Shown: piece after piece, positions 1-64,000 of the stretch | Layout of the letters: every line of letters begins with the position of its first letter | Numbering within the stretch: position 1 is the stretch's first letter | NCBI GenBank assembly: GCA_934096275.1 | Contig: CAKOLK010000001.1 | Coordinates: 15,876-79,875 of the forward strand | Reading direction: 5' to 3' | Source of the DNA: an uncultured Bacilli bacterium | Lineage (GTDB): Bacteria > Bacillota_I > Bacilli_A > RF39 > UBA660 | Length of the DNA stretch: 64,000 bases | Program-made: the position numbers and the translations under genes | The notes under the pieces: generated by a model | Database searches by the model: none | What the model was told of the DNA's origin: nothing | The model's input: only the letters and a program-made list of their open reading frames with translations

Positions 1-449
1 TCGATGAAATATATACAAATAAAGTACATATTTACAATATTTACTTGCCAAACATAAGAAAAAAAGATTATAATAGTCTTGAGGATTATGAAAAACTATT
101 ATTAATCTTTAATGAAGAGGATGATGAAGTCCTTGATATGTTAAGTAAGGGTGATGATATCATGAAAGAATACATTGAAGATTCTAAAAATGCAAGTGAG
201 CAGGACGAAATAATTGGAATGTATGACAAAGAGTTAAATGATGAAATGTTAAAAAGAGCAGAGATAAGAGAAAACAGAGAAGAAGCATATAATGAAGGGC
301 TTGAATCTGGTCGAAAAGAAGGTTCTTTAGAAAGTAAAAGAGAAACTGCTCTTAAGATGATTCAGAATAACTTGTCATTTGATCTTATTGCAGAGTGTAC
401 TGGACTATCACTTGAAGAACTTGATGTATTAAAAAAGGAAATAGAATAA
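1..449 (+). CDS. C-terminal part of an Rpn-family (PD-(D/E)XK) recombination-promoting nuclease / putative transposase-like protein; the gene runs off the left edge
   Basis: The frame is open from base 3. The acidic/coiled-coil tail ends in ...ALKMIQNNLSFDLIAECTGLSLEELDVLKK, which resembles the helix-turn-helix-like tails of Rpn/YhgA-type proteins. Recognised from memory of the family only. Confidence 0.4.
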   Translation, partial: DEIYTNKVHIYNIYLPNIRKKDYNSLEDYEKLLLIFNEEDDEVLDMLSKGDDIMKEYIEDSKNASEQDEIIGMYDKELNDEMLKRAEIRENREEAYNEGLESGRKEGSLESKRETALKMIQNNLSFDLIAECTGLSLEELDVLKKEIE

Positions 450-499
450 TATCTATTCCTCTTTTTGTTTTTTAGTATGAAATAATAAAGTGTCTTTTA

Positions 500-1732
500 T
501 CACTTTATTATTTTATTTATTTTTTCATACACTTCTTTTAATGACTTTTCATATTTTGAAGTTTCTTTAGGATAGTAATAAATACTATCTTTTATTTTAT
601 CTGGCATATAATTTTGTTTAACCAAACTGTTTGGGTAATTATGAGGGTATAAATAGCCAATATTAGGACTTTTTATTATACTTGGTACTTCTCCAATAGC
701 ATGTTCTTTTATCTCGTTAATGGCTTTATCTATTGCAAGATAAGCACTATTGCTTTTTGGAGATAAACACATCTCAATAACTATATTAGAAAGAGGAATT
801 CTAGCTTCTGGTAAACCAACTCTTTCACAAGCATCAATAACAGCATTAAGTTTAGGACCAATCGAAGGATTACCAAGTCCTATATCTTCATAACATATAA
901 CAGAAAGACGTCTAAATATAATACTTAAATCTTCCATGATAAGAAGTTGTGCTAGATAATGTAGGGCAGCATTAACATCTGATCCTCTAATAGACTTTTG
1001 AAGTCCACTAAGAGAGTTATAATAGCTTTCTTCATTTTTATCACCAGTAATAACTGAAGTATTATTAATACTTTTAATGGTATCTACACTAACACTATGA
1101 TCTTTATTATAATAATAAGATACTTCAAGTAAGTTATAAGCAAATCTTAAGTCATATTTAGATATTTTAGCAATGTATTTTAATGCATCATTAGTTATTT
1201 TAATATCTTTTAAATATTCTGTTTTAATAGCTTTTTTAAGTCCTTTTAATATATCTTCTTCACTAAGAGGCTCTAGTTTGAATATTTGACATCTACTTCT
1301 TATCGCAGGATTTATTGCATGGTATGGATTAGAAGTAGTAAGACCAATTAAAGTAATAAGACCACTTTCTAAGCATGGAAGAAGTATATCTTGTTTATCT
1401 TTATTTAATCTATGAATTTCATCTACAATTAAAATCATTCCATCATACATTTTAGCTTCTTCAATTACTATATCAAAGTCTTGTTTTTTATGAATAACGG
1501 CATTTAAAAAACGATAATTCATACCCAAATCATTTACAATCGCAGTAGCTATACTAGTCTTACCAATACCTGGTTCTCCATATAAAATCATTGAAAATAT
1601 TTTTTTATTTTTAACCATATTAGATATAATCTTGTCTTTACCAATTAATGTTTCTTGTCCTAAAACATCTTTTAAAGTTTTAGGTTTTAGTTTTATTGCT
1701 AATGGTTCATTCATACTAACACTTCCATTCAT
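500..1732 (-). CDS. rarA: replication-associated recombination protein A (RarA/MgsA AAA+ ATPase)
   Basis: Walker A GEPGIGKTS, Walker B LIVDEIHRLNK, and a MgsA-type C-terminal domain (GSDVNAALHYLAQLL..EDIGLGNP). Confidence 0.9.
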   Translation of the reverse strand: MNGSVSMNEPLAIKLKPKTLKDVLGQETLIGKDKIISNMVKNKKIFSMILYGEPGIGKTSIATAIVNDLGMNYRFLNAVIHKKQDFDIVIEEAKMYDGMILIVDEIHRLNKDKQDILLPCLESGLITLIGLTTSNPYHAINPAIRSRCQIFKLEPLSEEDILKGLKKAIKTEYLKDIKITNDALKYIAKISKYDLRFAYNLLEVSYYYNKDHSVSVDTIKSINNTSVITGDKNEESYYNSLSGLQKSIRGSDVNAALHYLAQLLIMEDLSIIFRRLSVICYEDIGLGNPSIGPKLNAVIDACERVGLPEARIPLSNIVIEMCLSPKSNSAYLAIDKAINEIKEHAIGEVPSIIKSPNIGYLYPHNYPNSLVKQNYMPDKIKDSIYYYPKETSKYEKSLKEVYEKINKIIK

Positions 1733-1869
1733 ATATATTTTATCAAATATATTTATATATTACAAACAATTATTCTTAAAATGTTTCTTTTTTAATCTTT
1801 TCTTTATTTTTATCGTTGTTTTTGTTATAATATATTCAAAATTATTTAACTGAAAGGAAGAGTTTATAT

Positions 1870-2697
1870 ATGAGACATGCTGATACTTATGTTTTTGAAA
1901 TTAATCATGAAAAACCAGTAACTAAAACTGAAATCTTAAAAGAAATACGAAATGTATTACTCTCTGAACCTAACAAAGATGATGATTGTATTTCTTTATA
2001 TGATGTTGCTCAATTAATAAAAAGAAAACGAGAACATTACGAGAATGTTATAGAATCATATGAGAGACGACTTACGTCGATATCAAAACGTAATGGTTTA
2101 GGTTATACAAATATAGTTGTTGATAATGATTTTAAGGATGAAAATAAGATAAAAATAGATTTTAATACTAAATATAATAATAAACTTGATAATGCACTAT
2201 TCTTTAAAGAAGATGATGATTTATGTATTATATGTCCTTTGATATATGTTTCACAAGGAAAACAAATATTACTGATTTTAGGAAATACAATTTCACAACT
2301 TTATGATGCGGTACTTCAATATAACAGAATTTTTGATTATTATGTTCGTGATATTAAGTCAATGAATTCAGATGTTTCAGTTGATATTATTGGTGACTCT
2401 ATTTATATATCTTTTGCACATGATTCTGAAGAAGAATTTAAATTAGAACTAAATAATAGGTCTGATCAATACGAATGGAGGACTAACTCATATAAAATTG
2501 CAAGTACAATTTCAGAAAGTGAACACGAAATATTTAAAAAAGTATTTATTAAAATTGAAGACTGTCCTGAATGGAGTAGAGATGATTTATATAAAATTAG
2601 AAAAAATCAATTAGAAGGAAAAGATACATATTTTGAAGAAACACAACCTGAAAAAACAGGAATAAAAAGAAAAATACTTTCATTTTTAAAAAGATAA
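1870..2697 (+). CDS. hypothetical protein (275 aa)
   Basis: Long ORF with GGAAG upstream of the ATG, followed by a hairpin terminator. No family recognised. Confidence 0.55.
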   Translation: MRHADTYVFEINHEKPVTKTEILKEIRNVLLSEPNKDDDCISLYDVAQLIKRKREHYENVIESYERRLTSISKRNGLGYTNIVVDNDFKDENKIKIDFNTKYNNKLDNALFFKEDDDLCIICPLIYVSQGKQILLILGNTISQLYDAVLQYNRIFDYYVRDIKSMNSDVSVDIIGDSIYISFAHDSEEEFKLELNNRSDQYEWRTNSYKIASTISESEHEIFKKVFIKIEDCPEWSRDDLYKIRKNQLEGKDTYFEETQPEKTGIKRKILSFLKR

Positions 2698-2720
2698 AGC
2701 CATTAGGCTTTTTTTGTTTT
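2696..2720 (+). terminator. rho-independent terminator
   Basis: AAGCC-atta-GGCTT stem followed by TTTTTGTTTT, immediately after the stop at 2697. Confidence 0.6.
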
Positions 2721-2785
2721 ATAAAGTTTAATGGTTATATTGCGAATAAAGCCTTTTATATGCTATAATTATGTTGAGGTATAAT

Positions 2786-3676
2786 ATGGAAGATAAGTAT
2801 GAAGTTAATACATTTATTTTAGATTATATTGATTATTTAAAATATGAAAAGAACCTAAGTTCTAGAACAATAGAAAAATACAAATATAGTCTAATTGTTT
2901 TTGAAAAGTATATGTTAAATAAGAATATTAATTTATTTGATGTAACACAATACAATATAATAGACTTTCTTACTAATTATTTTAAAGATAAGGGTGTTAG
3001 TTCTAAGACAAATAGTATTACTTCGATTAATAACTTTTATATATATCTAGTAAAGGATAAAAGGATTGATATTAATCCCTGCGAGAATATTGATAGACCA
3101 AAGATGAAGAAAAGGTTACCTGATGTATTGACTGTAAATGAAGTTGATAAATTATTAGATATTCCACTTCATACTAAAGAAGATTATAGAGATAAAGCAA
3201 TACTTGAGGTTTTATATGCTACTGGTATAAGAATTAGTGAACTTACTAATTTAAAAATGCAAGATGTAGATTTTACTAATAAAGTAGTTAGAGTCTTTGG
3301 TAAGGGTTCTAAAGAAAGAATTGTTCCTATTAATAAGTATGCTTTAAAGTATTTAGGAATGTATTTAGATATAAGAGGATCTTTCTTAAAAGGTAAACTT
3401 ACTGATTATATATTTTTAAATAATAAAGGAAATGCTATTAGTAGAGAAAGCTTTGGACTAGAACTTAATAAAATAGTAAAAAAACAAGGATTAAATAAAA
3501 GGGTTACACCTCATATGCTTAGACATTCATTTGCTACTCATATGTTAAATCAAGGTGCAGACTTAAGAAGCATACAAGAATTACTTGGACATTCTGATAT
3601 TAGTACTACTACTATATATACACATGTAAGTAATGAAAAGGTAAAAAATGATTATTTAAAATACCACACAAGATAG
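2786..3676 (+). CDS. xerD: tyrosine site-specific recombinase, XerD-like
   Basis: C-terminal catalytic motifs ...TPHMLRHSFATHMLNQGADLRSIQELLGHSDISTTTIYTHV. The ATG at 2786 is preferred because GAGGT lies 5 nt upstream; the ORF-track ATG at 2771 abuts a TATAAT box. Confidence 0.8.
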   Translation: MEDKYEVNTFILDYIDYLKYEKNLSSRTIEKYKYSLIVFEKYMLNKNINLFDVTQYNIIDFLTNYFKDKGVSSKTNSITSINNFYIYLVKDKRIDINPCENIDRPKMKKRLPDVLTVNEVDKLLDIPLHTKEDYRDKAILEVLYATGIRISELTNLKMQDVDFTNKVVRVFGKGSKERIVPINKYALKYLGMYLDIRGSFLKGKLTDYIFLNNKGNAISRESFGLELNKIVKKQGLNKRVTPHMLRHSFATHMLNQGADLRSIQELLGHSDISTTTIYTHVSNEKVKNDYLKYHTR

Positions 3677-3687
3677 GGAGGATATTT

Positions 3688-4857
3688 ATGAGATTTAAAA
3701 GAGTATTTTTAATAGTTTGTGATTCACTTGGAGTAGGGGAAGCACAAGATGCAGTAAATTATGGGGATATAGGTGCTAATACGTTGAAGCATATTAATGA
3801 TAAGCATAATCTATTTATACCTAATCTAAAGAAATTAGGTTTCTTAGATACTATTAATATGAATGAAGATGATGAAGTTGAAGCATACTATACTATTGCA
3901 AGACCTAATAATAAAGGAAAAGACACATTAAATGGTCATTATGAAATAGTAGGCTTAAGAAATGAAGTGCCATTTAAAACATTTACTGAACATGGTTTTC
4001 CAGATGAATTAATCAAAGAAATAGAAACTCAAACAGGAAGAAAAGTTATTGGTAATTGTGCTGCTTCTGGTACTGAAATAATTAAAGAATTGGGAGAAGA
4101 GCATATAAAAACTGGTGCACTTATTATCTATACATCAGCAGATTCCGTTTTACAAGTAGCAGCACATGAAGCGGTTATTCCAGTAGATTTGTTGTATAAA
4201 TATTGTGAAATTATTAGAAATATAACCACTAGAGATGAATGGAAAGTGGGTAGAATTATTGCAAGACCATTTATTGGTAATAATAAAGATAATTTTAAAA
4301 GAACAGGAAATCGTAGAGATTTTGCTTTAAAACCACCTACTAAGTCTATTTTAAATAAATTAAGTGATAAGGGATTAAGTGTTATATCAGTTGGTAAAAT
4401 ATATGATATATTTGATGGAGAAGGAATAACTAAAAAACTTACTTCTCATTCAAACAAAGAAGCTGTAGATAAAGTGCTCGAAGTAATGAATAAAAACTTC
4501 ACTGGTTTATGTTTTGCTAATTTAAATGACTTTGATACATTGTATGGTCATAGAAGAGATTCTTTAGGATATGCTAATGCTATTGAGGAACTTGATGTAG
4601 AAATACCAATGATGTTAAATAACTTAAATAATGATGATTTACTTATTATAACAGCAGATCATGGTAATGATCCAACATATTCAGGAACAGATCATACAAG
4701 AGAAAATACTCCAGTAATTATTTATAGTAGAGTATTTAGAAACCCTAAAAGCTTACCAATTATGTCAACATTTGCAGATATTGGTGCTACTATAGCGGAT
4801 AACTTTGAAGTAGATCCTCCAATGATTGGGGAATCATATTTAGATAAACTAATATAA
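3688..4857 (+). CDS. deoB: phosphopentomutase
   Basis: N-terminal MRFKRVFLIVCDSLGVGE and C-terminal ...ITADHGNDPTYSGTDHTRE metal-site motifs typical of DeoB. GGAGG precedes the ATG. Confidence 0.9.
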   Translation: MRFKRVFLIVCDSLGVGEAQDAVNYGDIGANTLKHINDKHNLFIPNLKKLGFLDTINMNEDDEVEAYYTIARPNNKGKDTLNGHYEIVGLRNEVPFKTFTEHGFPDELIKEIETQTGRKVIGNCAASGTEIIKELGEEHIKTGALIIYTSADSVLQVAAHEAVIPVDLLYKYCEIIRNITTRDEWKVGRIIARPFIGNNKDNFKRTGNRRDFALKPPTKSILNKLSDKGLSVISVGKIYDIFDGEGITKKLTSHSNKEAVDKVLEVMNKNFTGLCFANLNDFDTLYGHRRDSLGYANAIEELDVEIPMMLNNLNNDDLLIITADHGNDPTYSGTDHTRENTPVIIYSRVFRNPKSLPIMSTFADIGATIADNFEVDPPMIGESYLDKLI

Positions 4858-4875
4858 TAGGGAAGGGGAAGTGAT

Positions 4876-5322
4876 ATTATAAAAAGAATATTTAGTTTAC
4901 TAATTATCGTACTTTTAACATTTACAATAGTTGGATGTTCTAATAAGATTCCAATTAAACCAGAATATGGTGTAAATGAACAAGCAATTGCAGATGATAT
5001 TGAATTACTTGTAAATGAAGTTATTTATAATGAAACACATCAAACGTTGAAAATTAAAGTTAAAATGACTAATAAGAGAGATAATACTGTTACAATTAAA
5101 TCAGATGAAATGTTTAAGCTATATGATATAAATAAGGTTCAAATACCTAATAGTTATAATAATAGTACTAATATAATCAAAAAAGATGAAACTATTACTT
5201 ATATATTAGAATATAGTGTTGCTAAGAAGGAAATATATGAATTGTATTTTTATTCAGGTGTTGTAGAAAACAATATAAGATTTAATATAACTAGTAAGGA
5301 TATTATTAATGCTATTGAATAA
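4876..5322 (+). CDS. putative lipoprotein; the upstream in-frame extension has no canonical start codon
   Basis: The ORF-track call is 5047..5322. The same frame is open from 4861 and encodes ..IKRIFSLLIIVLLTFTIVGC|SNK, a signal peptide plus lipobox. Only ATT (4876) or ATA (4879) follow the GGAAGGGGAAG purine run. Confidence 0.4.
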   Translation: MIKRIFSLLIIVLLTFTIVGCSNKIPIKPEYGVNEQAIADDIELLVNEVIYNETHQTLKIKVKMTNKRDNTVTIKSDEMFKLYDINKVQIPNSYNNSTNIIKKDETITYILEYSVAKKEIYELYFYSGVVENNIRFNITSKDIINAIE

Positions 5323-5373
5323 AATAATCTTAAAAATGTCATAATATCAATTATCGGAAGTTGTATATTTATT

Positions 5374-5403
5374 AAAAAGATGAGGTTTAATCCTCATTTT
5401 TAT
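5374..5403 (+). terminator. hairpin terminator, possibly bidirectional
   Basis: ATGAGG-tttaat-CCTCAT flanked by an A-run and a T-run. Confidence 0.5.
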
Positions 5404-5596
5404 TATGATTTATATTGATATTATGTTCTCTTAATTCCTTTAATTCTGCTTCTTTTTCTAGATATCTATCATTAATTTTCATTTCATTATGTGTTTTTAC
5501 ATCTTCAACAATACAAAAAATAAAAAATCTAAAAGCAAATATAATTAATAAAACACAAAAACCAATAAAAATTATTACAGATAAATCTGAATCCAT
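5387..5596 (-). CDS. small single-pass membrane protein, hypothetical
   Basis: 69-aa ORF with one TM helix (VIIFIGFCVLLIIFAFRFFIFCIV) and a charged tail. Confidence 0.35.
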   Translation of the reverse strand: MDSDLSVIIFIGFCVLLIIFAFRFFIFCIVEDVKTHNEMKINDRYLEKEAELKELREHNININHNKNED

Positions 5597-5749
5597 TAAA
5601 ATACGACTCCTTTATACTATATTTATAACTCTATTATAACATACTCTCCTACTACTTTTCAATCAAATTCAAAAATGTGGTTATGATTTAAATCGACAAA
5701 TAAAAAGATGGATAGTTATCCACCTCGATTTAAAATAGGAAATATATAA

Positions 5750-6526
5750 TTAAAGCTTTCTAGACATAATTTCTGCTATTTTTTCAAATACTTCTTTACC
5801 ATTAGATTCATTTATAGAACTATAACCAAGTTCTTGTAATGCTTGTTTTCTTAATGTAAATAATTCTTCAGTTCTACTTAGTTTTTCTTCATTTTTTTGA
5901 GCAATTTCCATTTCAAGTTTTTTATGTTGTTCTGCAACTTTACTACGTGATGCTCCCCTGCTTGAATATAAGTTCATAGCAGAGTAGACAATGCCTTCAA
6001 AAATATATTGTTTATCTTCATCATATATATATTCATTTACATTAGTGATACAATTTATCTTTGCAACATATGCAAGAACATATTTTAATTCTTCAAATTG
6101 TTCCATTGATTGAAGATAATTTTGTAAGTATTTTAATGTTTTATAGTTAGTATCATCTGATGTATCTAGATCTGTTAATAGTTTTTCTTTTAATAAAACA
6201 AATATTTCTGTAAGAAGTGTTTGTTCTTTCTTACCAAGTCCTTTAAAATCAGTCATTTGTTCTTTAACATCGTCAACCATACCATCATTTATTTTAGATT
6301 CTAAAGTTGCAATATATTTTTCATTTACTTTAATATTTTTTAATTCAGATTCATTTTCTACTCCTAAAAGAAGTAATAATTTATTTTGTTTATCCTTTGG
6401 TAATTCATCAGTACTACTTAATGCCAAGTAATTGTAAAGCATTTGACGTGATACTCCTAAAAACTTTGCAACATTAACTTTTGAAATACCACTTTCATTT
6501 ATAATTCTGTTTACTTCATTCATCAT
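5750..6526 (-). CDS. HTH (XRE-like) domain protein with a long helical C-terminal region
   Basis: The N-terminus ISKVNVAKFLGVSRQMLYNYL is HTH-like. The start is set at the ATGATG 6 nt after AGAGGAGGG. Confidence 0.6.
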   Translation of the reverse strand: MMNEVNRIINESGISKVNVAKFLGVSRQMLYNYLALSSTDELPKDKQNKLLLLLGVENESELKNIKVNEKYIATLESKINDGMVDDVKEQMTDFKGLGKKEQTLLTEIFVLLKEKLLTDLDTSDDTNYKTLKYLQNYLQSMEQFEELKYVLAYVAKINCITNVNEYIYDEDKQYIFEGIVYSAMNLYSSRGASRSKVAEQHKKLEMEIAQKNEEKLSRTEELFTLRKQALQELGYSSINESNGKEVFEKIAEIMSRKL

Positions 6527-6602
6527 AAAGTACCCTCCTCTATCGTTCATAATTTAATTTTAGCACTAGTGTAAAGAAATGTCAAGTAAATGATACAAAA
6601 TA

Positions 6603-6640
6603 AAGAACAAACTAGCTCAGAGTTTGAGTCATTTGTTCTT
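6603..6640 (-). terminator. rho-independent terminator downstream of polC
   Basis: 9-bp stem AAGAACAAA/TTTGTTCTT, followed on the minus strand by ATTTTGT. Confidence 0.55.
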
Positions 6641-6641
6641 T

Positions 6642-9600
6642 CTACATCATATCAAATAGTGATAATTGACTAGATTCTGGTAAATCTTTTAATATTCCCA
6701 TTAGTCTCATTTTTTCTATTAAAGTAGAAGATAGTTTTCCTCTTTTTTGAAGGTCTTCGATGCTTAAGAATTCACCTTTTTCTCTTTCAGTAATTATATT
6801 ATTTGCTACTGTTCCACCTAACCCATCTAGTGCTCTAAATGGAGGAATAAGAGTTTTTCTATCTTCATCTATCATGAAGTTCATTGAGTGTGATTTCAAT
6901 AGATCAACTGGACCAAATTTATATCCTCTTGCAGTCATTTCAAGTGCTACTTCAAGAGTAGATAATAAATCTTGTTCTTTTACAGAAAGTCCAAACTTAT
7001 TTACATTCATTTCATCGTATTTTTCTTTTATTGCATCGTATCCTGCTTCCATTACTTCTAGATCGAAGGCAAAGCATTTTACTGAGAAGAATGTTGCATA
7101 GTATTCGATGGCTCTATTAATTTTGTACCAAGCTATTCTCCATGCTGCTGATACATAAGCTGTTGCATGGGCTTTTGGGAACATGTATTTTATTTTATCA
7201 CATGAATCTATATACCAATCAGCAATACCTGTTTCTTTAAGTAAAACTTTATAATTATCCCATTTTTCTTTTTCTTTTTTTTGTTTTCCTTTACGAACTA
7301 ATTCCATTATTTTGAAGGCATCAATTGGTTTTACACCATGATTACTTAGATAAACCATAATATCATCACGACATCCAATTACTTGACTGAATGGACAAAT
7401 ATTATTTCTTACTAGTTCTTGAGCATTACCATTCCATACGTCTGTACCATGTGAAAGTCCTGATATTTTTACTAGTTCTGCGAATGTTTTTGGTTTTGTC
7501 TCTAAAACTATTCCTATTACGAATCTAGTAAATTCTGGAAGTCCTACACAACCTACTTCACATTCTATCTGTTCTGGTGTTACTCCGAGTGCTTTTGTTG
7601 ATGAAAATAAACTCATTACTTCTTTATCATCCATTGGTATTGTTGTAGGATCTATTCCTGTAAGATCATATAACATCTTAAATATAGTGGGGTTATCGTG
7701 TCCTAGTATATCTAGTTTTAATAAGCATGATTCAATATCATGATAATTAAAGTGTGTTGTAAACCATTCAGAGTCATCAGAATCAGCAGGATATTGAAAT
7801 GGAGTAAAGTCATAGATATCTTTATAGTCTGGGACTACTACTATACCACCTGGATGTTGTCCTGTTGTTCTTTTAATACCTGTAACTCCTTTTGCTAAAC
7901 GTTCTACTTCAAGCATTTTTATATCAGTAATACCTCTATCTTCATAATATCCTTTTACAAAACCAAATGCTGTTTTTTCCGCAACTGTACCAATTGTTCC
8001 AGCACGAAATACGTGATCCTCACCAAAAAGTACTTTAGTATAATTATGAGCAACTGGTTGATAGTCTCCGGAGAAGTTAAGGTCTATATCTGGTACTTTA
8101 TCAGCATTAAATCCTAAGAATGTTGCAAATGGCATATCTTGTCCTTCTTTTTTAAACAATGCACCACATTCACATTTTCTATCTGGAAGATCATATCCTG
8201 ATGGATAATCCTTTCCATATGGTATTCCCTCATCATTATTAAATATAGTCTTTTTACAATTAGGACAAACATAATGAGCAGGAAGTGGATTTACTTCAGT
8301 TACCCCAAGCATTGTAGCGACAAAAGATGATCCTACTGAACCACGGGAACCTACTTGATACCCATCTGAGTTTGATTTTTCTACTAGTTTTTGAGCAATT
8401 AAGTAGATAGTATCGAATCCCCCATTTATGATACCATTAAGTTCTTGGTCTAGTCTTGTTTGAATTAATTCAGGAAGTGGATCTCCATATATAGAATGTG
8501 CTTTATTATAACAAATACTTTTTATAGTTTCTTGACTATTTTCAAATCTTGGAGAGAATGGTATACCATGTGTATCTGGTATTATTTCTACTTCTTCGAC
8601 TAGGTCTGCTACTTTATTGGTATTTGTAACTACTATTTCATAAGCTTTATCTTCTCCTAGAAAAGAGAAATCATTTAACATTTCATTAGTAGTCCTAAAG
8701 TACATACTAGGAATATCTTTTATATCCTTTTTATTAAGAGGATGTCTTCCTCCACCTGGAACTTTTTGATTTACTATTATTTTTCTATAAATAGTATCTT
8801 CTTTATCTAATTGATGCACATCTCCAGTTGCTACGACCATTTTATTTTTAGTTTCTGCTACTTCAATTATCTTTTTAATATTTAATAGTACTTCTTCATT
8901 GTTTTTGAAGTCATCTAAATCAATTAAATAGCTATATACATCAGGAGGTTGTACTTCAACATAATCATAAAAGTTCATTAAGTCTCCAAGTTCTTCTTCA
9001 CTTTTACTTCTTGCTTGTCTAAATATTTCTCCATTTGCACAACTACTACCAATAAGAAGTCCTTCACGAAGTCTTTCTATTTCAGAACGTAGTATTCTAG
9101 GTGTTTTATATAAGTATTTAGTATTTGCAAGAGATACTATTTTAAATAGATTTTTTAATCCAGTTTGATTTTTTACTAAGATATTTATATGAAATAATTC
9201 ACCAAACTTATGGATATCTTCTTTGGATACTAAATCATCTATTTGATTCATTTTATAGATTTGCTTAGCATTTAGTTTAACCATCATTTTATGAAATATT
9301 AATGCGGTTGCCTCAGCATCGTAGTCTGCTCTATGGTGGGCATCTTCATCCCAAGGAATATCATATCTTTTAACAAGTGCAGAAAGTGAATGACGGGAAG
9401 CACCAGAGTCTAAAGCACGAGAAAGTTGAAGTGTATCTAAAAGAACGTTTTTGTATTCACCAAGATTGTATTTTTGATAAGCCATTTCTAAGAATGATGA
9501 ATCAAACTTAGCATTATGAGCAACCATTGGCAAATCTCCATACCATTCAATAAACTCTTTTACAGCTTCTTCTTCATTAGGACAGTCCACTAACATTTCA

Positions 9601-11000
9601 TCTGTTATATTAGTTAGTTTTATAATATGTGGTTGTAATTTAACACCAGGATTAATTAATCTATCAAATCTATCTATTATTTCACCATTTTTAATTTTTA
9701 CTGCTCCGATTTCAATGATTGAGTCTCCCCCACCAGCATTAAATCCTGTTGTTTCAAAGTCGAATACTACATAAGTATTATCCATTAAAACACTCTCATC
9801 TGGTCTTTTAACTAAATCAATATCATCATCTATCATAGATAGTTCTACACCATATAATATTTTAATTTCATTCTTATGATGGAATGCTTCAGGGAATGTT
9901 GGAATACCATTATGATCTGTTATAGCTAGTGCTTTATGTCCCCATTTAATTGCACGTTTTATAAGATTTTTTACATCTACTACTCCATCCATTTGACTCA
10001 TCATAGTATGAGCATGCAACTCTACTCTTTTAACTTCAGCATCATCCATTTTTATTTTTTCTTCTTTTTCAATGAATTCAATAGTTCTGGCATTTAGTAC
10101 AAAGTCATTATAAAAAGTATTATTTTTTACATAACCATTTATTCTAACCCACATTCCTTCCTTAAACTTAGCAAGTGTTTCTTCATATTCTTCAAAAGAA
10201 TTAAGGAATAATCTTACATACATACTACTTTTAAAATCAGTAACTTTTAATGTAAACGAATTAAAACCTTTCTTAGTACTAGGACTAATTCCAAATATTT
10301 GCACTTCAACATTTATATCATTTACTTCATATGTAATAGCACTAAGAGGGGTAATATCTCCTTTTACTTCACCAAAAAGACCAGTTTTTCTACGATAATT
10401 TGCTCTTTCATATTTAGGTTTAAACTCATTATTATAAGTTGGTTTATCATTAGTACTTTCATTACTATTTTTTTCTACATATGAAACATTATTAAAATCA
10501 TTTTTAATACTATTTTTTATCTCATCTGCTTTTTCTTCATTTAATCTATATTCTAATTCATTAAAACCATAATTTTTTAAATATTCATTCATTTCACTAA
10601 ACTTATTATTTAATATATCTATTTCACTTTTATTATAGACCTCAATATAATAAGCATCTCCATCATTTACTAATCTATCACTAAATAAATTGTAATAAAA
10701 ATTATTGTTATTAGAAAGGATTAATATGTTTTTATAGTACTCATTAAGCAATTTATAATCTATTTCATCAACACTTATATATAGATTATATTTATAATTA
10801 TTCTTAGTATATTCTTTTAAACATGATAAAAAGCAATTGATTGCTTCATATCTAAAATTGGTATTATTTTTCATATAAATATCCCATTGTTTTTTTGAAT
10901 CAATGACTACTATTTTATTTATTGAGGTATTATTAAAGTCTTCATACATAGACTCTGGATAATTAATTTTATCAAGTAGATTCTTTATTTTTTCACTCAT
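6642..11000 (-). CDS. polC: DNA polymerase III, PolC-type alpha subunit
   Basis: 1452 aa with a PHP domain (ELHAHTMMSQMDG), an inserted DEDD exonuclease (VVFDFETTG..., HNAKFDSSFL, HRADYDA), a zinc module (CPNC...CEC) and the polymerase core. Confidence 0.97.
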   Translation of the reverse strand: MSEKIKNLLDKINYPESMYEDFNNTSINKIVVIDSKKQWDIYMKNNTNFRYEAINCFLSCLKEYTKNNYKYNLYISVDEIDYKLLNEYYKNILILSNNNNFYYNLFSDRLVNDGDAYYIEVYNKSEIDILNNKFSEMNEYLKNYGFNELEYRLNEEKADEIKNSIKNDFNNVSYVEKNSNESTNDKPTYNNEFKPKYERANYRRKTGLFGEVKGDITPLSAITYEVNDINVEVQIFGISPSTKKGFNSFTLKVTDFKSSMYVRLFLNSFEEYEETLAKFKEGMWVRINGYVKNNTFYNDFVLNARTIEFIEKEEKIKMDDAEVKRVELHAHTMMSQMDGVVDVKNLIKRAIKWGHKALAITDHNGIPTFPEAFHHKNEIKILYGVELSMIDDDIDLVKRPDESVLMDNTYVVFDFETTGFNAGGGDSIIEIGAVKIKNGEIIDRFDRLINPGVKLQPHIIKLTNITDEMLVDCPNEEEAVKEFIEWYGDLPMVAHNAKFDSSFLEMAYQKYNLGEYKNVLLDTLQLSRALDSGASRHSLSALVKRYDIPWDEDAHHRADYDAEATALIFHKMMVKLNAKQIYKMNQIDDLVSKEDIHKFGELFHINILVKNQTGLKNLFKIVSLANTKYLYKTPRILRSEIERLREGLLIGSSCANGEIFRQARSKSEEELGDLMNFYDYVEVQPPDVYSYLIDLDDFKNNEEVLLNIKKIIEVAETKNKMVVATGDVHQLDKEDTIYRKIIVNQKVPGGGRHPLNKKDIKDIPSMYFRTTNEMLNDFSFLGEDKAYEIVVTNTNKVADLVEEVEIIPDTHGIPFSPRFENSQETIKSICYNKAHSIYGDPLPELIQTRLDQELNGIINGGFDTIYLIAQKLVEKSNSDGYQVGSRGSVGSSFVATMLGVTEVNPLPAHYVCPNCKKTIFNNDEGIPYGKDYPSGYDLPDRKCECGALFKKEGQDMPFATFLGFNADKVPDIDLNFSGDYQPVAHNYTKVLFGEDHVFRAGTIGTVAEKTAFGFVKGYYEDRGITDIKMLEVERLAKGVTGIKRTTGQHPGGIVVVPDYKDIYDFTPFQYPADSDDSEWFTTHFNYHDIESCLLKLDILGHDNPTIFKMLYDLTGIDPTTIPMDDKEVMSLFSSTKALGVTPEQIECEVGCVGLPEFTRFVIGIVLETKPKTFAELVKISGLSHGTDVWNGNAQELVRNNICPFSQVIGCRDDIMVYLSNHGVKPIDAFKIMELVRKGKQKKEKEKWDNYKVLLKETGIADWYIDSCDKIKYMFPKAHATAYVSAAWRIAWYKINRAIEYYATFFSVKCFAFDLEVMEAGYDAIKEKYDEMNVNKFGLSVKEQDLLSTLEVALEMTARGYKFGPVDLLKSHSMNFMIDEDRKTLIPPFRALDGLGGTVANNIITEREKGEFLSIEDLQKRGKLSSTLIEKMRLMGILKDLPESSQLSLFDMM

Positions 11001-11023
11001 AATAATACCTCCCTAAAAAAGAA

Positions 11024-11869
11024 CTATAATACTTCGATATCTTCGATTTGAACAGTTCTTATTCTTAAAACTTTTCTTTTATTTTTTATTATAAAACCTA
11101 TAAAAGTAACTAAATCAACATAACTAAGATGATTATCATATGTATAATCGTTTACATTGAAAAAGATATTGTCTCTTATCATATATTTTTGCATATCTTC
11201 TTGTTTGACTCCTAAATACATTAACCAGTAAGGATAGATTTTTTCCTTTAAAGAACGTAAGTTTTTCTTACCCATTGAGTATTTAGATTCTTCTGTTACT
11301 CTTGTATATAATTCATTAGTAAGAGCTAGTTCCGCTACTGCATCAACTATATTTCTTTCACTTGTTTTAATATTATTTAAATCGTTTTTTATTATTTTGT
11401 ACATTAAATAAGTTAGAAAATTATCTTTATCACGCATACTAACTTTTTTACCAATAGTGATTATATTAGTATCAAAGTCCGTTTCTATAACATCCAAACT
11501 AGGATGAACAACGCATATTTTATAACTATCACGTGTATCATATCTTAATATATTATTTAAATGTCTCATGTATTTTCTTCTATTTTCATCCCATATTTGA
11601 AGCAATGTATAACGATATTGACTTGTTTCTTTTTTAATTTTTTTAAATATTTGAGATGTTTCAACCATATTATAAATAGTATCATCATCAGGAATAAAGT
11701 CATCAAGTTCTTTTAAAATAATTTCTTTATCTTTATGAACTAAAGTATATTCTTTTTTATGATCCATCCACAGTTTTTGTTTTAATTTATGCACTTCCAT
11801 AGACACTGAAGACTGATACAGTAAATGCCATATAAGTAAGTGCTTATTTATTATAATATCTAACTTCAT
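11024..11869 (-). CDS. hypothetical protein (281 aa)
   Basis: Long ORF directly downstream of polC. No family recognised. Confidence 0.5.
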   Translation of the reverse strand: MKLDIIINKHLLIWHLLYQSSVSMEVHKLKQKLWMDHKKEYTLVHKDKEIILKELDDFIPDDDTIYNMVETSQIFKKIKKETSQYRYTLLQIWDENRRKYMRHLNNILRYDTRDSYKICVVHPSLDVIETDFDTNIITIGKKVSMRDKDNFLTYLMYKIIKNDLNNIKTSERNIVDAVAELALTNELYTRVTEESKYSMGKKNLRSLKEKIYPYWLMYLGVKQEDMQKYMIRDNIFFNVNDYTYDNHLSYVDLVTFIGFIIKNKRKVLRIRTVQIEDIEVL

Positions 11870-11910
11870 ACAAAATCACCTTATATATATAATATCATAA
11901 TATGAAATAT

Positions 11911-12171
11911 TTAGGAATAAAAAATAAAAAAAATACGAAAAATGTCGTATTGCTTTTTAATAATCTTTTTATAAATACCTTTATCACTAAAATCAATCAT
12001 ATCATTCAATTTCTTAATATTTATTTTAGATAACTCTTTTTTAATTTTTTCAAGTATTTTAACATCATTTAAATCTTTTGTGTATACATTAGGAATAGCT
12101 AACGTTTTATACTCAAATGGTTTATTTTCATATTTGTTAGTACATTTATTAATTACTAATAAAGCTTTCAA
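11911..12171 (-). CDS. doubtful small ORF (86 aa, TTG start only)
   Basis: ORF-track entry only. Lys-rich, with no SD seen. Confidence 0.15.
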   Translation of the reverse strand: MKALLVINKCTNKYENKPFEYKTLAIPNVYTKDLNDVKILEKIKKELSKINIKKLNDMIDFSDKGIYKKIIKKQYDIFRIFFIFYS

Positions 12172-12180
12172 GACTGTCCG

Positions 12181-13243
12181 TCAATCAGTAAGTTGATATG
12201 GTTGTTCCGAAGATCCATTTCCACTTGAAATCTTCACGTTAAATGAAAGACTTAGGACTGGGCGCACGGCATACTCGTTGTATTCGACGTTGCCGAAGTA
12301 GACGCTACCGTCATCATTAACAAGGAAAGCGAGGCGATCAGCTTCCGAAACCTGTGGAAGTAACCATGTAGTTACACTTTTATCTAACCAATTATTTGCT
12401 GTTTTACAATTTACAGAAGAAATATACTTATATAAACTGTTTGTACATTCTTTTGAAGCCGCATATCCATAGTCACTCGCATACATTAATGCTATTTTTT
12501 TATTTGCATCATTTTGTATTATTGGATTTGTTACATAATAATATCCTGTTCTATTTGCTTCATTTTTTCTTTCGTATTGCCACATTACATCCGATATCAC
12601 ACTTGCTTCTTTGTATCCTCCAAGATAATATTTTGTTGTTCCAATCATGTTTTTTGCATCACTTGTTAATGTATTATAATAATCATTATTTAAATATGTA
12701 TTTAATGTTCCTGTTACCCAATTGTTATACGTTTCAGTTGTTGTATCTTCTGTTTTATTCCAATATTTATTTCCTATTGAAGTATCTTTTATTATTTTAA
12801 TTCTATTTTCTACATTGCCATCTGTATCCTCGGTTGGTATTATTCCTATTATTCTCCATACTTCATTATTAAAAGTTACATAATTGTTTACATTTCCTCC
12901 ACGATATCTATACTCTGTTGCAAATCTTTCATCCACTTGAAGTGTATCATCTATTTCATGGGTTACTTTTTCTAATCCTCCTGTTCCTACATTAGATTCC
13001 GCAAAGTATAAGGCATTGTCTTTAGCTTTAACATATATTTTGATAGTATTCTTTGATTCTATACTACTACTCCATTTTGCATATGATGTATTTGTATAAT
13101 TATAAGAAATAATACCCGTTAATAAAAGTACAAAAATACCTATTAATGATAATAGATATTTATTATACTCTTTTACATCTTTAAATAAAGGGTTTATCTT
13201 ATAAGTATTTTGCCCCCCCCCCATACGAATATTTGTTTTCCAT
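12181..13243 (-). CDS. poly-G-gated surface-protein family, member 1 (short class); phase-OFF from the SD-proximal start in this assembly
   Basis: Signal anchor YLLSLIGIFVLLLTGIISYNY+TNTSYAKWSSS, then a ~280-aa domain shared with members 2-4 (TEYRYRGG..NNYVTFNNE.WRIIGIIPTEDT; KKIALMYASDYGYAAS; VRPVLSLS). GGAGG (13251-13255) lies 7 nt before the ATG at 13243. From that ATG the G10 tract reads MENKYSYGGGAKYL-stop. The long ORF is in frame only with ATG 13257 (inside the SD) or with the TATG at the tract edge. Confidence 0.8.
13213..13222 (-). repeat. homopolymeric G10 tract (C10 on the plus strand) in codons 8+ of member 1
   Basis: Counted by hand: tg-cccccccccc-atacg. Confidence 0.85.
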
Positions 13244-13273
13244 AATTTTACCTCCATAGTTTCTTATAAGTTA

Positions 13274-13367
13274 ATTCTATAACAAAAAAAGCACTTTTTC
13301 AAGTACTATTTTTCTCATTGATTCTTCTACTCAACAAACTTGACACGCAAACAATTATTGCTATATT
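13274..13367. promoter_or_regulatory. back-to-back divergent promoters (member 1 on minus; small-ORF cassette A on plus)
   Basis: Minus strand: TTGAAA (13297-13302), 17 nt, TAGAAT (13274-13279), with the near-palindrome GTACTTGAAAAAGTGC (13291-13306) over the -35. Plus strand: TTGACA (13340-13345), 16 nt, TATATT (13362-13367). Confidence 0.6.
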
Positions 13368-13373
13368 TATATT

Positions 13374-13606
13374 GCATGTTCGTTATGGGCGTCGGCTTCG
13401 CTACTTTTTCAAGAAAGCGAGGTGATGTATAATGAGTAGAAAGAACGACTTGATTTGCATCTTGCTTATTATCATCCTTTTCTTATTAATTATCATCTAT
13501 AGATTAATCTAAGTGTTTTAATTAATAAAAAATGCGACGTCTCTCTAATATGGGAAACGTCGCTTCAAAACACAATTGAAGCTGACGTTCATAGCAAACG
13601 TGCTTC
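13374..13606 (+). other. predicted structured small mRNA, type I toxin-like (cassette A)
   Basis: The 5' element (13374-13399) starts at the predicted +1. It can pair with the 3' element (13578-13606) over 26 positions: 20 Watson-Crick, 5 G-U, 1 mismatch. CUUCGCU (13396-13402) pairs with AGCGAGG (13416-13422), covering the SD. A central hairpin lies at 13534-13563. Confidence 0.55.
13432..13512 (+). CDS. 26-aa hydrophobic peptide MSRKNDLICILLIIILFLLIIIYRLI (candidate type I toxin)
   Basis: GAGGTGA lies 6 nt before the ATG. The peptide has a charged N-terminus plus one TM-length hydrophobic run. It is conserved with cassette B. Confidence 0.55.
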   Translation: MSRKNDLICILLIIILFLLIIIYRLI

Positions 13607-13609
13607 GTT
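13522..13609 (-). ncRNA. predicted antisense sRNA (candidate antitoxin), cassette A
   Basis: Minus-strand promoter TTGTAT (13639-13644), 17 nt, TATATT (13616-13621), conserved in cassettes A-C. The transcript would cover the 3' element and end at hairpin GCGACGTTTCCC..GAGAGACGTCGC followed by AUUUUUUAUU. Confidence 0.45.
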
Positions 13610-13664
13610 ATATATAATATACTACTTTTTGTAGTTTTATACAAGTGTTTTACTTGTTTTTTTG

Positions 13665-15305
13665 TTATCTTCCTCCAGAAGAACCTCCACCACCGAAGGA
13701 ACCTCCTCCTCCGCCACCTGAAGAGAAGCCACCTCCTCCAGATGAGTATGACTCTGCAGCACTTCTAGCGGAGTTTGCACTTGATATTCCTGAAGTATAG
13801 ATTGTATTCATAAGTAGAATATCATTATATGTATCATCTGTAATAACATCTGGATATAAGTTTTTAAACTCTTTTGCAACTTTATCTGCCATACCAAATA
13901 GTTGAGCAAATATTAAGTAATCTTGCCATAAGTGTACTTCAATTGGCATCTTTTCATACATTCTAGCAAAGTCTTTGAAGTATTTTTTAAGTCCTTTTAG
14001 ATATATTACATCAGTATATATACTATCATCAAAAACATAATAAGTTTTTGTAAATAGGAACTTCTTTTGTTTAAATGTTGTAATATTATTATTACTAACT
14101 AAATTATTTTCTTCATTATTTAACACTTTATCAAAATGTCCTAGAACTTTTTCATAATGTTTACTACAATAAGATTTAAACTCATTCTTTTCTAGAATAC
14201 CATCTTTACTTGCTTCATACATCATATTAAACATACTTAACTCATCTAAATCAGTTGGTCTTTTTGCAGGATCAAATACAATTACACTATTCTTACCATT
14301 TTTATTAGTAGTAACTATTTCCTCTTTTATCCATTTAAGAAGATAACAACCTAAAAGATCAGTATTTCTTTTTAATAAATAGTTCTTACTAGCTAAGTAA
14401 TATGCTTTTTTAAGATCTTTATTACATGGTATATCCCTAAAATAATTTACATCTTTTGGTATTGTTTTATTATCTTTGAATATGTATTTTTTACCACCAA
14501 AGATAGCTACTAGAATAGGAATAAGTATTACTAAAATCATTACTATAAAGATTATGAAGTCATAAACCCAAGAAAGATCTATAGAATCATCATCGTCATA
14601 ATCATATTCAAATGAACCTTCTTTTGCTTTTCCTGATACATCATCAAATGATGTGAAGTAATCATAACTATTAGTGGTATTAAATGTATTAAGTGGGAAC
14701 TTAACTAGTGCTACTACATATTGATTACTAAGTCCGTATTCTGTAGTAAGTTCTATGTACCCATCTTTTACATAAGCATAACCTTTATAACCATAACCCC
14801 ATACTGCTAAATCATTTGGAAAATTATAATAACTTTTTATTTTAATATCAAAGTAATCAGCGCTAGTTTTTGGTATAAATGTATTATATAATACTTGAGC
14901 ATCTGATACATTGAATATAATATTATTTATATTATATGTCACAGTAAACTTATGTCTTTTAAAGTCTCCTTTTCCAAAACATAGTTCTAATCCATCCTCA
15001 AGATAATTTATACCATACTTACCACTTTTTTGACTTAGACTAGCACTTACATCCCAGTGACTCAAACTAGTCATTTCTTTACCATCCATTAGTACTTTAT
15101 AATTACTAATAGTGGTATTTCCCATATTTTTAAATGTAGTGTACCATTCACTACCAGAGTCTGCTTTTACATCCCATGTTTCAGTAACATTAGCAGTCCC
15201 TTCTTTTGTGATATAAATATCCATATTTCTACTATAAATATTATCTGCATAAACAGAAAGTGGAAATAAGAATAAAACAAGTAACAAATATTTTAATTTT
15301 TTCAT
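13665..15305 (-). CDS. DUF2207-family membrane protein with a Gly/Ser-rich C-terminal tail
   Basis: Signal peptide, extracellular N-domain (DIYITKEGTANVTETWDV), TM segments, and the tail SSGGGGFSSGGGGGGSFGGGGSSGGR. It is adjacent to LemA, the usual pairing. Confidence 0.75.
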   Translation of the reverse strand: MKKLKYLLLVLFLFPLSVYADNIYSRNMDIYITKEGTANVTETWDVKADSGSEWYTTFKNMGNTTISNYKVLMDGKEMTSLSHWDVSASLSQKSGKYGINYLEDGLELCFGKGDFKRHKFTVTYNINNIIFNVSDAQVLYNTFIPKTSADYFDIKIKSYYNFPNDLAVWGYGYKGYAYVKDGYIELTTEYGLSNQYVVALVKFPLNTFNTTNSYDYFTSFDDVSGKAKEGSFEYDYDDDDSIDLSWVYDFIIFIVMILVILIPILVAIFGGKKYIFKDNKTIPKDVNYFRDIPCNKDLKKAYYLASKNYLLKRNTDLLGCYLLKWIKEEIVTTNKNGKNSVIVFDPAKRPTDLDELSMFNMMYEASKDGILEKNEFKSYCSKHYEKVLGHFDKVLNNEENNLVSNNNITTFKQKKFLFTKTYYVFDDSIYTDVIYLKGLKKYFKDFARMYEKMPIEVHLWQDYLIFAQLFGMADKVAKEFKNLYPDVITDDTYNDILLMNTIYTSGISSANSARSAAESYSSGGGGFSSGGGGGGSFGGGGSSGGR

Positions 15306-15316
15306 AAAACTCCTCC

Positions 15317-16993
15317 TTATCTTGAACCACCAGAGCCGCTTCCAAATGATCCTGTTCCTCCCCCACCTGAGGAGTGAGAACTTGATGAATTATTGAATAC
15401 AGCATCTGATAAGTCTTTTAATATACTACCACTAGTCTTTGTTACATTATCATTATACTCTATATCGAATAATGAATCTAGTATTATTTCAAATATATCG
15501 ATACTTTTAAACATATTTTCTGTATCTAAATTAGGATATAAAAATTTAAATTCTTTCTTAACCTTATCTGCAAGACCAAATATTTGTGCAATTATTAAGT
15601 ATTCCTTCCATAGATGTACTTCAATTGGCATTTTCTCATACATCCTAGAAAAGTCATTTAAATAATTATATAAACCCCTTAATTTATCTATATCACAGGC
15701 TAAATAGTTATTTGTCATTAGATTTAATTGTTCTAATGAATTGATATTTGGATATGCTTTCTTTACATAGTAAGATATTTTATCTTTTTCTTTATTATAT
15801 ATTGAAGTAAGTATATAGTTACTATTTCTATAATTGAATTTATACCATTTCTTTAGTTCTTTAAGTGATAAAGTATTACCATTTATTCTATTAAACATAT
15901 CATATAGATCACTTTCATATTGATTTATTATATTATTTTTATTATTAAATATTATACTTTCCTTAGTAATTGTTATATTATTATAAAGAATCCATTTTAA
16001 CATAATTGCACCAAGTAAGTTATTGCCTCTTGTTCTTAAGTATCTATAAGATATGTAATATATTTTATATAAATCATTATTACAAGGTATATCTCTATAG
16101 TATTTAAATTTTGGTTCATGTACTATATCTAATTCTTTATTATAATAACTATTATTTTTCTTTTCTTTTATAATTAATACTACTAGAATTGTTATAATTA
16201 CTATAAAAAATAAGTATATATTAGCTATTATAAATGTATCACTAGAAGTTATCTTTTTAATTTTTTCTATCACTTTATTTTCTTTTTTTGTTTCATACTT
16301 TATCGCACCATCTTCAGCCATATTATAATAAGTATTAAAGTCTTCATCTAGTTTAGCTTTTGCTTTGAAAGTATCTTTATTGAATCTAGCTAACAAAACC
16401 ATATATTCATTAGTTTTTAGTCCTTTTGAATTACTAAGTATTATTTTTCCATCTTTTAGATTAATTAGTCCTCCATAGTTACCATATCCTCTTAAAAAGA
16501 TGTCTTTATATTTAAAATCACTATAAATAGTAATTTGATAACTATTAAAGCTTTGATGAAGAAGATCCCAATATATCATTTGATAATCAGTAGTATTTAC
16601 AACAAAATTAGTTATATCATAAGTAAACGTATAAGTATTATTACCATATTCTGATATCCCAAAACATAACTCTACTCCAGTATCTGTTTTATTAATACCA
16701 CTTTTGTATTTCTTTTCATCAAATGTTTTCTTAGTATTCCACCAAGTATTTTTAAACTCTTTACCATTCATAGATACTTTTAAGTTCTTTATTTTTGATT
16801 TACCTAAGTTATTATACGCTTTATAAAGCTCAGTATTTGAATCAAAATAACCAGTCCATACCTCAGTAACATGAGCATTACCTGTATTATCAATATAAAT
16901 ATCCATAGTATTTTTATCAAATGTTTCTGCATTTACATTTAGTATTAGAAAAAAGAATATAAAAGTAAATAGTATGTATTTTAGTTTTTTCAT
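15317..16993 (-). CDS. DUF2207-family membrane protein (paralog)
   Basis: Same architecture as 13665-15305 (DIYIDNTGNAHVTEVWTG...; shared FSRMYEKMPIEVHLW..YLI.AQ.FG.ADKV; Gly/Ser tail). Confidence 0.75.
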   Translation of the reverse strand: MKKLKYILFTFIFFFLILNVNAETFDKNTMDIYIDNTGNAHVTEVWTGYFDSNTELYKAYNNLGKSKIKNLKVSMNGKEFKNTWWNTKKTFDEKKYKSGINKTDTGVELCFGISEYGNNTYTFTYDITNFVVNTTDYQMIYWDLLHQSFNSYQITIYSDFKYKDIFLRGYGNYGGLINLKDGKIILSNSKGLKTNEYMVLLARFNKDTFKAKAKLDEDFNTYYNMAEDGAIKYETKKENKVIEKIKKITSSDTFIIANIYLFFIVIITILVVLIIKEKKNNSYYNKELDIVHEPKFKYYRDIPCNNDLYKIYYISYRYLRTRGNNLLGAIMLKWILYNNITITKESIIFNNKNNIINQYESDLYDMFNRINGNTLSLKELKKWYKFNYRNSNYILTSIYNKEKDKISYYVKKAYPNINSLEQLNLMTNNYLACDIDKLRGLYNYLNDFSRMYEKMPIEVHLWKEYLIIAQIFGLADKVKKEFKFLYPNLDTENMFKSIDIFEIILDSLFDIEYNDNVTKTSGSILKDLSDAVFNNSSSSHSSGGGGTGSFGSGSGGSR

Positions 16994-17028
16994 ATTTTTT
17001 CCTCCAAAAAAAGACTTACAATGTAAGT

Positions 17029-17583
17029 CTAAAAACTTATTTTTGGTGCTTCTTTATCAGAATCAGATACTTCAAAGAAAGTAGCTTTAGTAAAGTTAAA
17101 CATTCCCGCGATTATGTTAGATGGAAACATTTGCACTTTATTGTTATAAGTAAGCACTGAATCATTATAAAATTGTCTTGCATAAGATATTTTATCTTCA
17201 GTATCAGACACATCTTGTTGAAGTCCTAAGAAGTTTTGATTAGCTTTAAGTTCTGGATAAGCTTCACTAAGAGCAAGTAATTTATTTAATGCTTGAGTAA
17301 CTTCTCCACTTGCTTTCATTTCATCTTCAGGTGTTTTTGCAGTCATATAAGTATTTCTTGCTTCGATAACTTTTTCTAAAGTTTCACTTTCATGTTTTGC
17401 ATATCCTTTTACTATTTCAACTAAATTAGGTATTAAATCAGCCCTTCTTTTTAATTGAACATCAATTTGTGCCCATTGGTCATCTTTTTTGTTTCTTAAT
17501 GATACTAATCCATTGTAAGTACTAATTACATAAAGAATTAATAAAACTAATACCACAATTATTGCAATAACTATATAATTCAT
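17029..17583 (-). CDS. lemA: LemA family protein
   Basis: N-terminal TM helix plus ..YNGLV.LRN....W.QIDVQLKRRADLIPNLVE.VKGYA.HE, characteristic of LemA. Confidence 0.85.
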   Translation of the reverse strand: MNYIVIAIIVVLVLLILYVISTYNGLVSLRNKKDDQWAQIDVQLKRRADLIPNLVEIVKGYAKHESETLEKVIEARNTYMTAKTPEDEMKASGEVTQALNKLLALSEAYPELKANQNFLGLQQDVSDTEDKISYARQFYNDSVLTYNNKVQMFPSNIIAGMFNFTKATFFEVSDSDKEAPKISF

Positions 17584-17689
17584 ATTATCCCTCCTAGGAT
17601 AATTATATAAGTAAAATATAATTTATTCAACATAAATCTTAAAAAAGTATAAAAAACTTTACATAGTACATAATATAAATGGTGATATT

Positions 17690-17902
17690 ATGGATTTAAG
17701 TATTAGAAAAAATGTAATTGAAAACATTAAAAGTGATAATTATGAGGATATAATTACTACGATTAATGAATCTGTTACCACTGGTGATGAAATTATTTTA
17801 CCAGGACTCGGTGTTATATTAGAGTTGTTTTGGAATGATTTAAAACTTGAAGATAAAGAATATATTGCAAAAATAATCAAAAAAAATATTACGAATAAGT
17901 AA
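17690..17902 (+). CDS. sspI: small acid-soluble spore protein I-like
   Basis: MDLSIRKNVIENI......GDEIILPGLGVILELFW matches my recollection of Bacillus SspI (MDLNLRHAVI...GEEKMLPGLGVLFEVIW). Confidence 0.6.
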   Translation: MDLSIRKNVIENIKSDNYEDIITTINESVTTGDEIILPGLGVILELFWNDLKLEDKEYIAKIIKKNITNK

Positions 17903-17909
17903 TATTTTT

Positions 17910-18707
17910 TTATCTATAATCTTTTATATATGAAGCATAATTTCTAATTTTTTTCATCCCACATCTTGTTACCTGACCTACTGATGCTTTATTTATATTG
18001 TATAGTTTTCCAACTTCTTTATAGTTTTTTGGTACATCATCAAAGAAACCAAATATACTTTTTATATATTTCTTTTCAATATCAGTTAGTTTTTTATCAC
18101 TCAGAATGTCTTCTCTCAGCTTTTTATAACCTAGTTTAGAACATACTATATCTTCAGCACTTATCTCATCAGTAATGCTCTCTTTTCTTTTTATATCTTC
18201 ATCTAAATAGCAAAGATTTTTATCATTATTTAATACATATAATACTATCTCTACCGATAAACCAAGTTCTGCTGCTATGTAACATTTATCAGGCTTGCGT
18301 CCATATATACTTTCATATTGTTCTATATATTTGTTAATTTTATTTAATATTTTATTTTCTCCAGTACTCAGCAAAGAATTATACTGAGCTCTTTCTACCA
18401 AATTTGAAACAGCAGTATTTAAGTAAATCATTAATTTAGACAGTTTCTTAGTATTGGATAAATCAATATTATCTATTAAATCAATTAAATAAATACTAGC
18501 ATCTTGAATTAAGTCCTCAACTGATATATCTAAATCTTTATATCTTAAAACTATTTTTCTTAAGCTATTTAAGTAACTTTCTATAAGTTTATTTCTAGCT
18601 TCATGATCTCCATTTTTACATTTAATAAATAATTCTTTTCTTTCTTTAGGTGATATGTCTTCGATTGTTTTTAAATCTTCTTCATATAATTTTAAGTTTT
18701 CAATCAT
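17910..18707 (-). CDS. divergent sigma-70 family factor (downstream paralog)
   Basis: Region 2-like GDHEARNKLIESYLNSLRKIVLRYKDLDISVEDLIQDA and region 4-like YKEVGKLYNINKASVGQVTRCGMKKIR. The start is set at ATG 18707, 8 nt after AAGGGGA. Confidence 0.65.
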   Translation of the reverse strand: MIENLKLYEEDLKTIEDISPKERKELFIKCKNGDHEARNKLIESYLNSLRKIVLRYKDLDISVEDLIQDASIYLIDLIDNIDLSNTKKLSKLMIYLNTAVSNLVERAQYNSLLSTGENKILNKINKYIEQYESIYGRKPDKCYIAAELGLSVEIVLYVLNNDKNLCYLDEDIKRKESITDEISAEDIVCSKLGYKKLREDILSDKKLTDIEKKYIKSIFGFFDDVPKNYKEVGKLYNINKASVGQVTRCGMKKIRNYASYIKDYR

Positions 18708-18723
18708 AATACTTATCCCCTTT

Positions 18724-19587
18724 CTATTTAAACTCATCAATATTTTTAATTTTTCTAATTTTTTTCATTCCGTTTCTTACCGATACTTCGATTGCAGAAC
18801 CGCTTACATCATATTTTTTTCCAACTTCTCTATAAGTTTTAGCTTCTCCATCAAAGAAACCATACATGCTACTTATATTTCTTTTTTCAGTGTCAGTCAA
18901 TTTGTTATTTGACAATATTAGTTCTTTTAAAGCAATATATTTAAGTCTTGAGCATACTTCTTCTTCTGGATTACTATTATCCGGTATATAGTTACTTTTT
19001 CTATAGATATCTACATTTTCAAAATCATCTTGTTCCATTGTTTCCCAATAATTATCATCAATTAGACCATTTAGTGATATGCAACAGTTTGAAATATTAA
19101 ATAAATAAGTAATTCTTTTTTCAGAAAAGTTAGTATTTTTAGAAATCGTTTCAATATCTGGAAAATTACCATTCTTATTAGCATAACTATAATAAAACTT
19201 ATTTATTATATTAAATTCAATTCTATCTTTTTTAGTAAGTAATGGATTTTTTATTTGTTTATCTAAATACTCTATCATTTTGAATTCTAGACATTTTTGA
19301 GCGTATGTTGATAGTTTACATCCTTTAGATGAATCAAAATTATCTATTATATTGAATAAATATAGACTAAGATCTTGAATTAAATCATCAAGTGAAATAT
19401 TTAAGTTTTTATACTTTGAAACTAGTTTTCTAATTAATCTTAAATTAGACTCAATTAATCTGTTTCTTGCTTTTATATCCCCATTATGATATCTAGTAAA
19501 TAGTTCTTGTTCTTCTTCTTTTGATAATAATTCAATATCTTCGATATCCTCACAATAAAGTTCATAATTATTTAAATCTTTGTCCAT
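18724..19587 (-). CDS. divergent sigma-70 family factor (upstream paralog)
   Basis: GDIKARNRLIESNLRLIRKLVSKYKNLNISLDDLIQD...KLSTYAQKCL (regions 2.1-2.4) and YREVGKKYDVSGSAIEVSVRNGMKKIRK (region 4). Confidence 0.7.
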   Translation of the reverse strand: MDKDLNNYELYCEDIEDIELLSKEEEQELFTRYHNGDIKARNRLIESNLRLIRKLVSKYKNLNISLDDLIQDLSLYLFNIIDNFDSSKGCKLSTYAQKCLEFKMIEYLDKQIKNPLLTKKDRIEFNIINKFYYSYANKNGNFPDIETISKNTNFSEKRITYLFNISNCCISLNGLIDDNYWETMEQDDFENVDIYRKSNYIPDNSNPEEEVCSRLKYIALKELILSNNKLTDTEKRNISSMYGFFDGEAKTYREVGKKYDVSGSAIEVSVRNGMKKIRKIKNIDEFK

Positions 19588-19658
19588 ATTACCAACCCCT
19601 TAAAAGTAGTCTAATTATAGCATAAAGCGAACAAAAAGTCAAGAAAAAAGAACTAAGT

Positions 19659-21017
19659 CTAAAACTTAATTCTATCATTAACATATGAAATAACTTCATC
19701 AATACTCATTTTTACTTGTTCCATTGTATCTCTATCTCTAAGGGTTACAGTACCATTATTTATAGTATCATCATCAATAGTAATTGCATATGGAGTACCA
19801 ATTGCATCACTTCTTCTGTATCTTTTTCCAATTGATCCAGTATCATCATAAGTAGTCATGAACTCTTTTTGTAATCTTTCGTATATTTCGCTTGCTTTAT
19901 CACTATGATATTTTTTCACAAGTGGCAATACACATACTTTATATGGTGCAAGATATGGTGTAAGATGTAGAACTTCTCTTGTATCATTTTCTAATTCTTG
20001 TTCTTCGTATGCTTCGAAAAGAATTGCAAGAATAGTTCTATCAAGTCCATAAGTTGATTCAATTACATATGGTACAAACTTTTCATTTGTTTCAGGGTCA
20101 AGATATTCTTGTTTTACCTTGGAATATTCTTGGTGATTAGACAAATCAAAATTAGTACGATTATGAGTACCATTTATTTCTCCCCATCCAAATGGAAACT
20201 TATATTCTATGTCACATGCTTCTTTGGCATAATGTGCAAGCTTTTCATGATCATGAAATCTTAAATGTTCTTCTTTTAAACCTAAGTCCATATAGAACTT
20301 TTTACCATATTCTTTGAAATAGTTATATATTTCACTATCGGTTCCTTCTTTACAGAAAGTTTGATATTCCATTTGTTCAAACTCAATAGTCCTAAAAGTA
20401 AAGTTACCTGGAGTTATTTCATTTCTGAATGCTTTACCTATTTGACCAATTGAGAATGGTAATTTAGCACGCATACTTCTTTGAACATTTAAGAAGTTTA
20501 CATATTCTCCTTGAGCATTTTCTGGCCTTAGATAAATAACACTTTTTGAATCATTAGTAACACCACGATATGTTTCAAACATAAGATTAAATTGACGTAC
20601 ATCAGTAAAGTTAGTTTTACCGCATTTAGGACAAGGTATTTTGTTATCCCTTATATATTTTATTAAGTCTTCTTCATTTAAAGTATCTCCGATAGATGAA
20701 TCAGTAAAATCATTTACTAAGTTATCTGCTCGAACTCTCATTTTACATTCTTTACAATCAATTAATGGATCTGAGAAACTAGAAACATGACCTGATGCTT
20801 CCCATACTTTTTTATGCATTAATATATCAGCATCAACTTCATAAGCATTTTTTCTTTCTTGAATAAATCTTTTTCTCCATGCATCTTTTACATTGTTTTT
20901 AAGTCTTGAACCAAGTGGACCATAATCCCAAGTATTAGCAAGACCACCATATATTTCACTTCCTTGAAATATAAAACCATAATTTTTACAAAAATTAACC
21001 ATTTTTTCCATTTCCAT
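19659..21017 (-). CDS. glyQS: glycine--tRNA ligase (homodimeric class II type)
   Basis: N-terminal CKNYGFIFQGSEIYGGLANTWDYGPLG, class II motifs, and a T-box leader upstream. Confidence 0.93.
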   Translation of the reverse strand: MEMEKMVNFCKNYGFIFQGSEIYGGLANTWDYGPLGSRLKNNVKDAWRKRFIQERKNAYEVDADILMHKKVWEASGHVSSFSDPLIDCKECKMRVRADNLVNDFTDSSIGDTLNEEDLIKYIRDNKIPCPKCGKTNFTDVRQFNLMFETYRGVTNDSKSVIYLRPENAQGEYVNFLNVQRSMRAKLPFSIGQIGKAFRNEITPGNFTFRTIEFEQMEYQTFCKEGTDSEIYNYFKEYGKKFYMDLGLKEEHLRFHDHEKLAHYAKEACDIEYKFPFGWGEINGTHNRTNFDLSNHQEYSKVKQEYLDPETNEKFVPYVIESTYGLDRTILAILFEAYEEQELENDTREVLHLTPYLAPYKVCVLPLVKKYHSDKASEIYERLQKEFMTTYDDTGSIGKRYRRSDAIGTPYAITIDDDTINNGTVTLRDRDTMEQVKMSIDEVISYVNDRIKF

Positions 21018-21039
21018 AATATTTTCCTCCCTTGTAATA

Positions 21040-21164
21040 AAAAAACTTAAAAAACATGTAAAGACGAATTAGATCCGCGGTTCCACTTTACTTATTCTTT
21101 AAGAATCTCTTTTATAACAGTGCTAAAGGTTTCCAAGCCTTATTTTCGCATCAATAAATAATAC
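21040..21164 (-). promoter_or_regulatory. T-box riboswitch leader of glyQS
   Basis: The minus strand carries AAAGTGGAACCGCGG (T-box core) embedded in terminator GTAAAG...CTTTAC+AUGUUUUUU. A GGC triplet is present in the upstream stem. Promoter is TTTACA-16-TGgTACAAT. Confidence 0.7.
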
Positions 21165-21229
21165 ATTTATATTGTACCACAAAAAATATATTTGTAAATA
21201 CTATTTTTTTGAAAAATCGAACTTTAGTG

Positions 21230-21258
21230 TTTACAAACGATTATTTGTAATGTATAAT
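21230..21258 (+). promoter_or_regulatory. lexA promoter
   Basis: TTTACA (21230-21235), 17 nt, extended -10 TGTATAAT (21251-21258). AGGAGG precedes the ATG at 21284. Confidence 0.5.
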
Positions 21259-21283
21259 AAAAATATAAAAAAGGAGGAATATT

Positions 21284-21901
21284 ATGGAACAATTAACTAA
21301 AAAACAAGAAGCAGTATTAACAGCATTAAAAAAATATATGGCAAGAAAAGGTTATCCGCCTACTGTAAGAGATTTATGTGAAGCGACTGGTCTTAGTAGT
21401 ACTGCAACTGTTCAAGTGCATTTAGATAATTTACAAAGTAAGGGTTATATTAATAAGGATAATAGAAAGAATAGAACTATTGAAATACTTGTACCTAATG
21501 AATATGACAAGAAGAATGAATCTATTATTTCAGTACCACTTTTAGGAAAAGCATCATGTGGTAACCCTATCGAAGCAATTGAACAACCAAATGAGTATTT
21601 TGATTTACCTGTTACTATGATTAATGGTAAAAGCGAAGTGTTTACTTTAAAGACAAGTGGAGATTCAATGATTAATGTTGGTATTTATGATGGAGATATC
21701 ATTGTTGTAGAAAAAAGAAATGATGCTAAAAATGGTGATACAGTAGTAGCTCTTACTGATGATAATGAAGTAACTGTAAAAACTTTCTACAAAGAAACTG
21801 ACCATTTTAGATTACTACCTGAAAATGATTATATGGAACCTATTATATTAGATAGTGTTACTATTCTTGGTAAAGTAATTGGACTATATAGAAAATTCTA
21901 G
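21284..21901 (+). CDS. lexA: LexA repressor
   Basis: N-terminal winged HTH (LT.KQ..VL..L..Y....GYPPTVRDLCEA.GL.STATV..HL..L..KGYI) and an S24 peptidase domain (GDSM...GI.DGD..VV). Confidence 0.93.
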   Translation: MEQLTKKQEAVLTALKKYMARKGYPPTVRDLCEATGLSSTATVQVHLDNLQSKGYINKDNRKNRTIEILVPNEYDKKNESIISVPLLGKASCGNPIEAIEQPNEYFDLPVTMINGKSEVFTLKTSGDSMINVGIYDGDIIVVEKRNDAKNGDTVVALTDDNEVTVKTFYKETDHFRLLPENDYMEPIILDSVTILGKVIGLYRKF

Positions 21902-21906
21902 TACTT

Positions 21907-21929
21907 AAAAAGAGGCCTAGCCTCTTTTT
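21907..21929. terminator. bidirectional hairpin terminator between lexA and the MATE gene
   Basis: AGAGGC-cta-GCCTCT flanked by an A-run and a T-run. Confidence 0.6.
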
Positions 21930-23899
21930 GTTATGGAATTGATTATTATTTGTACAGTTTTTTCTATAGTAAAGAAATCAACATTAATTGCCAAGTCATA
22001 ATTTTCTAAATCATTCCATTTTTTATCAGTATAATACTTACAATATTTTGCTCTTTCTTTGTTTATTTTTTCTATTTGTTTCGATGCATTATCTTTACTA
22101 ATACCATAATATTTTACTACTCTATTTATCTTTGAGTTTAAATCACTATATAAAAATATATTTGTTGTATTAATATCAGTGTCTTTTAAAATATAATTTG
22201 CGCATCTTCCAACAATTACGCATGATTCTTTACTTGCTATATCTTTGATTACTTTTGACTCTGCTAAGAAAAGTTCATCATCGTTTTGATAACCAATTCC
22301 ATTTTTCTTTTCTTCGTTTTTAATTATATAGTCATTACTAAATCCAAGCTCTTTTGCAGTTAAATTGATTATTTCTTTATCATAAAAATTAATATTTAAT
22401 TGTTGTGCTAATAACTTGGCAACATATCTTCCACCAGATCCATATTCTCTTGCTATAGTTATTACTATCTTATTGTTTTTGTTATGTTTATTATTATATT
22501 CATCTATTATCACTTCAGTGTTATTCATGTTAGTTAAAACTTTTTTAATAAATATAATTGTAATAATTAGAGTTATAATATCTACGATTATTGGTGAATA
22601 TAAGATTGTTACAGCAGACTTACTATATATTCCTATTATTAGTATTGTTGGTACAAATATTATAACATCTCTTGCTATAGATATCACCATTGCTTTTAAG
22701 GATTCTCCGATTGATTGAAAGAATATAGTTGTAGCCTTTACAATGCATGTAATCATAATAGTAGATAAATAAAGTTTCATACAATAATGAGCATATTTTA
22801 TATAAATATCACTATTTCCTTTTCCGAAAATATTTATTATAAGATCTGGTATAAACTCAAATATTAAAGTAGCAATTAAACCTATTATACCGCATGAAAT
22901 TATTATTTTTTTATATGTTTCTTTTACTCTTTCTATATTTCCTGCACCATAATTGTATCCAACTATTGGTTGACCACCGAGTGCTATACCAATACATATT
23001 GATATAACAATACCAAATACTTTCATGGTTATTCCTATTACCGCTAAAGGTATATCTACTCCATATATTGGATCATTAATATAGTTAATTAAGTTATTAC
23101 AAACAGTAATAATTATAACTATTGCTAGTTGTGTAATAAATGATGAGATACCCAAAGAACTTATTTTCTTTATAATATTTAAATCAAGCTTTATAGAATC
23201 TTTATTTATTTTGAAAGTTTTACCCTTAAAAAGATAAATAATAGTTAATAAAAATGTAAAGTATTGACCAATTATTGTTGCTATTGCTGCTCCTCTTATA
23301 CCCATATCAAGTGTAAAGATAAAGATTGGATCAAGTATAATATTTATAATAGCGCCAAGTGTTGTTGCAAGCATAGCATATTTTGGACTTTTATCTGCTC
23401 TTATTATTGAATTAAAACCTTGACCAAACATATAAGCAGGTATTCCTAATAATATAATATTATAATAATCTAATGCATATTTATAGTTACCAGTAGTAGC
23501 ACCAAATAGATGTAATATATTATCTTTAAATAAGAATGCAATTATAAATATTATTATAATGCTTATAATTTGAATTATTAAGCTATTTCCAATTGCCTTA
23601 TTAGCACTTTTTTCATCTTTTTTACCACTATAAAGACTAAATAATGCAGAAGTACCATCTCCGATTAATAAACATATTGCAAGGGCAATTAAAGTAAATG
23701 GAAAAACAACATTAGTTGCTCCATTACATAAAATACTTAATGCTTGACCAGTATTATCTACTCCACTTATATGACCAATGTATATTTGATCCACTATATT
23801 ATAAAGTGAAGCAACAAGCATTGAGATAACACATGGTATAGAAAACTTTAATAATAATTTATTTATGCTTTCAATTCCTAAATCTAATTGTTTGTTCAT
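21917..23899 (-). CDS. MATE-family efflux transporter fused to a C-terminal cytidylate-kinase-like (P-loop) domain
   Basis: About 450 aa of 12-TM MATE-like sequence, then IVITIAREYGSGGRYVAKLLAQQLNINFYDKEII... typical of the cytidylate kinase-like family. The start is at the ATG 6 nt after AGGAGGG (MNKQLD...). Confidence 0.7.
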   Translation of the reverse strand: MNKQLDLGIESINKLLLKFSIPCVISMLVASLYNIVDQIYIGHISGVDNTGQALSILCNGATNVVFPFTLIALAICLLIGDGTSALFSLYSGKKDEKSANKAIGNSLIIQIISIIIIFIIAFLFKDNILHLFGATTGNYKYALDYYNIILLGIPAYMFGQGFNSIIRADKSPKYAMLATTLGAIINIILDPIFIFTLDMGIRGAAIATIIGQYFTFLLTIIYLFKGKTFKINKDSIKLDLNIIKKISSLGISSFITQLAIVIIITVCNNLINYINDPIYGVDIPLAVIGITMKVFGIVISICIGIALGGQPIVGYNYGAGNIERVKETYKKIIISCGIIGLIATLIFEFIPDLIINIFGKGNSDIYIKYAHYCMKLYLSTIMITCIVKATTIFFQSIGESLKAMVISIARDVIIFVPTILIIGIYSKSAVTILYSPIIVDIITLIITIIFIKKVLTNMNNTEVIIDEYNNKHNKNNKIVITIAREYGSGGRYVAKLLAQQLNINFYDKEIINLTAKELGFSNDYIIKNEEKKNGIGYQNDDELFLAESKVIKDIASKESCVIVGRCANYILKDTDINTTNIFLYSDLNSKINRVVKYYGISKDNASKQIEKINKERAKYCKYYTDKKWNDLENYDLAINVDFFTIEKTVQIIINSITKRG

Positions 23900-24110
23900 T
23901 GTATCCCTCCTAAATAAAAAACGTGAACCCAATGTCTGGATTTACGTTTCAAACAACACGACTAGATAATTATAACACTTTATTTTTCTTTTTGTAAGAA
24001 AAAATTTTACCATTTCACAAAAAAGTTTTATCACTTTACACTTACAAAACAAAATATTGTTACTAATTGCTATTATGTTATAAGTTTGATATATTAATAT
24101 TGGTGATAAT

Positions 24111-24764
24111 ATGAATTTATACGATAATTTAAATAACAACAACAATAATAGTAATAATAACAATAATCAAAACGGGTTTGATATTTATAAACAAAATAAT
24201 TATAATAATCAATATAATAACCAACAATTCTATCAAGTATATAATGATAGTTTTAAAAATACTAAGTATAAAAAAAGACCTAGTGCAGGAATGGTAGTAC
24301 TTATTGTTATACTTTGCTGTGTAGGAATTGGGCTTGTTCAAGGACTTCTTTCACTTAAGCCAACTTTAGATATGGTAAATACTGCTAAAGTTGGAAGATT
24401 TCAAGATAAAGCATCTGATCTTGTTACTACTGCTAGATCATATATTGTTTCTAATAACATACAAGAAAGTGGAAACTTTGTATTTACGATTGGTAATAAA
24501 AATGCTACTTGGTATCCAAAAAATGGTTCATCAAAAACAATAACATTGTATGAAGATTTAATAGAAAGTCCATTTGGTAATAAGTATAAAACTGCTTTTG
24601 TAAAAGTAGAATATAATCACTCTACTTATTATGCAGAATACTACTTATACTTAAGTGATGGAAAATATTGCTTTAATGGTATAAAGGATGATAAATTAAA
24701 TAAGGAAGAAAGTTTATCTAAAGATTGCAAAAACTTTATATCTAACCCATCAACTGGGTATTAA
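24111..24764 (+). CDS. membrane-anchored protein with an Asn/Gln-rich N-terminus, hypothetical
   Basis: Low-complexity N-rich head, one TM helix (GMVVLIVILCCVGIGLVQGLL), then a ~130-aa extracytoplasmic domain. Confidence 0.55.
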   Translation: MNLYDNLNNNNNNSNNNNNQNGFDIYKQNNYNNQYNNQQFYQVYNDSFKNTKYKKRPSAGMVVLIVILCCVGIGLVQGLLSLKPTLDMVNTAKVGRFQDKASDLVTTARSYIVSNNIQESGNFVFTIGNKNATWYPKNGSSKTITLYEDLIESPFGNKYKTAFVKVEYNHSTYYAEYYLYLSDGKYCFNGIKDDKLNKEESLSKDCKNFISNPSTGY

Positions 24765-24776
24765 AAATAAAATAAA

Positions 24777-24797
24777 AAGGACTTCGGTCCTTATTTT
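24777..24797. terminator. bidirectional terminator
   Basis: AAGGAC-TTCG-GTCCTT with an A-run and T-run either side. Confidence 0.6.
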
Positions 24798-25039
24798 GTT
24801 ACAACACTTTTAATATCTTGAAGTTCAAACCTATATTGTTGCTTTACTTCAGGATATTTTTCTTTATCAACTTCACTAAAAAACATATCAAATGGTCTAA
24901 TATATAGTTCATTATTTCCATATAAACCACGATATACTACATATTTTTCTTTTGTTTCACTATGTATTGCTATATCTATTAATAAATAATAATCCCCTTT
25001 AAAATGTCTATAAACACCATTAATTTTTAATCTATCCAT
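24791..25039 (-). CDS. DUF1653 domain protein
   Basis: YRHFKGDYYLLIDIAIHSETKEKYVVYRGLYG...IRPFDMF matches my recollection of the DUF1653 signature. Confidence 0.65.
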   Translation of the reverse strand: MDRLKINGVYRHFKGDYYLLIDIAIHSETKEKYVVYRGLYGNNELYIRPFDMFFSEVDKEKYPEVKQQYRFELQDIKSVVTK

Positions 25040-25215
25040 AATTCCTCCTTAATACTTTATAAGTTAATTATAGCATAAATAAAAACAAAAAAATAGATAT
25101 TTCTATCTATTAATATATTTTATAAATGTTTTACTTGCGAAAGTCAAACAAACAGATTTATTAGTAGCCAAATATATATCTATATTTGGTGTGTTTTTAT
25201 TAATTTCTTTTGATT

Positions 25216-25839
25216 TTATAATTTTCTATACTCATCTTCTGCCATATCAGCATCACATCTTAAGAAACAAGCTGCTTGTCTATAATCATCATAGCATTTG
25301 CCTGTTTTTTCTTCTAATTCATCTGCTTTTGCTTCTAACTTTTCTCCTTTTTCAAATAAATATAATGCTCTCAATGATTTAAATCCTCGCATATTTCTAT
25401 TTAATCTCATAGCATCTTCTAAATATTCTTTAATATATTCTGGTCTATCAGTTTCTTCTATTTGATAATCTTTTGCCTTTAGTTCAGGAACTTTTACACC
25501 TAATAATATTTCAAACCATGTTGCAACAATATGCCTATGACAAAATTCAGTATTAGGTTCATAACAAAGTAGAACAGAATAGTCAAGGTCTCTAAATACT
25601 TTTTCAGGATCTAGTTTTGATAAAACTTGATTCCAATATTCCTGTACATAATATCTATTATTTTCTTCTTCAGAAATTTTACCAATATTATTATGCCATA
25701 CTTTCCAAAAAGATAATTTCGGTGCTAATTCTGGATAACATTTCCCTTGATAATTAGCATCTTTTCCACGATTACCAGAGATAGAATAGGTTCTATATTT
25801 ATCTGACTGCCAATCATTATGACTGCTTGTACTAATCAT
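25216..25839 (-). CDS. DUF488-like protein
   Basis: ...LAPKLSFW......Y..EYWNQVLSKLDPEKV...L...VLLCYE....FCHRHIVA.WF pattern. Confidence 0.55.
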   Translation of the reverse strand: MISTSSHNDWQSDKYRTYSISGNRGKDANYQGKCYPELAPKLSFWKVWHNNIGKISEEENNRYYVQEYWNQVLSKLDPEKVFRDLDYSVLLCYEPNTEFCHRHIVATWFEILLGVKVPELKAKDYQIEETDRPEYIKEYLEDAMRLNRNMRGFKSLRALYLFEKGEKLEAKADELEEKTGKCYDDYRQAACFLRCDADMAEDEYRKL

Positions 25840-25969
25840 ATTTTTTCTCCTCCTAATAAATATTCACCTTTTTATCTCTTTACCTGTCAAATATTATAAC
25901 ATATTTTTACAGTGTTTTTAATACATTTTTACTTAAAAGTCACATCCCTGATTATGGTATAAATAGTAT

Positions 25970-26242
25970 TTAGATAGTTTTTAAATAATCTTCTAATTCA
26001 GATAATTTGATTTTATTAGATAAATTTTCAATAAAGACTTCGTTAGAATAATTAAATATTAAAAAAGTTTTATTTTTTATAATAATTCTATTTGGCTCAA
26101 TATAAGTTAAATTAATTCTATCTATCTTCCTTATATTTCCATTAATAATTGTCGGTGTTGTTTTAGCAAACTCACATATCAGTTCTAATTTCTTTCTTAA
26201 TGATTCTTCAATAGGCAATTCTTCTTTAATAATATTTACCAT
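25970..26242 (-). CDS. hypothetical protein (~90 aa)
   Basis: The start is set at the ATG after AAAGGATGG (MVNIIKEEL...). Confidence 0.4.
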   Translation of the reverse strand: MVNIIKEELPIEESLRKKLELICEFAKTTPTIINGNIRKIDRINLTYIEPNRIIIKNKTFLIFNYSNEVFIENLSNKIKLSELEDYLKTI

Positions 26243-26352
26243 AATACCATCCTTTCTTTTAGGATAGTTTTTAATAACAAAAAAACTAATCCGTATCACG
26301 AATTAGTTATTTATCAAACTCGAAACTATAAAAGTTCAAGTATATTTACTTA

Positions 26353-26429
26353 TGGTAGCGACGGAGGGGATCGAACCCCCGACCTTCCGGGTATGAACCG
26401 GACGCTCTAGCCAGCTGAGCTACATCGCC
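26353..26429 (-). tRNA. tRNA-Met (anticodon CAT), elongator-like; tRNA-Ile2 (lysidine) not excluded
   Basis: Reverse complement GGCGATGTAGCTCAGCTGGCTAGAGCGTCCGGTTCATACCCGGAAGGTCGGGGGTTCGATCCCCTCCGTCGCTACCA. It folds as a cloverleaf (D stem GCTC/GAGC, anticodon stem TCCGG/CCGGA, T loop TTCGATC) with an encoded CCA. It lacks the three G:C pairs of initiator tRNA. Confidence 0.9.
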
Positions 26430-26487
26430 ATGAAAAGTAAGCAATATAAATATAGCATATTTTTTTTACTTTTTCAATATCTTTTTG

Positions 26488-35757: not shown

Positions 35758-36462
35758 TTAACTAAGTAGTTTAATTAACATTGGTCCAAGTAACAGTAAT
35801 AGTAATAATGGTATAAAAAATATTACTGATACTATACTTATTTTTACTGGCATTTTACTAATTATTGCTTTAGTCTCTAATACTCTTTTTTCTCTTAAAT
35901 AGTCTATTTGGTTATACATAGTTTCCACTATATCATTACCAAAAGTATTAGCTTGTTGAATATTTAATATTATATTATTTACTGTATCACTAGGTATTCT
36001 TTTTCTTAAATCCTCTAAAGAACTATTTAGATCTTTTCCAAGTGTTATATCTTTTAATACTTTTTGAATCTCTAGTGATAAAGATGAATCTATATTTCTT
36101 GAAGTTATTTCTAGTGATGTTTTAATAGTCCTTCCTGCCTCAAGAGAAAGCGCAAACACTTCAAAGAAATAAAGAGCATCTTGTTCTAGTACTTTTCTTT
36201 TTTCATTTATTTTAGTATCTAGTACAATTGGTATAAATAATACATATACTAAAAATGCAATAATTGGTGCGAGTAAGTAACCAAAACTCAAGAAATATAA
36301 TATCACAAAAAAGACTAAAATAGAAGACACTAATCTAATATTTAATAATTTTATTGCATCATATTTAGAGTCTATTCCTAAATATGAAACTTTTTCTTGC
36401 ATCTTTTTAATTTGTTTTGCACTATATATTTTATATTCTATAATATTTTTTTTATTTCTCAT
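35758..36462 (-). CDS. tadC: Tad/type II secretion F-family inner-membrane protein (TadC-like)
   Basis: Polytopic GspF-like protein at the distal end of the Tad operon. Confidence 0.65.
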   Translation of the reverse strand: MRNKKNIIEYKIYSAKQIKKMQEKVSYLGIDSKYDAIKLLNIRLVSSILVFFVILYFLSFGYLLAPIIAFLVYVLFIPIVLDTKINEKRKVLEQDALYFFEVFALSLEAGRTIKTSLEITSRNIDSSLSLEIQKVLKDITLGKDLNSSLEDLRKRIPSDTVNNIILNIQQANTFGNDIVETMYNQIDYLREKRVLETKAIISKMPVKISIVSVIFFIPLLLLLLLGPMLIKLLS

Positions 36463-36463
36463 G

Positions 36464-37465
36464 TTACCACTCTCTTATCTTTACTATTTTCTTTACTAGT
36501 ACTATGTATATTATATATATTAGAATTATTAAAACTAATATTATATTACCAAGTGGCTCTTTAATAAGGGGTATAAAGTAAGTAGGATCCATAAAATAAA
36601 TAAGTACAAATATTATAAATGGAATAGCAACAAGTACTTTAAATACAAAATTAGATAGTGCAAGGGTTGAGTTCATTTCATCTTTTATTCTTTTTCTTTC
36701 TATAAAGCTTCTTTCAATCGAAGAAAATATCTTAGTAATTTTACCACCAGTTTCATTTAGTATTATTAAAGATGATGCCATATATTTTACTTCTTCTAAT
36801 TTAACACGAGAAGCAAATCTATCAAACACTACCTCTAATTCCAAACCATAAGTTAAATCAATTAATATTTTTTTAAATTCATTACTAATTGGACCTTCTA
36901 ATTCTGTTGATACTAACTCTACTGCTTGCATTATACTTCTTCCAGATTTAAAAGCATTATTCATAATAATAACTGCTTTTAAAAAATCTTGTTCTATTCT
37001 TTTTTCTTCTTTCTTTTCTCTTATTTTTAAAAACACATCAAGAATAAAGAAACCAAATAAGAATGATATTAGTATTTGAAAAAACGAAAACATTTTAAAC
37101 TTTAATATGTTAGATATTATACTTAAAAGTACTGCAAGTATTGAGAATAATATCTTTTTAGATATAAAATCCATACTAGTTTGTTTATGGGTATCGTCTA
37201 CCACTACGAATTTTTCATATTTTTTGCTATAGTCATTACAAACTTTACTTTTACTAATAGTTTTACTAATTGATTTAATAACTGAGTAATATAAGTTTTG
37301 TAGTTTTTCTATAAATGATATTGGTTTATCTGATAAAGCTGTAATAGAAAAACTAGATATTCTTTTTTCTTTTGATATTGAATTAAGTATTTTTAAAGCA
37401 AGTAAAAAGACAATAATTATTACTAAAATTATTATAAATTGTAAGGTAATATATAATTTTTCCAT
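36464..37465 (-). CDS. tadB: Tad/type II secretion F-family inner-membrane protein (TadB-like)
   Basis: GspF-like cytoplasmic domain (AFKSGRSIMQAVELVSTELEGPISNEFKKIL) between TM segments. Confidence 0.7.
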   Translation of the reverse strand: MEKLYITLQFIIILVIIIVFLLALKILNSISKEKRISSFSITALSDKPISFIEKLQNLYYSVIKSISKTISKSKVCNDYSKKYEKFVVVDDTHKQTSMDFISKKILFSILAVLLSIISNILKFKMFSFFQILISFLFGFFILDVFLKIREKKEEKRIEQDFLKAVIIMNNAFKSGRSIMQAVELVSTELEGPISNEFKKILIDLTYGLELEVVFDRFASRVKLEEVKYMASSLIILNETGGKITKIFSSIERSFIERKRIKDEMNSTLALSNFVFKVLVAIPFIIFVLIYFMDPTYFIPLIKEPLGNIILVLIILIYIIYIVLVKKIVKIREW

Positions 37466-37484
37466 AGTTATTGTCTCCTTTCTA

Positions 37485-38822
37485 TTACATTAATTTTTCA
37501 AATATATCATCTACATCTGTTATACCTTTGCTTTTGATCTTACTATATACTTTAGGAACATACTTGTATAAAACAAATGAACCATTTACTTCACCACTTT
37601 CAGTAAGACCTTTTTGTTTGAATGTAAATATTTCTTTTAAATTAATTCTATCATCTTTTAGTCCACATACTTCACATATTGAAGTAATCTTTCTTTTACC
37701 ATCTGATAATCTTTCTATATTAACTACTATATCAATAGCATTTTCTATATATTCTCTTATTGCTAGTACTGGTATTTGAATACCTGCCATAAGTACCATT
37801 GTTTCAAGTCTATTTAATGCATCTGATGCTCCATTAGCATGTAGTGTTGATAAAGAACCTTCATGTCCTGTATTCATTGCTTGTAACATGTCAAATGCTT
37901 CTTTACCACGTACTTCTCCGACGATTATACGATCAGGTCTCATACGAAGAGAATTTATTACTAAATCTCTTATTGTTACTTCTCCTTCTTTTTCATAATT
38001 CATTGTTCTAGTCTCTAAAGAAATAACATGATTTTGTTTTAGTTTTAACTCTGCTGCATCTTCAATTGTAATAATTCTTTCGTCTCCCGGTATGAATGAT
38101 GATAAAACATTAAGTACTGTAGTTTTACCAGAACCAGTTCCACCACATACTAATATATTAAGTTTAGCTCTTACACAAGCATCTAAGAATCTTGCCATAT
38201 ATGGTGTAAATGTACCATTTCTAATTAAGTCATCCGCAGTAGATAAGTTTTCTTTAAACTTTCTTATAGTAAGCACTGGCCCATTAAGAGCAAGCGGTGG
38301 TATTACAGCATTAATTCTAGATCCATCACTAAGTCTTGAGTCAACCATAGGATTAGCTATATCTATAGTTCTTCCAAGTGGTTGAATCATTCTTTGAATT
38401 GTTCTTATAATATGTTCATCATTTATAAAAGATACTGATTCATCCTTAATAATCTTACCATCTATTTCAATATAGATTTCATCCGGTGCATTAACCATTA
38501 TTTCAGTAATACTTTTATCATCTAATAATTCAGTAATTGGACCATATCCATTTATTTCATTTTCAATTAAATTAAATATATGGTTTCTTTCTAAATTAGT
38601 TAAATCATAACCTTCGAGTGATGTATTAATCTCATCATTAATGTATTCTTCAAGATACTTACTATCTGATAAGTCATTATCTATTATATTTTGTATTATT
38701 TTATTTCTTAAAGAATCTAATAAGTTTTTATCTTTAAAAACACTGTAATCACTAACTTCAGAATTAATGTAATTACTTTTTTTATTTTCTATTTCAAATA
38801 AATCAGAAAGTGTTTTTCTCAT
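37485..38822 (-). CDS. cpaF: CpaF/TadA family pilus-assembly ATPase
   Basis: Walker A VCGGTGSGKTT, Asp box ERIITIEDAAEL, His box ...TGHEGSLSTLHAN. Confidence 0.9.
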   Translation of the reverse strand: MRKTLSDLFEIENKKSNYINSEVSDYSVFKDKNLLDSLRNKIIQNIIDNDLSDSKYLEEYINDEINTSLEGYDLTNLERNHIFNLIENEINGYGPITELLDDKSITEIMVNAPDEIYIEIDGKIIKDESVSFINDEHIIRTIQRMIQPLGRTIDIANPMVDSRLSDGSRINAVIPPLALNGPVLTIRKFKENLSTADDLIRNGTFTPYMARFLDACVRAKLNILVCGGTGSGKTTVLNVLSSFIPGDERIITIEDAAELKLKQNHVISLETRTMNYEKEGEVTIRDLVINSLRMRPDRIIVGEVRGKEAFDMLQAMNTGHEGSLSTLHANGASDALNRLETMVLMAGIQIPVLAIREYIENAIDIVVNIERLSDGKRKITSICEVCGLKDDRINLKEIFTFKQKGLTESGEVNGSFVLYKYVPKVYSKIKSKGITDVDDIFEKLM

Positions 38823-39565
38823 TTAGACACCTCCTCAATAAGTTTTTTTGCAATCAATTCATAATGTTTATTATCTTTTCTATTATTTAATAAAATAGGT
38901 ATTTGTCCTGATGATATTATTTTATCTATTTTACTAATATGAAGTGTTTTAGGTATAGTAAAATCTATATTAGATTTAATAATAGTTCTCATGTCATAAG
39001 AATTATAATAGTTTCTACCTAGTATTGATTCATTTAATACAGTAGAATAATTAGTATAATTAGCATCTTTTAATATTGACACAAAAGTTCTAGTATTTTT
39101 AAGTGAATATAAATCATTACTAAATAGGACTAATATACTATCAGAATTATCAAATAAAATAACATTAGTTTCATTTAAAACATGAGTAGTATCTATAAGA
39201 ATAGCATCATATTTATATAAAACACTATCTAAGATTAAAGGAATATATTTAGAATCAATCTTATTAGCTTGTCTAGGATCTTTTGGAGCAGAAATTATAT
39301 CAATATTATCATTATATTTATAGATATAGTCTTCAACTTTTTCATACCTATTATTAGATAAATCAAGTACTAAATTAAAAACTGTTTTATCACATTTTAA
39401 GTTTAAAGAAAGAGCAATATCTCCCCCAAATAAGTCAAAATCAATAATTAAAACTTTATATCCAAGTAAATGGTAAGATCCTGCTAAATTAAGAGTAGTA
39501 ATAGTTTTTCCTGCACCACCCGTTGTGGAAGTAATCGATATAATTTTTCCTTTATCCTTTTTCAT
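38819..39565 (-). CDS. ParA/MinD-like ATPase of Tad loci (TadZ/CpaE-like)
   Basis: Deviant Walker A ISITSTTGGAGKTITTLNLA. It lies directly upstream of cpaF with a 4-nt overlap. Confidence 0.7.
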   Translation of the reverse strand: MKKDKGKIISITSTTGGAGKTITTLNLAGSYHLLGYKVLIIDFDLFGGDIALSLNLKCDKTVFNLVLDLSNNRYEKVEDYIYKYNDNIDIISAPKDPRQANKIDSKYIPLILDSVLYKYDAILIDTTHVLNETNVILFDNSDSILVLFSNDLYSLKNTRTFVSILKDANYTNYSTVLNESILGRNYYNSYDMRTIIKSNIDFTIPKTLHISKIDKIISSGQIPILLNNRKDNKHYELIAKKLIEEVSK

Positions 39566-39567
39566 AA

Positions 39568-39927
39568 TTAACCCTTCTTTATTCTTATTTTATTGTTTGA
39601 ATCAACATATCCTGTATAAACAGAATCTAAGTTGTATTTTTTAATTCCTATAATAGAACCAAATATTGAATCCACTTCTTTTTTTAGATGTACTTCACTA
39701 TTTGTAATATTTATTATTTTAATATCGGCATCATTATCTAATATTAGTTGTTCTATTTCTATTTTGTCTTTATTCATTAAAACATAATTCATTGCAATTG
39801 AGCTAAGATTATCAAGTTTATTATCATTTATTTTAATATAACAAGTATCAAATACATAAGCAAATATTGCAATAAATACTGGTATTAAAAAGACAAATAA
39901 TACTAATGACTGACCTTTATTGTTCAT
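39568..39927 (-). CDS. TadE/TadG-like pseudopilin
   Basis: MNNKGQSLVLFVFLIPVFIAIFAYVFD: a Flp-type leader ending in G, then a hydrophobic helix. Confidence 0.6.
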   Translation of the reverse strand: MNNKGQSLVLFVFLIPVFIAIFAYVFDTCYIKINDNKLDNLSSIAMNYVLMNKDKIEIEQLILDNDADIKIINITNSEVHLKKEVDSIFGSIIGIKKYNLDSVYTGYVDSNNKIRIKKG

Positions 39928-40264
39928 TAAATAACACCCTCTTGGTAGTTATCTTATATGGATTTTCAAAAAATGATGATGCGAATGGTGTAATAAGATT
40001 TACTTTTTTAGTAAGTACTATTTCAAGTTTATCTCCTTGATAATTATACTTCATCGTAGTATCAGAATCTAATAATTTATTTATCTCATCATAACTTTTT
40101 CCATTTTGTTGATAAATAGATACCTCATCCATTACTCCCTCAAGACTGTTTTTGTTATAAAAAACAAAAGCAAAGTCTATTACTATGAATAGTATCATAA
40201 TAATAATTGGAAGTATAATTACAAATTCCACCAAAGCTTGACCTTTATTATTTTTTTTCAACAC
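39917..40264 (-). CDS. TadE-like pseudopilin
   Basis: ..KKNNKGQALVEFVIILPIIIMILFIVIDFAFVF. The start is placed at GTG/TTG after GGAGAAGG, which gives a leader like its neighbours. The ORF-track ATG at 40306 would overlap flp by 59 nt. Confidence 0.6.
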   Translation of the reverse strand: MLKKNNKGQALVEFVIILPIIIMILFIVIDFAFVFYNKNSLEGVMDEVSIYQQNGKSYDEINKLLDSDTTMKYNYQGDKLEIVLTKKVNLITPFASSFFENPYKITTKRVLFNEQ

Positions 40265-40451
40265 AATAGCCTTCTCCAGCTTTAGCACCTTTTTGATACT
40301 CTTCACCCACTAAAGCACAAGATGATTTAGTAATAGAATCTTTTAAATAACCTCCTAAAAATGTTACTAAAGATATAGCAAGTACACTTATTAATGCAAT
40401 TATTAAAACATATTCTACTAAAGCTTGACCTTTATTATTTAGTCTCATCAT
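40248..40451 (-). CDS. flp: Flp-family type IVb pilin
   Basis: MMRLNNKG|QALVEYVLIIALISVLAI: the G/xxxxEY Flp processing motif. 67 aa. Confidence 0.8.
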   Translation of the reverse strand: MMRLNNKGQALVEYVLIIALISVLAISLVTFLGGYLKDSITKSSCALVGEEYQKGAKAGEGYCVEKK

Positions 40452-40540
40452 ACATCACCTATTTTCCTACATTAATTTTATTATTTTTTTAGGCTATTGT
40501 CAAGATGTAAAAAATGATATAGAATAAAAATGGTGATAAG

Positions 40541-40849
40541 ATGTACTTAGTAAATAACAATAATAAGTTAAAGATAAATAAAATAAATAAATTAATTGGT
40601 TTAATGTTCAGAAAAGAACCTATTAAAGAAGGATATATACTTTATAATTGCAATGCCATTCATACTTTTTTTATGAGACAAAATATTGATGTAATTATGA
40701 TTGATAAAAATAATAAAATAGTTTTAATAAAAGAAAATGTTAAAAAAAATAAAATAATAATTAAAAAAGAAGGAATACATACTTTAGAATTACCATTAGG
40801 TATATCTAAAGAATATAAAGTTAATGACATAATAAAAATAATAGATTAG
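40541..40849 (+). CDS. DUF192 domain protein
   Basis: ...GLMFRKEP..EGYIL..CNAIHTFFMRQNIDVIMIDKNNKIV.......HTLELPLG pattern. Confidence 0.6.
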   Translation: MYLVNNNNKLKINKINKLIGLMFRKEPIKEGYILYNCNAIHTFFMRQNIDVIMIDKNNKIVLIKENVKKNKIIIKKEGIHTLELPLGISKEYKVNDIIKIID

Positions 40850-40866
40850 CGTCTATTATTTTTAGT

Positions 40867-41959
40867 TTAAATCGATAGTTGATATGGATCTTCATATGTT
40901 CCAATGCCTGAAGATATTCTTACATTTGAAAAGAGAGTTAGAACTGGTAAAATGGCAAGTTCTCTTTTTCTGACATCGCCCCCATTACCAATACCACCAG
41001 TAGGACCCAAGTGAAAAACAACTCCATTACCACCGGCACATGGTGAAAGCATCCATGTAACCTGGCTCTTATCTAACCAATTATTTGGTGTTTTACAATT
41101 AATAGAAGTATCGTAGCCACTTAAACTGCCTGAGCATTCTTTTGATGCAGCATATCCATAATCACTTACATACATTATTGCTATTTTCTTACTTGCATCA
41201 TTTTGCATTATTGGGTTTGGTTTATAATAATACGCGCTTTCATATGCATTATTCTTTCTTTCATATTGCCACATCTCATTTGCATTTGCATATATATTTA
41301 TATATCCACCAAGATAATATTTTGTTGTTCCTATCATGTTTTTAGCATCATTAGTTAATGTATTATAATAATCGTTGTTTAAATATGTGTTTAATGTTGC
41401 TCCTGTCCAGTCGTTAAATTTTTTACCACTGTCATCACATTTTTCATAATCACTAGTTGTGCAATTGTTCCAAAAATATTCTCCAAGTGAATTATTTCTT
41501 ATTATTTTAAATCTATTTTCTACATTACCATTTGTGTCTTCAGTTGGTATTATTCCTATTATTCTCCATAATTCATTATTAAATGTCACGTAGTTATTTA
41601 CTACTGAGTCTCCTCCACGATATCTATATTCTGTTTTAAATCTTTCATCTACTTGTAATGTACTATCTATTTCATGTGTAATTTCTTCAAGCCCACCAAT
41701 TCCTACATTATCTTTTGCAAACGCTAAAGCATCTTTTTCAGTCTTGACACTAAGTTTTAATATATTTTTTGATTCCACACTACTACTCCATTTTGCATAT
41801 GATGTGTTTGTATAATTATAAGAAATAATACCACTAAGTAATAGCACAAAAATACCTATTAATGATAATAGATATTTATTATATTCCTTTATATCTTTAA
41901 ATAAGGGGTTTATCTTTCTAGTATTTTGCCCCCCCCCCATACGAATATTTGTTTTTCAT
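40867..41959 (-). CDS. poly-G-gated surface-protein family, member 3 (short class); phase-OFF from the SD-proximal start
   Basis: GGAGG (41967-41971), 7 nt, ATG at 41959, then MKNKYSY plus G10 gives ...GGGAKY-stop. The ORF-track protein starts at the TATG on the tract edge (41940). Confidence 0.8.
41929..41938 (-). repeat. homopolymeric G10 tract of member 3
   Basis: Hand count: gcc + cccccccc + at gives 10 C. Confidence 0.85.
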
Positions 41960-41989
41960 AGTCTTACCTCCATAGTTTCTTATAAGTTA

Positions 41990-42185
41990 ATTCTATAACA
42001 AATATATTTCTTTTTCAAGTAAAATTTTTTCAATTTTTTGCATTTTTATATAAACAAGACTTTTGATACAAGTTTTCTTATTCAAAAATAAAAATTGCCC
42101 TAAGGCAAATCTTATTTTTGTAATCATTTTCTCTTTCAAAACTTAAAATTGGTCGTTTGACAAGTATTTTTCTTTAGTTTATAGT
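41990..42185. promoter_or_regulatory. divergent promoters (member 3 / cassette C) separated by an extra ~140-bp AT-rich spacer
   Basis: Minus strand: TTGAAA (42013-42018), 17 nt, TAGAAT (41990-41995); the palindrome is degenerate here. Plus strand: TTGACA (42157-42162), 17 nt, TATAGT (42180-42185). Confidence 0.55.
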
Positions 42186-42192
42186 GGTATTA

Positions 42193-42400
42193 GCACGTAT
42201 CTTTGGGCGCCGACTTCATTATCTTTTTAAAAGAAATGGGGTGATAGTTATGAAAGATAAGATTTTCTAATTTTAGCACTGCTTGTGATTATTTATTTAT
42301 TATTAAAGTAATTTAAAATAAATGCGACGTCTCTCTGATATAGGGAAACGTCGCATCGCTGAAAATAAACATCGAAGTCGGCGTTCAAGGAACGTGCTTC
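42193..42400 (+). other. predicted structured RNA, cassette C (the ORF has decayed)
   Basis: 5' element at 42193-42217 and 3' element at 42374-42400, with ends perfectly complementary (GCACGU.../...CGCCGACUUC). SD-region stem CUUCAUU (42214-42220) / AAUGGGG (42235-42241). Central hairpin at 42324-42354. Confidence 0.5.
42250..42270 (+). pseudogene. truncated remnant of the small hydrophobic ORF (MKDKIF-stop)
   Basis: The ATG after GGGGTGA is at the homologous position to cassettes A and B, but a stop follows six codons later. Other frames give no TM-like peptide. Confidence 0.5.
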
Positions 42401-42403
42401 TTT
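42312..42403 (-). ncRNA. predicted antisense sRNA, cassette C
   Basis: Minus-strand promoter TTGTAT (42433-42438), 17 nt, TATATT (42410-42415). The hairpin is followed by AUUUAUUUU on the minus strand. Confidence 0.4.
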
Positions 42404-42448
42404 ATATATAATATACTACTTTTAGTAGTTTTATACAAGTAATTTATA

Positions 42449-43603
42449 CTATTTATTTAACTTAGTACCTTTTAAGTTATCAAATCTTTCAAGTAAGTTA
42501 CCAGGTATAGCTTTTTGTATTTGTTCATCATCTTTTTTGTTATCTACTGCGATTGCTATTAAATCATCAAATAATTCAGTTTGATTCTTTTTCTTAGCTT
42601 TCCATAAGTATGAAGATAATGATCCTGGTATTGTATTTATTTCATTTACATAAATCTTTTTAGTCTTATCATTAATTAAAAAATCAATTCTTGCAACTCC
42701 ATTTCCATCTAATGCTTTAAATGTATTTATAGCATATTCTTTCATATCTTCGATCATTTCTTTTGATATAATTGGTTTAGTTTTGTTATCTTTTTCTTGT
42801 GTTTTAGAAAAATTGTTTATATATTTTTCTTTAAATGAATAAAAATCATCATTAGAGTTTATCTCTTCAATTTCAGATACTTCAACTTTTTTATAGTTAC
42901 CAAGTACACTTATATTTATTTCCTTTACGTCATTTACTTTTTCTTCCACTAAAATCTTCTTATCATATTTAATAGTATTTTTTACCTTTTTAAAGAAATC
43001 TTTTTCATCTTCCGCAATTTCTATTCCAATACTAGAACCTAGACTAGATGGTTTAATAAATACTGGGAACTTTAATTTAGATAATCTTTCTTGAACTAAT
43101 TTTTTATCACTTAATTCATAATTATAAAACCAAGTATAATTAACAACAGGTATATTATTAACACTCAATAATTCCTTTTGAATAACTTTATCTTGTCCTA
43201 AAGCTGCTCCAAGAACACTAGGTCCAGCATATGGTACTCCAAGCATATTTAAATATCCTTGTAAAGAACCATCTTCTAAGTATGCTCCATGTCCGATTGG
43301 TACAACTATATCAATTACACATAAGTTCTTCTTAAACATACCTAGTTTTTGTAACACAAACGATCTATCTACTTTAACTAATGCAACCTTTTTAGCATAT
43401 CTTTTTACTAAGTCAATATCTCTAAAGTTAATTATACTTTTTAAGTGTTCTCCAGTATACCAAGTATTATCTTTATCTATATAGATTGGTACTATTTTAT
43501 ACTTATTTTCATCAGCATATCCCATTGCCTCAATAGCAGAAATAATGCTTATTTCATGTTCAACACTTTTTCCTCCGAATATTACTCCTATATTTAATCT
43601 CAT
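42449..43603 (-). CDS. ddl: D-alanine--D-alanine ligase
   Basis: MRLNIGVIFGGKSVEHEISIISA, ...GEDGSLQG-like EDGSLQGYLNMLGVPY, and a C-terminal ATP-grasp (ARIDFL....K.YVNEINTIPG). Confidence 0.9.
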   Translation of the reverse strand: MRLNIGVIFGGKSVEHEISIISAIEAMGYADENKYKIVPIYIDKDNTWYTGEHLKSIINFRDIDLVKRYAKKVALVKVDRSFVLQKLGMFKKNLCVIDIVVPIGHGAYLEDGSLQGYLNMLGVPYAGPSVLGAALGQDKVIQKELLSVNNIPVVNYTWFYNYELSDKKLVQERLSKLKFPVFIKPSSLGSSIGIEIAEDEKDFFKKVKNTIKYDKKILVEEKVNDVKEINISVLGNYKKVEVSEIEEINSNDDFYSFKEKYINNFSKTQEKDNKTKPIISKEMIEDMKEYAINTFKALDGNGVARIDFLINDKTKKIYVNEINTIPGSLSSYLWKAKKKNQTELFDDLIAIAVDNKKDDEQIQKAIPGNLLERFDNLKGTKLNK

Positions 43604-43691
43604 ATTATTACTTCCTTCCTTCTTTTAGTATACCAAATTATATAGAATATAACAAATATTTTTTGAAAAAAAGTGTAAAGAAAAAGACAAG

Positions 43692-44423
43692 TTAATTTTC
43701 TACTTGTCCTCCTTTTAGCTTAACTTTAAATTGATAACTTGCACTTGATGAAGATTCAGCCTTATGAGAACTACCCCATACTCCACCATTCGCTTCACAT
43801 GTATCTTTTGTTGTATAAGTAGTATTACTACATACATTATTCTTATCAGAAAGTGCTAATTTAATTTCATCATCAGTACCTGTAACCCATGCTTTTAGTA
43901 CATAAGATACACTTCCTGTAGTGGTAAAATATCCATTGTCCAAGACAAATTCATTAAAGTATTTATTGCTAGATGTTCTTGACTGCAAGCTAGATACTAA
44001 TTCACCAGTTGTAGCAGTACCAATTATATATTCTTCTTTAGCTACTCCATCTAAAACATATTTTTTAAGTAAATTAATTTTTACATCATCATTTGTGATT
44101 CCTTCATTTGAAACAAGTTCAAAAGCTAAATCATAATTAATTTGTGCATCTCCATCAATAGTTGAGTTAACATCAAAAGTATATGCTTTATCTTCTGCAA
44201 TTGAAGTTCCAACTGCATCAGAAACAGGTTTTTGATCGGTTAAAGTCATAGCATTTTCTTTATCAAAGTTTATTTCTAGTTTTCCAGAGATTATATTGTT
44301 TTCTCTTGTACCAATAAAATTAGCATAGTAATATGCAAAAGCAGAACCTGCGATTAATATAAGTAGTACAATAGTAGATATAGTAACTATTAATTTTTCT
44401 TTTTTTGTTTCATTATTATTCAT
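43692..44423 (-). CDS. signal-anchored secreted protein, hypothetical
   Basis: TM helix LIVTISTIVLLILIAGSAFAYYY, then ..NNIISGKLEINFDKENAMTL... The opening resembles the post-anchor region of member 2 (..CELDINFKESDELML..). Confidence 0.5.
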   Translation of the reverse strand: MNNNETKKEKLIVTISTIVLLILIAGSAFAYYYANFIGTRENNIISGKLEINFDKENAMTLTDQKPVSDAVGTSIAEDKAYTFDVNSTIDGDAQINYDLAFELVSNEGITNDDVKINLLKKYVLDGVAKEEYIIGTATTGELVSSLQSRTSSNKYFNEFVLDNGYFTTTGSVSYVLKAWVTGTDDEIKLALSDKNNVCSNTTYTTKDTCEANGGVWGSSHKAESSSSASYQFKVKLKGGQVEN

Positions 44424-44534
44424 AATAACACCCTACCTTCTTACTATTAAATAGTACTAAAAATATCAAAAAAAGTCAATAGACCTAAATAATTATTTTT
44501 TATTATTAATGATAATATTGCATTTTATTGTGTA

Positions 44535-45597
44535 TTAATCTATTGATAATTGGTATGGTTCAGAACTTGTTCCTACTCCTCCAGATATTTTTGCATTTGA
44601 TGATAAAGTTAATGTTGGGCGTATTGCATACTTATAGACACCAACATCAAAATTACTGACATTACCTGTTGAAGAAATATAAAACGCATAAATTGAATAA
44701 CTTGAATACTGTGAAAGCAACCACGTATCTTCACTTTTGTCTATCCAATTGTTTGGTGTTTTACAATTTGTATCTTGATTATATTCAGATATGTCGCTTG
44801 TACATTTCTTTGATGCAGCATATCCATAATCACTTATATACATTAGTGCTATCTTTTTAGAAGCTTCATTTTGCATTACTGGATTTGTATCATAATAGTA
44901 ATTACTTTTATTTGCCTCATTTTTTCTTTCATATTGCCACATTACATCTGATGTCATTTTTGAATCTTTATATCCTCCGAGATAGTATTTTGTTGTTCCT
45001 ATCATACTTTTTGCATTACTTGATAAGGTATTATAATATGTAGTATTTAAATATGTATTTAGTGTTGCTATTAACCAGTTATTAGAATTATCAGTGTTAT
45101 TACGTGTGCTATTCCAATAAAAATTTCCAATAGATTCATCTTTTATTATTTTAAATCTATATTCTACATTATCAGATGTATCTTCAGTTGGTATTATTCC
45201 TACCATTCTCCATAACTCATTATTAAATGTCACGTAGTTATTTACATTCCCTCCGCGATATCTATATTCTGTTTTAAATTTTTCATCTACTTGTAATGTA
45301 TTATCTATTTCATGTGTAATTTCTTCAAGTCCACCAATTCCTACATTATCTTTTGTAAACTCTAAAGCACTCTTCCCAGTTTTAATATGTATTTTGATAA
45401 TATTTTTTGATTCAGTACTGCTACTCCATTTTGCATATGATGTATTTGTATAATTATAAGATATTATTCCTGAAAGTAATAACACAAAAATACCTATTAA
45501 TGATAATAGATATTTATTATACTCTTTTATATCTTTAAATAAGGGGTTTATCTTATAAGTATTTTGCCCCCCCCCCATACGAATATTTGTTTTCCAT
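44535..45597 (-). CDS. poly-G-gated surface-protein family, member 4 (short class); phase-OFF from the SD-proximal start
   Basis: GGAGG (45605-45609), 7 nt, ATG at 45597, then MENKYSY plus G10 gives ...GGGAKYL-stop. The long ORF is in frame only with ATG 45611 (inside the SD) or the TATG. Confidence 0.8.
45567..45576 (-). repeat. homopolymeric G10 tract of member 4
   Basis: Hand count: gcccc + cccccc gives 10 C. Confidence 0.85.
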
Positions 45598-45626
45598 AGT
45601 TTTACCTCCATACTTTCTATAATCTC

Positions 45627-45659
45627 ATTTTACAACAAAAAAAGCACTTTTTCAAGTAC
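45627..45659 (-). promoter_or_regulatory. member 4 promoter with the conserved near-palindrome; no small-ORF cassette at this locus
   Basis: TTGAAA (45650-45655), 17 nt, TAAAAT (45627-45632). GTACTTGAAAAAGTGC lies at 45644-45659. The mnmA stop follows 10 nt away. Confidence 0.55.
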
Positions 45660-45668
45660 CTTTACATT

Positions 45669-46772
45669 TTATAAATACCAAAGTTTTTCGTTATTCTTTC
45701 TAACTTCTTTTATGATTCCACTTCCAATACATCTATCATCAATGTATAAAGCACATACTTGTCCAGGTGTTACTGATTTAACTTTATCATATGATACTAA
45801 TAACTCATCATCATTTAATTTAGTAATCTTTACTTTTACATCACTGCTTCTATATCTAAACTTTGCACTACATTCTTTTAATTCTTCTTCATAATTGATT
45901 ACTAAACTATCTATTACACAGCTATCTGAATATAAATATTCATTATCATCACCAATTGCAACATATAAAACATTCTTGTCCAAATCTTTTCCTACAACAA
46001 ACATTCTATCTTCAGTACCACCAACATTAAGACCTCTTCTTTGTCCAATTGTATAATGCATAAGTCCTACATGTTCACCCATTACTTCATTTGTTTCTAT
46101 ATTAATAATCTTACCAGGTTGATTAGGTAAATAATTACTTAAAAACTCTCTAAAGTGTCTTTCTCCAATAAAACATATTCCTGTTGAGTCTTTCTTTTTA
46201 GCAGTCACCAATCCATACTCACTAGCTATTTTTCTTACTTCACTTTTTTCCAAGTCTCCTACTGGAAATAATACATTTTCTAATTGTTCATTTGTAAGTT
46301 GTGCCAAAAAATAAGTTTGATCTTTATTAGAATCTAATCCTTTATATAAATTACCATCAATAAGTCTAGCATAGTGTCCAGTTGCTATATAATCTGCACC
46401 AAGCTTTAGCGCTTCTTTTTTGAATAAATCAAATTTTATGTATTTATTACACATAACATCAGGATTAGGAGTCCTCCCCTTTTTTAATTCATCTAAAAAA
46501 TAAGTAAATACATAGTCCCAATATTCTTTTACAAAGTCTACTCTATGTAGTTCTATTCCTAAATCCTCACATACTTTCTTAGCATCATTATAATCTTGTT
46601 CTTGAGTACATATATTCTCATTTAAAGTAGGATTTCCTTTTATATCATGATTAATTAAACTATCCCAGTTTCTCATGAAAAGTCCCACTACTTCATATCC
46701 CATATTCTTTAAAATAATTGCACTTACTGATGAATCAACTCCACCAGACATACCTACTACTACACGTTTCAT
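45669..46772 (-). CDS. mnmA: tRNA 2-thiouridine(34) synthase
   Basis: MKRVVVGMSGGVDSSVSA PP-loop and ...DSTGICFIGER.... Confidence 0.93.
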   Translation of the reverse strand: MKRVVVGMSGGVDSSVSAIILKNMGYEVVGLFMRNWDSLINHDIKGNPTLNENICTQEQDYNDAKKVCEDLGIELHRVDFVKEYWDYVFTYFLDELKKGRTPNPDVMCNKYIKFDLFKKEALKLGADYIATGHYARLIDGNLYKGLDSNKDQTYFLAQLTNEQLENVLFPVGDLEKSEVRKIASEYGLVTAKKKDSTGICFIGERHFREFLSNYLPNQPGKIINIETNEVMGEHVGLMHYTIGQRRGLNVGGTEDRMFVVGKDLDKNVLYVAIGDDNEYLYSDSCVIDSLVINYEEELKECSAKFRYRSSDVKVKITKLNDDELLVSYDKVKSVTPGQVCALYIDDRCIGSGIIKEVRKNNEKLWYL

Positions 46773-46956
46773 TCATATCACCGACTAAATTATACTACAA
46801 AATAAATAAAAAGTAAAAGATTATTGCTTCTTTATACTTTTTATGACAAATTGCTATGTGCACATTACTTTTACATAAGTGGCTAGAATATCCTGAAGAT
46901 TCTATATCGTATATTGCAAGAAATGTAACAAATAGCTTCGAATTTTTATTTTTTTA

Positions 46957-47511
46957 TCAAACATTTTGTATTTCTCTCTTAAAATCTTCTTTTAATATTT
47001 GCATATATATACTATCATGATAGATTCCTTCAAGATAGTGAGATTGTTTTCTTACTCCTAGTTCTTTGAAACCACATTTTAGATAGCATTTTTTAGCACG
47101 TTCATTGGTATCTAACAGTTCAAGCATGATGTTATTAAGATTTAAATGATTAAATGCATAATCAAGTAATAGATTGATTGCTTCAGTTCCATAGTCTTTT
47201 TCTCTTTCATCATTTTTACCTATCATAATACCAAGTGTTGCAGTTTTATTTATATGATCAATATTCATAAGTGATATATTACCTATTAGTTCATCATTTG
47301 ATAGTTTAACTATAGAAAGGTATACTTTATCATCTTTTCTTGCTCTTTCTACAAAGTCTTTTTCATCTTCAAGAGTAAATATTTTACTATATTGATCTAA
47401 GTATTTAGATGTTTCATAGTCATTGATCCATTCAGTAAATGAAATATAATCATCTTCACTAAATGGTGATAAGTAAATACTTTTTCCTATTATTTTTTTA
47501 TAATGTTTCAT
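46957..47511 (-). CDS. GNAT family N-acetyltransferase (RimJ/RimL-like)
   Basis: ...GYGTEAINLLLDYAFNHLNLNNIMLELLDTNERAKKCYLKCGFKE. Confidence 0.75.
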   Translation of the reverse strand: MKHYKKIIGKSIYLSPFSEDDYISFTEWINDYETSKYLDQYSKIFTLEDEKDFVERARKDDKVYLSIVKLSNDELIGNISLMNIDHINKTATLGIMIGKNDEREKDYGTEAINLLLDYAFNHLNLNNIMLELLDTNERAKKCYLKCGFKELGVRKQSHYLEGIYHDSIYMQILKEDFKREIQNV

Positions 47512-49241
47512 TATTTTACCTCTTTTATATATAAATCTTTTAATTGATTTTCATCAACATAATTTGGAGCATCAGTCATTAAACAACTAGCACTAGTAGT
47601 CTTAGGAAATGCAATAACATCACGAATATTTTCTGTATTTGTAAGTAGCATTGTTAATCTATCTAAACCTAGCGCAAGTCCTCCATGTGGTGGTGTTCCA
47701 TATTTGAATGCTTCAAGTAGGAAGCCAAACTTTTCATTTTTTTCTTCTTCAGTTAACCCAATTGTTTCAAATATTTTACTTTGTAGATTCTTATCATGAA
47801 TTCTTATTGATCCTCCACCTGCTTCATACCCATTTATTACTATATCATAAGCATCTGATAAGCATTTTAATGGATCAGTATTTAATAGATTTATATCACT
47901 ATCTTTTACTTTAGTAAATGGATGATGAAGTGCAACATATCTTTTTTCTTCTTCATCATATTCAAACATTGGAAAATCTACTACCCAAAGTAATTTATAA
48001 TCATCTTTATTAATCAAATTAAGATCATTTGCAAGCTTTAATCTTAAAGCACCAAGTGATTGTTTCACTACATCATAAGATCCTCCGGATAATAAAACAA
48101 GATCATTTTCTTCTAAAGAAAGGAGGTTGATTAAATTATTTTGAACATCTTCATTCATAAACTTAATTATACTTCCATTTAATGTTTCATTATATTTTAA
48201 GTAAACTACTCCAGTACTTTTATATTTTTTTACAAATTCACTCAAACTATCTAAATCTTTTCTTGAAAACTTATCACTAGCATTTTTAACTACTAAACAG
48301 TTTACTATTTCTTTATCCTTAAACATAGGAAATTCTGTATCTTTGAATATACTAGTAACATCATTTATTTTCATATCAAATCTTAAATCTGGTTTATCAC
48401 TTCCATATAAATCCATAGCCTTTTTATATGGCATTCTATCAAGTGGTAGTTTGATATCTATTCCTTTTATTTCTTTGAATAGTTTTTGTAGTAGTCCTTC
48501 GGTTATACTAATAACATCATCTTGGTTTACAAAACTCATTTCCATATCTATTTGAGTAAATTCTGGTTGACGATCAGCACGTAAATCTTCATCTCTAAAG
48601 CATTTTGCTATTTGGAAATATCTTTCAAAGCCTGATACCATAAGTAATTGTTTAAATATTTGAGGAGATTGAGGTAGTGCATAAAACTTATTTTTGTTTA
48701 CACGAGATGGCACTAAATAGTCTCTTGCTCCTTCAGGAGTCGATTTACATAGTATTGGTGTTTCTACTTCAAGAAAATGATTATCTGATAAGTAGTTTCT
48801 TGCTATCATACATATTTTATGTCTTGTGATAAACTTACTAGATAAATCTTCTCTTCTAAGATCTAGATAACGATATTTTAGACGTGTTTCTTCATTAGCA
48901 TTAGTGTTGTTATTAACCTCAAAAGGTGTATCGAGTGATTCATTTAAGACTTCTAAAGATGAAACTTCTACTTCAATATCTCCGGTTAATAAATTAGGAT
49001 TTTTACTAGTTCTTTCTATTACTTTACCAAACACCTTAATTACACTTTCATTTTTTAATGATGATAACTCTTCGAAAAATGTTTTTTCTGGAGATACCAC
49101 TAATTGTATAATTCCACTGCGGTCACGAAGATCGATAAATAGCATTCCTCCAAGGTTTCTTTTTTTACTAATCCATCCATATAATTCTACTTCTTGATTA
49201 ATATTTTTGATACTTAAATCAGTATTAAATATTTTTTTCAT
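47511..49241 (-). CDS. aspS: aspartate--tRNA ligase
   Basis: OB-fold N-terminus (V.L.GW....[14 protein letters not shown]), class II motifs ([16 protein letters not shown]; GGGSIRIH; GLALGLDR). The start is at the ATG after AAAGGAA (MKKIFNT...). Confidence 0.93.
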
Positions 49242-49261
49242 TTTATCATTCCTTTCAATAA

Positions 49262-49455
49262 AAAAACAGTTATATCCCAAAGGGACGAATAACTGTTAAA
49301 TCCGCGGTACCACCCAATTTATTATATAAAATATAATCTCTTTATTTATAACGGCAATCAACCGGCTTGTTCTACTTAATTCCTCAAGCACTCATGGTGT
49401 CTTTCATATTTAATTTTATACTAGTTCTCACCAAACACTAACTCTCTTAAATAAA
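49262..49455 (-). promoter_or_regulatory. T-box riboswitch leader of aspS (specifier GAC)
   Basis: The minus strand carries AGAGAG/GGUGAGA stem I elements and GAAAGACAC, which contains the GAC (Asp) specifier followed by A. The T-box core is AAUUGGGUGGUACCGCGG, and the terminator is AACAGUUAU...AUAACUGUU+UUUU. Confidence 0.8.
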
Positions 49456-49506
49456 CTTAAATATTACTTTTCCAATCAACGTTTATGTATAGATTATAGA
49501 ATATTT

Positions 49507-51838
49507 TTAGTTTGTTGTCAAGACTGCACGAGTTGAGTAGTCACTGTGCGCTTCACCATCGCTGGTGTTGAAGAAGAACGCGCCGGCGTAATCACCATTG
49601 TAATAGATCCCACCACGGAAGAGCCAAGGGATGAAATTGTTAGAGAAAACAGCTTGATCTGAATACCATGATTTAGTGGTTGAAGATGTTGGTGACATTT
49701 CAATTGTGGCGTCTCCTAACTTTCCTCTTGTATATTCTGTTTTACTTGTTCCATAACTATATTTATCATAATATTTCTTGTTTGGGAATGCATATGTTCC
49801 TGTAAATGATGTTTTATCATTTCCTAAATATCCTGTAAATGCTGAATTTTTATTACTAGATGTTGAATATCCACTCATCTGTTGTCCATTACTATGTACC
49901 ATATTACCCATCACGTATTCACATGTTCCACCACTCATGTCATATACTCCATATACATTTCCTGTTGTTGATGCGCTTTGTCCTAAAGTTGTTGTGTATC
50001 CATTACATGTTGAACCCCTACTTGCTGAACCTTCACTTTGTGGTCCACATCCTGTTGTATTTGTATTTGCACTATTTATTGCTATTTCTTTATTTATTCC
50101 ATATTTACTATGTGATAGATATGTTACTGCTCCCCATTCCATATTCTTCATCATATGAGTTTCAGCGGTTGTTGCAATACCATATTGGTTGCCACTTTCT
50201 CTCATCTTTTGGATTCCATTAAAGAATGTTCCTACTTGTGCTCCTCTCCATGATGTTACGTTTGGTTTTATTTGAGGTCTTATTGTTTGTAGGTTGCAGT
50301 CTGTACCTATTGCTACATAGTTAGTAGGTGTACATGTAGTATCACTTGATACTTCAAACTTTCCTACCCATATTCCTGTTAATCCTTCCCCTGTTTCTCT
50401 TACATTGTTATCATTTTTATCCCACCAGAATGCTGGATGCGTATAGGTTGATGTTCCTGCTTTTAATGATCCATTTGTACTATCTGTACATGTTTCTGAT
50501 GTACTACTAGTTCCAGTTACTGCGTCTACACATTTTATTGTACCACTACTATTTGTACCGCTTTCAAATTTTATTTTGATTTCTTCTGGTGTATTAGTGT
50601 TTAAATATGTATATGTATATCTTGGTATCCACACCCACATTGTATTGATACTTAGCATTGGTATCTCTGTTCCCGCATCTGCACTTACTATATCACTTCT
50701 TTTGCATACTGAACTACTGCAATTTTTTGTAGTTCCATCTTTTAGAGTTAACTTAGTCACAGGCACACCTTCTTTAGTATATTTATCAGCACTTGTTACG
50801 CTATGATTGCTAACTGAATTAATTTTATACATGGTACTACAAGTAGTGTTGTCTGTACAATGATATTTATCAATAACATCAGTATCAACATCATCATAAG
50901 ATGTATTTGTGAGTGTGTATAATCCTGTATCTTCATTAAATGTGTAAGATTTTCCAAACATGTAATTAGGTGGATAGAATTGTCCTATGGAATACATAGT
51001 ATAATCACTACCATCATAAGAATCTATAAAAAATGCTTTGTTAGAGCCAAATATATTAAACATGATTATGGCATATCCATATTCATCAATGTAATCGCTT
51101 AGTTTCATGCCATTGTTATCATATAAGTCTGAAAGAGATCCTTCTATTACTCCACTGCTGAAATCATAGTCTTCTTCCCATGTGTAATCATCATAGGACA
51201 ATAAGTTTACTTGACCATCCAATTGAGCCTCAGTTATGATAAGAGAACCGCTTGGACTTGATATATTATATATTCCAAATGCCATGTTATCAGTTTTATA
51301 ATATACCATTAAATTAACATAATCATATTCTGTGTTATTTATTGTAACTGGAGCATTCCAACCAAATTCAAGACTTGAAGATAAATTAAGCGAAATATTT
51401 TTATCAACTTTTTCTTTATACTTACTACTTAGCGCATCTGTTACTGTTACTGCGTTAGCCCACATTTTATTATTGTAATCATACCACTTATTAGACGCGT
51501 TTGAATTGGTTGCGTCTGCTTTTCTCCATACATTGTTATTACTATCATAATATACTGGTATCATATTACTTGTTAATACTGGTTTATTTGCACCGCTTGT
51601 ATCAAGGTTTACGTTGTTGCTTTTTACATAAAGTTTCAATACATTTTTAGATTCTACACTACTACTCCACTTTGCATATGATGTATTTGTATAATTGTAA
51701 GATATTATTCCCGAAAGTAATAGCACAAAAATACCTATTAATGATAATAGATATTTATTATACTCTTTTACGTCTTTAAATAAGGGATTTATTTTATAAG
51801 ATTTTTGCCCCCCCCCCGAACGAATTATTGTTTGTCAT
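49507..51838 (-). CDS. poly-G-gated surface-protein family, member 5 (long class); unambiguously phase-OFF in this assembly
   Basis: GGAGG (51846-51850), 7 nt, ATG at 51838, then MTNNNSF plus G10 gives ...GGGAKIL-stop. The main frame (..QKSYKINPLFKDVKEYNKYLLSLIGIFVLLLSGIIS..) is closed upstream by TGA and has no ATG/GTG/TTG before the anchor. The tract edge here is TTC-G, so no TATG exists. Confidence 0.8.
51808..51817 (-). repeat. homopolymeric G10 tract of member 5
   Basis: Hand count: gccc + ccccccc + g gives 10 C. Confidence 0.85.
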
Positions 51839-51874
51839 AGTTTTGCCTCCGTTTTGACTATTTTGTCTGGTTTT

Positions 51875-51957
51875 ATTTTACAACAAAAAAAGCACTTTTT
51901 CAAGTACTATTTCTTCTACTCAATAAACTTAACACATAAACAATTATTTGTTATTAT
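51875..51957. promoter_or_regulatory. back-to-back divergent promoters (member 5 / cassette D)
   Basis: Minus strand: TTGAAA (51898-51903), 17 nt, TAAAAT (51875-51880), with GTACTTGAAAAAGTGC at 51892-51907. Plus strand: TTAACA (51929-51934), 17 nt, TATTAT (51952-51957). Confidence 0.55.
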
Positions 51958-51964
51958 TATTTTA

Positions 51965-52222
51965 GGAGATGTGTTAATTGTTGGTACTCCTCTGTTCTAC
52001 TGTTTCTTAAGGGGGCAAGTAAACGGGAGTGATGTCTATGGTGAAAGGATTTAATTATGTACAGTTTGATTGCATTTTGTGTAGTTTTATTGTTACTAAT
52101 TTTGTCAATAAAACATAATGACTAGAAAAGAAGTACCAACTCAACATGAGTAGGTACTTCTTTTCTTAAAATATTCACAACATAGAACAGAGACAGTACT
52201 AATCGTCAAATTAGCATATCTC
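51965..52222 (+). other. predicted structured small mRNA, type I toxin-like (cassette D, divergent version)
   Basis: The 5' element (51965-51996) can pair with the 3' element (52186-52222) in three helices of 14, 9 and 7 bp. All 4 non-Watson-Crick pairs are G-U in the plus sense. Hairpin GAAAAGAAGUACC...GGUACUUCUUUUC lies at 52125-52165. Confidence 0.5.
52057..52125 (+). CDS. 22-aa hydrophobic peptide MYSLIAFCVVLLLLILSIKHND (candidate type I toxin, divergent)
   Basis: AAAGGA lies 7 nt before the ATG. TTGATTGCATTTTG aligns with TTGATTTGCATCTTG of cassette A apart from a 1-nt indel. An alternative 26-aa frame from ATG 52038 is much less hydrophobic. Confidence 0.4.
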   Translation: MYSLIAFCVVLLLLILSIKHND

Positions 52223-52444
52223 TTTTTTTAGTATATTCTTTTTTATATACTAAATGTGTTCGTGAATAAATTATATCTTATTTTTAATAAAATATCAATA
52301 TCACTTCAGTGATTTGTGGTATTTTACTTCAGTATTTTGTGATAATTTATTATTTCAGAAAATATATTAATTATTACACTTCTCTGTTTTGTTATTTTTT
52401 CCTTTAACAAAACTAATGAAATTATTGCATTTATCATTAGTTTT

Positions 52445-53040
52445 GTCAACAACCCTGCACTCAAAGTGCAGGGCTTGTGTTTACTGCTGAAAGCAGTTTA
52501 TATGACTAAAAGTCAATTTGTTATTTTAAATGTTTTTTCTATATCATCTGTTTGATCTTCTATATATGCCTTTATTATTTCTTGTGTCACTGTTCCTACA
52601 CTTCTACAAAAATACCCTGGACTCCATAAATATTGTCCCCAATACTTTCTTTTTAATACATTGAACTCTTCTTGCAATATCTTTGAACTTCTTCCCTTTA
52701 GATATTGAACCAGTTTTGATGGCGCTATTGTCGGCGGACAACTTACTAACAAATGCACATGATTTCTTGTTATATTTCCTCGTATAATAGTTATCCCTCG
52801 GGCAACACATCCCTGCATTAATAATACTCTTAATCTTTGTGCTACTTTACCATTTAATACTTCATATCTATATTTTGTTGTCCAAACTATATGATATTGT
52901 ATATCATATTGTGTATGACTTCCTTTTCTCATCCAAATCCCCTGCCCTTGGCTAACTATTATACTACAAGACAATTAATTTGTCAGCCAGTTCTAAAAGA
53001 ATTTACGCGCTAAATCACGTGGCCTGGTACCAGGGGTTTA
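52445..53040 (-). mobile_element. IS200/IS605-family element (tnpA only), boundaries approximate
   Basis: A Y1/HUH transposase gene flanked by subterminal hairpins: CCCTGCACT-caa-AGTGCAGGG (52453-52473), ACTGCT-gaa-AGCAGT (52483-52497), and palindrome CCTGGTACCAGG (53023-53034). It is locally GC-richer than its surroundings. Confidence 0.6.
52513..52932 (-). CDS. tnpA: IS200/IS605 family transposase TnpA (Y1 HUH)
   Basis: YDIQYHIVWTTKYRY, HUH motif NHVHLLV, and catalytic-Tyr region WSPGYFCRSVG. The start is at MRKGSHT.... Confidence 0.88.
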   Translation of the reverse strand: MRKGSHTQYDIQYHIVWTTKYRYEVLNGKVAQRLRVLLMQGCVARGITIIRGNITRNHVHLLVSCPPTIAPSKLVQYLKGRSSKILQEEFNVLKRKYWGQYLWSPGYFCRSVGTVTQEIIKAYIEDQTDDIEKTFKITN

Positions 53041-53065
53041 ACATAGTCAAGAAAGTATTGGAATA

Positions 53066-53104
53066 TATAAAAAGTACCAGTTTAACATGGGCTGGCACTT
53101 ATTT
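53066..53104 (-). terminator. rho-independent terminator of dnaE
   Basis: On the minus strand: AAGUGCCAG-cccauguuaaa-CUGGUACUU + UUUAUAUAUU. Confidence 0.55.
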
Positions 53105-53127
53105 TAGTAAAATATCAATATTTTATG

Positions 53128-56049
53128 TTATAAAACTTCAATATTATTAGCAATAATTTGATACTCATCAAATCTTCTTTCTACTCTACCAAATACTTTT
53201 ATTATATCGTTTCTTTTTATTCTAGTGTTTTTATACATATCAGGAAATAAAGTAATACTTAAAGTACCAGTATTATCACTACCACTTATAAAAGCCATAT
53301 TATCTCCTTTTTTAGTAAGAGTTTCTTTTATTCTATCTACATTTACTATAATAGTAATATTTTTATTATGATTTTCTTTTATATTTGATAAATCTATTAT
53401 ATTAGAATAATTAAGTTTATATTTTTCAGTCTTATGAGAAGTAATATACATACCAAACAGTTCTTTTTCTTTTTCTAGGATTATGTCACTATCAAGTTCT
53501 TCATATACATCTATATTTGGTTTAGGTATGATAGATTCATCTATTTCTTTAGTTAGTTCAATATAATTAATAATGCTATCTATATTATTTAGTAAAGTAT
53601 TAATATTATAACCAAAGCATTCTAGTGAGTGAGAATATATCAAAGATTCAATGACTTTTTTATTATTTATTTTAGATATTGTTCTTTTTACAAAATCAAA
53701 TATATCTATAAAACCATCTTTTCTTACTTCGACTATATAGTTAGATATGACTCCTCCAAGGTTTCTAATACTTGCAATTGGAAACATTATTCCTTCATTT
53801 AGTACTCTAAACTTATAGTCATAGCTTAAGTTAACTGATGGTGGCAAGATCTTTATGCCTAGTTTTTTTATTTCGTTAGTATACTCTTTAATCTTTATTT
53901 CACTACCAATTACTCCCTTTAAAAGATTAGCATAGAAATACTTAGGAAAGTAATACTTTAAATATGCCATTTTATAGGCTACCAAAGTATAAGATACAGA
54001 ATGACTCTTATTAAAACCATAGTTAGCAAACTTAAGTATTAAATTAAATACTTCTTGTGATGTTTCTTTACTATATCCATTATTAATAGACTTATCTATA
54101 AACTTATTTTCTTCTTGTTTTAGTACATCGTATTTTTTCTTACTCATTGCTCTTCTTAGGATGTCTGCTTCTCCAAGAGTATAATTAGCTAGTTTTTGGG
54201 CAATTAGCATTATTTGTTCTTGATATATAATTATTCCATAAGTATCTTTTAATATTTCATATAATGACTCATCTATATAATCAATCTTTTCTTTACCTTC
54301 TTTTCTTTTTATATATGATGGAATATTTTCAGCAGGGCCTGGTCTAAATAAAGCAATCGCAGCACATAAATCATTAAAGTTTTTAGGTTTTAAGTCTTTT
54401 AAGAACTTTCTCATTCCATCACTTTCAAATTGAAATATACCAGTAGTATCTCCATTATAGAACAAAGACATAACCTTAGGATCATCAAGAGGTATTTTAT
54501 TAAAATTAATATTAAGATTTAGTTCTTTATTTATATCATTAATAACATTATCAATAATAGAAAGGTTTTTAATACCCAAAAAGTCCATTTTAATAAGTCC
54601 AATATCTTCGAGATATTCCATAGTATACTCTGTTAAATACAAATCATCACTATTATTCTTAATAATAGGAAGTATTTCATATAATGGTTTATAACTAATT
54701 ACAATACCTGCAGCATGTATACTAGTATGTCTTTTGTTTCCTTCAATTCTATTTACTATGTTATATAAAAGTTTAAATCTATCAGAACTATCAATTAGTT
54801 TATATATTTCTTTATCTCTTTTTACTAGTTCTTTTAGACTTTCTTTAAAGTTTAATCTTTTACATATATAATCTATATCTTTAATATCAATATTTAAAAC
54901 ACGACCAATGTCTCTTACTGCTTGACGTCCTCCGAGTGTACCAAAGGTAATAATTCCTGCGACATTAGTCTCTTTATATTTACTTTTTACGTAGTCTATT
55001 ACTTGTTCCCTTTTAGTATCAGGAAAATCAGTATCAATATCAGGCATAGTAATTCTTTCTGGATTTAAAAATCTTTCAAATAGTAAATTATATTTAATAG
55101 GATCTACTTCAGTAATACCAAGACAATAAGAAACAAGAGAACCTGCTGCTGAACCTCTTCCTGGACCCACTAAAATATTATTTTGTTTTGCATATTTAAT
55201 ATAATCATATACTACTAGAAAGTAATCTTCAAAATGCATATTTAATATTATATCTAATTCATAGTTTAATCTATTTAGATATATATCAGTTACATTACCA
55301 TTCAATCTTTTATATAGACCTTTTAATGATAAGTTTTTTAAGTATTCTTTAGAGTCAGGAACATCATATTTAGGCATATATAATTCTTTAGTAAAAACAA
55401 TATTACATAAATCACTTATTTTATTAGTATTATTTAAAGTATTAAAAGATAATCTATTTACTAAATCATCATAATTATATAAATAATTATTTTGATAGTT
55501 AAACTCTATTCCATCAGAAATAGTTTTACCTGATTTAATCATATATACATATGGAAGATATTTATATTCATATTCTTCTAGAAAAAGAGTTTTAGATACA
55601 TATACTAAGTTATCTTTATATGAGTTAAAATTAGATTCTTCACTTTGAGATACTCCGATAAATATATGGTTAAAGTATTGTTTTAAAGATTCAAATAAAG
55701 ATGAAGTAAATACTATACATACTAAGTTATTGCTATAAGTAATTAAATCATTTAAAGTTAGTTCTCTATCATTTTTAATATTTTCTATTCTTACAATATT
55801 ATGGTATCCTATTTCATTTTCTGCATATAAAAGAATATGATTATTATCAAGTATAATATCTAGACCAATTATTGGTTTTATATCATTTTTATTCATTTTA
55901 TTAATGAACTCCATAGTACCATATAGGTTATCATCACATATTGCACAAGAAGTAATATTAAGTTTTTTTAATTTTTTAATTAGATCATCGATTTTAATAA
56001 GACTATTAAGTAGACTATAATCTGTTTTAATATATAATGGTGTATACAT
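53128..56049 (-). CDS. dnaE: DNA polymerase III alpha subunit, DnaE-type
   Basis: PHP N-terminus (YTPLYIKTDYSLLNS), polymerase core (PGRGSAAGSLVSYCLGIT.VDP; MPDIDTDF), and a C-terminal OB fold. The start is at the ATG after AAAGGAGG. Confidence 0.93.
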   Translation of the reverse strand: MYTPLYIKTDYSLLNSLIKIDDLIKKLKKLNITSCAICDDNLYGTMEFINKMNKNDIKPIIGLDIILDNNHILLYAENEIGYHNIVRIENIKNDRELTLNDLITYSNNLVCIVFTSSLFESLKQYFNHIFIGVSQSEESNFNSYKDNLVYVSKTLFLEEYEYKYLPYVYMIKSGKTISDGIEFNYQNNYLYNYDDLVNRLSFNTLNNTNKISDLCNIVFTKELYMPKYDVPDSKEYLKNLSLKGLYKRLNGNVTDIYLNRLNYELDIILNMHFEDYFLVVYDYIKYAKQNNILVGPGRGSAAGSLVSYCLGITEVDPIKYNLLFERFLNPERITMPDIDTDFPDTKREQVIDYVKSKYKETNVAGIITFGTLGGRQAVRDIGRVLNIDIKDIDYICKRLNFKESLKELVKRDKEIYKLIDSSDRFKLLYNIVNRIEGNKRHTSIHAAGIVISYKPLYEILPIIKNNSDDLYLTEYTMEYLEDIGLIKMDFLGIKNLSIIDNVINDINKELNLNINFNKIPLDDPKVMSLFYNGDTTGIFQFESDGMRKFLKDLKPKNFNDLCAAIALFRPGPAENIPSYIKRKEGKEKIDYIDESLYEILKDTYGIIIYQEQIMLIAQKLANYTLGEADILRRAMSKKKYDVLKQEENKFIDKSINNGYSKETSQEVFNLILKFANYGFNKSHSVSYTLVAYKMAYLKYYFPKYFYANLLKGVIGSEIKIKEYTNEIKKLGIKILPPSVNLSYDYKFRVLNEGIMFPIASIRNLGGVISNYIVEVRKDGFIDIFDFVKRTISKINNKKVIESLIYSHSLECFGYNINTLLNNIDSIINYIELTKEIDESIIPKPNIDVYEELDSDIILEKEKELFGMYITSHKTEKYKLNYSNIIDLSNIKENHNKNITIIVNVDRIKETLTKKGDNMAFISGSDNTGTLSITLFPDMYKNTRIKRNDIIKVFGRVERRFDEYQIIANNIEVL

Positions 56050-56148
56050 AAATATTACCTCCTTTAATATATATTTTATCATAAAAAGTTGACTTATTGG
56101 AATAAAATATGATAGAATTATAGTGCTTATTAAAAAGGAGGGATTAAT

Positions 56149-56319
56149 GTGGCTAAAAATTTATCAAATAGAAAACCTAATATGAAGAATCTTCGTCCAA
56201 ATTGTTTAAAAAAGACTATTAAAAAACAAGGACTAAATTTACAAGTAGTAACTTTAGATAACGGAGAAAAAGTAAGAGTTTCAGTAAAAGAAGCTAGAAC
56301 AATGAAGAAAGCTATTTAA
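56149..56319 (+). CDS. 56-aa basic protein, possibly ribosomal protein L28-like (not in the ORF track)
   Basis: GGAGGG lies 6 nt before the GTG. Sequence (M)AKNLSNRKPNMKNLRPNCLKKTIKKQGLNLQVVTLDNGEKVRVSVKEARTMKKAI. The ..NLQ.V.....G..VRVSVK.ART.KK portion resembles bL28. A terminator follows. Confidence 0.4.
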   Translation: MAKNLSNRKPNMKNLRPNCLKKTIKKQGLNLQVVTLDNGEKVRVSVKEARTMKKAI

Positions 56320-56326
56320 TTAGTAA

Positions 56327-56364
56327 AGAGATATCAAGTTGCAAATGATATCTCTTTTATTTTA
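56327..56364. terminator. bidirectional terminator
   Basis: AGAGATATC-aagttgcaaat-GATATCTCT + TTTTATTTT. Confidence 0.6.
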
Positions 56365-56373
56365 TTATTTTTA

Positions 56374-57969
56374 TTATTTTAACATTGATAATACTGAACG
56401 TGAAGCACGAGTGCTAATTGAAGAACCATCGCTAAAGTAAAAAGCGAATATACCGGCATAAGTTGTATGGCTATAAAGACCACCACGAACAAAAAATGAA
56501 TAAGTATCATATGGATAATATGTATAATCTTTATACCAACCACCATTTGAAAGTGAATTATTTTCTTGAATTTCTTGCGTTGAATCTCCAATTAGCCCTG
56601 AGCCATTTGTTGTTTTTTCTGAGTAATAATTATAATGATTATAATACTTTGATAGTGGATAGGTAGAAGTCCAGTTTTCAGCTTTACCAACTCCGAAACT
56701 ACTTGAACTTCCACTGCTCATTGTATAGTCCCATGCTCCTCCACTCATATCGTATATTCCTGTAATATTACCTGTTGTTGATGCAATTTTGTTCATATCT
56801 CTTGTTGTGCTTTTTGTGTTTGTATTATACTCAAGCAAATATCCATCGTATGTATAAAAACCATATGTATTATATTGTGTTGTTGATGTTTGATCTTCAT
56901 ATGTCTTATTTATTTCTGTTGATCCTCCAACATCTCCTCCACTTCTTCCAGTATAACATCCTCTTGAATTATTGATATTTATTTCTTTATTTATTCCGTA
57001 TTTAGAATGTGATAAATATGCTATTGCTCCCCATTCTATATTTTTGATCATGTGTATATCTATATCGTTTGTGTCTCCTGTTAGACTTCCATTCCAATTA
57101 AATGTTGTGCTATTGCTTTGTTCAAACCCATATATATTATTTGAGGCCTCCATTTGTCTTATGTCTTTAAACATGTATGATATTGTTTTATATCTTAGGG
57201 ATTGTACATCTGGTTTTATTATTATTATTGAATCTTCTGTAGAAGTTTTTGTTGGTATTGTTGTTGCACTATTTTCAAACTTGCCTACCCATATTCCTGT
57301 TAGTTCTTGGTCTCCAAAAGTAAATGCTGGATGAGTGCAAGTAGTAGAATTAGCTTCTAAATTAGCATTATTAACATATGTATTGAAACATTTTGCTGTA
57401 CCAGTGCTTTCTGTGCCACTTTCAAACTTTATATTTATATCTTGAGGTTTTATTGACGGAAAGATAGTATATTTATATCTTGGTATCCATACCCACATTG
57501 TATTTATATCATCCATTTTTATTTCTGTTCCTATATCTGCATTCAGATATTTTGTTCTGTTAGTAGAGCTTACTGTTACGGCGTTTGCCCACATCTTATT
57601 ATCATAATCGTACCATTGATACTTTTTACTGCTATTACTAACATCAGCTTTCTTCCATGATGAGCTTTCAGTGTCATAATATATTGGTATCATATTACTT
57701 GCAAGAAATGGCTTATTGGCTCCACTTGTATCTAAATTTGATTTTATATATAATCTTATAGTTTTGTTTGATTCAATACTACTACTCCATTTTGCATATG
57801 AGGTGTTCGTGTAATTATAAGAAATAATACCACTAAGTAATAACACAAAAATACCTATTAGTGATAATAGATATTTATTACAATCCTTTATGTCTTTAAA
57901 TAGGAGGGCTACTTTGCTAGTATCCCTTCCAAGCGAATATTTGTTTATTATATTTTTCACAGTCATCAA
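56374..57969 (-). CDS. surface-protein family member 6 (long class) with no poly-G tract and no shared promoter cassette
   Basis: MMTVKNIINKYSLGRDTSKVALLFKDIKDCNKYLLSLIGIFVLLLSGIISYNYTNTSYAKWSSS.... CTT GGA AGG GAT ACT AGC occupies the place of the tract. The body is homologous to member 5 (ANKP.L.SNMIP.YYD; MWVWIPRY.YT; THPAF; LTGIWVGKFE; MKN.EWGA..YLSHSKYGINKEI). Confidence 0.85.
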   Translation of the reverse strand: MMTVKNIINKYSLGRDTSKVALLFKDIKDCNKYLLSLIGIFVLLLSGIISYNYTNTSYAKWSSSIESNKTIRLYIKSNLDTSGANKPFLASNMIPIYYDTESSSWKKADVSNSSKKYQWYDYDNKMWANAVTVSSTNRTKYLNADIGTEIKMDDINTMWVWIPRYKYTIFPSIKPQDINIKFESGTESTGTAKCFNTYVNNANLEANSTTCTHPAFTFGDQELTGIWVGKFENSATTIPTKTSTEDSIIIIKPDVQSLRYKTISYMFKDIRQMEASNNIYGFEQSNSTTFNWNGSLTGDTNDIDIHMIKNIEWGAIAYLSHSKYGINKEININNSRGCYTGRSGGDVGGSTEINKTYEDQTSTTQYNTYGFYTYDGYLLEYNTNTKSTTRDMNKIASTTGNITGIYDMSGGAWDYTMSSGSSSSFGVGKAENWTSTYPLSKYYNHYNYYSEKTTNGSGLIGDSTQEIQENNSLSNGGWYKDYTYYPYDTYSFFVRGGLYSHTTYAGIFAFYFSDGSSISTRASRSVLSMLK

Positions 57970-58119
57970 ATCCTTAACTATATTTAATAATTTTACATAT
58001 TATTATAGGAAAGATACAATACAATGATTAGGTATTTTAAATATATGTTAACAACATATTAATATACTTACGTAATTGTTCATTCAAGAAAATATTATAT
58101 CTATCCCAATTACACTATA

Positions 58120-58743
58120 CTATGTATTTTTAATTTTATCAATATTCTTATAATTATTTAAAATATACGATGCACTTACTACTATATCAACATTGGTTAG
58201 TTTGTCAATATTGTTATCATTTACTCCACCATCTATTTCTATTTTAGTAGAAAGGTTTCTTCTTATTATTTCTTTTTTTAATTCATTTACTTTTTCAATA
58301 GAATCTTCAATAAAAGTTTGTCCACTTTCACCAGGTTCTACACTCATTATTAAAACCATATTAATTTTATCTAAGTATTTATATATTTCTTTTACATCTG
58401 TATTAGGTTTTAATGATACACCAACTTTTAGACCATATTCTTTTATTTTATCAATTACTTTATCTAAGTTTTTTATTTCATAATGAATAGTTACATAGTC
58501 TATGTTGTATAAATAAATCTTTTCTATATATTTTAATGGATCATTAACCATAAAATGAATATCATTTTTTTTAGTAGATAAATCTAAGTATGTAGTTAAT
58601 TCTTTTATAGAAAGATTTTTATTGTCTACAAACTTCCCATCCATTACATCAAAATGTATATAGTCAGTATTTGTTTTATTAAGTTCTAAAATAGTTTTTT
58701 TATAGTCTTTATCACTTAGAAATGATGTTGATACTTCTTTCAT
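58120..58743 (-). CDS. rpe: ribulose-phosphate 3-epimerase
   Basis: ...IHFDVMDGKFV.N......M.V.PG..GQ.F......K........I.IDGG. Confidence 0.85.
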   Translation of the reverse strand: MKEVSTSFLSDKDYKKTILELNKTNTDYIHFDVMDGKFVDNKNLSIKELTTYLDLSTKKNDIHFMVNDPLKYIEKIYLYNIDYVTIHYEIKNLDKVIDKIKEYGLKVGVSLKPNTDVKEIYKYLDKINMVLIMSVEPGESGQTFIEDSIEKVNELKKEIIRRNLSTKIEIDGGVNDNNIDKLTNVDIVVSASYILNNYKNIDKIKNT

Positions 58744-58745
58744 GA

Positions 58746-59564
58746 TTACCTCTTTTCTATGAACTTTTTATAATTATCATATCTTGATTTTAATATTTTT
58801 TTATTATTTTTTATTACACATTCTTTTTCATTAATGTGCATGCAATCTTTATAAGGACAATTATAACTATTAAATTCTATGAATGAATCTCTTATTTGTT
58901 TATCAGTATAACTACTTAAGTCAATAGCAGAAAATCCTGGAGTATCTAATACTTTACCACCAAATAGTTGTACAAGAGTTACATATCTAGTTGTATGTTT
59001 ACCTCTTCCTAAAGCCTCTGATATTTCATTTGTTTCAAAGTTTAGGCTTTTATCTAACCTATTCATAAGAGAAGATTTTCCTGCGCCTGTTTGACCAGTA
59101 AAGACTGTTGTTTTATTTTTGAATAGTCTTTTTATTTTAAATAGTTCTGTATTATATACTACTTTATATCCAATATGTTTGTAATATTTTATTACTTTTT
59201 TTATTTCTTTTAATTCTTTGTTATTTAGTAAATCTTTTTTTGTTAAACATATTACTGGGTCTATATTATTTATATGGCATATTACAAGTAGTTTATCTAA
59301 TAAGTTAGTAGAAAAGTCTGGTTTTTTTAAACTAGTTATAATAAATGCTTGATCTATATTAGCAACACTTGGTCTTAATAGATTATTTTTTCTAGGTAAT
59401 ATATTTAATATATAATTATTGTCTATATCGAATAAAACATAATCCCCAACTTGGGGAGTTATGTTTTCATTCTTAAACTTACCTCTTGCTTTACACACAT
59501 ATTCTTTATCATTATGTAATACAAAGTAATCATTACTTATTATTTTTATAATTTGTCCTTGCAT
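58746..59564 (-). CDS. rsgA: ribosome small-subunit-dependent GTPase A
   Basis: N-terminal OB fold, circularly permuted GTPase (FTGQTGAGKSSLMNRL; DTPGF), and a Zn-finger C-terminus (C..C.H..E..C). Confidence 0.88.
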   Translation of the reverse strand: MQGQIIKIISNDYFVLHNDKEYVCKARGKFKNENITPQVGDYVLFDIDNNYILNILPRKNNLLRPSVANIDQAFIITSLKKPDFSTNLLDKLLVICHINNIDPVICLTKKDLLNNKELKEIKKVIKYYKHIGYKVVYNTELFKIKRLFKNKTTVFTGQTGAGKSSLMNRLDKSLNFETNEISEALGRGKHTTRYVTLVQLFGGKVLDTPGFSAIDLSSYTDKQIRDSFIEFNSYNCPYKDCMHINEKECVIKNNKKILKSRYDNYKKFIEKR

Positions 59565-59573
59565 AATTGCTCC

Positions 59574-61331
59574 TTATTCTGTTTTATTATCTGTATTTGT
59601 TTCATCTTTTTTACTGTCATCTGTTTTTGTATCTGTTTTATTATCAGTACTTGGAGTATCTACTCTTTTCTTAGCAATAGTTATTTTAAGCGTAGCTCCT
59701 TTAGTAATAACTGTATCTTTTGCTCTACTTTGATCAATTATTGTACCTTCATCGTAGTCATTAGTTTCTTGATATTCCTTCTTTAGAGTTATTCCTTTTT
59801 CTTTAGCCCATTTTTCAGTTTCTTCGACTGTCCAACCTTCTTTTACTATATCAGGATATTTTTCTAATACTCTAGGTATGTAAAGAATTATTTTATCATC
59901 TTCGGTTAGTTCTTCTCCGGCCTTTACAGATTGATCAATTATTTCTTGTTCATCATATTTTTTATTATCACTAACATCTTTTTCTTCGACAGTTACTGTT
60001 ATACCAGATAGTTCTAGTTTTGTTTTTATTTCAATATAGTTTTTACCGGTATAGTCTTCCACAACTACTTTAGAAGCACCACTTGATACTATAAGTGTTA
60101 TTTTAGTACCTTCTTTTATAAATCTACCAATTGATGGACTAGTATTTATTACTTTACCTTCTTCAATTTCTTTTGATGGTTCTTGCTTTAATTCAACATC
60201 TACTTCAAAACCTAAGTCTTTTAATTTTTTTTCAGCTTCAGCAACTGTATAATTAGAAACATCAGGTATTTTTACATCATCAGGCTCAGTAAGTTTTGGT
60301 AAAAGGATAAATACAAATGCTAGTATTAGTAATAAAGCACCAAATACTATACCAAGTATTATTATCTTTTTGTTTTTCTTTTCTTCAGTATCATCTTTTA
60401 TTTGACTTACTAAACTATTGTCTATATCACTTGAATTAGTAACAACAGAATTATCTTCAAGTATACCTTCATTATATTTTAGTTTTCTTACTGGTTCATT
60501 TAATCTATCTTTATCTAAACATGTAGCTAGGTCATCATGCATTTCATTAGCATTAGCATACCTATTCTTAGGATTTTTAGCAGTAGCAGTTTTTAATATG
60601 TTTTCAATACTTTGAGGTATTTCAGGATATTCATCTCTTATATTTGGAAATGGTTCTTTTAAATGTTTTAATGCTATTTCTACAGCATTATCACCACGAA
60701 ATGGAAGAACTCCAGTAAGTAGTTCATACATCATTATACCAAGTGAATAAACATCACTTTTTAAAGTAGCACCTTTTCCGTTAGCTTGTTCTGGTGGAAA
60801 ATAATGAACAGAACCCATCGCAGAGTTTGTTTGGGTAAGTTGTGTAGCATTAAGTGCCATAGCAATACCAAAGTCTGTTATTTTTATTTCTCCATCGTCT
60901 TTTATTAATATATTTTGTGGTTTTAAATCTCTATGAATAATTAAATTATCATGAGCAGCACCCATAGCACTAGTAATTTGTAGCATAATATCTACTACTT
61001 CATGAACAGTAAGCTTTTCTCTTTTCTTCAATAGTTGTTTTAAGTTCTTACCAGGAACATATTCCATAACGATATAATAATCGCCATCGTCTTCTCCTAC
61101 TCCATAGATTTGTACTATATTATGATGAGAAAGTGATGAAGCAGAAAGTGCTTCTCTTTGAAATCTTCTTACAAATTTTTCATCAGTTGCAAGATCACCA
61201 CGTAATACTTTTATTGCAACTTGTCTTTTTAATATATTATCAAAAGCAAGATATACATTAGCCATCCCGCCTTCTCCGATTGTTTTTAATATTTCATATC
61301 TATCATCTACTAATTGTCCTTTTACTATCAT
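59574..61331 (-). CDS. prkC: Ser/Thr protein kinase with PASTA repeats (PrkC/PknB-like)
   Basis: Hanks kinase motifs (GEGGMANVY; HRDLKPQNIL; DFGIA), a TM segment, and three PASTA-like repeats. Confidence 0.9.
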   Translation of the reverse strand: MIVKGQLVDDRYEILKTIGEGGMANVYLAFDNILKRQVAIKVLRGDLATDEKFVRRFQREALSASSLSHHNIVQIYGVGEDDGDYYIVMEYVPGKNLKQLLKKREKLTVHEVVDIMLQITSAMGAAHDNLIIHRDLKPQNILIKDDGEIKITDFGIAMALNATQLTQTNSAMGSVHYFPPEQANGKGATLKSDVYSLGIMMYELLTGVLPFRGDNAVEIALKHLKEPFPNIRDEYPEIPQSIENILKTATAKNPKNRYANANEMHDDLATCLDKDRLNEPVRKLKYNEGILEDNSVVTNSSDIDNSLVSQIKDDTEEKKNKKIIILGIVFGALLLILAFVFILLPKLTEPDDVKIPDVSNYTVAEAEKKLKDLGFEVDVELKQEPSKEIEEGKVINTSPSIGRFIKEGTKITLIVSSGASKVVVEDYTGKNYIEIKTKLELSGITVTVEEKDVSDNKKYDEQEIIDQSVKAGEELTEDDKIILYIPRVLEKYPDIVKEGWTVEETEKWAKEKGITLKKEYQETNDYDEGTIIDQSRAKDTVITKGATLKITIAKKRVDTPSTDNKTDTKTDDSKKDETNTDNKTE

Positions 61332-61347
61332 TTTATCAACACCCTTC

Positions 61348-62073
61348 TTATCTTACCATATAAGCAACTGATATATTATCATTGCCACCCCTGTTATTAG
61401 CTTTTTTAATTAGTTTAATAACTTTTTCTTCAATTGAAAGATCTTCAAGCAAAACATGTTCTATTTGTTCTTCAGTAAGCATTGTAGTAAGTCCATCAGA
61501 TGATAAAACTATTCCTTCAATTTCCATATTACAATCAAAGATATCTATTTCAACTGGATCATTTATCCCAAGTGCATTCATCAAAATGTTTTTACGAGGA
61601 TGATTTCTTGCTTCTTCTTTAGTAAGTTCTCCTGCACTAACAAGTAAATTTACTAAAGTATGATCATATGTTACTTTATGTAATTTATTATCTTTCATAA
61701 CAAACCCTGATGAGTCTCCGATATTACCAAATAATATATAATCACTTGTAACAATACAAAGTACTAAAGTAGTACCCATTCCCTTACTTTCTTGGTGTTC
61801 ATCTGTATATTTAAATATTAAACTATTTATTTCATTAACACTATTTCTTATCCATTCAACAGCATCTTGCTTAGTCATTTTAAAGAAACTCTCACTGAAT
61901 CTTTTTCCTAAATAACTAATTGCTATTGATGATGCAACTTCTCCGGCAGAATGTCCACCCATTCCATCCGCTACTGCCATAAGAGTAGCACTATCACTAT
62001 TTGTAAGAATAATCACACTATCTTCATTATGATCTCTTACCAAACCAGTATCAGTTAAATAAAATGTTTCCAT
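61348..62073 (-). CDS. prpC: PP2C-family Ser/Thr phosphatase (PrpC/Stp)
   Basis: RDHNEDS, ADGMGGH, ...SDGL..., GG.DN.S motifs. Confidence 0.9.
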   Translation of the reverse strand: METFYLTDTGLVRDHNEDSVIILTNSDSATLMAVADGMGGHSAGEVASSIAISYLGKRFSESFFKMTKQDAVEWIRNSVNEINSLIFKYTDEHQESKGMGTTLVLCIVTSDYILFGNIGDSSGFVMKDNKLHKVTYDHTLVNLLVSAGELTKEEARNHPRKNILMNALGINDPVEIDIFDCNMEIEGIVLSSDGLTTMLTEEQIEHVLLEDLSIEEKVIKLIKKANNRGGNDNISVAYMVR

Positions 62074-62074
62074 T

Positions 62075-63094
62075 CTATTCCTCCTTTTTTGATCTTAATT
62101 GACCACATGCAGCAGAAATATTACTACCAAATTCTCTTCTTATAGTAACATTTATACCTTCCTTTTTTATTATATCATAAAATTTCATAATTGTATCTTT
62201 TTTACTTCTTTTATATAAAATATTACTGTTTTCATTGTAAGGAATTAAGTTAATATAACAGTTTATTCCTTTGATTAGCCTACATAACTGTCTAGCATGT
62301 TCTTCTTTATCATTTATATCCTTTAGTAATATATATTCAAAAGTAACACGACGATTAGTGTTTGATACATAGTCTTTTACTGCCTTAATTAATTCATCAA
62401 GTGGATACGCTTTATTAATAGGCATTAAAAAGTTTCTTAATTCATAATTTGGGGCATGTAAACTAATTGCTAGATTAACTTGATATGGAAGTTTACTAAA
62501 CTCATATATCTTAGGAACTATTCCACAAGTAGACACAGTAATATGACGTGATCCAATATTAAGTGCTTTATGATGATTGGCTATTTTAATAAATTTTACT
62601 AAGTTATCAAAATTATCAAATGGTTCACCAATACCCATGATTACTATATGAGTAATTCTTTCTTTAATTAGCTCTTCAATCATCATAATCTGAAGAATCA
62701 TTTCATATGCATTTAAATTACGTACTTTTTTTCTTCTTCCACTTTCACAGAAACTACAACTCATATTGCATCCTACTTGACTAGATATACATAAGCTAAG
62801 TCCATAGTTATGTCTCATTAATACACTTTCTATATGCTCTTTGTCTTTTAGTTTAAATAAAAACTTAGAAACATCTGTATCAATTTCTTGGCTTACTATC
62901 TCTAACTTTTCTATAGAAAAAGAATTTTTAAGTAATAAAATAAGATCTTTACTTAAATTAGTCATTTCATCATATGATGATACTCTTTTATCATATAACC
63001 ATTCAAATATTTGAGAAGTACGATATTTTTTTTGATTATTATCTATTAAAAAGTTTTCTAACTCTTCATAAGTTAAGTTATATATATTTTCCAT
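62075..63094 (-). CDS. rlmN: 23S rRNA/tRNA adenine-C2 methyltransferase (radical SAM)
   Basis: CISSQVGCNMSCSFCESG radical-SAM cluster motif and a C-terminal ...ISAACGQL. Confidence 0.9.
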   Translation of the reverse strand: MENIYNLTYEELENFLIDNNQKKYRTSQIFEWLYDKRVSSYDEMTNLSKDLILLLKNSFSIEKLEIVSQEIDTDVSKFLFKLKDKEHIESVLMRHNYGLSLCISSQVGCNMSCSFCESGRRKKVRNLNAYEMILQIMMIEELIKERITHIVIMGIGEPFDNFDNLVKFIKIANHHKALNIGSRHITVSTCGIVPKIYEFSKLPYQVNLAISLHAPNYELRNFLMPINKAYPLDELIKAVKDYVSNTNRRVTFEYILLKDINDKEEHARQLCRLIKGINCYINLIPYNENSNILYKRSKKDTIMKFYDIIKKEGINVTIRREFGSNISAACGQLRSKKEE

Positions 63095-63145
63095 ATTTTT
63101 CCCTCAAGATAATTATATAAAAAAAAACACACTAAATCAAGTGTC

Positions 63146-63868
63146 TTATTTCCCATTTTTTGCAAGATTGTACAGTCTTTTTACTTCTTTAGGCGTTAAC
63201 ATTCTATATTCTTTAGAAGATAATCCCTCAAGTGTTAAGAAAGCAATTTGTTCTCTTTTTAGTTTTAATACTTCATGATTAACCGCTTCGAACATCTTTT
63301 TAACTTGATGGTTTCTTCCTTCATGAATTATTATCTCTACAATCGATGTATTTGTTTTCTTATCATATTTTTTTACTCTTACTTTAGCACGCGATGTTTT
63401 AACACCATCAATTAAAACACCCTTAGTAAGTTGTTCTATTTCATTTTTAAAAAGTATTCCTTTTATTTTAGCAATATATAATTTATCAATCTTATTTTTA
63501 GGATGCATCATTAAATTAGCAAATTCACCATCATTAGTAAGAAGTAAAATACCAGTAGTATCATAATCTAGTCTTCCTACAGGGTATATTCTTAAAGTAG
63601 TATTAATTAAATCAGTAACTACTTTTCTTCCCTTATCATCTTCGGTTGATGAAACATATCCTCTTGGTTTATTAAGTAAATAATATACTTTATTCTCTTT
63701 AGTAATATGAGTACCCTCGACTACTACATCATCATTTGTATCCACTTTATAACCCAACTCTGTAATAAGCTTACCATTTACTAATACTTTCCCATCTTTT
63801 ATTAACTCTTCAGCCTTACGACGTGATGTATAACCAGAGTTAGCTATTACTTTTTGTAATCTTTCCAT
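63146..63868 (-). CDS. rluB: pseudouridine synthase, RsuA/RluB family
   Basis: S4 domain (MERLQKVIANSGYTSRRKAEELI..G.V.VNG) and catalytic GRLDYDTTGILLLTNDG. Confidence 0.85.
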   Translation of the reverse strand: MERLQKVIANSGYTSRRKAEELIKDGKVLVNGKLITELGYKVDTNDDVVVEGTHITKENKVYYLLNKPRGYVSSTEDDKGRKVVTDLINTTLRIYPVGRLDYDTTGILLLTNDGEFANLMMHPKNKIDKLYIAKIKGILFKNEIEQLTKGVLIDGVKTSRAKVRVKKYDKKTNTSIVEIIIHEGRNHQVKKMFEAVNHEVLKLKREQIAFLTLEGLSSKEYRMLTPKEVKRLYNLAKNGK

Positions 63869-63903
63869 AAAATCACCAAGTTAATTATACATATTTTTCA
63901 TCA

Positions 63904-64000
63904 ATTAGTCAAAAAGTTTTGAAAAGAAACTTTTAATCTTAGAAAATAAACTCACCTTTTCACTAGTTTTATATATTTTTTCTTGATGTATTAAATCTTT
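63904..64000 (-). CDS. 3' end of a gene running off the right edge (unknown product)
   Basis: Open minus-strand frame ...KDLIHQEKIYKTSEKVSLFSKIKSFFSKLFD-stop (TAA at 63904-63906). Confidence 0.3.

Follow-up and report, generated by a model that had tools for sequence, protein, structure and literature searches.

A family of paralogous genes dispersed through the 64,000-nucleotide window (the whole stretch of DNA that was analysed) very probably constitutes a real multi-locus repertoire for slipped-strand phase variation, a set of contingency genes with their own promoter, SD, ATG, leader and poly-G tract. The initial annotation had put forward phase variation, and the proposal is supported by a G9/G12 frame rule, two tract indels in 34.3 kb between near-identical strains, G9 orthologues, and ON, OFF and locked forms among public proteins. 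Three features that mark SSR contingency loci were found here: an in-gene repeat far longer than base composition predicts, a toggle between a full-length product and an early stop, and length polymorphism in near-identical genomes.

Six paralogues are dispersed among core genes

The host of the family is an uncultured, AT-rich, small-genome gut bacterium of a Bacilli lineage. Alignment of the loci confirmed six paralogues in the window, all on the minus strand and with a common N-terminal membrane-anchor module, as first described:

Copy 1, 12181–13243, minus strand: short class, 353 aa at G9; leader, membrane anchor and DUF6273 body; OFF here (G10)
Copy 2, 32177–33870, minus strand: 563 aa at G9; different anchor, dockerin-like segment and DUF6273 body; OFF here (G11)
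Copy 3, 40867–41959, minus strand: short class, 363 aa at G9; OFF here (G10)
Copy 4, 44535–45597, minus strand: short class, 353 aa at G9; OFF here (G10)
Copy 5, 49507–51838, minus strand: long class, 776 aa at G9; common anchor, inserted region and predicted FGE/C-lectin-like body; OFF here (G10)
Copy 6, 56374–57969, minus strand: long class, 530 aa; constitutively in frame, identical to P0121

Copies 1, 3 and 4 are 66–70% identical over their full length, the ~280-aa C-domain of copy 2 has 58–74% identity to them, and copies 5 and 6 share a separate body (36% over 450 aa); these identities bear out the division into a short class of four, defined by the C-domain, and a long class of two. The anchor NKYLLSLIGIFVLLL(S/T)GIISYNYTNTSYAKWSSS, claimed for five members, was found in copies 1, 3, 4, 5 and 6. 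Dispersal between core genes likewise agrees with the Pfam context of the copies, which includes PolC, LemA/DUF2207, ThiF, a Tad/Flp locus, Ddl, MnmA, AspS and DnaE. Both paralogues and orthologues of the family differ patchwise; a donor was sought for a 9-SNP patch in copy 2, and no single matching allele was found.

Copies 1–5 share a switch cassette with a poly-G tract

As had been described, copies 1–5 have in common a promoter-like element (TTGAAA, 17 nt, TA(G/A)AAT), an SD, an ATG located 7 nt past GGAGG, a 7-codon leader, the tract and CAAAA. Within the leader lies a 12-mer, AACAA(A/T)(T/A)ATTCG, which ends 3 nt before the tract:

Copy 1 cassette, 13213–13307, minus strand: hairpin and T-run 13307–13284, −35 13302–13297, −10 13279–13274, SD 13255–13251, ATG 13243, 12-mer 13237–13226, G10 tract 13222–13213
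Copy 2 cassette, 33839–33949, minus strand: −35 33944–33939, −10 33921–33916, SD 33882–33878, ATG 33870, 12-mer 33864–33853, G11 tract 33849–33839
Copy 3 cassette, 41929–42018, minus strand: promoter-like element 42018–41990, SD 41971–41967, ATG 41959, 12-mer 41953–41942, G10 tract 41938–41929; no upstream hairpin
Copy 4 cassette, 45567–45660, minus strand: promoter-like element 45655–45627, SD 45609–45605, ATG 45597, 12-mer 45591–45580, G10 tract 45576–45567
Copy 5 cassette, 51808–51908, minus strand: promoter-like element 51903–51875, SD 51850–51846, ATG 51838, 12-mer 51832–51821, G10 tract 51817–51808

Copy 6, with its start at TTG 57969 or ATG 57966, retains the 12-mer (57945–57934), but GGAAGGGAT replaces the G tract and the upstream region differs from that of copies 1–5.

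The rarity of such runs, first argued from the absence of any other G/C run of 7 or more, holds even at a lower threshold: besides the five tracts there is no G/C run of ≥ 6 in the 64 kb, and 21 G7 windows were observed against 0.26 expected from shuffles. The 12-mer occurs six times in the window (0.04 expected), always at one of the six family members. A repeat match at 25044–25083 was rejected, since an unrelated DUF1653 gene has its 5' UTR there, and an Rfam search of the window returned a T-box and tRNA, nothing else.

Tract length determines whether the full-length frame is open

From the SD-preceded ATG, the full-length frame (353–776 aa) is open only at G9 or G12 in all five tract-bearing genes, and G8, G10, G11 and G13 lead to a stop after 13–17 codons. 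All five genes are out of frame, that is OFF, in this assembly, a point absent from the initial annotation. Two other starts were considered and rejected because neither is conserved or preceded by an SD: an internal ATG at the tract (tcgtATGgggg), in frame at G10 in copies 1–4, and an upstream ATG within ATGGAGG, followed by a stop in copies 2 and 3; both are missing in copy 5 and in other lineages.

Five of five genes out of frame might suggest that these genes are pseudogenes in decay, which lost their frame at a fragile homopolymer and do not switch adaptively, and losses do occur: strain L110 lacks the copy 5 locus and retains of copy 4 only the promoter and a C-terminal piece, and a copy in L066 has internal stops. 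We nevertheless regard decay as extremely unlikely. Behind every out-of-frame tract of copies 1–5 the open frame of 350–776 codons is intact, with no second disabling mutation in any copy; close relatives hold in-frame alleles of copies 1–4; and dozens of genes in several diverged lineages have kept the tract with its flanking 12-mer. Public protein calls include ON (G9, G12), OFF and locked forms; where the tract is locked, as in copy 6 and in public variants whose tracts are interrupted (GGEKNT, MGRGQNT), the G9-equivalent frame is kept.

Tract lengths differ between near-identical strains

Aligned with contig ERZ27287251:k141_480215, from a near-identical strain that may derive from a related sample, the window shows only two indels in 34,324 aligned bp, and both are single-G changes: in the tract of copy 1 (G9, ON there, vs G10 in the window) and in that of copy 2 (G10 vs G11). 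On that contig copy 1 encodes an identical, in-frame 353-aa protein (P0001), the tracts of copies 3 and 4 have the same lengths as in the window, and the bodies of copies 1, 3 and 4 are identical. Across three strains copy 2 has G9, G10 or G11, the G9 (ON) allele belonging to L109. Strains of ~95% identity carry G9 (ON) orthologues of copies 2, 3 and 4, that of copy 3 in L110 and that of copy 4 in the closest reference MAG, CAKOQD (L091), and for every one of copies 1–4 a G9 allele is known from some related strain. L108, which comes from a different assembly, matches the window exactly, G10 at copy 5 included.

These tract lengths are consensus calls, homopolymers are error-prone, all data are metagenome assemblies, and some of the MAGs compared are long-read assemblies. 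Single-base changes in runs of G9–11 could accordingly be sequencing or assembly artefacts that hide fixed tracts (e.g., all G9) in ordinary, constitutive genes; the agreement of L108 makes the calls reproducible, though both assemblies may go back to one data set. At runs of ~10 nt, a consensus of short reads can usually be trusted. Artefact is very unlikely in our judgement, given that on one and the same contig copies 1 and 2 differ from the window while copies 3 and 4 are identical, and that lengths of G8–G13 are spread over 96 tracts from many studies and assemblers. The existence of locked tracts also speaks against it, because interruption is the expected evolutionary outcome of real instability.

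Under phase variation, the reading that we prefer, slipped-strand mispairing at replication would add or remove one G in a tract placed inside the first ~10 codons of each of the five dispersed genes. With G9 or G12, translation from the SD-ATG would read through to a protein of 350–780 aa in which a short tail at the N-terminus and a single transmembrane helix precede an extracellular body that binds ligands; with G10 or G11 it would end after 13–17 codons. Each locus would switch independently, and a clonal population would therefore display different subsets of the repertoire on its cells. In this assembly the majority state would be OFF at five loci, and copy 6, its tract lost, would always be ON. 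We infer replication slippage as the cause, together with the reversibility and the rate of switching.

The 12-mer and tract are conserved across related genomes

The 12-mer followed by 3 nt and Gn occurs at least 10–18 times per genome in related gut MAGs, some of which carry the label Mycoplasma/Tenericutes. Six is the number of members in the window, and the family as a whole is far larger. We collected 69 cassettes from reference MAGs and 27 from gut metagenomes, with lengths of G8–G13; in 569 kb of related AT-rich loci, 76 of 77 runs of G ≥ 8 follow the 12-mer, as counted by eye from the listed sequences. Conservation of the cassette in related strains, named beforehand as a test on which the proposal could fail, was found; across lineages only the 12-mer and tract are conserved, and promoter and SD are not. 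The module, read in two frames, precedes different types of surface protein, standing in other lineages ahead of a prepilin + BspA-LRR protein and also ahead of a DUF285 protein; one such cassette-bearing protein, in L036, matches N_methyl (PF07963) with 25.3 bits against a cut-off of 21.2.

Because the 12-mer is conserved at the nucleotide level while promoter, SD, leader length, downstream sequence and reading frame (NKYS or TNIR) vary, it is conceivable, if on balance doubtful, that it acts as a functional cis element. It would then be a DNA or RNA recognition site located exactly 3 nt upstream of the G tract and would form with it a portable switch module that travels between species and between surface-protein genes of unrelated kinds, possibly served by a dedicated factor. 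Such a factor might set the slippage rate, the tract length with its mode at G10, or expression. If functional, the 12-mer would extend the parts list of repeat-based switches by a new element. A Chloroflexi repeat with an 11-mer and a G run is probably a coincidence, lying in the opposite orientation relative to its own gene; this 11-mer variant was not enriched among chance matches (3 of ~22 vs 1.4 expected). The viral contigs searched yielded an unrelated phage gene only.

The commonest length by far is G10, at which the gene is OFF (57 of 96 tracts; 42/69 in reference MAGs and 15/27 in gut metagenomes), and in-frame lengths make up 21% of the 96 tracts vs 33% under equal phases, so expression could be not simply dependent on the DNA frame. 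The G run might be a recoding site at which RNA polymerase slippage or +1 ribosomal frameshifting operates instead of, or beside, a heritable switch, with G10 as the functional state and constitutive low expression. Long homopolymers promote transcriptional slippage, a 12-mer conserved as nucleotides beside the tract is what one expects of a cis-acting stimulator, and the 5' mRNA is unstructured. We consider this improbable, as a dedicated site should hold one length whereas G8, G9, G11, G12 and G13 also occur at orthologous loci, and locked variants preserve the G9-equivalent frame rather than that of G10. No stimulatory structure was found downstream, nor any RNA structure beyond chance around the tract or 12-mer (z > 0). 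Leaky slippage would in any case be compatible with switching at the DNA level and would not replace it.

The products are predicted to be surface ligand-binding proteins

In the AF2 model of copy 6 (pLDDT 79.6), a helix at residues 31–51 leads into a globular body. Foldseek placed this model closest to the DGR variable protein TaqVP (E 4e-8, prob 1.0); Mtd came next (E 0.014), and TvpA matched more weakly (E 0.39). The body of the long class is accordingly modelled with a C-type-lectin/FGE fold, and 8 of 50 homologues matched FGE-sulfatase. For the short class the AF2 model, built on a 35-sequence alignment, was poor (pLDDT 51), and Foldseek gave nothing significant for it, the top match being the T. 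ramosa IgA peptidase (E 0.2). DUF6273 was matched by 28 of 35 short-class members, and the domain has been described as C-lectin-like, DGR-targeted and receptor-binding (PMC10743442); it is solely through this Pfam match and that literature that the short class is reported as C-lectin-type. PDB sequence searches with both bodies found no match, and when a common fold for the two C-terminal bodies was sought with hhalign, the N-terminal module alone could be aligned.

At the N-termini in the window, signal and pilin models of NCBIfam and Pfam found no match, the N_methyl prepilin motif (G|FTLxE) is absent, and the NCBIfam model of SipW-cognate (TasA-type) signal peptides gave no match at E ≤ 1; the segments SYAKWSSS and GTYAIWTS resemble, we presume, SipW-cognate signal peptides. 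The predicted single transmembrane helix ahead of a globular body, the C-lectin/DGR-VP-like fold, DUF6273 and the dockerin-like segment of copy 2 suggest that the products are probable surface-exposed ligand-binding proteins, which may serve as adhesins or in interaction with host or phage.

The long-class body shares in its model the ligand-binding fold of the DGR variable proteins TaqVP, Mtd and TvpA, the short class has the Pfam domain of the DGR 'tentaclins' (PMC10743442), and the family differs in patches as DGR proteins do. The genes were nevertheless rejected as DGR targets: the window has no reverse transcriptase among its Pfam-annotated genes and no template repeat, the only repeats of the bodies being the paralogues themselves, and substitutions between orthologues involve all four bases with no adenine bias; a DGR could still lie elsewhere in the genome. 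Unlike DGR targets, copies 1, 3 and 4 keep identical bodies in near-identical strains, and diversity would come from a paralogue repertoire and on/off switching rather than from retro-mutagenesis. With independently switched paralogues, the same C-lectin-type fold would be varied by a route other than a DGR.

Relation to known phase-variable systems

In Neisseria, opa (CTCTT repeats) and pilC (poly-G) carry repeat tracts in the region coding for the signal peptide. Like the present genes, these are dispersed multi-copy adhesin families with a tract of their own in each leader and independent translational switching, and pilC shares the G run. They differ in that Neisseria is Gram-negative, the proteins are unrelated (beta-barrel Opa, pilus-tip PilC) and the opa repeat is a pentamer; we know of no conserved flanking 12-mer module common to species for opa or pilC. 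Campylobacter jejuni has a few dozen G8–G13 tracts, mostly in the 5' part of surface-structure genes and polymorphic between and within strains, in a likewise small, AT-rich genome otherwise devoid of G tracts. There the tracts lie in genes unrelated to one another, most of which code for enzymes of glycosylation or modification, and no cassette is common to them; here almost all tracts come with a single paralogous N-terminal module and a single flanking 12-mer.

Among Mollicutes, Mycoplasma hominis Vaa has a poly-A tract in the 5' coding region and M. hyorhinis Vlp has poly-A in the promoter. These organisms too are Firmicute-derived, with small genomes of low GC, and have multigene surface families and homopolymer slippage; one cassette-bearing protein, from another lineage, contains the Mycoplasma domain DUF285. 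Here, by contrast, the tract is poly-G, the proteins are not lipoproteins, the bodies are C-lectin-type, and the organism has peptidoglycan genes (Ddl, Mur ligase, PASTA kinase).

We found no published description of such switching in this lineage or protein family. The claim that the combination had not been described accordingly stands for lineage and gene family and falls for the principle: the mechanism is known, the lineage and portable module are new, and novelty is limited in this way because the mechanism itself is well known. The family provides a concrete, sequence-verified case of homopolymer phase variation in uncultured small-genome gut Bacilli. Because nearly all loci obey one frame rule (G9/G12), metagenomes directly reveal the state of a tract, and the family could serve as a natural in vivo reporter of expressed surface proteins across hosts and time. 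Gene callers assign wrong starts to these genes or cut them short (MGGGQNT..., MEVKLWKTNIRMGGG..., MLLLSGIIS...), which matters for MAG annotation.

A poly-G cassette precedes five of six paralogous genes

In the window, with a GC content of 22-32%, we found five runs of poly-G, four of them G10 and one G11, and every one lies on the minus strand:

13213-13222, minus strand, poly-G tract of copy 1
33839-33849, minus strand, poly-G tract of copy 2
41929-41938, minus strand, poly-G tract of copy 3
45567-45576, minus strand, poly-G tract of copy 4
51808-51817, minus strand, poly-G tract of copy 5

G7 windows numbered 21, against 0.26 expected from shuffles of the window. The initial annotation had claimed no other G/C run of seven or more; within the window, even runs of six or more were absent apart from the five tracts. 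The six paralogues (copies 1-6) fell into the short class (copies 1-4) and long class (copies 5 and 6) already described, and alignment of the six 5' regions confirmed the cassette claimed for copies 1-5. It runs TTGAAA, 17 nt, TA(G/A)AAT, short 5' UTR, SD and ATG, followed by two variable codons, AAC AA(A/T) (T/A)AT TCG, one variable codon, the G run and CAAAA. The ATG lies 7 nt downstream of GGAGG, and the distance from ATG to the G run is 18 nt in every tract gene. In copies 1, 2, 4 and 5 a hairpin (dG -9 kcal/mol, z about -3) encloses the -35 box and has a T run behind it, which together look like a terminator insulating the cassette; copy 3 has no such hairpin and T run. Copy 6 (ATG 57966) keeps a 12-mer of the leader, carries GGAAGGGAT where the tract would be and has an unrelated upstream region.

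Tract length sets the reading frame and differs between strains

Each tract was replaced in silico by G8-G13 and translated from the SD-preceded ATG. The long body was reached at G9 or G12 only, and the remaining lengths stopped after 13-17 codons. Since the tracts here are G10 or G11, all five genes are OFF (early stop) in this assembly. The bodies behind the out-of-frame tracts nevertheless stay open for 350-776 codons. That the genes are simply decaying is hard to square with bodies this intact and a module that persists, and we regard decay as extremely improbable. Copy 6 retains the G9-equivalent frame, as do public variants whose tracts are interrupted, and this establishes which ON frame is ancestral. 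At G10, gene callers choose two alternative ATGs; both were rejected, being neither conserved nor preceded by an SD. The N-termini assigned by gene callers are also artefacts that change with the state of the tract (MGGGQNT..., MEVKLWKTNIRMGGG... and truncated MLLLSGIIS..., as in public proteins P0003, P0004, P0013, P0040 and others), so that database entries of this family are systematically mis-started.

The window's lineage comes from a gut metagenome, and contig ERZ27287251:k141_480215 (loci L111 and L001) overlaps the window across 34,324 bp. A 21 kb part of this overlap contains 0 substitutions and a single gap, which is the copy 1 tract; copy 1 is G9 on this contig, and its translation matches the reconstructed 353-aa protein P0001 exactly. 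The only gap in the other, 13 kb part is the copy 2 tract (G10 versus G11 in the window). Copies 3 and 4 do not differ, being G10 on the contig as in the window. Assembly artefact as the source of the length differences sits poorly with this pattern of which tracts differ, and we consider it very improbable. Among strains about 95% identical, the orthologues of copies 2 and 3 are G9 in L109 and L110, respectively, and in CAKOQD, the closest reference MAG, the copy 4 orthologue is G9 while those of copies 2 and 3 are G10. Thus an in-frame allele exists for each of copies 1-4, and copy 2 occurs as G9, G10 and G11 across strains. Among 120 public homologues, the N-termini included ON (G9, G12), OFF and locked forms (interrupted tract, in frame).

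The frame logic, with G9 and G12 alone opening the body, and the tract-length differences between strains support the phase variation proposed initially, and slipped-strand phase variation at multiple independent loci is very probably the best explanation. At the level of sequence, these genes have the features of contingency loci, and their switching is presumed to be reversible.

The 13 kb part also holds nine substitutions, all confined to a 313 bp stretch (33548-33860) in the 5' part of copy 2, the strain being otherwise identical over the 34.3 kb. Compared with other alleles the variants form a mosaic, which points to a patch of recombination or gene conversion, or else to a consensus of mixed strains.

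The module recurs in other gut genomes, with a modal length one step from ON

With each species represented by a single genome, a pattern scan located the module in a set of gut MAGs from uncultured bacteria that carry the labels Bacilli, Tenericutes or Mycoplasma. Their sources include Hadza, Brazilian and rabbit samples, and the set contains a circular genome of 1.31 Mb. Cassettes per genome numbered at least 18, 11, 11, 10 and 7. A further 27 cassettes came from human gut assemblies in a scan of metagenomes. The check for the cassette in related genomes was positive. Tract lengths were tabulated for 69 tracts from reference MAGs, among the matches listed, and the 27 from metagenomes.

Tract lengths in reference MAGs and metagenomes (n = 96)
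G8: 6
G9: 18
G10: 57
G11: 11
G12: 2
G13: 2

The in-frame rule n = 0 mod 3 again holds for most cassettes, and with these counts about 21% of cassettes are ON. The modal length, G10, is one step away from ON, and may reflect selection for mostly-OFF repertoires or mutational equilibrium. Recoding via transcriptional or ribosomal slippage, which we think unlikely, may contribute some leakiness and might bear on why G10 is the mode. Slipped-strand phase variation here would work like Neisseria opa/pilC, Campylobacter poly-G loci and the homopolymer-switched surface proteins of Mollicutes. We found no published description of poly-G phase variation in this lineage; the mechanism is known from other systems, and the frame-independent 12-mer is the one unexplained feature.

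A 12-mer is conserved at the nucleotide level

Within the window there are six occurrences of the 12-mer AACAAWWATTCG, exclusively at copies 1-6, against 0.04 expected. Across lineages, AACAAATATTCG plus 3 nt plus Gn is kept, while promoter, SD, leader length and downstream codons all vary. The 12-mer is translated N-K-Y-S in most genes and T-N-I-R in the CAZEAD lineage, L090 and L029. The same prepilin-type protein is encoded in L029 and in L036, yet the two read the 12-mer in different frames, which places the conservation at the nucleotide level. Its strength is biased upward because the searches demanded part of the motif; the window counts and the strict use of 1 of 16 allowed variants argue that the conservation is real. 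No structure beyond chance was found in the predicted 5' mRNA. The 12-mer may be a site acting in cis, set the context for slippage or serve as a handle for recombination.

The encoded proteins carry predicted lectin-like and other binding modules

All six proteins consist of a short N-terminal tail, a hydrophobic helix (31-51 in the AF2 model of copy 6) and a large body. The long-class AF2 model was good (pLDDT 79.6, pTM 0.82). Its best match was TaqVP (E 4e-8), a DGR (diversity-generating retroelement) variable protein, with Mtd, TvpA and EgtB ranking next; the body is accordingly modelled as a C-type-lectin/FGE-sulfatase fold, and 8 of the 50 long-class homologues match Pfam FGE-sulfatase. 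In the short class the body is DUF6273 (28 of 35 members), reported as C-lectin-like and as a DGR-mutated receptor-binding domain of gut phage proteins (PMC10743442); the domain also forms the N-terminal part of an IgA peptidase from gut bacteria (PMC12402451). The short-class model itself was too poor for testing the fold. Copy 2 (32177-33870) has a dockerin type I-like double calcium-binding segment at residues 142-198 (E 1.5e-4, slightly below the Pfam cut-off). The module of other lineages stands ahead of a prepilin plus BspA-type LRR protein and of a DUF285 protein. These bodies are typical extracellular binding modules, and we infer a cell-surface localisation.

Neither an RT nor a template repeat was found in the window, and adenine bias was absent; copies 1-6 are probably not a DGR system. 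Orthologues of the family diverge faster than their flanks, in patches, which suggests recombination or diversifying selection.

A Tad/Flp pilus locus (34317-40849; Flp, TadE, CpaE-like ATPase, CpaF and two TadB/C, plus YebC and ThiF) is flanked by copies 2 and 3; in another lineage, one protein bearing the same switch module is a prepilin-type LRR protein, and a functional connection with a pilus or secretion system is possible.

Gene content varies at fixed sites

L110 has another gene in place of copy 5 and its IS200 neighbour, and its copy 4 consists of promoter and C-terminal remnant only, which indicates that fixed sites on the chromosome gain and lose members of the family. The neighbour in the window is an IS200-type Y1 transposase gene (52513-52974, minus strand) adjoining copy 5; the replacement in this about 95% identical strain is an AAA_14/DUF4143 gene. 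The L110 intervals concerned in these changes at copies 4 and 5 are 2573-3853 and 7090-7400.

Other elements

Tiny hydrophobic ORFs with a GAGGTGA-type SD (MSRKNDLICILLIIILFLLIIIYRLI, MRKKDLLISVLLIVILLLLIIILVIL, MYSLIAFCVVLLLLILSIKHND) diverge from copies 1, 2 and 5:

13432-13512, plus strand, tiny ORF by copy 1; intergenic block 13258-13664
34076-34156, plus strand, tiny ORF by copy 2; intergenic block 33885-34316
52057-52125, plus strand, tiny ORF by copy 5; intergenic block 51853-52512

They lie in a homologous block of about 400 nt with GC-rich hairpins (GCGACGT...ACGTCGC), part of which is also found upstream of copy 3 (42309-42455). The block looks like a type I toxin-antitoxin-like module duplicated along with the cassette; it had no Rfam match.

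Chloroflexota MAGs contain a multi-copy element with a poly-C run of 10-26 in the 5' coding region of signal-peptide/FN3-like protein genes (L004, L005, L006, L014, L020, L021, L024, L038, L084, L096, L102 and L105), encoding MIEILHNIT-(Pro)n-IFVLISRCCFLASLSLLPLQA... These loci may be phase-variable, with lengths uncertain because the assemblies look long-read. The opposite strand reads TTAGAACAAATATTC+Gn and shares an 11-mer with the gut Bacilli module, in inverted orientation relative to the gene; the match is probably coincidental.

A phage gene of 45-50% GC (L160 2590-2612, an IMG/VR contig; also L120, L124 and L143) carries a separate poly-G run in its 5' part, about 12 to 33 G long and placed behind MTEQKTSNKNS, with a tail-fibre-like N-terminus LTYWVKAAPEASLQAVETEV..., and is possibly a phase-variable phage receptor-binding gene in human gut samples.

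The sole Rfam matches at gathering score in the window were both ordinary:

49278-49488, minus strand, T-box leader upstream of aspS
26356-26429, minus strand, tRNA gene

Follow-up and report, generated by a model that had tools for sequence, protein, structure and literature searches.

Member 1, the gene at the centre of this analysis, lies on the minus strand of a 64-kb window (the whole stretch of DNA that was analysed), and its 5' region reads, in minus-strand order, ...ACT ATGGAGG TAAAATT ATG GAA AAC AAA TAT TCG TAT GGGGGGGGGG CAAAATACTTATAAG.... The features of this region and of the related genes are collected in Table 1. An earlier account made from the letters alone (hereafter the sequence-only reading) had described a GGAGG motif at 13255-13251, a spacer of 7 nt, an ATG at 13243, six further codons, a run of ten G residues (G10), and a 14-codon dead end, and each of these elements was found to be exact when the minus strand was read directly. 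The tract occupies codons 8-11 of the open reading frame (ORF) beginning at ATG 13243, the same codon positions as in all five tract-bearing genes of the window, and in member 1 it is followed by GCA AAA TAC TTA TAA.

Two other ATG codons are present near the tract. The ORF list contains a 358-aa ORF (12181..13257) whose start is the ATG of ATGGAGG, which overlaps GGAGG, so that the listed start at 13257 lies inside the Shine-Dalgarno (SD) motif itself, as had been pointed out before. No SD is found 5' of this upstream ATG, and it is situated about 17 nt past the -10 hexamer; elsewhere in the family, it runs into a stop after 5 codons (member 3) or is represented by ACGGAGG (member 5). The remaining ATG, composed of TAT and the first G of the tract, was also located where it had been proposed (13224-13222); at G10 it shares the reading frame of the long ORF.

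A putative promoter-like site (TTGAAA-17-TAGAAT) precedes these elements. It belongs to a block common to all five tract-bearing members in a six-sequence alignment and is also kept in related MAG loci, and it may well function as a promoter, judging from its sequence. The distance between GGAGG and ATG is 7 nt in five of five tract-bearing members, which fits the norm of the window, where strong SD motifs of other genes are mostly found 7-8 nt ahead of the start. The RNA of the 5' UTR and leader is unstructured (z=+1.79, less structured than shuffled controls). As for the "type B" cassettes of related MAGs, a hairpin between SD and ATG was rejected as a candidate: pairing occurred in two of three folds, but the energies were no better than those of shuffled controls.

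By replacing the tract in silico, the consequences of its length for member 1 could be read directly. G9 and G12 lead to proteins of 353 and 354 aa, respectively (MENKYSYGGG(G)QNTYKINPLF...), and G8, G10, G11, and G13 to peptides of only 14-16 aa; the proposal that G9 or G12 would restore the frame with the long protein is therefore correct. The hydrophobic segment predicted to be a transmembrane (TM) anchor appears as a helix in an AlphaFold model and is invariant across members 1, 3, and 4, and its topology in the membrane is presumably single-pass.

Table 1. Positions of the elements of member 1 and of the related genes in the window
Feature	Positions	Strand	Details
Promoter-like site, member 1	13274..13302	-	TTGAAA, 17 nt, TAGAAT; 10/12 matches in consensus scan; putative
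Upstream ATG within ATGGAGG	13255..13257	-	start in ORF list; same frame as the long ORF when the tract is G10
Shine-Dalgarno GGAGG	13251..13255	-	7-nt spacer TAAAATT, then ATG 13243; direct read
SD-proximal ATG (13243-13241) and six-codon leader, M-E-N-K-Y-S-Y	13223..13243	-	direct read; leader kept family-wide
Tract-edge ATG (TAT + first G)	13222..13224	-	26 nt from SD; in frame only at 3n+1 G's
G10 homopolymer tract	13213..13222	-	proposed switch; direct read
TAA ending the 14-codon dead-end peptide	13199..13201	-	G10 frame; product MENKYSYGGGAKYL*
Predicted transmembrane anchor YLLSLIGIFVLLLTGIISY	13102..13158	-	residues 29-47 of the G9 protein; hydrophobic segment in translation
Member 1 body 3' of tract	12181..13212	-	343 codons + stop; DUF6273-like ectodomain ~12247-12765
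Member 2	32177..33849	-	G11 at 33839-33849, OFF; 563 aa at G9
Member 3	40867..41938	-	G10 at 41929-41938, OFF; 363 aa at G9
Member 4	44535..45576	-	G10 at 45567-45576, OFF; 353 aa at G9
Member 5	49507..51817	-	G10 at 51808-51817, OFF; 776 aa at G9; TTC before tract; other ectodomain type
Sixth paralogue, tract-less	56374..57969	-	GGAAGGG (57930-57924) in place of the G run; ectodomain type of member 5

The cassette in the window and the proteins behind it

The window has a G+C content of 26.8% and contains no C or G run of length 6-9: on the plus strand, C-run lengths extend from 1 to 5 and are then 10, 10, 10, 10, and 11. Under a first-order Markov model of the whole window, 1.35e-3 runs of at least 10 would be expected, against the five observed. 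Moreover, GGG accounts for 6.9% of the Gly codons in the long ORFs of the window (versus 47.6% for GGA and 41.7% for GGT), and because GGG is a rare Gly codon, the conserved GGG-GGG-GGG points to selection on the DNA tract rather than on the peptide.

Members 3 and 4 are 3.6 kb apart. All five tracts are G on the minus strand, and all are located in one conserved 5' cassette that consists of promoter-like site, SD, leader, tract, and TM anchor. The seven-codon leader has the consensus M-x-N-[KN]-[YN]-S-[YF], the tract is followed by CAAAATAC..., and the anchor reads KYLLSLIGIFVLLL[TS]GIISY in members 1, 3, 4, and 5, with a different hydrophobic segment at the same place in member 2. As assembled, four members carry G10 and one carries G11, and all are out of frame, with dead ends of 13-17 codons; when the tracts are set to G9 or G12, the five open to ORFs of 353, 563, 363, 353, and 776 aa, respectively. 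In the sixth, tract-less paralogue, the leader (..NKYS..) reads in frame with the TM anchor. Since relatives with no tract or with an interrupted one keep the leader in frame with the anchor, it is the SD-proximal ATG that sets the real frame.

A search of Rfam over the cassette found no family, and elsewhere in the window just a T-box and a tRNA were detected. The flanking genes are of housekeeping type (polC, aspS, ddl, and Tad pilus). A phage origin was considered and rejected, as the cassette pattern was unmatched in viral contigs and the neighbours are housekeeping genes.

With regard to the encoded proteins, members 1-4 have in common an ectodomain of approximately 300 aa, which gave weak, sub-threshold matches to DUF6273 (Pfam PF19789, cut-off 23.5 bits) of 23.3 bits in member 1, 21.7 in member 4, 17.9 in member 3, and 14.3 in member 2; many close homologues of the member 1 body have a precomputed PF19789 match. 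It has been reported that DUF6273 is a C-type-lectin-like domain targeted by diversity-generating retroelements (DGRs) in gut phages (PMC10743442), and that the IgA peptidase of Thomasclavelia ramosa has it as its N-terminal domain (PMC12402451). An extra module of member 2 gave a dockerin-like match that was sub-threshold as well (22.3 bits, cut-off 22.9). Members 5 and 6 share an ectodomain (E=7e-63) that is other than that of members 1-4; no Pfam match was obtained for these two, and no NCBIfam match for members 1, 5, and 6. Pfam PF07666 (M. penetrans paralogue family 26) matched the TM region alone, with 13.7 bits (E=0.065) against a cut-off of 37.2. In addition, one database protein (P0116) has the leader and tract fused to yet another anchor type. 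The occurrence of different ectodomains and anchors behind one and the same cassette implies that the cassette is modular.

Homologues of member 1, searched with its 343-aa body, fall into 2,098 database clusters at E<=1e-5, with no functional name among the 120 matches listed; a query with the 75-aa N-terminus returned 21 short fragments, which were used for N-terminal variants. The AlphaFold model of member 1 is poor (mean pLDDT 56.9), and the best Foldseek match obtained with this poor model, and the single one close to significance, was the T. ramosa IgA peptidase (9qa6, E=0.012, TM 0.29), a possible relationship that should be taken as a lead and not as a result. A profile search of PDB sequences with member 1 gave no match.

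Tract length between assemblies and across alleles

The same chromosomal region was retrieved from other metagenome assemblies by exact-protein look-ups of neighbouring genes. In ENA assembly ERZ27287251 (contig k141_480215, L003), a single difference from the window was found in 9,642 bp, namely G9 versus G10 in member 1, which in that assembly is ON and is called as an intact gene of 353 aa. Member 2 has G11 in the window versus G10 in both ERZ27287251 and ERZ28615129 (sample SAMEA4766079), and comparison of L005 with the window over 12,018 bp revealed three SNPs in addition to this G10/G11 difference. Over approximately 42 kb compared among same-strain assemblies, two of the three indels fall within the 51 bases of tract. 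On the other hand, members 3 and 4 are G10 in three of three same-strain assemblies, and member 5 is G10 in both of the assemblies covering it.

A larger set of loci was obtained from one scan each of species-representative genomes (65 further loci) and metagenome contigs (23 loci), which come from uncultured "Bacilli bacterium" gut MAGs of Hadza and other origin and from gut metagenomes. Across 522,555 bp of related loci, all 49 G runs of at least 7 are located inside the cassette. The 58 unique alleles, whose lengths are homopolymer consensus lengths from metagenome assemblies and carry some error, include G8 (1), G9 (12), G10 (33), G11 (9), and G13 (1), as well as one interrupted G6 and one chance match. 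G12 was found at the protein level (e.g., MTNKYSYGGGGQNT...). The OFF length G10 is hence the mode, and ON alleles make up only about 21%, which fits a repertoire with most copies silent in the population consensus; it could also mean that G10 is not fully OFF. Tract-bearing copies that are ON number approximately 0-1 per assembly; the window has none, ERZ27287251 has member 1, and MAG CAKOJO has one locus (L010).

The reading frames behind the tracts are well preserved. For seven G9 and 39 OFF alleles, the sequence extends far enough downstream to judge the ORF: all seven are full length (346-489 codons), as are the G12 alleles, and 36 of the 39 regain an ORF of 349-774 codons at G9. In nearly all alleles, each of the two OFF frames terminates within 10-15 codons, counted from the AAC codon of the leader. 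Two interrupted tracts are in frame, TCT GGG GGG CGC CAA (L077) and TCG G8 A CAA (L087), and these alleles are, as far as can be told from their frames, locked ON.

A probable phase-variable gene and its alternatives

Based on these data, member 1 is probably a contingency (phase-variable) gene that is switched by poly-G slippage, and at the level of sequence it possesses all of the features by which an SSR contingency locus is recognised. The promoter-like site and the GGAGG-7nt-ATG arrangement would drive translation of a seven-codon leader straight into the G tract. With 3n G's (G9, G12), a ribosome starting from ATG 13243 would reach the single-pass anchor and a 300-aa DUF6273-like extracellular domain (ON), and with G10 or G11, translation would end after 14 or 16 codons (OFF). 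Slipped-strand mispairing at replication would add or remove one G, so that lineages would switch heritably and reversibly. As this cassette stands in front of at least five genes in the 64-kb window and dozens per related genome, the outcome would be a combinatorial, mostly-OFF repertoire of surface proteins. The translational ON/OFF switch by slipped-strand mispairing that the sequence-only reading had put forward is supported by the G9/G10 polymorphism of the locus, the one-G difference in member 2, the tract lengths in the family, the intact ORFs of OFF alleles, and the tract-less relatives; the slippage mechanism, the rate of switching, the surface location of the products, and the selecting agent (host antibody, phage, or ligand availability) are what we infer from these patterns.

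Several other explanations could be proposed. The same elements might constitute a three-level switch, in which expression from the SD-proximal ATG is high at G9 and G12, ATG 13224 or ATG 13257 yields low amounts of a product with a slightly altered N-terminus at G10, and G11 is fully off. In favour of this, G10 is the commonest length and puts both alternative ATGs of member 1 in frame, the TM anchor would remain in both alternative products, and products beginning with MGGGQ... or MEVKLWKTNIRMGGGQ... are often reported by gene callers. We nevertheless consider this scheme improbable, given that a distance of 26 nt separates the tract-edge ATG from the SD and ribosomes loaded at ATG 13243 would read across it, that ATG 13257 lacks any SD, and that the arrangement is not shared by the family: only 24 of 46 alleles have TAT as the last codon before the tract (member 5 has TTC), member 5 has no in-frame start ahead of the TM segment, and the upstream ATG of member 3 meets a stop. 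The tract-edge ATG is thus an incidental property of some members, and the weak intermediate state previously suggested for it is unsupported as a designed feature, although low-level initiation at this codon may occur in member 1 and expression from OFF states may be leaky. Long homopolymers are known sites of RNA-polymerase slippage. Such slippage, or a +1 frameshift of the ribosome within the G run, might recode the message so that G10 is constitutively expressed at some level, and the predominance of G10 and its stability at members 3-5 in every same-strain assembly compared would agree with this. However, programmed frameshifting or transcriptional slippage implies a fixed offset together with a stimulatory element, and here the offset varies from G8 to G13: G9, G10, G11, G12, and G13 alleles occur and orthologous loci vary by sample, so that the required shift is not constant. 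The RNA also has no stimulatory structure, and the zero-frame codon after the tract (GCA) is neither rare nor a stop. Recoding, which leaves the DNA polymorphism unexplained, is accordingly regarded as very unlikely, even though slippage could still make OFF states leaky.

An error of sequencing or assembly has also been weighed, according to which the true gene would be G9 and in frame, and G10 would be a consensus miscall. Homopolymers of ten are error-prone, and the window and the other assembly are exactly one G apart; yet there is little chance that an artefact is responsible, because the assembly of an independent sample (L094) also has G10 in member 1. The same length was found in 33 of the 58 unique alleles across studies and assemblers, G11 and G13 exist as well, and the tract itself is real and conserved, so that a miscall would alter the state of an allele and not the nature of the locus. 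The out-of-frame condition of all five window members as assembled might, on the other hand, be read as the decay of pseudogenes frameshifted by chance. The frameshift, however, invariably falls at this one tract; apart from it, 36 of 39 OFF alleles are free of lesions over 349-774 codons, the same loci have ON alleles, and promoter-like site, SD, and leader are conserved; pseudogenisation has virtually no probability left and is excluded by the intactness of the ORFs.

A broader reading may also be put forward, which is tentative and on the whole rather doubtful: member 1 might be one gene of a large and hitherto undescribed antigenic-variation-like system in a lineage of commensal gut Bacilli, in which each genome would hold dozens of surface proteins of DUF6273-like (lectin-like) type, which might bind antibodies or glycans, each behind the same portable poly-G cassette. 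The modal G10 would then be deliberately poised or leaky, a single slip short of ON and perhaps weakly expressed from alternative ATGs, and the population would confront host IgA or phages with a shifting mosaic.

Relation to known systems and implications

Phase variation by repeat slippage is textbook knowledge in Campylobacter, Neisseria, Haemophilus, and mycoplasmas. The principle is already known; the new elements are the host (an uncultured lineage of Bacilli, commensal in the gut), the unnamed DUF6273-like family, and the portable cassette. A literature search, which was not exhaustive, found no description of this protein family or of poly-G switching in this lineage. By comparison with known systems, the mode of working appears to be like that of the poly-G genes of Campylobacter jejuni, and the architecture is closest to that of the opa family of Neisseria.

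In C. jejuni NCTC11168, 29 poly-G/poly-C tracts of at least 7 have been reported, and PCR has been found to raise apparent slippage 20-35-fold (PMC4965091). Both organisms are gut-associated and have AT-rich genomes in which G/C homopolymers of approximately 8-11 are confined to one gene set; in both, the length of an intragenic tract sets ON or OFF by frameshift and lengths cluster at G9-G11. The tracts of C. jejuni occupy varied positions in unrelated genes, mostly for glycan-modifying enzymes, whereas in the present case the tract belongs to one portable 5' cassette in front of a family of paralogues that encode membrane-anchored proteins. Moreover, C. jejuni is a proteobacterial pathogen for which rates and phenotypes have been measured, whereas the present cassette belongs to an uncultured commensal of Gram-positive type (Bacilli).

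The opa genes of Neisseria carry CTCTT repeats in the region coding for the signal peptide. They likewise form a surface multigene family in which every copy has its own repeat where the N-terminal leader is encoded and joins a conserved 5' region to a variable exposed part; the copies are switched independently by frameshift and are mostly OFF. The differences lie in the repeat, which is a pentamer rather than a mononucleotide tract, in the bacterial phylum, and in the products, which are outer-membrane beta-barrels in Neisseria and single-pass anchored ectodomain proteins here.

Mycoplasmas are placed inside the class Bacilli in GTDB, and their Vlp family has a poly-A tract in the promoter. 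This low-G+C lineage also has big paralogous surface families in which the 5' region is conserved and ON/OFF states are combinatorial, but Vlp switching is not a coding poly-G frameshift, and its products are lipoproteins, in contrast to the signal-anchor proteins described here; the weak match to M. penetrans MpPF26 was far under the cut-off of that family. Mycoplasma variable surface lipoprotein families, such as Vlp, are listed in a review of these systems (PMC11868660). A different likeness concerns the DGRs of gut phages, by which a DUF6273-like ligand-binding domain is also brought under a dedicated variation mechanism (PMC10743442). DGRs rewrite the binding site by mutagenic retrohoming, whereas variation here would result from ON/OFF slippage together with paralogy, and neither a reverse transcriptase nor a template repeat was observed in the neighbourhood of the members.

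The review mentioned above asks whether genomes with many such loci are truly restricted to pathogens or whether this impression reflects database bias (PMC11868660). A lineage from Hadza and other human-gut metagenomes, in which 64 kb hold five switchable copies and each genome many more, bears on this question. If the antigenic-variation-like reading is true, multi-locus SSR phasomes would not be a speciality of pathogens. The family also provides a ready-made marker by which ON/OFF selection in the gut, for example by IgA or phage, could be followed from metagenomic reads.

There are consequences for sequence catalogues as well. Assemblies break at the cassettes, and strain-level analyses will display spurious differences in presence or absence. 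Gene callers mis-start or truncate the genes (MGGGQ..., MEVKLWK..., MLLLTGIISY...), and the family is consequently fragmented in protein catalogues.

Sequence variation and assembly breaks at the poly-G cassettes

Members 1 to 5, the predicted paralogous surface-protein genes, share a 5' cassette that comprises a promoter-like site, a Shine-Dalgarno sequence (SD), a short leader and a poly-G tract. Among metagenome assemblies of the same strain, the few SNPs are concentrated in or beside the cassettes of members 2, 4 and 3, and the tens of kilobases outside these clusters are identical, a pattern which suggests that gene conversion may operate between paralogous cassettes.

Metagenome assemblies are also broken by the repeated cassette and the paralogous domains, and tract heterogeneity is possibly a further cause. 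Contigs of other assemblies stop inside member 2 (window about 33040-33100) or approximately 100 bp or less from a tract, examples among many being the related loci L044, L074, L075, L076, L079, L084, L086 and L091. Moreover, at least four different false N-termini assigned by gene callers were found in the protein database (P0024-P0061, among others), including MGGGQ..., MEVKLWKTNIRMGGGQ... and MLLLTGIISY... as well as longer read-throughs. Which of them is called varies with tract length, and the family is therefore fragmented in protein catalogues.

Cassette variants and a paralogue without the tract

A sixth family member was identified in which GGAAGGG (57930-57924) stands in place of the poly-G tract and the leader stays in frame. 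This gene is presumably translatable constitutively. Its upstream region is its own and the conserved promoter block is absent; its ectodomain is of the type found in member 5 (E=7e-63).

In related MAGs and metagenomes, a second type of cassette was detected (L009, L011, L012, L017, L018, L020, L024, L041, L044, L055, L063, L077, L084, L089 and L091), which retains the promoter-like site and GAGGAGG and carries an insert of 45-100 nt separating the SD from the ATG of the leader. AGGTGT...ACACCT flanks this insert, which starts with GTG TAA. RNA folding of three such cassettes showed the AGGTGT...ACACCT pairing in two of the three folds, and these cassettes folded no better than shuffled controls.

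One family member (L066, CAZVVV010000077.1) comes from a contig of 4.8 kb that was assigned to an "uncultured Muribaculaceae" bin (Bacteroidota). This assignment is probably a binning error, because all other matches are in Bacilli MAGs.

Neighbouring genes and upstream elements

In members 1, 2 and 5, the cassette is preceded by an additional conserved block of approximately 80 nt. The block of member 1 includes a near-consensus promoter that is oriented opposite to the gene and directed away from it.

The Tad/Flp pilus operon encodes Flp, TadE, a ParA-like ATPase, a T2SSE ATPase and two T2SSF proteins, and a DUF192 gene of opposite orientation is located between it and member 3. The T-box leader, which follows directly after member 5, precedes an aspartyl-tRNA synthetase gene, and an IS200-like transposase gene is found about 0.7 kb upstream of the same member.

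Features of the window discussed in this part
Feature	Window position	Strand	Remark
Conserved block, member 1	13310-13390		~80 nt
Near-consensus promoter	13340-13367	+	TTGACA-16-TATATT with TG
tRNA gene	26356-26429	-	
SNP cluster, member 2 cassette	33722-33860		
Tad/Flp pilus operon	35758-40450	-	directly downstream of member 3
SNP cluster, member 3 cassette	42099-42358		
SNP cluster, member 4 cassette	45480-45543		
T-box leader	49278-49488	-	130 bits
IS200-like Y1 transposase gene	52513-52974	-	PF01797 in matching locus L004
Sixth family member, no poly-G tract	56374-57969	-

Follow-up and report, generated by a model that had tools for sequence, protein, structure and literature searches.

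The GC-rich patch of a chromosomal DUF6273 protein in an uncultured Bacilli bacterium is very probably the variable region of a DGR target

The window, that is, the whole 64-kb stretch of DNA analysed here, belongs to a low-GC (∼26%) Firmicute chromosome with PolC and DnaE. One of its genes, termed member 1, carries a GC-rich patch, and we hold it to be highly probable that this patch is the variable region (VR) of a DGR target, a DUF6273 surface protein. We favour this reading because of the variation signature of the protein family, the homology of member 1 to targets of complete cassettes, and the diversification of a sister lineage. A first-pass annotation had proposed that the patch is a DGR target or a relic of one; the membership in DUF6273, the AAY-type variation and the homologues located beside adenine-specific cassettes all support that proposal.

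Residues 165–337 of member 1 match Pfam DUF6273 (PF19789) with 23.3 bits (E=6.5e-5), the gathering threshold being 23.5 bits; the paralogues termed member 4 and member 3 score 21.6 and 18.0 bits, respectively, against the same threshold. Matches at E<=1e-3 are present in 36 of the 53 family members (best, 5e-7), and many homologues carry a precomputed PF19789 match. According to published work, DUF6273 is a C-type-lectin-like domain found in DGR targets and bears the VR at its C-terminus (PMC10743442, PMC11792537, bioRxiv 10.1101/2024.10.15.618418); the VR of member 1 corresponds to about positions 140–170 of the 172-position profile. The first-pass annotation had pointed to a C-terminal lectin-fold or DUF1566-like region. 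The VR is C-terminal in a domain described as C-lectin-like; that domain is DUF6273 and not DUF1566. The AlphaFold2 model of member 1 has a mean pLDDT of 48.6 and is too poor for judging the fold.

The patch differs from the remainder of its own gene in composition. Outside the patch the gene is 27.7% GC, and NNC codons number 15 of 302, compared to 14 of 28 within it (binomial P = 1e-11). Windows of 84 nt with >=50% GC make up 0.4% of those in the 64 kb, and they fall into six clusters, which correspond to the patches of members 1, 2 and 3, one tRNA-Met, one Gly-rich tail and the tail of gene 49507–51726. As related GC-rich features, 26328–26456 and 13650–13796 were ruled out: the former is the tRNA-Met (26353–26429, minus strand), which accounts for one of the clusters, and the latter is the Gly-rich tail. 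When the patches of members 1 and 2 are compared without gaps, 39 of the 84 positions differ (14, 17 and 8 at codon positions 1, 2 and 3); the count is right, yet not every pair of positions is homologous, because relative to the family scaffold each of the two is one codon short, at different places, so that about four middle codons are out of register. Over the 300 nt directly upstream of the patch, the same comparison gives 11, 12 and 23 differences, the usual third-position excess. The composition and codon counts reported for the patches of members 1 and 4 in the first pass were all reproduced, as was its observation that the differences between members 1 and 2 run in the reverse of neutral divergence.

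Table 1. Positions in the window of member 1, its patch and flanks, and the corresponding features of its paralogues
Feature	Position	Strand	Description
Member 1 gene	12181..13257	(-)	358 aa; N-terminal membrane anchor and DUF6273-type domain; patch near the C-terminus
GC-rich 3' string GTGCGCCCAGTCC	12255..12267	(-)	Codons VRPV; exact copy in member 2
Member 1 VR	12268..12351	(-)	28 codons, between TWLLPQ and VRPVL; 50.0% GC; 14/28 NNC; translation VSEADRLAFLVNDDGSVYFGNVEYNEYA
Conserved 5' VR flank	12352..12369	(-)	ACA TGG TTA CTT CCA CAG = TWLLPQ
Member 2 gene	32177..33739	(-)	520 aa; dockerin-like N-terminal part and same C-terminal domain as member 1
Member 2 VR and GC-rich string	32251..32347	(-)	VR 32264–32347, 54.8% GC, 14/28 NNC; string 32251–32263
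Member 3 patch	40954..41040	(-)	Gene 40867–41940; 48% GC; 5/29 NNC; scaffold and GC string degraded (ILPVL)
Member 4 patch	44625..44708	(-)	Gene 44535–45611; 27.4% GC; 2/28 NNC

The whole domain is common to four minus-strand paralogues in the window, at 12181, 32177, 40867 and 44535; genes 49507 and 56374 have only the N-terminal anchor of the family in common with them. The four patches look like a series, members 1 and 2 being fresh, member 3 partly decayed and member 4 fully decayed. In nhmmer, the VR consensus matched the patch of member 3 only weakly, and that of member 4 resembles a VR whose composition has shifted by drift to the AT-richness of the genome. Just upstream of the member 2 ORF, 33818–33884 (minus strand) contains short out-of-frame matches to the N-terminal module (residues 1–24 of member 1). 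Because of these matches and the dockerin-like N-terminus, the 5' end of member 2 seems to be rearranged or frameshifted; related proteins are known at 520, 557 and 563 aa.

One further gene of the window has a GC-rich end of its own. The 739-aa protein of 49507–51726 (minus strand), which carries the family N-terminal anchor, has a GC-rich, NNC-rich tail at ∼49510–49640 that ends in ...PWLFRGGIYYNGDYAGAFFFNTSDGEAHSDYSTRAVLTTN; about 15 of its last 33 codons end in C. The paralogue 56374–57969 (minus strand) has a homologous tail in AT-rich codons (FVRGGLYSHTTYAGIFAFYFSDGSSISTRASRSVL), and Pfam identified no domain in either protein. The tail of 49507–51726 may be a second, different VR-like patch and represent a second type of DGR target. 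Between members 2 and 3, at 34317–40863 (minus strand), the window contains a tad/Flp-type pilus locus, which was read from Pfam matches on L005, a syntenic locus of 95% identity (weak Flp_Fap; TadE; ParA-like ATPase; T2SSE; two T2SSF). The T-box leader at 49278–49488 (minus strand; 130 bits), upstream of gene 47511–49280, is an ordinary feature.

The protein search returned 2177 relatives, nearly all of them from gut metagenome assemblies. In the best 120 of the 2177, a hypervariable block with a fixed scaffold, xSxxSxxAFxVxSxGxV(x)4-7VxxxExA, is located between WLLPQ and VRPVL, and the flanks on both sides are nearly invariant. Residues at the variable sites of the 120 homologues are mostly N/S/Y/D/G/R/F/L. 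The member 1 VR can be aligned to this block and to 15 distinct VR DNAs, which come from the window and from loci L001–L018, obtained via pattern scans and look-ups. At positions 1 and 2 of the variable codons of the 15 VR DNAs, A accounts for 41%, G for 27%, T for 21% and C for 12%; the residue most often encoded at the variable sites is Asn. At the third positions of the same codons, C occurs 83 times, T 76 times, and G and A three times each, so that C or T is found at 159 of the 165; just 7% of the third positions in the flanks are C. Scaffold codons such as TCA, TCC, GCT TTC, GTG, GAG and GCC show little or no change at any of their three positions across the 15 VRs. In the upstream flank, the per-site diversity is 0.27, 0.26 and 0.31 at codon positions 1, 2 and 3, respectively, and in the 5' flank TWLLPQ other copies use the rare codon CCG. 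Variation among the 15 VRs is thus confined to positions 1 and 2 of AAY-type codons, position 3 being almost always C or T and the scaffold constant or nearly so. We infer DGR overwriting because the synonymous scaffold sites are fixed on GC-rich codons despite the AT-rich genome; judged from the DNA, one common AAY-rich template that repeatedly overwrites its targets would hold such sites, which selection at the protein level would not, and we regard this as a strong argument.

The length of the VR varies from 28 to 33 codons among the 15 VR DNAs, and nearly all of the length differences are located within the NNC run. L012, L013 and L015, which belong to one assembly and have similar coverage, carry 29- and 33-codon VRs; these derive either from one template repeat (TR) with slippage or from several TRs. 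Member 1 deviates from the family scaffold at several non-adenine positions. The indels of members 1 and 2 are at different places, therefore one TR could not write both in register. Since member 1 has its length and the codons GAC GGT in common with an L019-type template, the comparison suggests that it was written by a different TR variant. The gene bodies and C-terminal tails of the family are mosaic, and identical VRs occur in otherwise differing genes.

Complete cassettes are present in sister lineages. The peptide translated from a hypothetical TR found two small ORFs, which are translated template repeats of such lineages, and none from the subfamily of member 1. The L021/L022 cassette consists of the target, the TR, one 136-aa MutS_I-like ORF, bAvd and an RVT_1 reverse transcriptase (RT); in its TR/VR core, all mismatches are at TR adenines. 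In L019/L020, the 3' end of the target is followed by a hairpin and by the TR, ∼130 nt past the stop codon; considering L035 as well, the TR lies 130–350 nt past the stop codon of the target. L019 and L020, which derive from two samples, differ at 14 of 565 nt; 13 of the differences fall within the VR, each of them at a TR adenine. The L019/L020 sister lineage is actively diversifying. With the L021 RT as the query, 4148 related RTs were obtained, often on contigs of 1–5 kb. L024, L028 and L030–33 have cassettes like that of L021/L022 with DUF6273-type targets, and L035 is another sister cassette, the target of which has LMYxSDYGxAAS and AVRPV in common with member 1. TRs with adenine-specific VR mismatches are present in the sister lineages L019/20, L021/22, L024 and L035. 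In BLASTP, member 1 matches the cassette targets of L021 (E=1e-27), L024 (3e-18) and L035 (7e-16), with the VRs in register.

Sequences just past the TR are also conserved. In L021, L024, L028 and L030, CTATGGGTTATGAACyAATAtGGTCATAAAGAAAAG is found 10–50 nt past the TR; a different conserved sequence, AAAGGACAAA ... GTTATACGTAAC, is present in L019 and L035. Both are probably part of the DGR RNA adjoining the TR, and they would make useful handles for further searches. The exhaustive phmmer search with P0121 yielded ∼20 further TR-ORFs of the WLRSP...VRPDL type.

These comparisons are consistent with the following mechanism. Member 1 is a membrane-anchored protein, the C-terminal DUF6273 domain of which ends in a putative loop-forming stretch. 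This stretch would be overwritten by cDNA from an AAY-rich TR; the DGR reverse transcriptase would misread the TR adenines and make codon positions 1 and 2 random, and the third position (C or T) and the scaffold codons would be copied faithfully. The expected outcome in a 26% GC genome is a patch of ∼50% GC, rich in NNC and NNT codons, that ends near a GC-rich string. Members 1 and 2 would have been written alike, presumably by TR variants of the family. Both the TR and the RT, for which a cassette of the MutS-like/bAvd/RVT_1 type is expected, would be outside the window or lost.

The window contains just two copies of the GC-rich string GTGCGCCCAGTCC, one each in members 1 and 2 and both on the minus strand; shuffled sequences predict 0.04 copies. 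It was found in 12 of the 12 VR loci of the metagenome scan, the pattern of which itself required the CCAGTCC part of the string. The equivalent string of L019 and L035 is followed by another ∼10 nt of TR/VR homology, which then ends, and the sister TR reads CCAGAC (VRPDL) where the VRs read CCAGTC. From its position, the string is a putative IMH-like element near the end of the TR/VR homology. The first-pass annotation had taken it as the 3' boundary of the patch; the string is indeed exact in members 1 and 2, but it is located inside the TR/VR homology, which in the sister cassettes ends ∼10 nt later.

Farther downstream, a GC-rich hairpin, GAGCGAGCCTGCAAGGTAAAATCTTGCGGCGAGC, is present ∼10 nt past the stop codon in L002, L008–L012, L014, L015 and L017; the genomic contexts differ, and no T run follows. 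Hairpins similar to GAGCGAGCCTGCAAGGTAAAATCTTGCGGCGAGC are located past the target stops of L019 and L035. After members 1 and 2 (12100–12180 and 32100–32176), the GAGCGAGCCTGCAAGGTAAAATCTTGCGGCGAGC-like hairpin is absent, and member 2 has a terminator only. The hairpin may be a DGR target-recognition element, in which case its distance to the VR (∼100 nt) would be unusually large.

The first pass had reported no RT, Avd or template repeat in the window, and regex, tblastn and nhmmer searches confirmed this. Over 10.9 kb, L036 and the window are 100% identical, and L034 is from the same scaffold as L036; together they add ∼31 kb of the same strain (∼95 kb in all), in which no TR, RT or Avd was found either. 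Regex and tblastn searches for a DGR-type RT or Avd were negative in the window, L034 and L036, and tblastn with BPP-1 Brt and Avd and four RTs of the clade had no match in the window or in all family loci. With a reconstructed TR and two real sister TRs as nhmmer queries, only VRs were matched. A TR for members 1 and 2 was not found in 35 loci either. One N-rich run at 24125 was considered as a TR and ruled out; it is coding low complexity.

The collection-wide scans gave a weak negative. A TR of the member 1 subfamily, which would end with GAG NNT GCC GTG CGC CCA G, was not found in any collection, several of the patterns being unfit for a TR. The scan of the genome collection, which yielded two VR genes only, required TAT at a codon that is actually a variable NNT, so a TR could not match. 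Likewise, the metagenome scan that required CCAGTCCT yielded 12 VRs and no TR, but the sister TRs read CCAGAC there and could not have matched. A TR-specific pattern also yielded no TR; one of its codons was set to GTC, for which the TR may have ATC, so a TR possibly could not match. Viral contigs had no match by DNA patterns or by the protein-based scan, and the phage collections had none. The subfamily ending E.AVRP occurs in none of the ∼20 additional TR-ORFs of the phmmer search.

In L028 (GCA_947628765.1), a cassette of MSL, bAvd and RT is located directly upstream of a gene pair encoding a SAM-methyltransferase and a pseudouridine synthase. In the strain of the window, the same gene pair (L036 4400–6810, 3–5.5 kb beyond position 64000 of the window) has an unrelated 153-aa ORF and a 380-nt gap upstream of it. 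No RT remnant was detected by tblastn at this cassette-equivalent site.

To compare alleles, sequences were clustered at 90% identity across samples. The member 1 cluster has two sequences with identical VRs, and the member 2 cluster has three, with one amino acid difference in the VR. In eight other clusters, the VRs are identical or differ by 1–3 residues, and clusters of 9–32 members show 0–3 point changes. L001, a related copy of member 2, differs from it at 2 of the 84 VR positions, no more than the flanks do. Population-level hypervariability of the VR was not seen in the clusters of members 1 and 2 and the eight others; members 1 and 2 have thus kept their present alleles over the recent past. 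The chromosomal locus of member 2 carries three unrelated VRs in three strains (the window, L007 and L005), the flanks being 93–95% identical and the sequence 3' of the VR near-identical. One of these VRs, that of L005, has decayed to AT-rich codons and its GC string is degraded. Member 1 is best described as a quiescent target, either remote or orphan.

Two accounts of its present state have to be weighed. In one of them, which we put close to an even chance, the patch is an orphan relic: the DGR was lost, or was never kept after VR-bearing 3' segments arrived by recombination, and the frozen patch drifts slowly toward AT. The frozen alleles agree with this account, as does the decay series that leads from members 1 and 2 to member 3 and then to member 4, with L005 as a further case; the mosaic gene bodies and C-terminal tails indicate that VR-bearing segments move by recombination, an unrelated ORF occupies the place where the relative L028 has its cassette, and phages that keep DUF6273 targets without a DGR have been described in a preprint (bioRxiv 10.1101/2024.10.15.618418). 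The sequence covered is, however, a small part of the genome, and the scaffolds of members 1 and 2 are still largely intact. That intactness is better suited to the other account, in which members 1 and 2 continue to be rewritten in trans by a DGR cassette located elsewhere in the genome or carried by a mobile element of the same cell; AT-biased mutation has eroded the GC-rich synonymous codons of member 4 and L005, and members 1 and 2 keep theirs. Chromosomal DGRs with remote targets >100 kb away from their RT have been documented (PMC5758913), rewriting has taken place at the member 2 locus between strains with 93–95% identical flanks, the short contigs of the related RTs fit a break-up of assemblies around variable DGR loci, and the TR could have escaped the scans with unfit patterns. 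Even so, a currently active remote target seems to us a possible but rather doubtful description of member 1, given that VR alleles differ little, if at all, from sample to sample, that the downstream hairpin is missing, that the scaffold of member 1 deviates and members 1 and 2 are in different registers, and that ∼95 kb of the strain hold no RT or TR. An orphan relic is somewhat more likely.

Explanations that dispense with a DGR fare much worse. Ordinary diversifying selection together with gene conversion among the paralogues could make use of the fact that the paralogues are many and mosaic and that identical VRs are found in genes otherwise different. We nevertheless consider it very improbable: selection on amino acids leaves unexplained the nucleotide-identical synonymous sites of the scaffold, the C or T third positions in a genome with 7% C at third positions, and the fact that adenine is more frequent than any other base at the variable sites, and the templated mechanism is directly seen in sister lineages. 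The patch is also a local GC island in an AT-rich genome, as a horizontally acquired GC-rich insert or a compositional accident would be. Such an origin has next to no probability, since the patch keeps the reading frame and each of its codons has a homologous counterpart in all paralogues, and its GC excess falls on specific codon positions, with the NNC excess quoted above.

A more elaborate scenario, which we consider speculative and unlikely, would have one chromosomal DGR of the MutS-like/bAvd/RT class serve at least six dispersed DUF6273 paralogues. It would write length variants of 28–33 codons in the AAY run, as if by slippage on a repeated template; homing would be episodic and leave most targets seemingly frozen between bursts, and the hairpin would mark competent targets and be lost from some others, including members 1 and 2.

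DUF6273 targets of DGRs are known from gut phages, namely the tentaclins, the Mtd-like second targets of nd4/nd12, and those of Toutatisvirus and of the Faecalibacterium prophages Lelie, CP11, Roos and Pioen (PMC10743442, PMC11792537, bioRxiv 10.1101/2024.10.15.618418). Like them, the present proteins have the VR at the C-terminal end of DUF6273 and vary at AAY codons, and some elements keep targets without a DGR. Different from the phage targets, those described here are cell proteins with a membrane anchor, encoded on the chromosome of an uncultured low-GC Bacilli bacterium; several dispersed paralogues are found per genome, with neither phage context nor an adjoining cassette.

Chromosomal DGRs are known to include ones with MutS-like accessory genes and ones with remote targets (Wu et al. 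2018, PMC5758913). The cassettes of the sister lineages, with target, TR, MSL, bAvd and RT, resemble Architecture D of that work, and multiple dispersed targets per genome are also found in Treponema denticola (TvpA and seven others, as remote targets). Unlike in these systems, no cassette was found for the member 1 subfamily or genome, and the VR length varies among the copies (28–33 codons, inside the AAY run). With the BPP-1 prototype (Mtd/TR/Avd/Brt), the family has in common that the VR is C-terminal, here in a domain described as lectin-like, that the changes are specific to adenines, and that the VR has a GC-rich string at its 3' end. In BPP-1, the hairpin is 4 bp past the VR and is needed for efficient homing (PMC3240598), whereas the hairpin of this family is ∼100 nt downstream, after the stop codon, and missing in members 1 and 2; the window also has no detectable sequence similarity to Brt or Avd.

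With the present family, the list of DGR targets gains a chromosomal, multi-paralogue family of cell-surface DUF6273 proteins from uncultured gut Bacilli. The fresh-looking copies (members 1 and 2) beside decayed ones (members 3 and 4) provide a usable way to recognize DGR products with no retroelement in view, the signature being nucleotide-identical scaffold codons, third positions fixed on either of C and T, and an island of high GC where the genome is AT-rich. Should the cognate cassette come to light, the family could show how frequently remote targets are rewritten in natural gut populations.

Follow-up and report, generated by a model that had tools for sequence, protein, structure and literature searches.

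A multi-copy, type I toxin-antitoxin-like cassette from an uncultured gut Bacilli bacterium that probably acts in the manner of bsrG/SR4

[quoted passage not shown] In the bsrG mRNA, helix P1 pairs nt 1-35 with nt 232-262 and closes the toxin message, while binding of SR4 at the bsrG 3' end leaves nt 1-33 single-stranded and extends the helix at the Shine-Dalgarno sequence (SD) from 4 to 8 bp (PMC3834814). In this clamp-release the 3' strand of the helix is captured by the antisense RNA, whereupon the SD is closed by the 5' strand thus set free (PMC3834814); the bsrG-SR4 duplex is a substrate of RNase III (PMC3834814; PMC8309996). The full-length toxin mRNAs of hok/Sok and AapA1/IsoA1 are locked by a 5'-3' interaction, and local 5' hairpins prevent co-transcriptional translation (PMC5416894, PMC6733600). 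In TxpA/RatA, YonT/SR6 and BsrE/SR5, mRNA and antisense RNA overlap at the 3' end of the former, and the antisense RNA promotes decay of the mRNA by way of RNase III (PMC3531473, PMC5848175).

We analysed a 64,000-nt stretch of contig CAKOLK010000001.1 (the window), which comes from an uncultured, AT-rich human-gut Bacilli bacterium. A sequence-only reading had proposed that it carries a type I TA or else a related small membrane peptide under RNA control. The locus, cassette A, is probably one copy of a multi-copy type I TA-like module with a bsrG/SR4-like mode of action; the class and the mechanism are already known, and the cassette family, which appears to be type I TA-like, is new. The proposal is strengthened by an ORF with dN<dS, by covariation in the helix and in the SD hairpin, by a conserved antisense promoter and terminator and by a toxin-losing mode of decay, all of them evidence at the sequence level. 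Cassette A comprises the following elements.

13340-13367, plus strand: mRNA promoter, TTGACA (13340-13345), 16-nt spacer, TG-extended TATATT (13362-13367); predicted +1 at G13374
13374-13399, plus strand: 5' arm of the 5'-3' helix, beginning at the predicted first transcribed nucleotide, 7 nt past the -10 hexamer
13396-13422, plus strand: SD hairpin, CUUCGCU (13396-13402)/AGCGAGG (13416-13422), sequestering the 5' half of the SD GAGGUGA (13419-13425)
13432-13512, plus strand: 26-codon ORF (ATG at 13432) encoding MSRKNDLICILLIIILFLLIIIYRLI, with a charged N-terminus and then a single hydrophobic helix
13534-13563, no strand assigned: GC-rich central hairpin in the mRNA 3' UTR, its 7 + 4 bp separated by a C/A mismatch
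13578-13606, plus strand: 3' arm (13578-13603, then UUC up to 13606), the pairing partner of the 5' arm
Within 13578-13606, plus strand: alternative local hairpin GAAGC..ACGUU/AACGU..GCUUC, then a U-rich tail
13527-13609, minus strand: predicted antisense RNA of ~83 nt, deduced from its promoter and terminator
13616-13644, minus strand: antisense promoter, TTGTAT (13644-13639), 17-nt spacer, TATATT (13621-13616)
13641-13663, plus strand: weak terminator-like hairpin ACAAGU/ACUUGU with U6, a possible alternative mRNA 3' end

The TTGACA-16-TATATT promoter and the ATG of the 26-aa hydrophobic ORF were found exactly where the sequence-only reading had placed them. The promoter scores 11/12 in a consensus scan and is the top promoter-like site of the region; hexamers at a spacing of 16-17 nt are preserved even where subfamilies have diverged (TTGACA/TATAGT, TTGCAC/TATACT, TTGCAT/TATAGT). 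Type I toxins are small (<60 aa), hydrophobic, membrane-targeted peptides with a short mRNA of their own, and the 26-aa peptide of cassette A, with its single hydrophobic helix and its own promoter, agrees with this. The homologous ORFs encode peptides of 20-28 aa, and gene callers usually skip ORFs as short as 20-28 codons. In the C type dN is 0-0.05 versus a dS of 0.17-1.06, and in the A/B type dN/dS is ~0.1-0.3; the fact that dN is well below dS indicates that the cassette ORF is translated and under purifying selection. No known toxin family was matched in Pfam or NCBIfam by the eight peptides scanned at E <= 10, the matches obtained being spurious ones to transmembrane helices.

We count 34 copies of the cassette, 25 of them distinct and near-full; besides the window, four gut MAGs and several assemblies of metagenomes contain it. 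The homologues span a narrow clade (the four MAGs plus a few metagenome assemblies) and the patterns used to search for them included either the hairpin or the -10 together with the end of the 3' arm, so that the conservation of the hairpin, the 3' arm end and the -10 is partly circular. The window itself holds three more cassettes.

33982-34290, plus strand: cassette B, a paralogue, whose ORF (34076-34156) encodes MRKKDLLISVLLIVILLLLIIILVIL; MFE -82.5 kcal/mol, z = -9.1
42160-42440, plus strand: cassette C, a paralogue that belongs to the 20-aa subfamily; z = -7.3; a 1-nt frameshift breaks the ORF (MKDKIF, then stop)
51929-52298, plus strand: cassette D, unrelated in sequence and of the same architecture (TTAACA/17/TATTAT, 5'-3' helix, hairpin); z = -5.7

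The convergent promoter of cassette D is TTGATA/17/TATAAT. Cassette C has kept its arms, hairpin and antisense promoter despite the broken ORF, and its intact peptide, MSKKDFLILALLVIIYLLLK, was found in other genomes. Frameshifts interrupt the ORF in three copies, and two others (L009 and L027) retain the antisense half alone; decay in which the toxin-like ORF is lost and the antisense gene is kept is the asymmetry that would be expected of a toxin and its antidote. Cassettes of the A/B/C type adjoin D-type cassettes in tandem arrays (L022, L027, L029). Cassette D occupies the same promoter platform as cassettes A and B: the A/B and D cassettes are inserted exactly at the +1 of a common back-to-back promoter platform, 38 nt from the promoter of the contingency gene. 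Most copies adjoin genes of membrane-anchored surface proteins that form a divergent poly-G, phase-variable family, and this adjacency is regular.

Plasmids and phages searched by blastn with the cassette gave no matches, nor did viral contigs in two pattern scans, and these searches provided no evidence for carriage of the module on a mobile element. A DNA-level inverted-repeat finder, run on the whole window, listed cassette C and the cassette D hairpin, the arms of cassette A lying outside the 25 longest pairs shown; the finder was uninformative because G.T is penalised like any mismatch and most of its output consists of AT-rich pairs of low complexity.

The 26-nt element that the sequence-only reading described as starting at the predicted +1 does extend from 13374 to 13399, and its complementarity to the element at 13578-13606 was reproduced pair by pair: 20 Watson-Crick pairs, 5 G.U pairs and one C.A mismatch of 26, with a duplex energy of -37.5 kcal/mol. 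The GC content of the arms is 50-58% versus 26.8% for the window, and the 5'-arm pattern matches only at cassette A and at 34017 (0 expected by chance). The plus-strand fold of cassette A has an MFE of -80.2 kcal/mol (z = -6.9) that was equalled by none of 200 shuffles. Both the MFE and the centroid structure contain the long-range helix, in agreement with the fold anticipated from the letters, and the helix is present in the MFE structures of cassettes A, B and C (z = -6.9, -9.1 and -7.3, respectively). Loss of complementarity between the arms, which had been named in advance as counter-evidence, was not seen in the homologues: 97.8% of the cells of the long-helix alignment are paired versus 30-51% in slid controls, and RNAalifold recovered the long helix independently.

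The covariation looked for across the copies was found in the long helix as well as in the SD hairpin, with double changes at only two pairs of each. In the long helix, the pair of columns 19/230 is UA in ten sequences and CG in eight, and that of columns 22/227 takes three Watson-Crick types (AU in 10, GC in 8, UA in 1). Column 227 thus changes together with column 22 of the 5' arm; with its partner in the local hairpin it shows no covariation. In some copies the long helix carries A.C or C.A mismatches. The sequence-only reading had counted 11 of 12 transition differences that give G.U in the plus-sense RNA, a count that we also obtained (5 G.U and 1 A.C in cassette A, 6 G.U in cassette B), and had taken this as a sign of selection on a plus-strand fold. 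Such selection is supported by a plus-sense duplex that is the better one in 17 of the 19 distinct arm pairs (mean of -34.2 versus -27.1 kcal/mol in the minus sense) and by the G.U pairs at 15/234 and 16/233, which are invariant (22/22 sequences) and exist in the plus-sense RNA only. Folding, covariation and the invariant G.U pairs together indicate that the 5'-3' helix is real in the plus RNA. The alternative local hairpin of the 3' arm (-7 to -12 kcal/mol in 18 distinct copies) is a candidate terminator of the mRNA, and would be the complement of the 5' stem-loop of the predicted antisense RNA.

The 7-bp hairpin CUUCGCU/AGCGAGG that was said to bury part of the SD does overlap it and covaries at 27/48 (AU in 14, GC in 3, CG in 2) and 28/47 (UA in 13, CG in 9). 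Since the CUUC strand is common to the SD hairpin and the 5'-3' helix, only one of these can form at a time. In the full-length mRNA, CUUC is predicted to pair with the SD with a probability of 0.25, which becomes 0.98 when the 3' arm, i.e. the antisense-covered region, is blocked or absent. The SD is largely paired in every predicted state: blocking the antisense-covered region lowers its mean unpaired probability from 0.18 to 0.08 in 22 copies, hence the clear contrast of an open and a closed SD that was sought by folding is absent, and only the pairing partner changes sharply. Codons 11-13 form a helix with the start codon and the 3' half of the SD. Formation of the complex of mRNA and antisense RNA has a ddG of -76 to -83 kcal/mol (about -76 kcal/mol for cassette A), and the MFE structure of this complex contains the SD hairpin. 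Antisense binding is predicted by these models to free the 5' arm and close the SD.

The central hairpin lies at 13534-13563 as the sequence-only reading had it, its length being 11 pairs (7 + 4 around the C/A mismatch) instead of the 12 bp given there. The U-tract assigned to its minus side is a U6 at 13532-13527; a hairpin followed by U6 on the minus strand would thus be the terminator of the antisense RNA. Among 24 distinct contexts, at least five T within the next 8 nt past the hairpin are found on the minus side in 21 and on the plus side in 5, cassette B being one of these 5, hence some of the mRNA may stop short of the 3' arm. The hairpin is near-invariant even in those copies whose selection did not use it.

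The minus-strand promoter was likewise read as TTGTAT-17-TATATT. In 31 copies the spacer is invariably 17 nt long although its sequence takes 12 different forms, and the hexamers are invariant but for one copy at the -35 (TTGTAT in 30/31); this -35 was absent from every search pattern used to collect the copies. The consensus scan did not report the promoter because its -35 matches just 3/6 positions; judged by its conservation, the promoter looks functional. [quoted passage not shown] The ACAAGU/ACUUGU hairpin, which is limited to the A subgroup (winA, L014, L019, L002), contains no more than 2 GC pairs and for that reason fell under the threshold of the scan.

We propose the following course of events for cassette A. 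The strong sigma-A promoter would give an mRNA of ~240 nt (up to ~290 nt) from G13374, the first 26 nt of which would pair with 13578-13603, leaving the molecule compact and its 5' end buried. The convergent promoter (13644-13616) and the terminator (13563-13534 plus U6) would delimit the ~83-nt antisense RNA. As long as the mRNA is still being synthesised, or its 3' arm is otherwise not free to pair, CUUC (13396-13399) is predicted to pair with GAGG and block the ribosome; in the finished mRNA the 3' arm is predicted to hold CUUC most of the time. By analogy with bsrG/SR4, the antisense RNA would nucleate at the single-stranded linker or at the hairpin loop and then oust the G.U-weakened 5' arm from the 3' arm, and this displacement would create an RNase III substrate of >80 bp, expose the mRNA 5' end and re-form the SD hairpin, and therefore no peptide would be made. 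Should the antisense RNA fall away, the stable, clamped mRNA would, by the same analogy, be translated and the peptide would damage the membrane.

The same RNA architecture and antisense control could serve a peptide that is not toxic, i.e. a small membrane protein (a regulator or a subunit) whose dosage is tuned, and we regard this as unlikely. The absence of homology to known toxins and the very short peptides (20-28 aa) agree with such a role, and the position of most copies beside genes of membrane-anchored surface proteins could hint at a partnership; the multi-copy state and tandem arrays, the frameshifted ORFs and the orphan antisense genes, however, better fit the asymmetry of toxin and antidote, and layered silencing by SD hairpin, AUG helix and clamp is typical of toxin mRNAs. 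The sequence-only reading had itself allowed for a par (Fst/RNAII)-like arrangement, in which convergent RNAs end at a bidirectional terminator (13534-13563) and the arms form local hairpins only. A hairpin does lie between the convergent promoters, a plus-side U-tract follows it in cassette B and four other contexts, and the 3' arm is able to fold locally with -7 to -12 kcal/mol; yet that U-tract is missing in 19/24 contexts, the repeats are inverted, not direct, and the minus RNA would mimic and not complement the mRNA 5' arm. In addition, columns 19/230 and 22/227 covary over ~200 nt while 227 lacks covariation in the local hairpin, and the invariant G.U pairs are sensible only with both arms in the plus RNA. 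We find the par-like arrangement very unlikely, and a shared bidirectional terminator was rejected on terminator polarity, repeat orientation and long-range covariation.

The multi-copy occurrence, the inverted repeats around ~180 bp and the regular position beside one paralogous gene family would also suit a non-functional repeat (MITE-like, with 26-bp terminal inverted repeats) or a leader or sRNA for the divergent poly-G gene, but conservation continues past both arms into two promoters, the dN of the ORF is well below dS, and the strand-specific G.U pattern speaks for selection at the RNA level. Moreover, copies were duplicated with their neighbours and share flanks, target-site duplications are not evident, and plasmids, phages and viral contigs gave no matches. 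This explanation is extremely improbable; the MITE reading was rejected on the dN/dS of the ORF, the conservation of the antisense promoter and the shared flanks. A separate matter is whether the cassettes, instead of being free-standing addiction modules, have a functional link with the divergent surface-protein genes that vary in phase through poly-G, which we hold to be unlikely. If so linked, they could keep recombination among paralogues from deleting a contingency locus; alternatively, expression of the peptide could be tied to the state or the transcription of the neighbouring variable gene.

As a probable bsrG/SR4-like type I module, cassette A would add a family, and cassette D a second one of the same design, from uncultured, AT-rich human-gut Bacilli, a host lineage beyond the reach of classical genetics. 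This suggests that the clamp-release logic is a recurring Gram-positive solution and not a peculiarity of one prophage locus. The natural variants (compensatory pairs, frameshifted toxin-like ORFs, orphan antisense genes) are ready-made experimental controls, and the compact 300-nt module could act as a portable RNA switch.

Among the known systems, Rfam provided no TA or antisense family (whole window at gathering thresholds; 13250-13720 at E <= 10), its weak matches (none below E ~0.1, none a TA antitoxin) being at chance level. The resemblance to hok/Sok and AapA1/IsoA1, toxin mRNAs for which long-distance 5'-3' locking was reportedly described by Franch et al. in 1997, is confined to the 5'-3' locking helix. 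Their antisense RNAs target the 5' leader or ORF of a 3'-trimmed, activated mRNA, whereas that of the cassette would target the 3' strand of the clamp, its gene lying 3' of the ORF, past the stop codon; their peptide families are different and their hosts belong to other, Gram-negative phyla. With TxpA/RatA, YonT/SR6 and BsrE/SR5 the cassette has in common a cis-antisense overlap of the mRNA 3' end, but the antisense RNAs of these systems overlap the ORF (T1TAdb paper) and their toxins, which are longer, are not related to the cassette peptides. Neither sequence nor covariance-model comparison showed a similarity between these three systems and the cassette.

For par (Fst/RNAII) of Enterococcus faecalis pAD1, which also has chromosomal homologues, Shokeen et al. 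reportedly described in 2008 and 2009 a 5' stem-loop that sequesters the SD and an intramolecular helix that stabilises the mRNA, both of them points of likeness to the cassette. The interaction of the par RNAs is supplied by direct repeats at the RNA 5' ends. The cassette repeats are inverted, so that, unlike in par, the antisense RNA would pair with the 3' arm of the mRNA and not with its 5' region, and since most copies are devoid of a plus-side U-tract (present in only 5/24 contexts), the terminator, unlike that of par, is not bidirectional. Convergent transcription and a hairpin common to both RNAs are shared with par, as is an antisense RNA on the 3' side that does not overlap the ORF (T1TAdb paper); the RNA-RNA interaction of par, however, takes place outside the overlap (T1TAdb paper). 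The cassette peptides resemble Fst in an N-terminal Lys-Asp followed by a hydrophobic helix, but the Fst motif APxxxG (PMC8309996) and its charged C-terminal tail are absent, and Pro or Gly occurs in 0/10 distinct cassette peptides.

No homology to a toxin or antitoxin RNA of bsrG/SR4 (BsrG/TxpA group) was detected in Pfam, NCBIfam (E <= 10) or Rfam. BsrG has 38 aa, whereas the cassette peptides have 20-28 aa, a charged N-terminus and no detectable similarity to it; SR4 is 183 nt long and the predicted cassette antisense RNA ~83 nt, without overlap of the ORF. The cassette antisense terminator is situated inside the mRNA, in the interval between the ORF and the 3' arm, whereas the terminator of the bsrG mRNA follows P1; bsrG resides on the SPbeta prophage of B. 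subtilis, the cassettes being chromosomal, multi-copy and beside phase-variable genes in a 27% GC host. The likeness to bsrG/SR4 is one of design: a long helix between the extreme 5' end and the 3' region closes the mRNA, the SD lies within a short helix, and a convergent cis-antisense RNA, here a predicted one, overlaps the 3' part of the mRNA. As in bsrG/SR4, the antisense RNA would take the 3' strand of the clamp, freeing the 5' strand and extending the SD helix, here according to the folding of 22 copies. In silico, cassette A thus combines the elements of the bsrG type, i.e. a 5'-3' closing helix, a predicted antisense RNA complementary to its 3' strand and a predicted remodelling of the SD region.

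Sequence inspection recovered in place all seven elements which the sequence-only reading had described for cassette A, a type I TA-like module; they are listed here with two further predicted features.

13340-13367, plus strand: promoter TTGACA, 16-nt spacer, TATATT, with a TG extension
13374-13399, plus strand: 5' arm, 26 nt, beginning 7 nt past the -10 hexamer and ending in CUUC (13396-13399)
13419-13425, plus strand: SD GAGGUGA
13432-13512, plus strand: ORF of the 26-aa peptide
13534-13563: central, GC-rich hairpin
13578-13603, plus strand: 3' arm, partner of the 5' arm
13644-13616, minus strand: antisense promoter TTGTAT, 17-nt spacer, TATATT
about 13609 to about 13527, minus strand: predicted antisense RNA, fold -28.1 kcal/mol, z = -4.3
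13641-13663: weak terminator-like hairpin

The plus-strand promoter (11/12) is the top promoter-like site of the region in a promoter consensus scan. Counting the pairs between the arms gave the 20 Watson-Crick pairs, 5 G.U pairs and 1 mismatch that had been claimed, the mismatch being C.A, and a pattern scan of the window with the 5' arm matched at cassette A and at 34017 only (chance expectation 0). Two descriptions needed amendment: the central hairpin is present, however, its supposedly continuous 12-bp stem is divided by a C/A mismatch into stretches of 7 and 4 pairs, and the putative minus-strand promoter is in place but has a weak -35, which was missed by the promoter scan because TTGTAT fits the consensus at 3/6 positions only. 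The plus-strand RNA 13374-13612 has a folding energy of -80.2 kcal/mol (z = -6.9; 0/200 shuffles as good) with the 5'-3' helix in the MFE and centroid structures alike, and the fold of the minus-strand RNA of the same span is 14 kcal/mol weaker. The arms and the central hairpin have a GC content of 50-58% vs 26.8% for the window.

The window contains three homologous cassettes and a fourth of like layout.

13340-13644: cassette A
33982-34290: cassette B
42160-42440: cassette C, with a frameshifted region at 42250-42313
51929-52298: cassette D, same layout, transcribed sequence unrelated

A hairpin-pattern scan of species-representative genomes yielded 12 loci, spread over four gut MAGs, of which three are of an uncultured Bacilli bacterium from Hadza metagenomes and the fourth a bin labelled Muribaculaceae, which is taken to be mis-binned; 19 further loci came from a metagenome scan with a 3'-arm/-10 pattern, giving 34 copies in total (25 distinct and near full length). 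Cassette A itself recurs at 100% identity in two more assemblies. The metagenome-scan set alone gives an unbiased view of hairpin conservation, and the species-representative set alone does so for the 3' arm end and the -10; the -35, 5' arm, SD hairpin and ORF were part of neither search pattern. Many contigs of MAGs and metagenomes break off within a cassette, namely at L002, L003, L006, L012, L013, L020, L023, L024, L025 and L030 (L-numbers denote copies outside the window). Assembly probably breaks at these repeated cassettes, therefore the per-genome copy number is likely underestimated.

The homologous peptides are 20-28 aa long (MSRKNDLICILLIIILFLLIIIYRLI, MRKKDLLISVLLIVILLLLIIILVIL, MSKKDFLILALLVIIYLLLK, MMSKKDFVILLQFVVIILLLIIFLKYFK, MSRKNDMIFILLIIILWLLYIITVKAI, MRKKDFLILALLMVIFLLLIIILEIL, MSKKDFLIFSLLIIIYLLLFHIMR), and each has a charged N-terminus, S/R-K-K-(N)-D, followed by a single hydrophobic helix. 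The great majority of substitutions in the ORF are synonymous (dN 0-0.05 vs dS 0.17-1.06 in the 20-aa subfamily; dN/dS ~0.1-0.3 in the 26-aa group), a pattern which the predicted antisense RNA does not explain, since it does not overlap the ORF. Judged by its substitutions, the ORF is a gene. A common 1-nt frameshift truncates it to MKDKIF or MKDKIS followed by a stop in cassette C, L011 and L026, in all of which both arms and the antisense promoter are preserved, while in L009 and L027 the promoter, 5' arm and ORF start are gone and the antisense (3') half is retained; tandem arrangement with D-type cassettes is also seen. Such apparent loss of a putative toxin with retention of its antidote fits the expectation for a TA pair.

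Selection on a plus-strand RNA fold, proposed in the sequence-only reading, is borne out by a 22-sequence alignment drawn from a narrow clade. The 5'-3' helix and hairpin are 97.8% paired in it, vs 30-51% when the partner columns are shifted by 1-3 positions. In the 5'-3' helix, recovered independently by RNAalifold, pair 19/230 is U-A in 10 and C-G in 8 sequences, pair 22/227 is A-U in 10, G-C in 8 and U-A in 1, and the G.U pairs 15/234 and 16/233, which would read A.C on the opposite strand, are invariant (22/22). The arm duplex has a mean energy of -34.2 kcal/mol in the plus sense vs -27.1 kcal/mol in the minus sense, the former being stronger in 17 of 19 distinct arm pairs. RNAalifold also found a second helix, in which codons 11-13 pair with the start codon and with the SD's 3' half (57/105: A-U in 16, G-C in 5), and the local SD hairpin (CUUC+NNN / NNN+GAGG) covaries as well (27/48: A-U in 14, G-C in 3, C-G in 2; 28/47: U-A in 13, C-G in 9). 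The covariation is real but modest, as each helix has two pairs with double changes. The mRNA structure is selected.

The antisense promoter has a spacer of exactly 17 nt in all 31 copies covering the region, with 12 different spacer sequences, and its -35 is unchanged in 30/31; conservation of this pattern is what a working promoter would leave. At least 5 T occur in the 8 nt after the GC-rich hairpin on the minus side in 21/24 distinct contexts vs 5/24 on the plus side. Because the T-tract sits on the minus side, the hairpin would be a minus-strand terminator which the mRNA usually reads through to the 3' arm. The 3' arm can also fold locally into a hairpin (-7 to -12 kcal/mol) with UUUAUAUA behind it, which could serve as the terminator of the mRNA. 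Since the hairpin at 13641-13663 is also terminator-like, the position of the mRNA 3' end is uncertain and may be ~13610-13620 or ~13664.

CUUC takes part in the SD hairpin as well as in the 5'-3' helix, so only one of these pairings can form at a time. Three RNA states were folded for 22 copies: in the full-length mRNA the mean probability of CUUC pairing with the 3' arm is 0.73 and with the SD 0.25, the latter rising to 0.98 once the stretch covered by the antisense RNA is made unavailable for pairing or the RNA is truncated behind the hairpin. Co-folding of mRNA and antisense RNA is favoured by -76 to -83 kcal/mol and keeps the SD hairpin in the complex. One weak point of the model is that the SD is mostly paired in all predicted states (unpaired 0.18 vs 0.08). 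We propose that the SD hairpin would silence the nascent RNA, and that the finished RNA would then be clamped, as the covariation suggests, with its 5' end buried and the initiation region partly paired. The antisense RNA may invade from a single-stranded linker or loop and take over the 3' arm, which it would win because its own pairing is perfect and the cis helix has G.U pairs; RNase III would then cleave, the 5' end would lie exposed and the SD would be closed.

Every cassette of the window stands upstream of, and divergent from, a paralogous gene whose product is a membrane-anchored, DUF6273-like protein (Pfam match just under cut-off, E = 6.5e-5). The surrounding features are as follows.

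13213-13222, 33839-33849, 41929-41938, 45567-45576 and 51808-51817, plus strand: poly-C
13243, 33870, 41959, 45597 and 51838, minus strand: starts of the poly-G genes
13302-13274, minus strand: poly-G gene promoter TTGAAA, 17-nt spacer, TAGAAT
13258-13373 (A), 33900-34016 (B) and 51855-51963 (D): common platform
52124-52166: strong hairpin of cassette D
13665-15305 and 15317-16993, minus strand: two tandem DUF2207 membrane-protein paralogues with Gly/Ser-rich C-terminal tails
49278-49488, minus strand: T-box leader (Rfam, 130 bits) upstream of a 589-aa ORF (47511-49280)

The poly-G tract lies 7 codons past the SD-proximal ATG in five paralogous genes and is G10 or G11 in 5/5, which puts that ATG out of frame; G9 or G12 would restore ORFs of 353-776 aa, and the orthologous locus in other assemblies has G9, in frame (L019; L032, its gene called at 353 aa). 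This family of five paralogues has the look of phase-variable contingency genes, with every member OFF in the assembly; homopolymer assembly error is a possible source of the tract lengths. A poly-G gene neighbours 10 of the ~14 copies with enough flanking DNA, an adjacency that may be functional or may simply reflect co-duplication. The entire intergenic platform is common to cassettes A, B and D. It includes both back-to-back promoters, that of the toxin as far as the -10, and the distance between their -35 elements is 38 nt. Divergence sets in precisely at the toxin +1, which gives the appearance of unlike transcribed cassettes having been exchanged behind the same promoter. Cassette D (fold z = -5.7) has a plus promoter TTAACA/17/TATTAT, a convergent promoter TTGATA/17/TATAAT, a 5'-3' helix (GGUACUCCUCUGUUCUACUG / CAUAGAACAGAGACAGUAC) and a small hydrophobic ORF (MYSLIAFCVVLLLLILSIKHND); its homologues (L003, L012, L022, L027, L029, L030) often stand in tandem with A/B/C-type cassettes. 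The DUF2207 paralogues are oriented toward cassette A, and 1 nt separates the first one's stop codon from the A-specific hairpin 13641-13663. The T-box leader fits a Firmicutes/Bacilli host.

The cassette resembled no Rfam TA or antisense family, whether gathering thresholds or a looser limit of E <= 10 was applied, the peptides matched no toxin family of Pfam or NCBIfam, and plasmids, phages and viral contigs gave no cassette matches. A par-like (Fst/RNAII) reading was rejected, as the cassette has inverted repeats, a mostly unidirectional terminator and no Fst motif. With hok/Sok and AapA1/IsoA1, in which the target of the antisense RNA is on the 5' side, the cassette has only the 5'-3' lock in common. 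In the bsrG mRNA, helix P1 joins nt 1-35 with nt 232-262, and binding of SR4 to the 3' part leaves nt 1-33 single-stranded and extends the SD helix from 4 to 8 bp (PMC3834814); the duplex is degraded by RNase III (PMC3834814; PMC8309996). The switch predicted for the cassette from folding is the mechanism demonstrated experimentally for bsrG/SR4, yet by sequence the cassette is not a member of that family. The type I TA-like reading is thus supported as far as sequence analysis reaches: the TA class and the mechanism are already known, and cassette A represents a new type I TA-like family of probable bsrG/SR4-type clamp-release design in an uncultured gut Bacilli lineage.

Follow-up and report, generated by a model that had tools for sequence, protein, structure and literature searches.

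[quoted passage not shown] Binding of SR4 lengthens the helix that sequesters the SD (PMC3834814). In aapA/IsoA of Helicobacter pylori and hok/Sok of E. coli (PMC5416894, PMC6733600), antisense pairing covers the 5′ region or translation start, a 5′-3′ interaction sequesters the SD, and trimming of the 3′ end activates the mRNA. Chromosomal type I modules can be inactivated by point mutations, as for hok/Sok, and IsoA2 is conserved at locus II without the AapA2 ORF or promoter (PMC5416894). In SprG/SprF of Staphylococcus aureus, one copy has an unexpressed toxin RNA and an expressed antitoxin, and the SprF antitoxins do not cross-neutralise even at 93% identity (PMC6393307). Finally, par (Fst/RNA II) has an Fst-type peptide and two RNAs that interact through direct repeats at the 5′ side and use one bidirectional terminator in common.

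Here we examined a cassette, termed C, in a 64,000-nucleotide stretch of DNA (the window). We consider it about 75% probable that C is a toxin-null allele, one member of a genus-specific, multi-copy family resembling type I TA systems, and that its elements look intact through exchange between copies. Judged by its sequences, the family is an uncatalogued type I TA-like system of an uncultured human-gut Bacilli genus, with a putative toxin and a predicted antisense RNA. It was found only within the genus, with 9 copies in the MAG that contains the window and 3-19 in relatives. Lys-rich TM peptides of 19-32 aa are encoded by 47 of 56 unique cassettes, the spacing from SD to ORF is fixed across the family, and intact alleles show coding constraint (a synonymous Leu change from CTG to TTA; TTA TTA, TTT CTA and TTC TTA variants). 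A search of Rfam returned nothing relevant at gathering thresholds or at E<=10, with no match at E<0.2 across 42000-42500; Pfam and NCBIfam searches at E<=10 with six peptides gave chance TM matches only, and a distant-mode search of a plasmid collection gave no match. A metagenome pattern scan for C-type ORFs returned two contigs only, one of them unrelated. Many family copies adjoin phase-variable surface-protein genes, and the divergent neighbour of C is a poly-G surface-protein gene. The promoter module also serves a second transcript (L012), for which an Rfam search found nothing significant.

The ATG of cassette C (42250-42252) is followed by AAA GAT AAG ATT TTC TAA, leaving a residual plus-strand ORF of six codons, MKDKIF-stop (42250-42270); direct reading of the letters thereby confirmed the broken ORF that a first, sequence-only reading of this DNA had reported. 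The lesion occupies 42253-42260, where, relative to the intact 20-aa MSKKD[L/F]LILALLVIIYLLLK, GT was lost and T gained to give AAGATAAGAT, a net change of -1. In the comparison with the near-clonal strain L088 it corresponds to indels at 42254 and 42258. The same reading had held that no frame yields a TM-like peptide, which is wrong: in the -1 frame, positions 42261-42311 of the plus strand (GAT TTT CTA ... AAG TAA) read DFLILALLVIIYLLLK-stop, an out-of-frame remnant identical or near-identical to the C-terminal 16 residues (5-20) of the 20-aa peptide in paralogs and orthologs. A TAA in the frame of the remnant (42258-42260) lies directly upstream of it. The paralogs that encode the intact 20-aa peptide are 93-96% identical to C, namely G000:C10 (96%; peptide MSKKDLLILALLVIIYLLLK) and G000:C4 (93%), hereafter C10 and C4. 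Thus, whereas the family has a hydrophobic ORF of less than 60 aa with its own SD, as expected of a type I peptide, C does not. With an ORF of six codons, and with the TM-coding part intact but displaced to the -1 frame, C would therefore make no toxin. As for the orthologous loci, whose comparison had been proposed as a check, the ddl-linked cassettes of three sister species and of a metagenome contig all have an intact ORF (20-aa ORFs in L013, L014, L016 and L087).

Upstream of the cassette promoter lies a plus-strand module (42031-42156) common to C-type cassettes, including C10, C4 and relatives, which contains a small hairpin that is terminator-like on both strands (42095-42108). The promoter itself (42157-42185, plus strand) consists of TTGACA (42157-42162), a 17-nt spacer and TATAGT (42180-42185) and matches the consensus at 11 of 12 positions, in line with the earlier call; it is retained in all intact C-type copies, while its -35 is deleted in the decayed copies L040 and L041. 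The predicted toxin mRNA, non-coding for toxin in C, spans about 215 nt (42193-42407, plus strand), an extent deduced from the promoter, a conserved GCACGU start, a 24-bp end-to-end helix and a terminator-like stem (42381-42395) with a T-rich tail. In this helix, which we call the clamp, the first 25 nt (GCACGUAUCUUUGGGCGCCGACUUC, 42193-42217) pair with the 3′ arm (GAAGUCGGCGUUCAAGGAACGUGC, 42374-42397), and it is present in the MFE structure of every copy. The 3′ arm had been noted before; both arms are longer than then described.

We examined the pairings in an alignment of 35 family copies. Over the 21 clamp pairs of the alignment, 96.6% of cells are paired and 5 pairs are changed on both sides, a covariation score reached by 0 of 500 shuffles. 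The matched switches between C and cassette A pointed out in the sequence-only reading (U:A to C:G, G:C to A:U) hold and recur family-wide: column pair 20/230 is UA in 20 copies and CG in 11, and column pair 23/227 is GC in 11, AU in 10, UA in 3 and GU in 5. A further matched arm change between C and A is G.U to G:C. The stem in the SD region, likewise noted earlier, is supported in the same manner. CUUCAUU (42214-42220) pairs with AAUGGGG (42235-42241) in a plus-strand hairpin (42214-42241) that sequesters the SD of C (GGGGTG, 42238-42243), and over its helix (columns 24-30/47-53) 98.3% of cells are paired with 2 pairs changed on both sides. At the level of the alignment, this covariation supports the pairings of both the SD hairpin and the clamp.

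The CUUC of the SD hairpin doubles as the inner end of the clamp, and the following switch can be proposed. In intact copies, a sigma-70-type promoter would drive a 215-240-nt mRNA for a Lys-rich single-TM peptide. The nascent 5′ end would fold first, into the hairpin in which the SD is buried; when transcription has reached the 3′ end, the 24-bp 5′-3′ helix would capture the CUUC strand and raise predicted SD accessibility by about 1000-fold (median predicted P(SD free) of 0.01 in the full-length mRNA and 7e-6, or about 1e-5, with the 3′ part removed). The SD hairpin is accordingly predicted to form when the 3′ part of the mRNA is absent or blocked, and it provides, in silico, the translation-limiting mRNA structure of a type I system.

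Next we examined the antisense side. The central hairpin (42324-42354), correctly located by the earlier reading, has a 13-bp stem in the folds, and the minus strand then continues into AUUUAUUUU; 99% of cells are paired and 3 pairs are changed on both sides, which supports the stem. In our model it would be the terminator of an antisense RNA, the predicted antitoxin, which would be about 88 nt long (42315-42402, minus strand) and consist of a 5′ stem-loop, a linker and the terminator hairpin. The linker (42355-42373) is hypervariable and unpaired in MFE structures, and it is likely to be the specificity determinant of antisense-mRNA pairing: C agrees with other C-type copies at 5-7 of 17 positions, except for C10 (16/17) and the ortholog L013 (17/17). 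The putative antisense promoter, TTGTAT-17-TATATT (42410-42438, minus strand), lies within the most conserved block of the family (42401-42438) and is found in every copy as well as in orphan modules that lack the toxin. It matches the consensus at 8 of 12 positions, below the threshold of the consensus scan, and its status as a promoter rests on conservation. The sequence-only reading had called an antisense promoter here, and that call was not confirmed. The conserved TTGTAT-17-TATATT block, the 13-bp hairpin with its minus-strand U-tract and the fold kept in orphan modules speak for the candidate antisense RNA, and the score of its promoter below the scan threshold speaks against it.

From this in silico promoter and terminator geometry, the two predicted RNAs converge with a 3′ overlap of about 88 nt (42315-42402), and the antisense RNA would cover the 3′ arm, the variable linker and the central hairpin. 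Its binding would dislodge the clamp, sending the SD back into its hairpin, and the long duplex formed with the mRNA would be a possible RNase III substrate. If both its promoters fire, C would still provide an antisense RNA near-identical to that of the live paralog C10. The antisense region of C is identical to that of C10 at 74 of 75 positions, compared with 55 of 77 for cassette A and 51 of 77 for cassette B, whose linkers are unrelated. An orphan-antitoxin role of C is possible, and its partner would then likely be C10 rather than A, B or D. The cross-protection against A, B and D that had been suggested is unlikely given these identities and the unrelated linkers, and "cassette D" (about 51929-52230) was rejected as a family member, being no homolog.

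We then compared C with its near-clonal counterpart. Strain L088 is 99.76% identical to the C locus over 6,753 bp, and 13 of its 16 differences fall inside a 260-bp patch (42099-42358) whose left edge, with the first difference at 42099, lies in the upstream module. In L088 this patch equals the sequence of C10, and the toxin ORF of the locus is intact, which indicates gene conversion. Furthermore, between L126 and L124 all 29 of 29 differences lie 5′ of ORF codon 6 and are followed by 2,834 identical nt. Paralogous cassettes would thus swap patches of 0.26-0.4 kb fast enough for the effect to show within a clone, through either crossover or gene conversion. Conversion may have run in either direction, as repair in L088 or as inactivation in this genome. 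For a possible reciprocal swap in the near-clonal strain, searches for exact copies of SufB, of LepB and of two neighbours, taken from the C10 contig, returned nothing. C itself carries zero private substitutions, and its RNA elements look perfect because of this and of patch exchange between cassettes. For the same two reasons retention in C is uninformative on selection, and the retained RNA elements are not evidence of selection on the RNAs. Decay of a TA locus would in addition be asymmetric, toxin-killing changes being tolerated and antitoxin-killing ones not, as long as other copies are live.

The same null allele was found in at least 4 populations or species, at 2 loci and with 4 downstream haplotypes. 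Its carriers besides C are L015, L090, L126 and, in decayed form, L040 and L041. L126 repeats, in another population, the arrangement of family gene, null cassette and ddl seen around C. At the sufB locus the allele is rare, with 28 of 29 cassettes intact and 1 of 29 null in the sampled set. Elements are decayed in several of these carriers: L015 has its SD changed from GGGG to GAAG, L126 has ACACAU in place of GCACGU at its 5′ end and an A for a G in the arm, and L040 and L041 have lost the -35, the SD and the ATG, so that SD, 5′ clamp, promoter or ATG is gone in other null carriers. The proposal of a recently inactivated toxin is supported and can be sharpened. The allele itself is not young, given that its lesion is also found in other species and at a second locus; recency applies to whether a particular locus carries it or lacks it. 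That an allele so wide and old should be purely neutral or deleterious is somewhat surprising, and selection for an antitoxin-only copy could account for it.

The two decayed copies carry three clamp pairs changed on both sides with pairing kept, which hints at some RNA or DNA helix constraint after loss of coding. By hand calculation the inner helix on its own gives a p of about 0.018, which becomes about 0.095 once the broken outer helix is counted, and we accordingly downgraded these compensatory changes as proof of selection. We also rejected the idea that L040 and L041 keep the antisense promoter preferentially: the block holds only 6 G/C sites, decay is biased from GC to AT, and 1 of 6 such sites changed there versus 20 of 47 elsewhere.

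Against the reading of C as a null allele exchanged among copies stands, foremost, the proposal that the allele is kept for a peptide-independent antisense RNA or RNA pair, which could buffer live C10, serve as an anti-addiction copy or affect the poly-G surface-protein gene that lies divergently. We regard this as unlikely, though not negligibly so. The spread of the allele over two loci and four or more populations or species, the near-identity of its antisense RNA to that of intact C10 and the precedent of IsoA2 as an antitoxin without toxin ORF (PMC5416894) speak for it, as do five 5′-truncated antitoxin-only modules that retain the antisense fold (two of them, L042 and L055, at the same locus in two species) and the canonical 3′ halves of L015, L090 and L126, where sense-specific parts decay in L015 and L126. 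However, the allele is rare where sampled (the 1 in 29 at sufB), the lack of private substitutions allows no inference on selection acting on C, conversion restores or removes the lesion within one clone, and the antisense hairpin and -10 region are decayed in L055, L040 and L041; in the latter two, A+T content explains why the antisense promoter seems to be retained. In SprG/SprF, moreover, antitoxins are as a rule specific to their cognate toxins, without cross-talk (PMC6393307). Survivorship bias, in which the toxin must die first, would give the same picture. A related and decidedly doubtful scenario is a recombination-driven on/off system, in which a null 5′ half circulates among loci and species through gene conversion and crossover inside the cassettes, toxins toggle within clones, and null copies are kept by selection at low frequency as additional anti-addiction antitoxins against near-identical live paralogs.

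The remaining explanations bear on the DNA and on the peptide. A MITE-like repeat without an RNA device, its 24-bp terminal inverted repeats matched by DNA-level processes, would account for the multi-copy, ~0.3-kb elements with 24-bp inverted ends, for cassettes acting as recombination breakpoints and for matched arm changes in the non-coding L040 and L041. We hold it to be very improbable: covariation is also seen in two local hairpins, one of them over the SD, the conserved ORF varies synonymously and keeps its SD at a fixed spacing, the promoters are conserved outside the inverted repeats, and arm sequences differ among copies in one genome, which is disfavoured under a shared transposase. 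The inverted ends are thus present together with an ORF under coding constraint, and the earlier caveat that a DNA inverted repeat might mimic covariation is answered in part by the covarying SD and central hairpins and the synonymous ORF changes. That C still makes toxin by recoding is scarcely credible. If tRNA-Phe slipped by -1 at the stop codon (A UUU UCU AA), the product would be MKDKIFLILALLVIIYLLLK (20 aa), of the same length and TM sequence as the intact toxin, and the null alleles differ from one another by changes that are synonymous or conservative when read in the TM frame but non-synonymous in the ATG frame. Yet the UUUUC run occurs in C only (UUUCC in L015, UUUAU in L090, UUUCU in L126), and frameshift rescue was rejected because the slippery run is not kept in other null alleles. 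Furthermore, a stimulatory element is not evident, other null carriers are without SD or ATG, and the TM-frame haplotypes are shared with intact alleles, so that recombination explains the pattern. Re-initiation at the AUU overlapping UAA, the other route, would yield a 14-residue peptide without a charged N-terminus. An assembly artefact, with the frameshift or the ddl placement produced by short reads mis-threaded through 96%-identical paralogs, is extremely improbable. In its favour, stretches of about 67-70 nt that match C10 exactly flank the patch, the null allele in other species is often at the sufB locus, and the genome is a 66%-complete MAG; on the other side, the lesion is present in at least four independent assemblies and L126 repeats the gene order in another population, and mis-threading was rejected after the contig of an independent k=141 assembly (L100) proved to match the window at 100% identity across 7,309 bp.

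Taken together, these results call for caution: a broken ORF beside perfect RNA elements in a multi-copy family does not show selection on the RNAs, because gene conversion and toxin-first decay yield the same picture. The locus also offers a natural experiment, with near-clonal strains in which a 260-bp patch toggles the toxin ORF and a null allele found at several stages of decay. The predicted switch, in which clamp and SD hairpin compete for one strand, is testable in laboratory hosts.

Compared with known systems, the family has the Firmicute type I layout of the B. subtilis systems, in that a predicted mRNA encodes a small hydrophobic peptide and a convergent antisense RNA overlaps the 3′ end of this mRNA in silico. 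Initial contact via the terminator loop or single-stranded regions is plausible here too, and antitoxin binding is predicted to raise SD sequestration at a distance, as has been shown for SR4. The family, known from its sequence, differs in lacking peptide or RNA similarity to these systems (no Pfam, NCBIfam or Rfam match), and hence is no member of the BsrG/TxpA group by sequence; it also differs in its shorter peptides (20-32 aa), in a 24-bp clamp of the mRNA ends, one strand of which is also used by the SD hairpin, and in its many chromosomal copies next to phase-variable surface-protein genes. It is set apart from par by the absence of an Fst-family match, by separate terminators and by complementarity in the 3′ UTR. 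As in SprG/SprF (PMC6393307), several paralogous pairs with overlapping 3′ ends reside in one genome and raise the question of cross-talk between paralogs; unlike the 93%-identical SprF RNAs that do not cross-neutralise, the antisense RNAs of C and C10 differ at 1 of 75 positions and would be effectively the same RNA. With aapA/IsoA and hok/Sok (PMC5416894, PMC6733600) the family shares a long-distance 5′-3′ interaction in the full-length mRNA (the 24-bp helix, in every copy), predicted co-transcriptional hairpins that hide the SD, and multiple chromosomal copies, some killed by point mutations or rearrangements. In contrast to both, the whole of its predicted antisense RNA maps 3′ of the ORF and overlaps the 3′ arm, and its clamp is predicted to compete with the SD hairpin instead of forming it. 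The closest precedent for cassette C is IsoA2 without AapA2.

Cassette C (42157-42438) carries a near-consensus toxin mRNA promoter on the plus strand (TTGACA at 42157-42162, a 17-nt spacer and TATAGT at 42180-42185; 11/12 matches in the scan), followed on the same strand, as read from the sequence, by the conserved GCACGU start at 42193 and the Shine-Dalgarno (SD) sequence GGGGTG at 42238-42243. The ATG at 42250 is followed by AAA GAT AAG ATT TTC TAA, so the sequence-only reading of MKDKIF-stop was correct. It was wrong to deny a TM-like peptide in every frame: the -1 frame from 42261, GAT TTT CTA ATT TTA GCA CTG CTT GTG ATT ATT TAT TTA TTA TTA AAG TAA, encodes DFLILALLVIIYLLLK-stop, with an in-frame TAA (42258-42260) just ahead of it. 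Relative to the closest copies, C has lost GT after ATGA and gained one T, a net change of -1 (AAGAAAGAT to AAGATAAGAT).

The window's MAG (856 kb in 22 contigs, 26% G+C, 66% completeness) contains nine full copies of this family; two of them, on contigs C10 and C4, share 96% and 93% identity with C, respectively, and both encode MSKKDLLILALLVIIYLLLK. Of 40 relatives screened, only the six further genomes belonging to the genus have the family (3-19 hits each). When all GTDB species were scanned for an exact 28-mer, every match was to a MAG of uncultured Bacilli, and Hadza gut samples were the main source. Searches of Rfam, Pfam, NCBIfam and plasmids gave nothing relevant to the cassette family. 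ORFs of 19-32 residues are intact in 47 of the 56 unique cassettes collected, and their peptides have a Lys-rich N-terminus followed by a single hydrophobic stretch. Alleles differ synonymously (Leu CTG to TTA; TTA TTA, TTT CTA or TTC TTA), which shows the peptide to be under coding constraint.

In the minimum-energy fold of every copy, the first 25 nt pair with the last 24 nt ahead of the T-rich tail, forming a 24-bp clamp (arms at 42193-42217 and 42374-42397 in C). In the 35-sequence alignment used for pairing and covariation counts, 96.6% of clamp cells are paired and five pairs have changed on both sides; no shuffle out of 500 scored as high, and slid controls were 35-45% paired. The SD hairpin (CUUCAUU/AAUGGGG in C, CUUCGCU/AGCGAGG in the paralogous cassette A) and the central hairpin (42324-42354) together have 98.8% of cells paired, and here too both partners of five pairs have changed. 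The matched arm changes between C and A that had been noticed earlier are real, and are one case of this family-wide covariation pattern. Clamp and SD hairpin share the four bases CUUC, so the two structures compete. In an ensemble calculation, the median probability that the SD is unpaired is 0.01 in the full-length mRNA, and it drops to 7e-6 with the 3′ part absent or occupied.

Several related elements were observed alongside these cassettes. At G000:C8:11649-11910 (L009), a copy in the same MAG, the TM-coding part has lost 21 nt in frame, which leaves the 19-aa peptide MSRKNDMIFILLIIIYRLI (26 aa in its G004 counterpart, L050) and the outer clamp has two mismatches, A.C and C.C; this is possibly a second weakened toxin. 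Outside the window, G000:C1:149088-149242 is a weak, distant relative without an obvious ORF; it has GAAGCUGAUAG...CUAUCAACUUC and a sequence resembling an SD, GTGAGATGAT, and its 3′ block, TATAGTATACTACTTTTATG...TTGTACAAG, is similar. On the minus strand of G000:C3:46100-46400 (L012), a C-type upstream module (terminator hairpin GCCCTAGGGC, then TTGACAGG...TATAGT) and promoter drive a different, ORF-less sequence whose ends also pair (GACAUUUAUUUAUUGGC with GCCAAUAGAUAAAUGUC); the promoter module appears to be a portable one, here placed on another RNA with clamped ends, and Rfam gave no significant match to this sequence. Five 5′-truncated antitoxin-only modules (L027, L042, L055, L051 and L060) retain just the antisense half, from the promoter block through the 5′ stem-loop and linker to the terminator hairpin, and keep the antisense fold, although L055 is in decay; L042 (G004) and L055 (G006) occupy the same locus in two species. 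The supposed fourth cassette, D (~51929-52230), was rejected as a family member: this unrelated module, non-homologous to cassettes A-C, encodes the 22-aa peptide MYSLIAFCVVLLLLILSIKHND with its own SD and has a GC-rich stem, AAGAAGTACC...GGTACTTCTT, downstream. In L051 (G003), the orphan module is preceded by a relative of the 3′ region of D. The divergent family genes adjoining cassettes A, B and C carry poly-C runs at their 5′ ends (41926-41940, 13216-13226 and 33830-33845; poly-G when read on the coding strand), and at each cassette the family-gene promoter stands back to back with the toxin promoter.

C has no private substitutions, each base being common to at least one other C-type copy, and is a mosaic: its 5′ arm and SD are as in the C10 and C4 copies and a ddl-linked ortholog (L087), its ORF patch is as in L015, and its hairpin and linker are those of the G004 ortholog L013, from which the 3′ arm differs at one position. 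A contig of a near-clonal strain from another sample (L088) encodes an identical Ddl protein and is 99.76% identical to the window across 6,753 bp. Of its 16 differences, 13 fall within 42099-42358, where it has the C10 allele and an intact ORF. This patch represents a gene-conversion tract of 260-395 bp in an otherwise clonal background. Repair of L088 from C10 would need only a donor already in the genome, and either state may be the derived one. The remaining three differences cluster at 45480-45543, where the second poly-G family gene has its 5′ part, and probably represent a further short conversion tract between paralogs. Because of the conversion tract and the lack of private substitutions, retention of the RNA elements in C is no evidence of selection; their perfection reflects recency and concerted evolution.

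The same lesion is found elsewhere: in L015 (G002, rplS-sufB locus; MKDKIS-stop, SD GGGG changed to GAAG), in L090 (sufB locus; MKDKIY-stop, 1/10 contigs in that population), in L126 (ddl locus of another population; MKDKIS-stop, 5′ end GCACGU changed to ACACAU, with a G-to-A mismatch in the 5′ arm) and, in decayed form, in L040 (G001) and L041 (G006), with the -35 and SD deleted, ATG changed to ATA and many GC-to-AT changes. Cassettes at the sufB locus are intact in 28/29 cases, and those at the ddl locus of other species have intact ORFs. Four haplotypes are found downstream of the lesion, and all but one, TTCCTA of L015, were also seen in intact alleles; this suggests that recombination has occurred repeatedly immediately 3′ of the lesion. 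Furthermore, all 29 differences between L126 and L124, whose Ddl proteins are identical, lie 5′ of ORF codon 6 and are followed by 2,834 identical bases; the upstream flanks differ, so the cassette itself is a crossover point. The three ddl-locus contigs L124, L125 and L126, with the same Ddl protein, differ in cassette allele (an intact C-type, one from another subfamily, MSKKDFLIFSLLIIIYLLLFHIMR, and the null) and have two kinds of upstream flank (rplS/lepB or a poly-G family gene), so the cassettes act as crossover points for chromosomal rearrangement.

Continued production of the toxin from C by recoding is unlikely, as is an assembly artefact; assembly error at the C locus is ruled out by L100, a k=141 assembly from another accession with the same null state and 100% identity to the window across 7,309 bp. 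An orphan-antitoxin role for C is possible. The proposed antisense promoter (minus strand, TTGTAT-17-TATATT) is present in the conserved block 42401-42438, but it is a weak match that the scan did not call. A minus-strand transcript from there would cross the 3′ arm and linker and stop at the central hairpin, after which comes AUUUAUUUU; its length would be ~88 nt. The linker separating this hairpin from the 3′ arm, which the folds leave single-stranded and which is hypervariable from copy to copy, is thus the likely specificity determinant. In the antisense-covered region C is identical to C10 at 74/75 positions and to C4 at 63/75, compared with 55/77 for A and 51/77 for B, whose linkers are unrelated to that of C. 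Cross-protection against A, B and D, as had been suggested, does not agree with these values or with D being an unrelated module; if the predicted antisense C has a partner, it would be C10. SprG/SprF toxins were not neutralised by non-cognate antitoxins (PMC6393307).

Decay of the RNA elements in orthologs, which the sequence-only reading had set as a refuting outcome, is seen in part: sense-specific elements have decayed in other carriers, but the antisense half is canonical in L015, L090 and L126. Such asymmetry is expected of any TA locus, where loss of the toxin has to come before that of the antitoxin, and also under conversion, so this pattern is no proof of a new function. The inner clamp helix of L040 and L041 keeps perfect pairing through three double changes (p ~1/56), but the outer helix is broken and its inclusion gives p ~0.1. 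The intact antisense promoter block of L040, considered as a sign of constraint, is accounted for by the block's A+T richness.

The overall reading is that C represents a toxin-null allele in circulation, from a new TA-like family of type I that on sequence belongs to none of those described. The family's layout is closest to the 3′-overlapping Bacillus systems, in one of which SR4 destabilises the bsrG mRNA and also lengthens a helix that sequesters the SD (PMC3834814). The 5′-3′ clamp recalls aapA1 and hok, in which, unlike here, it is the 5′-3′ interaction that conceals the SD, and the antisense RNA works on the 5′ end (PMC5416894). Toxin-dead copies with the antitoxin kept are already known, examples being IsoA2 without AapA2 and the chromosomal hok and aapA copies inactivated by point mutations (PMC5416894).
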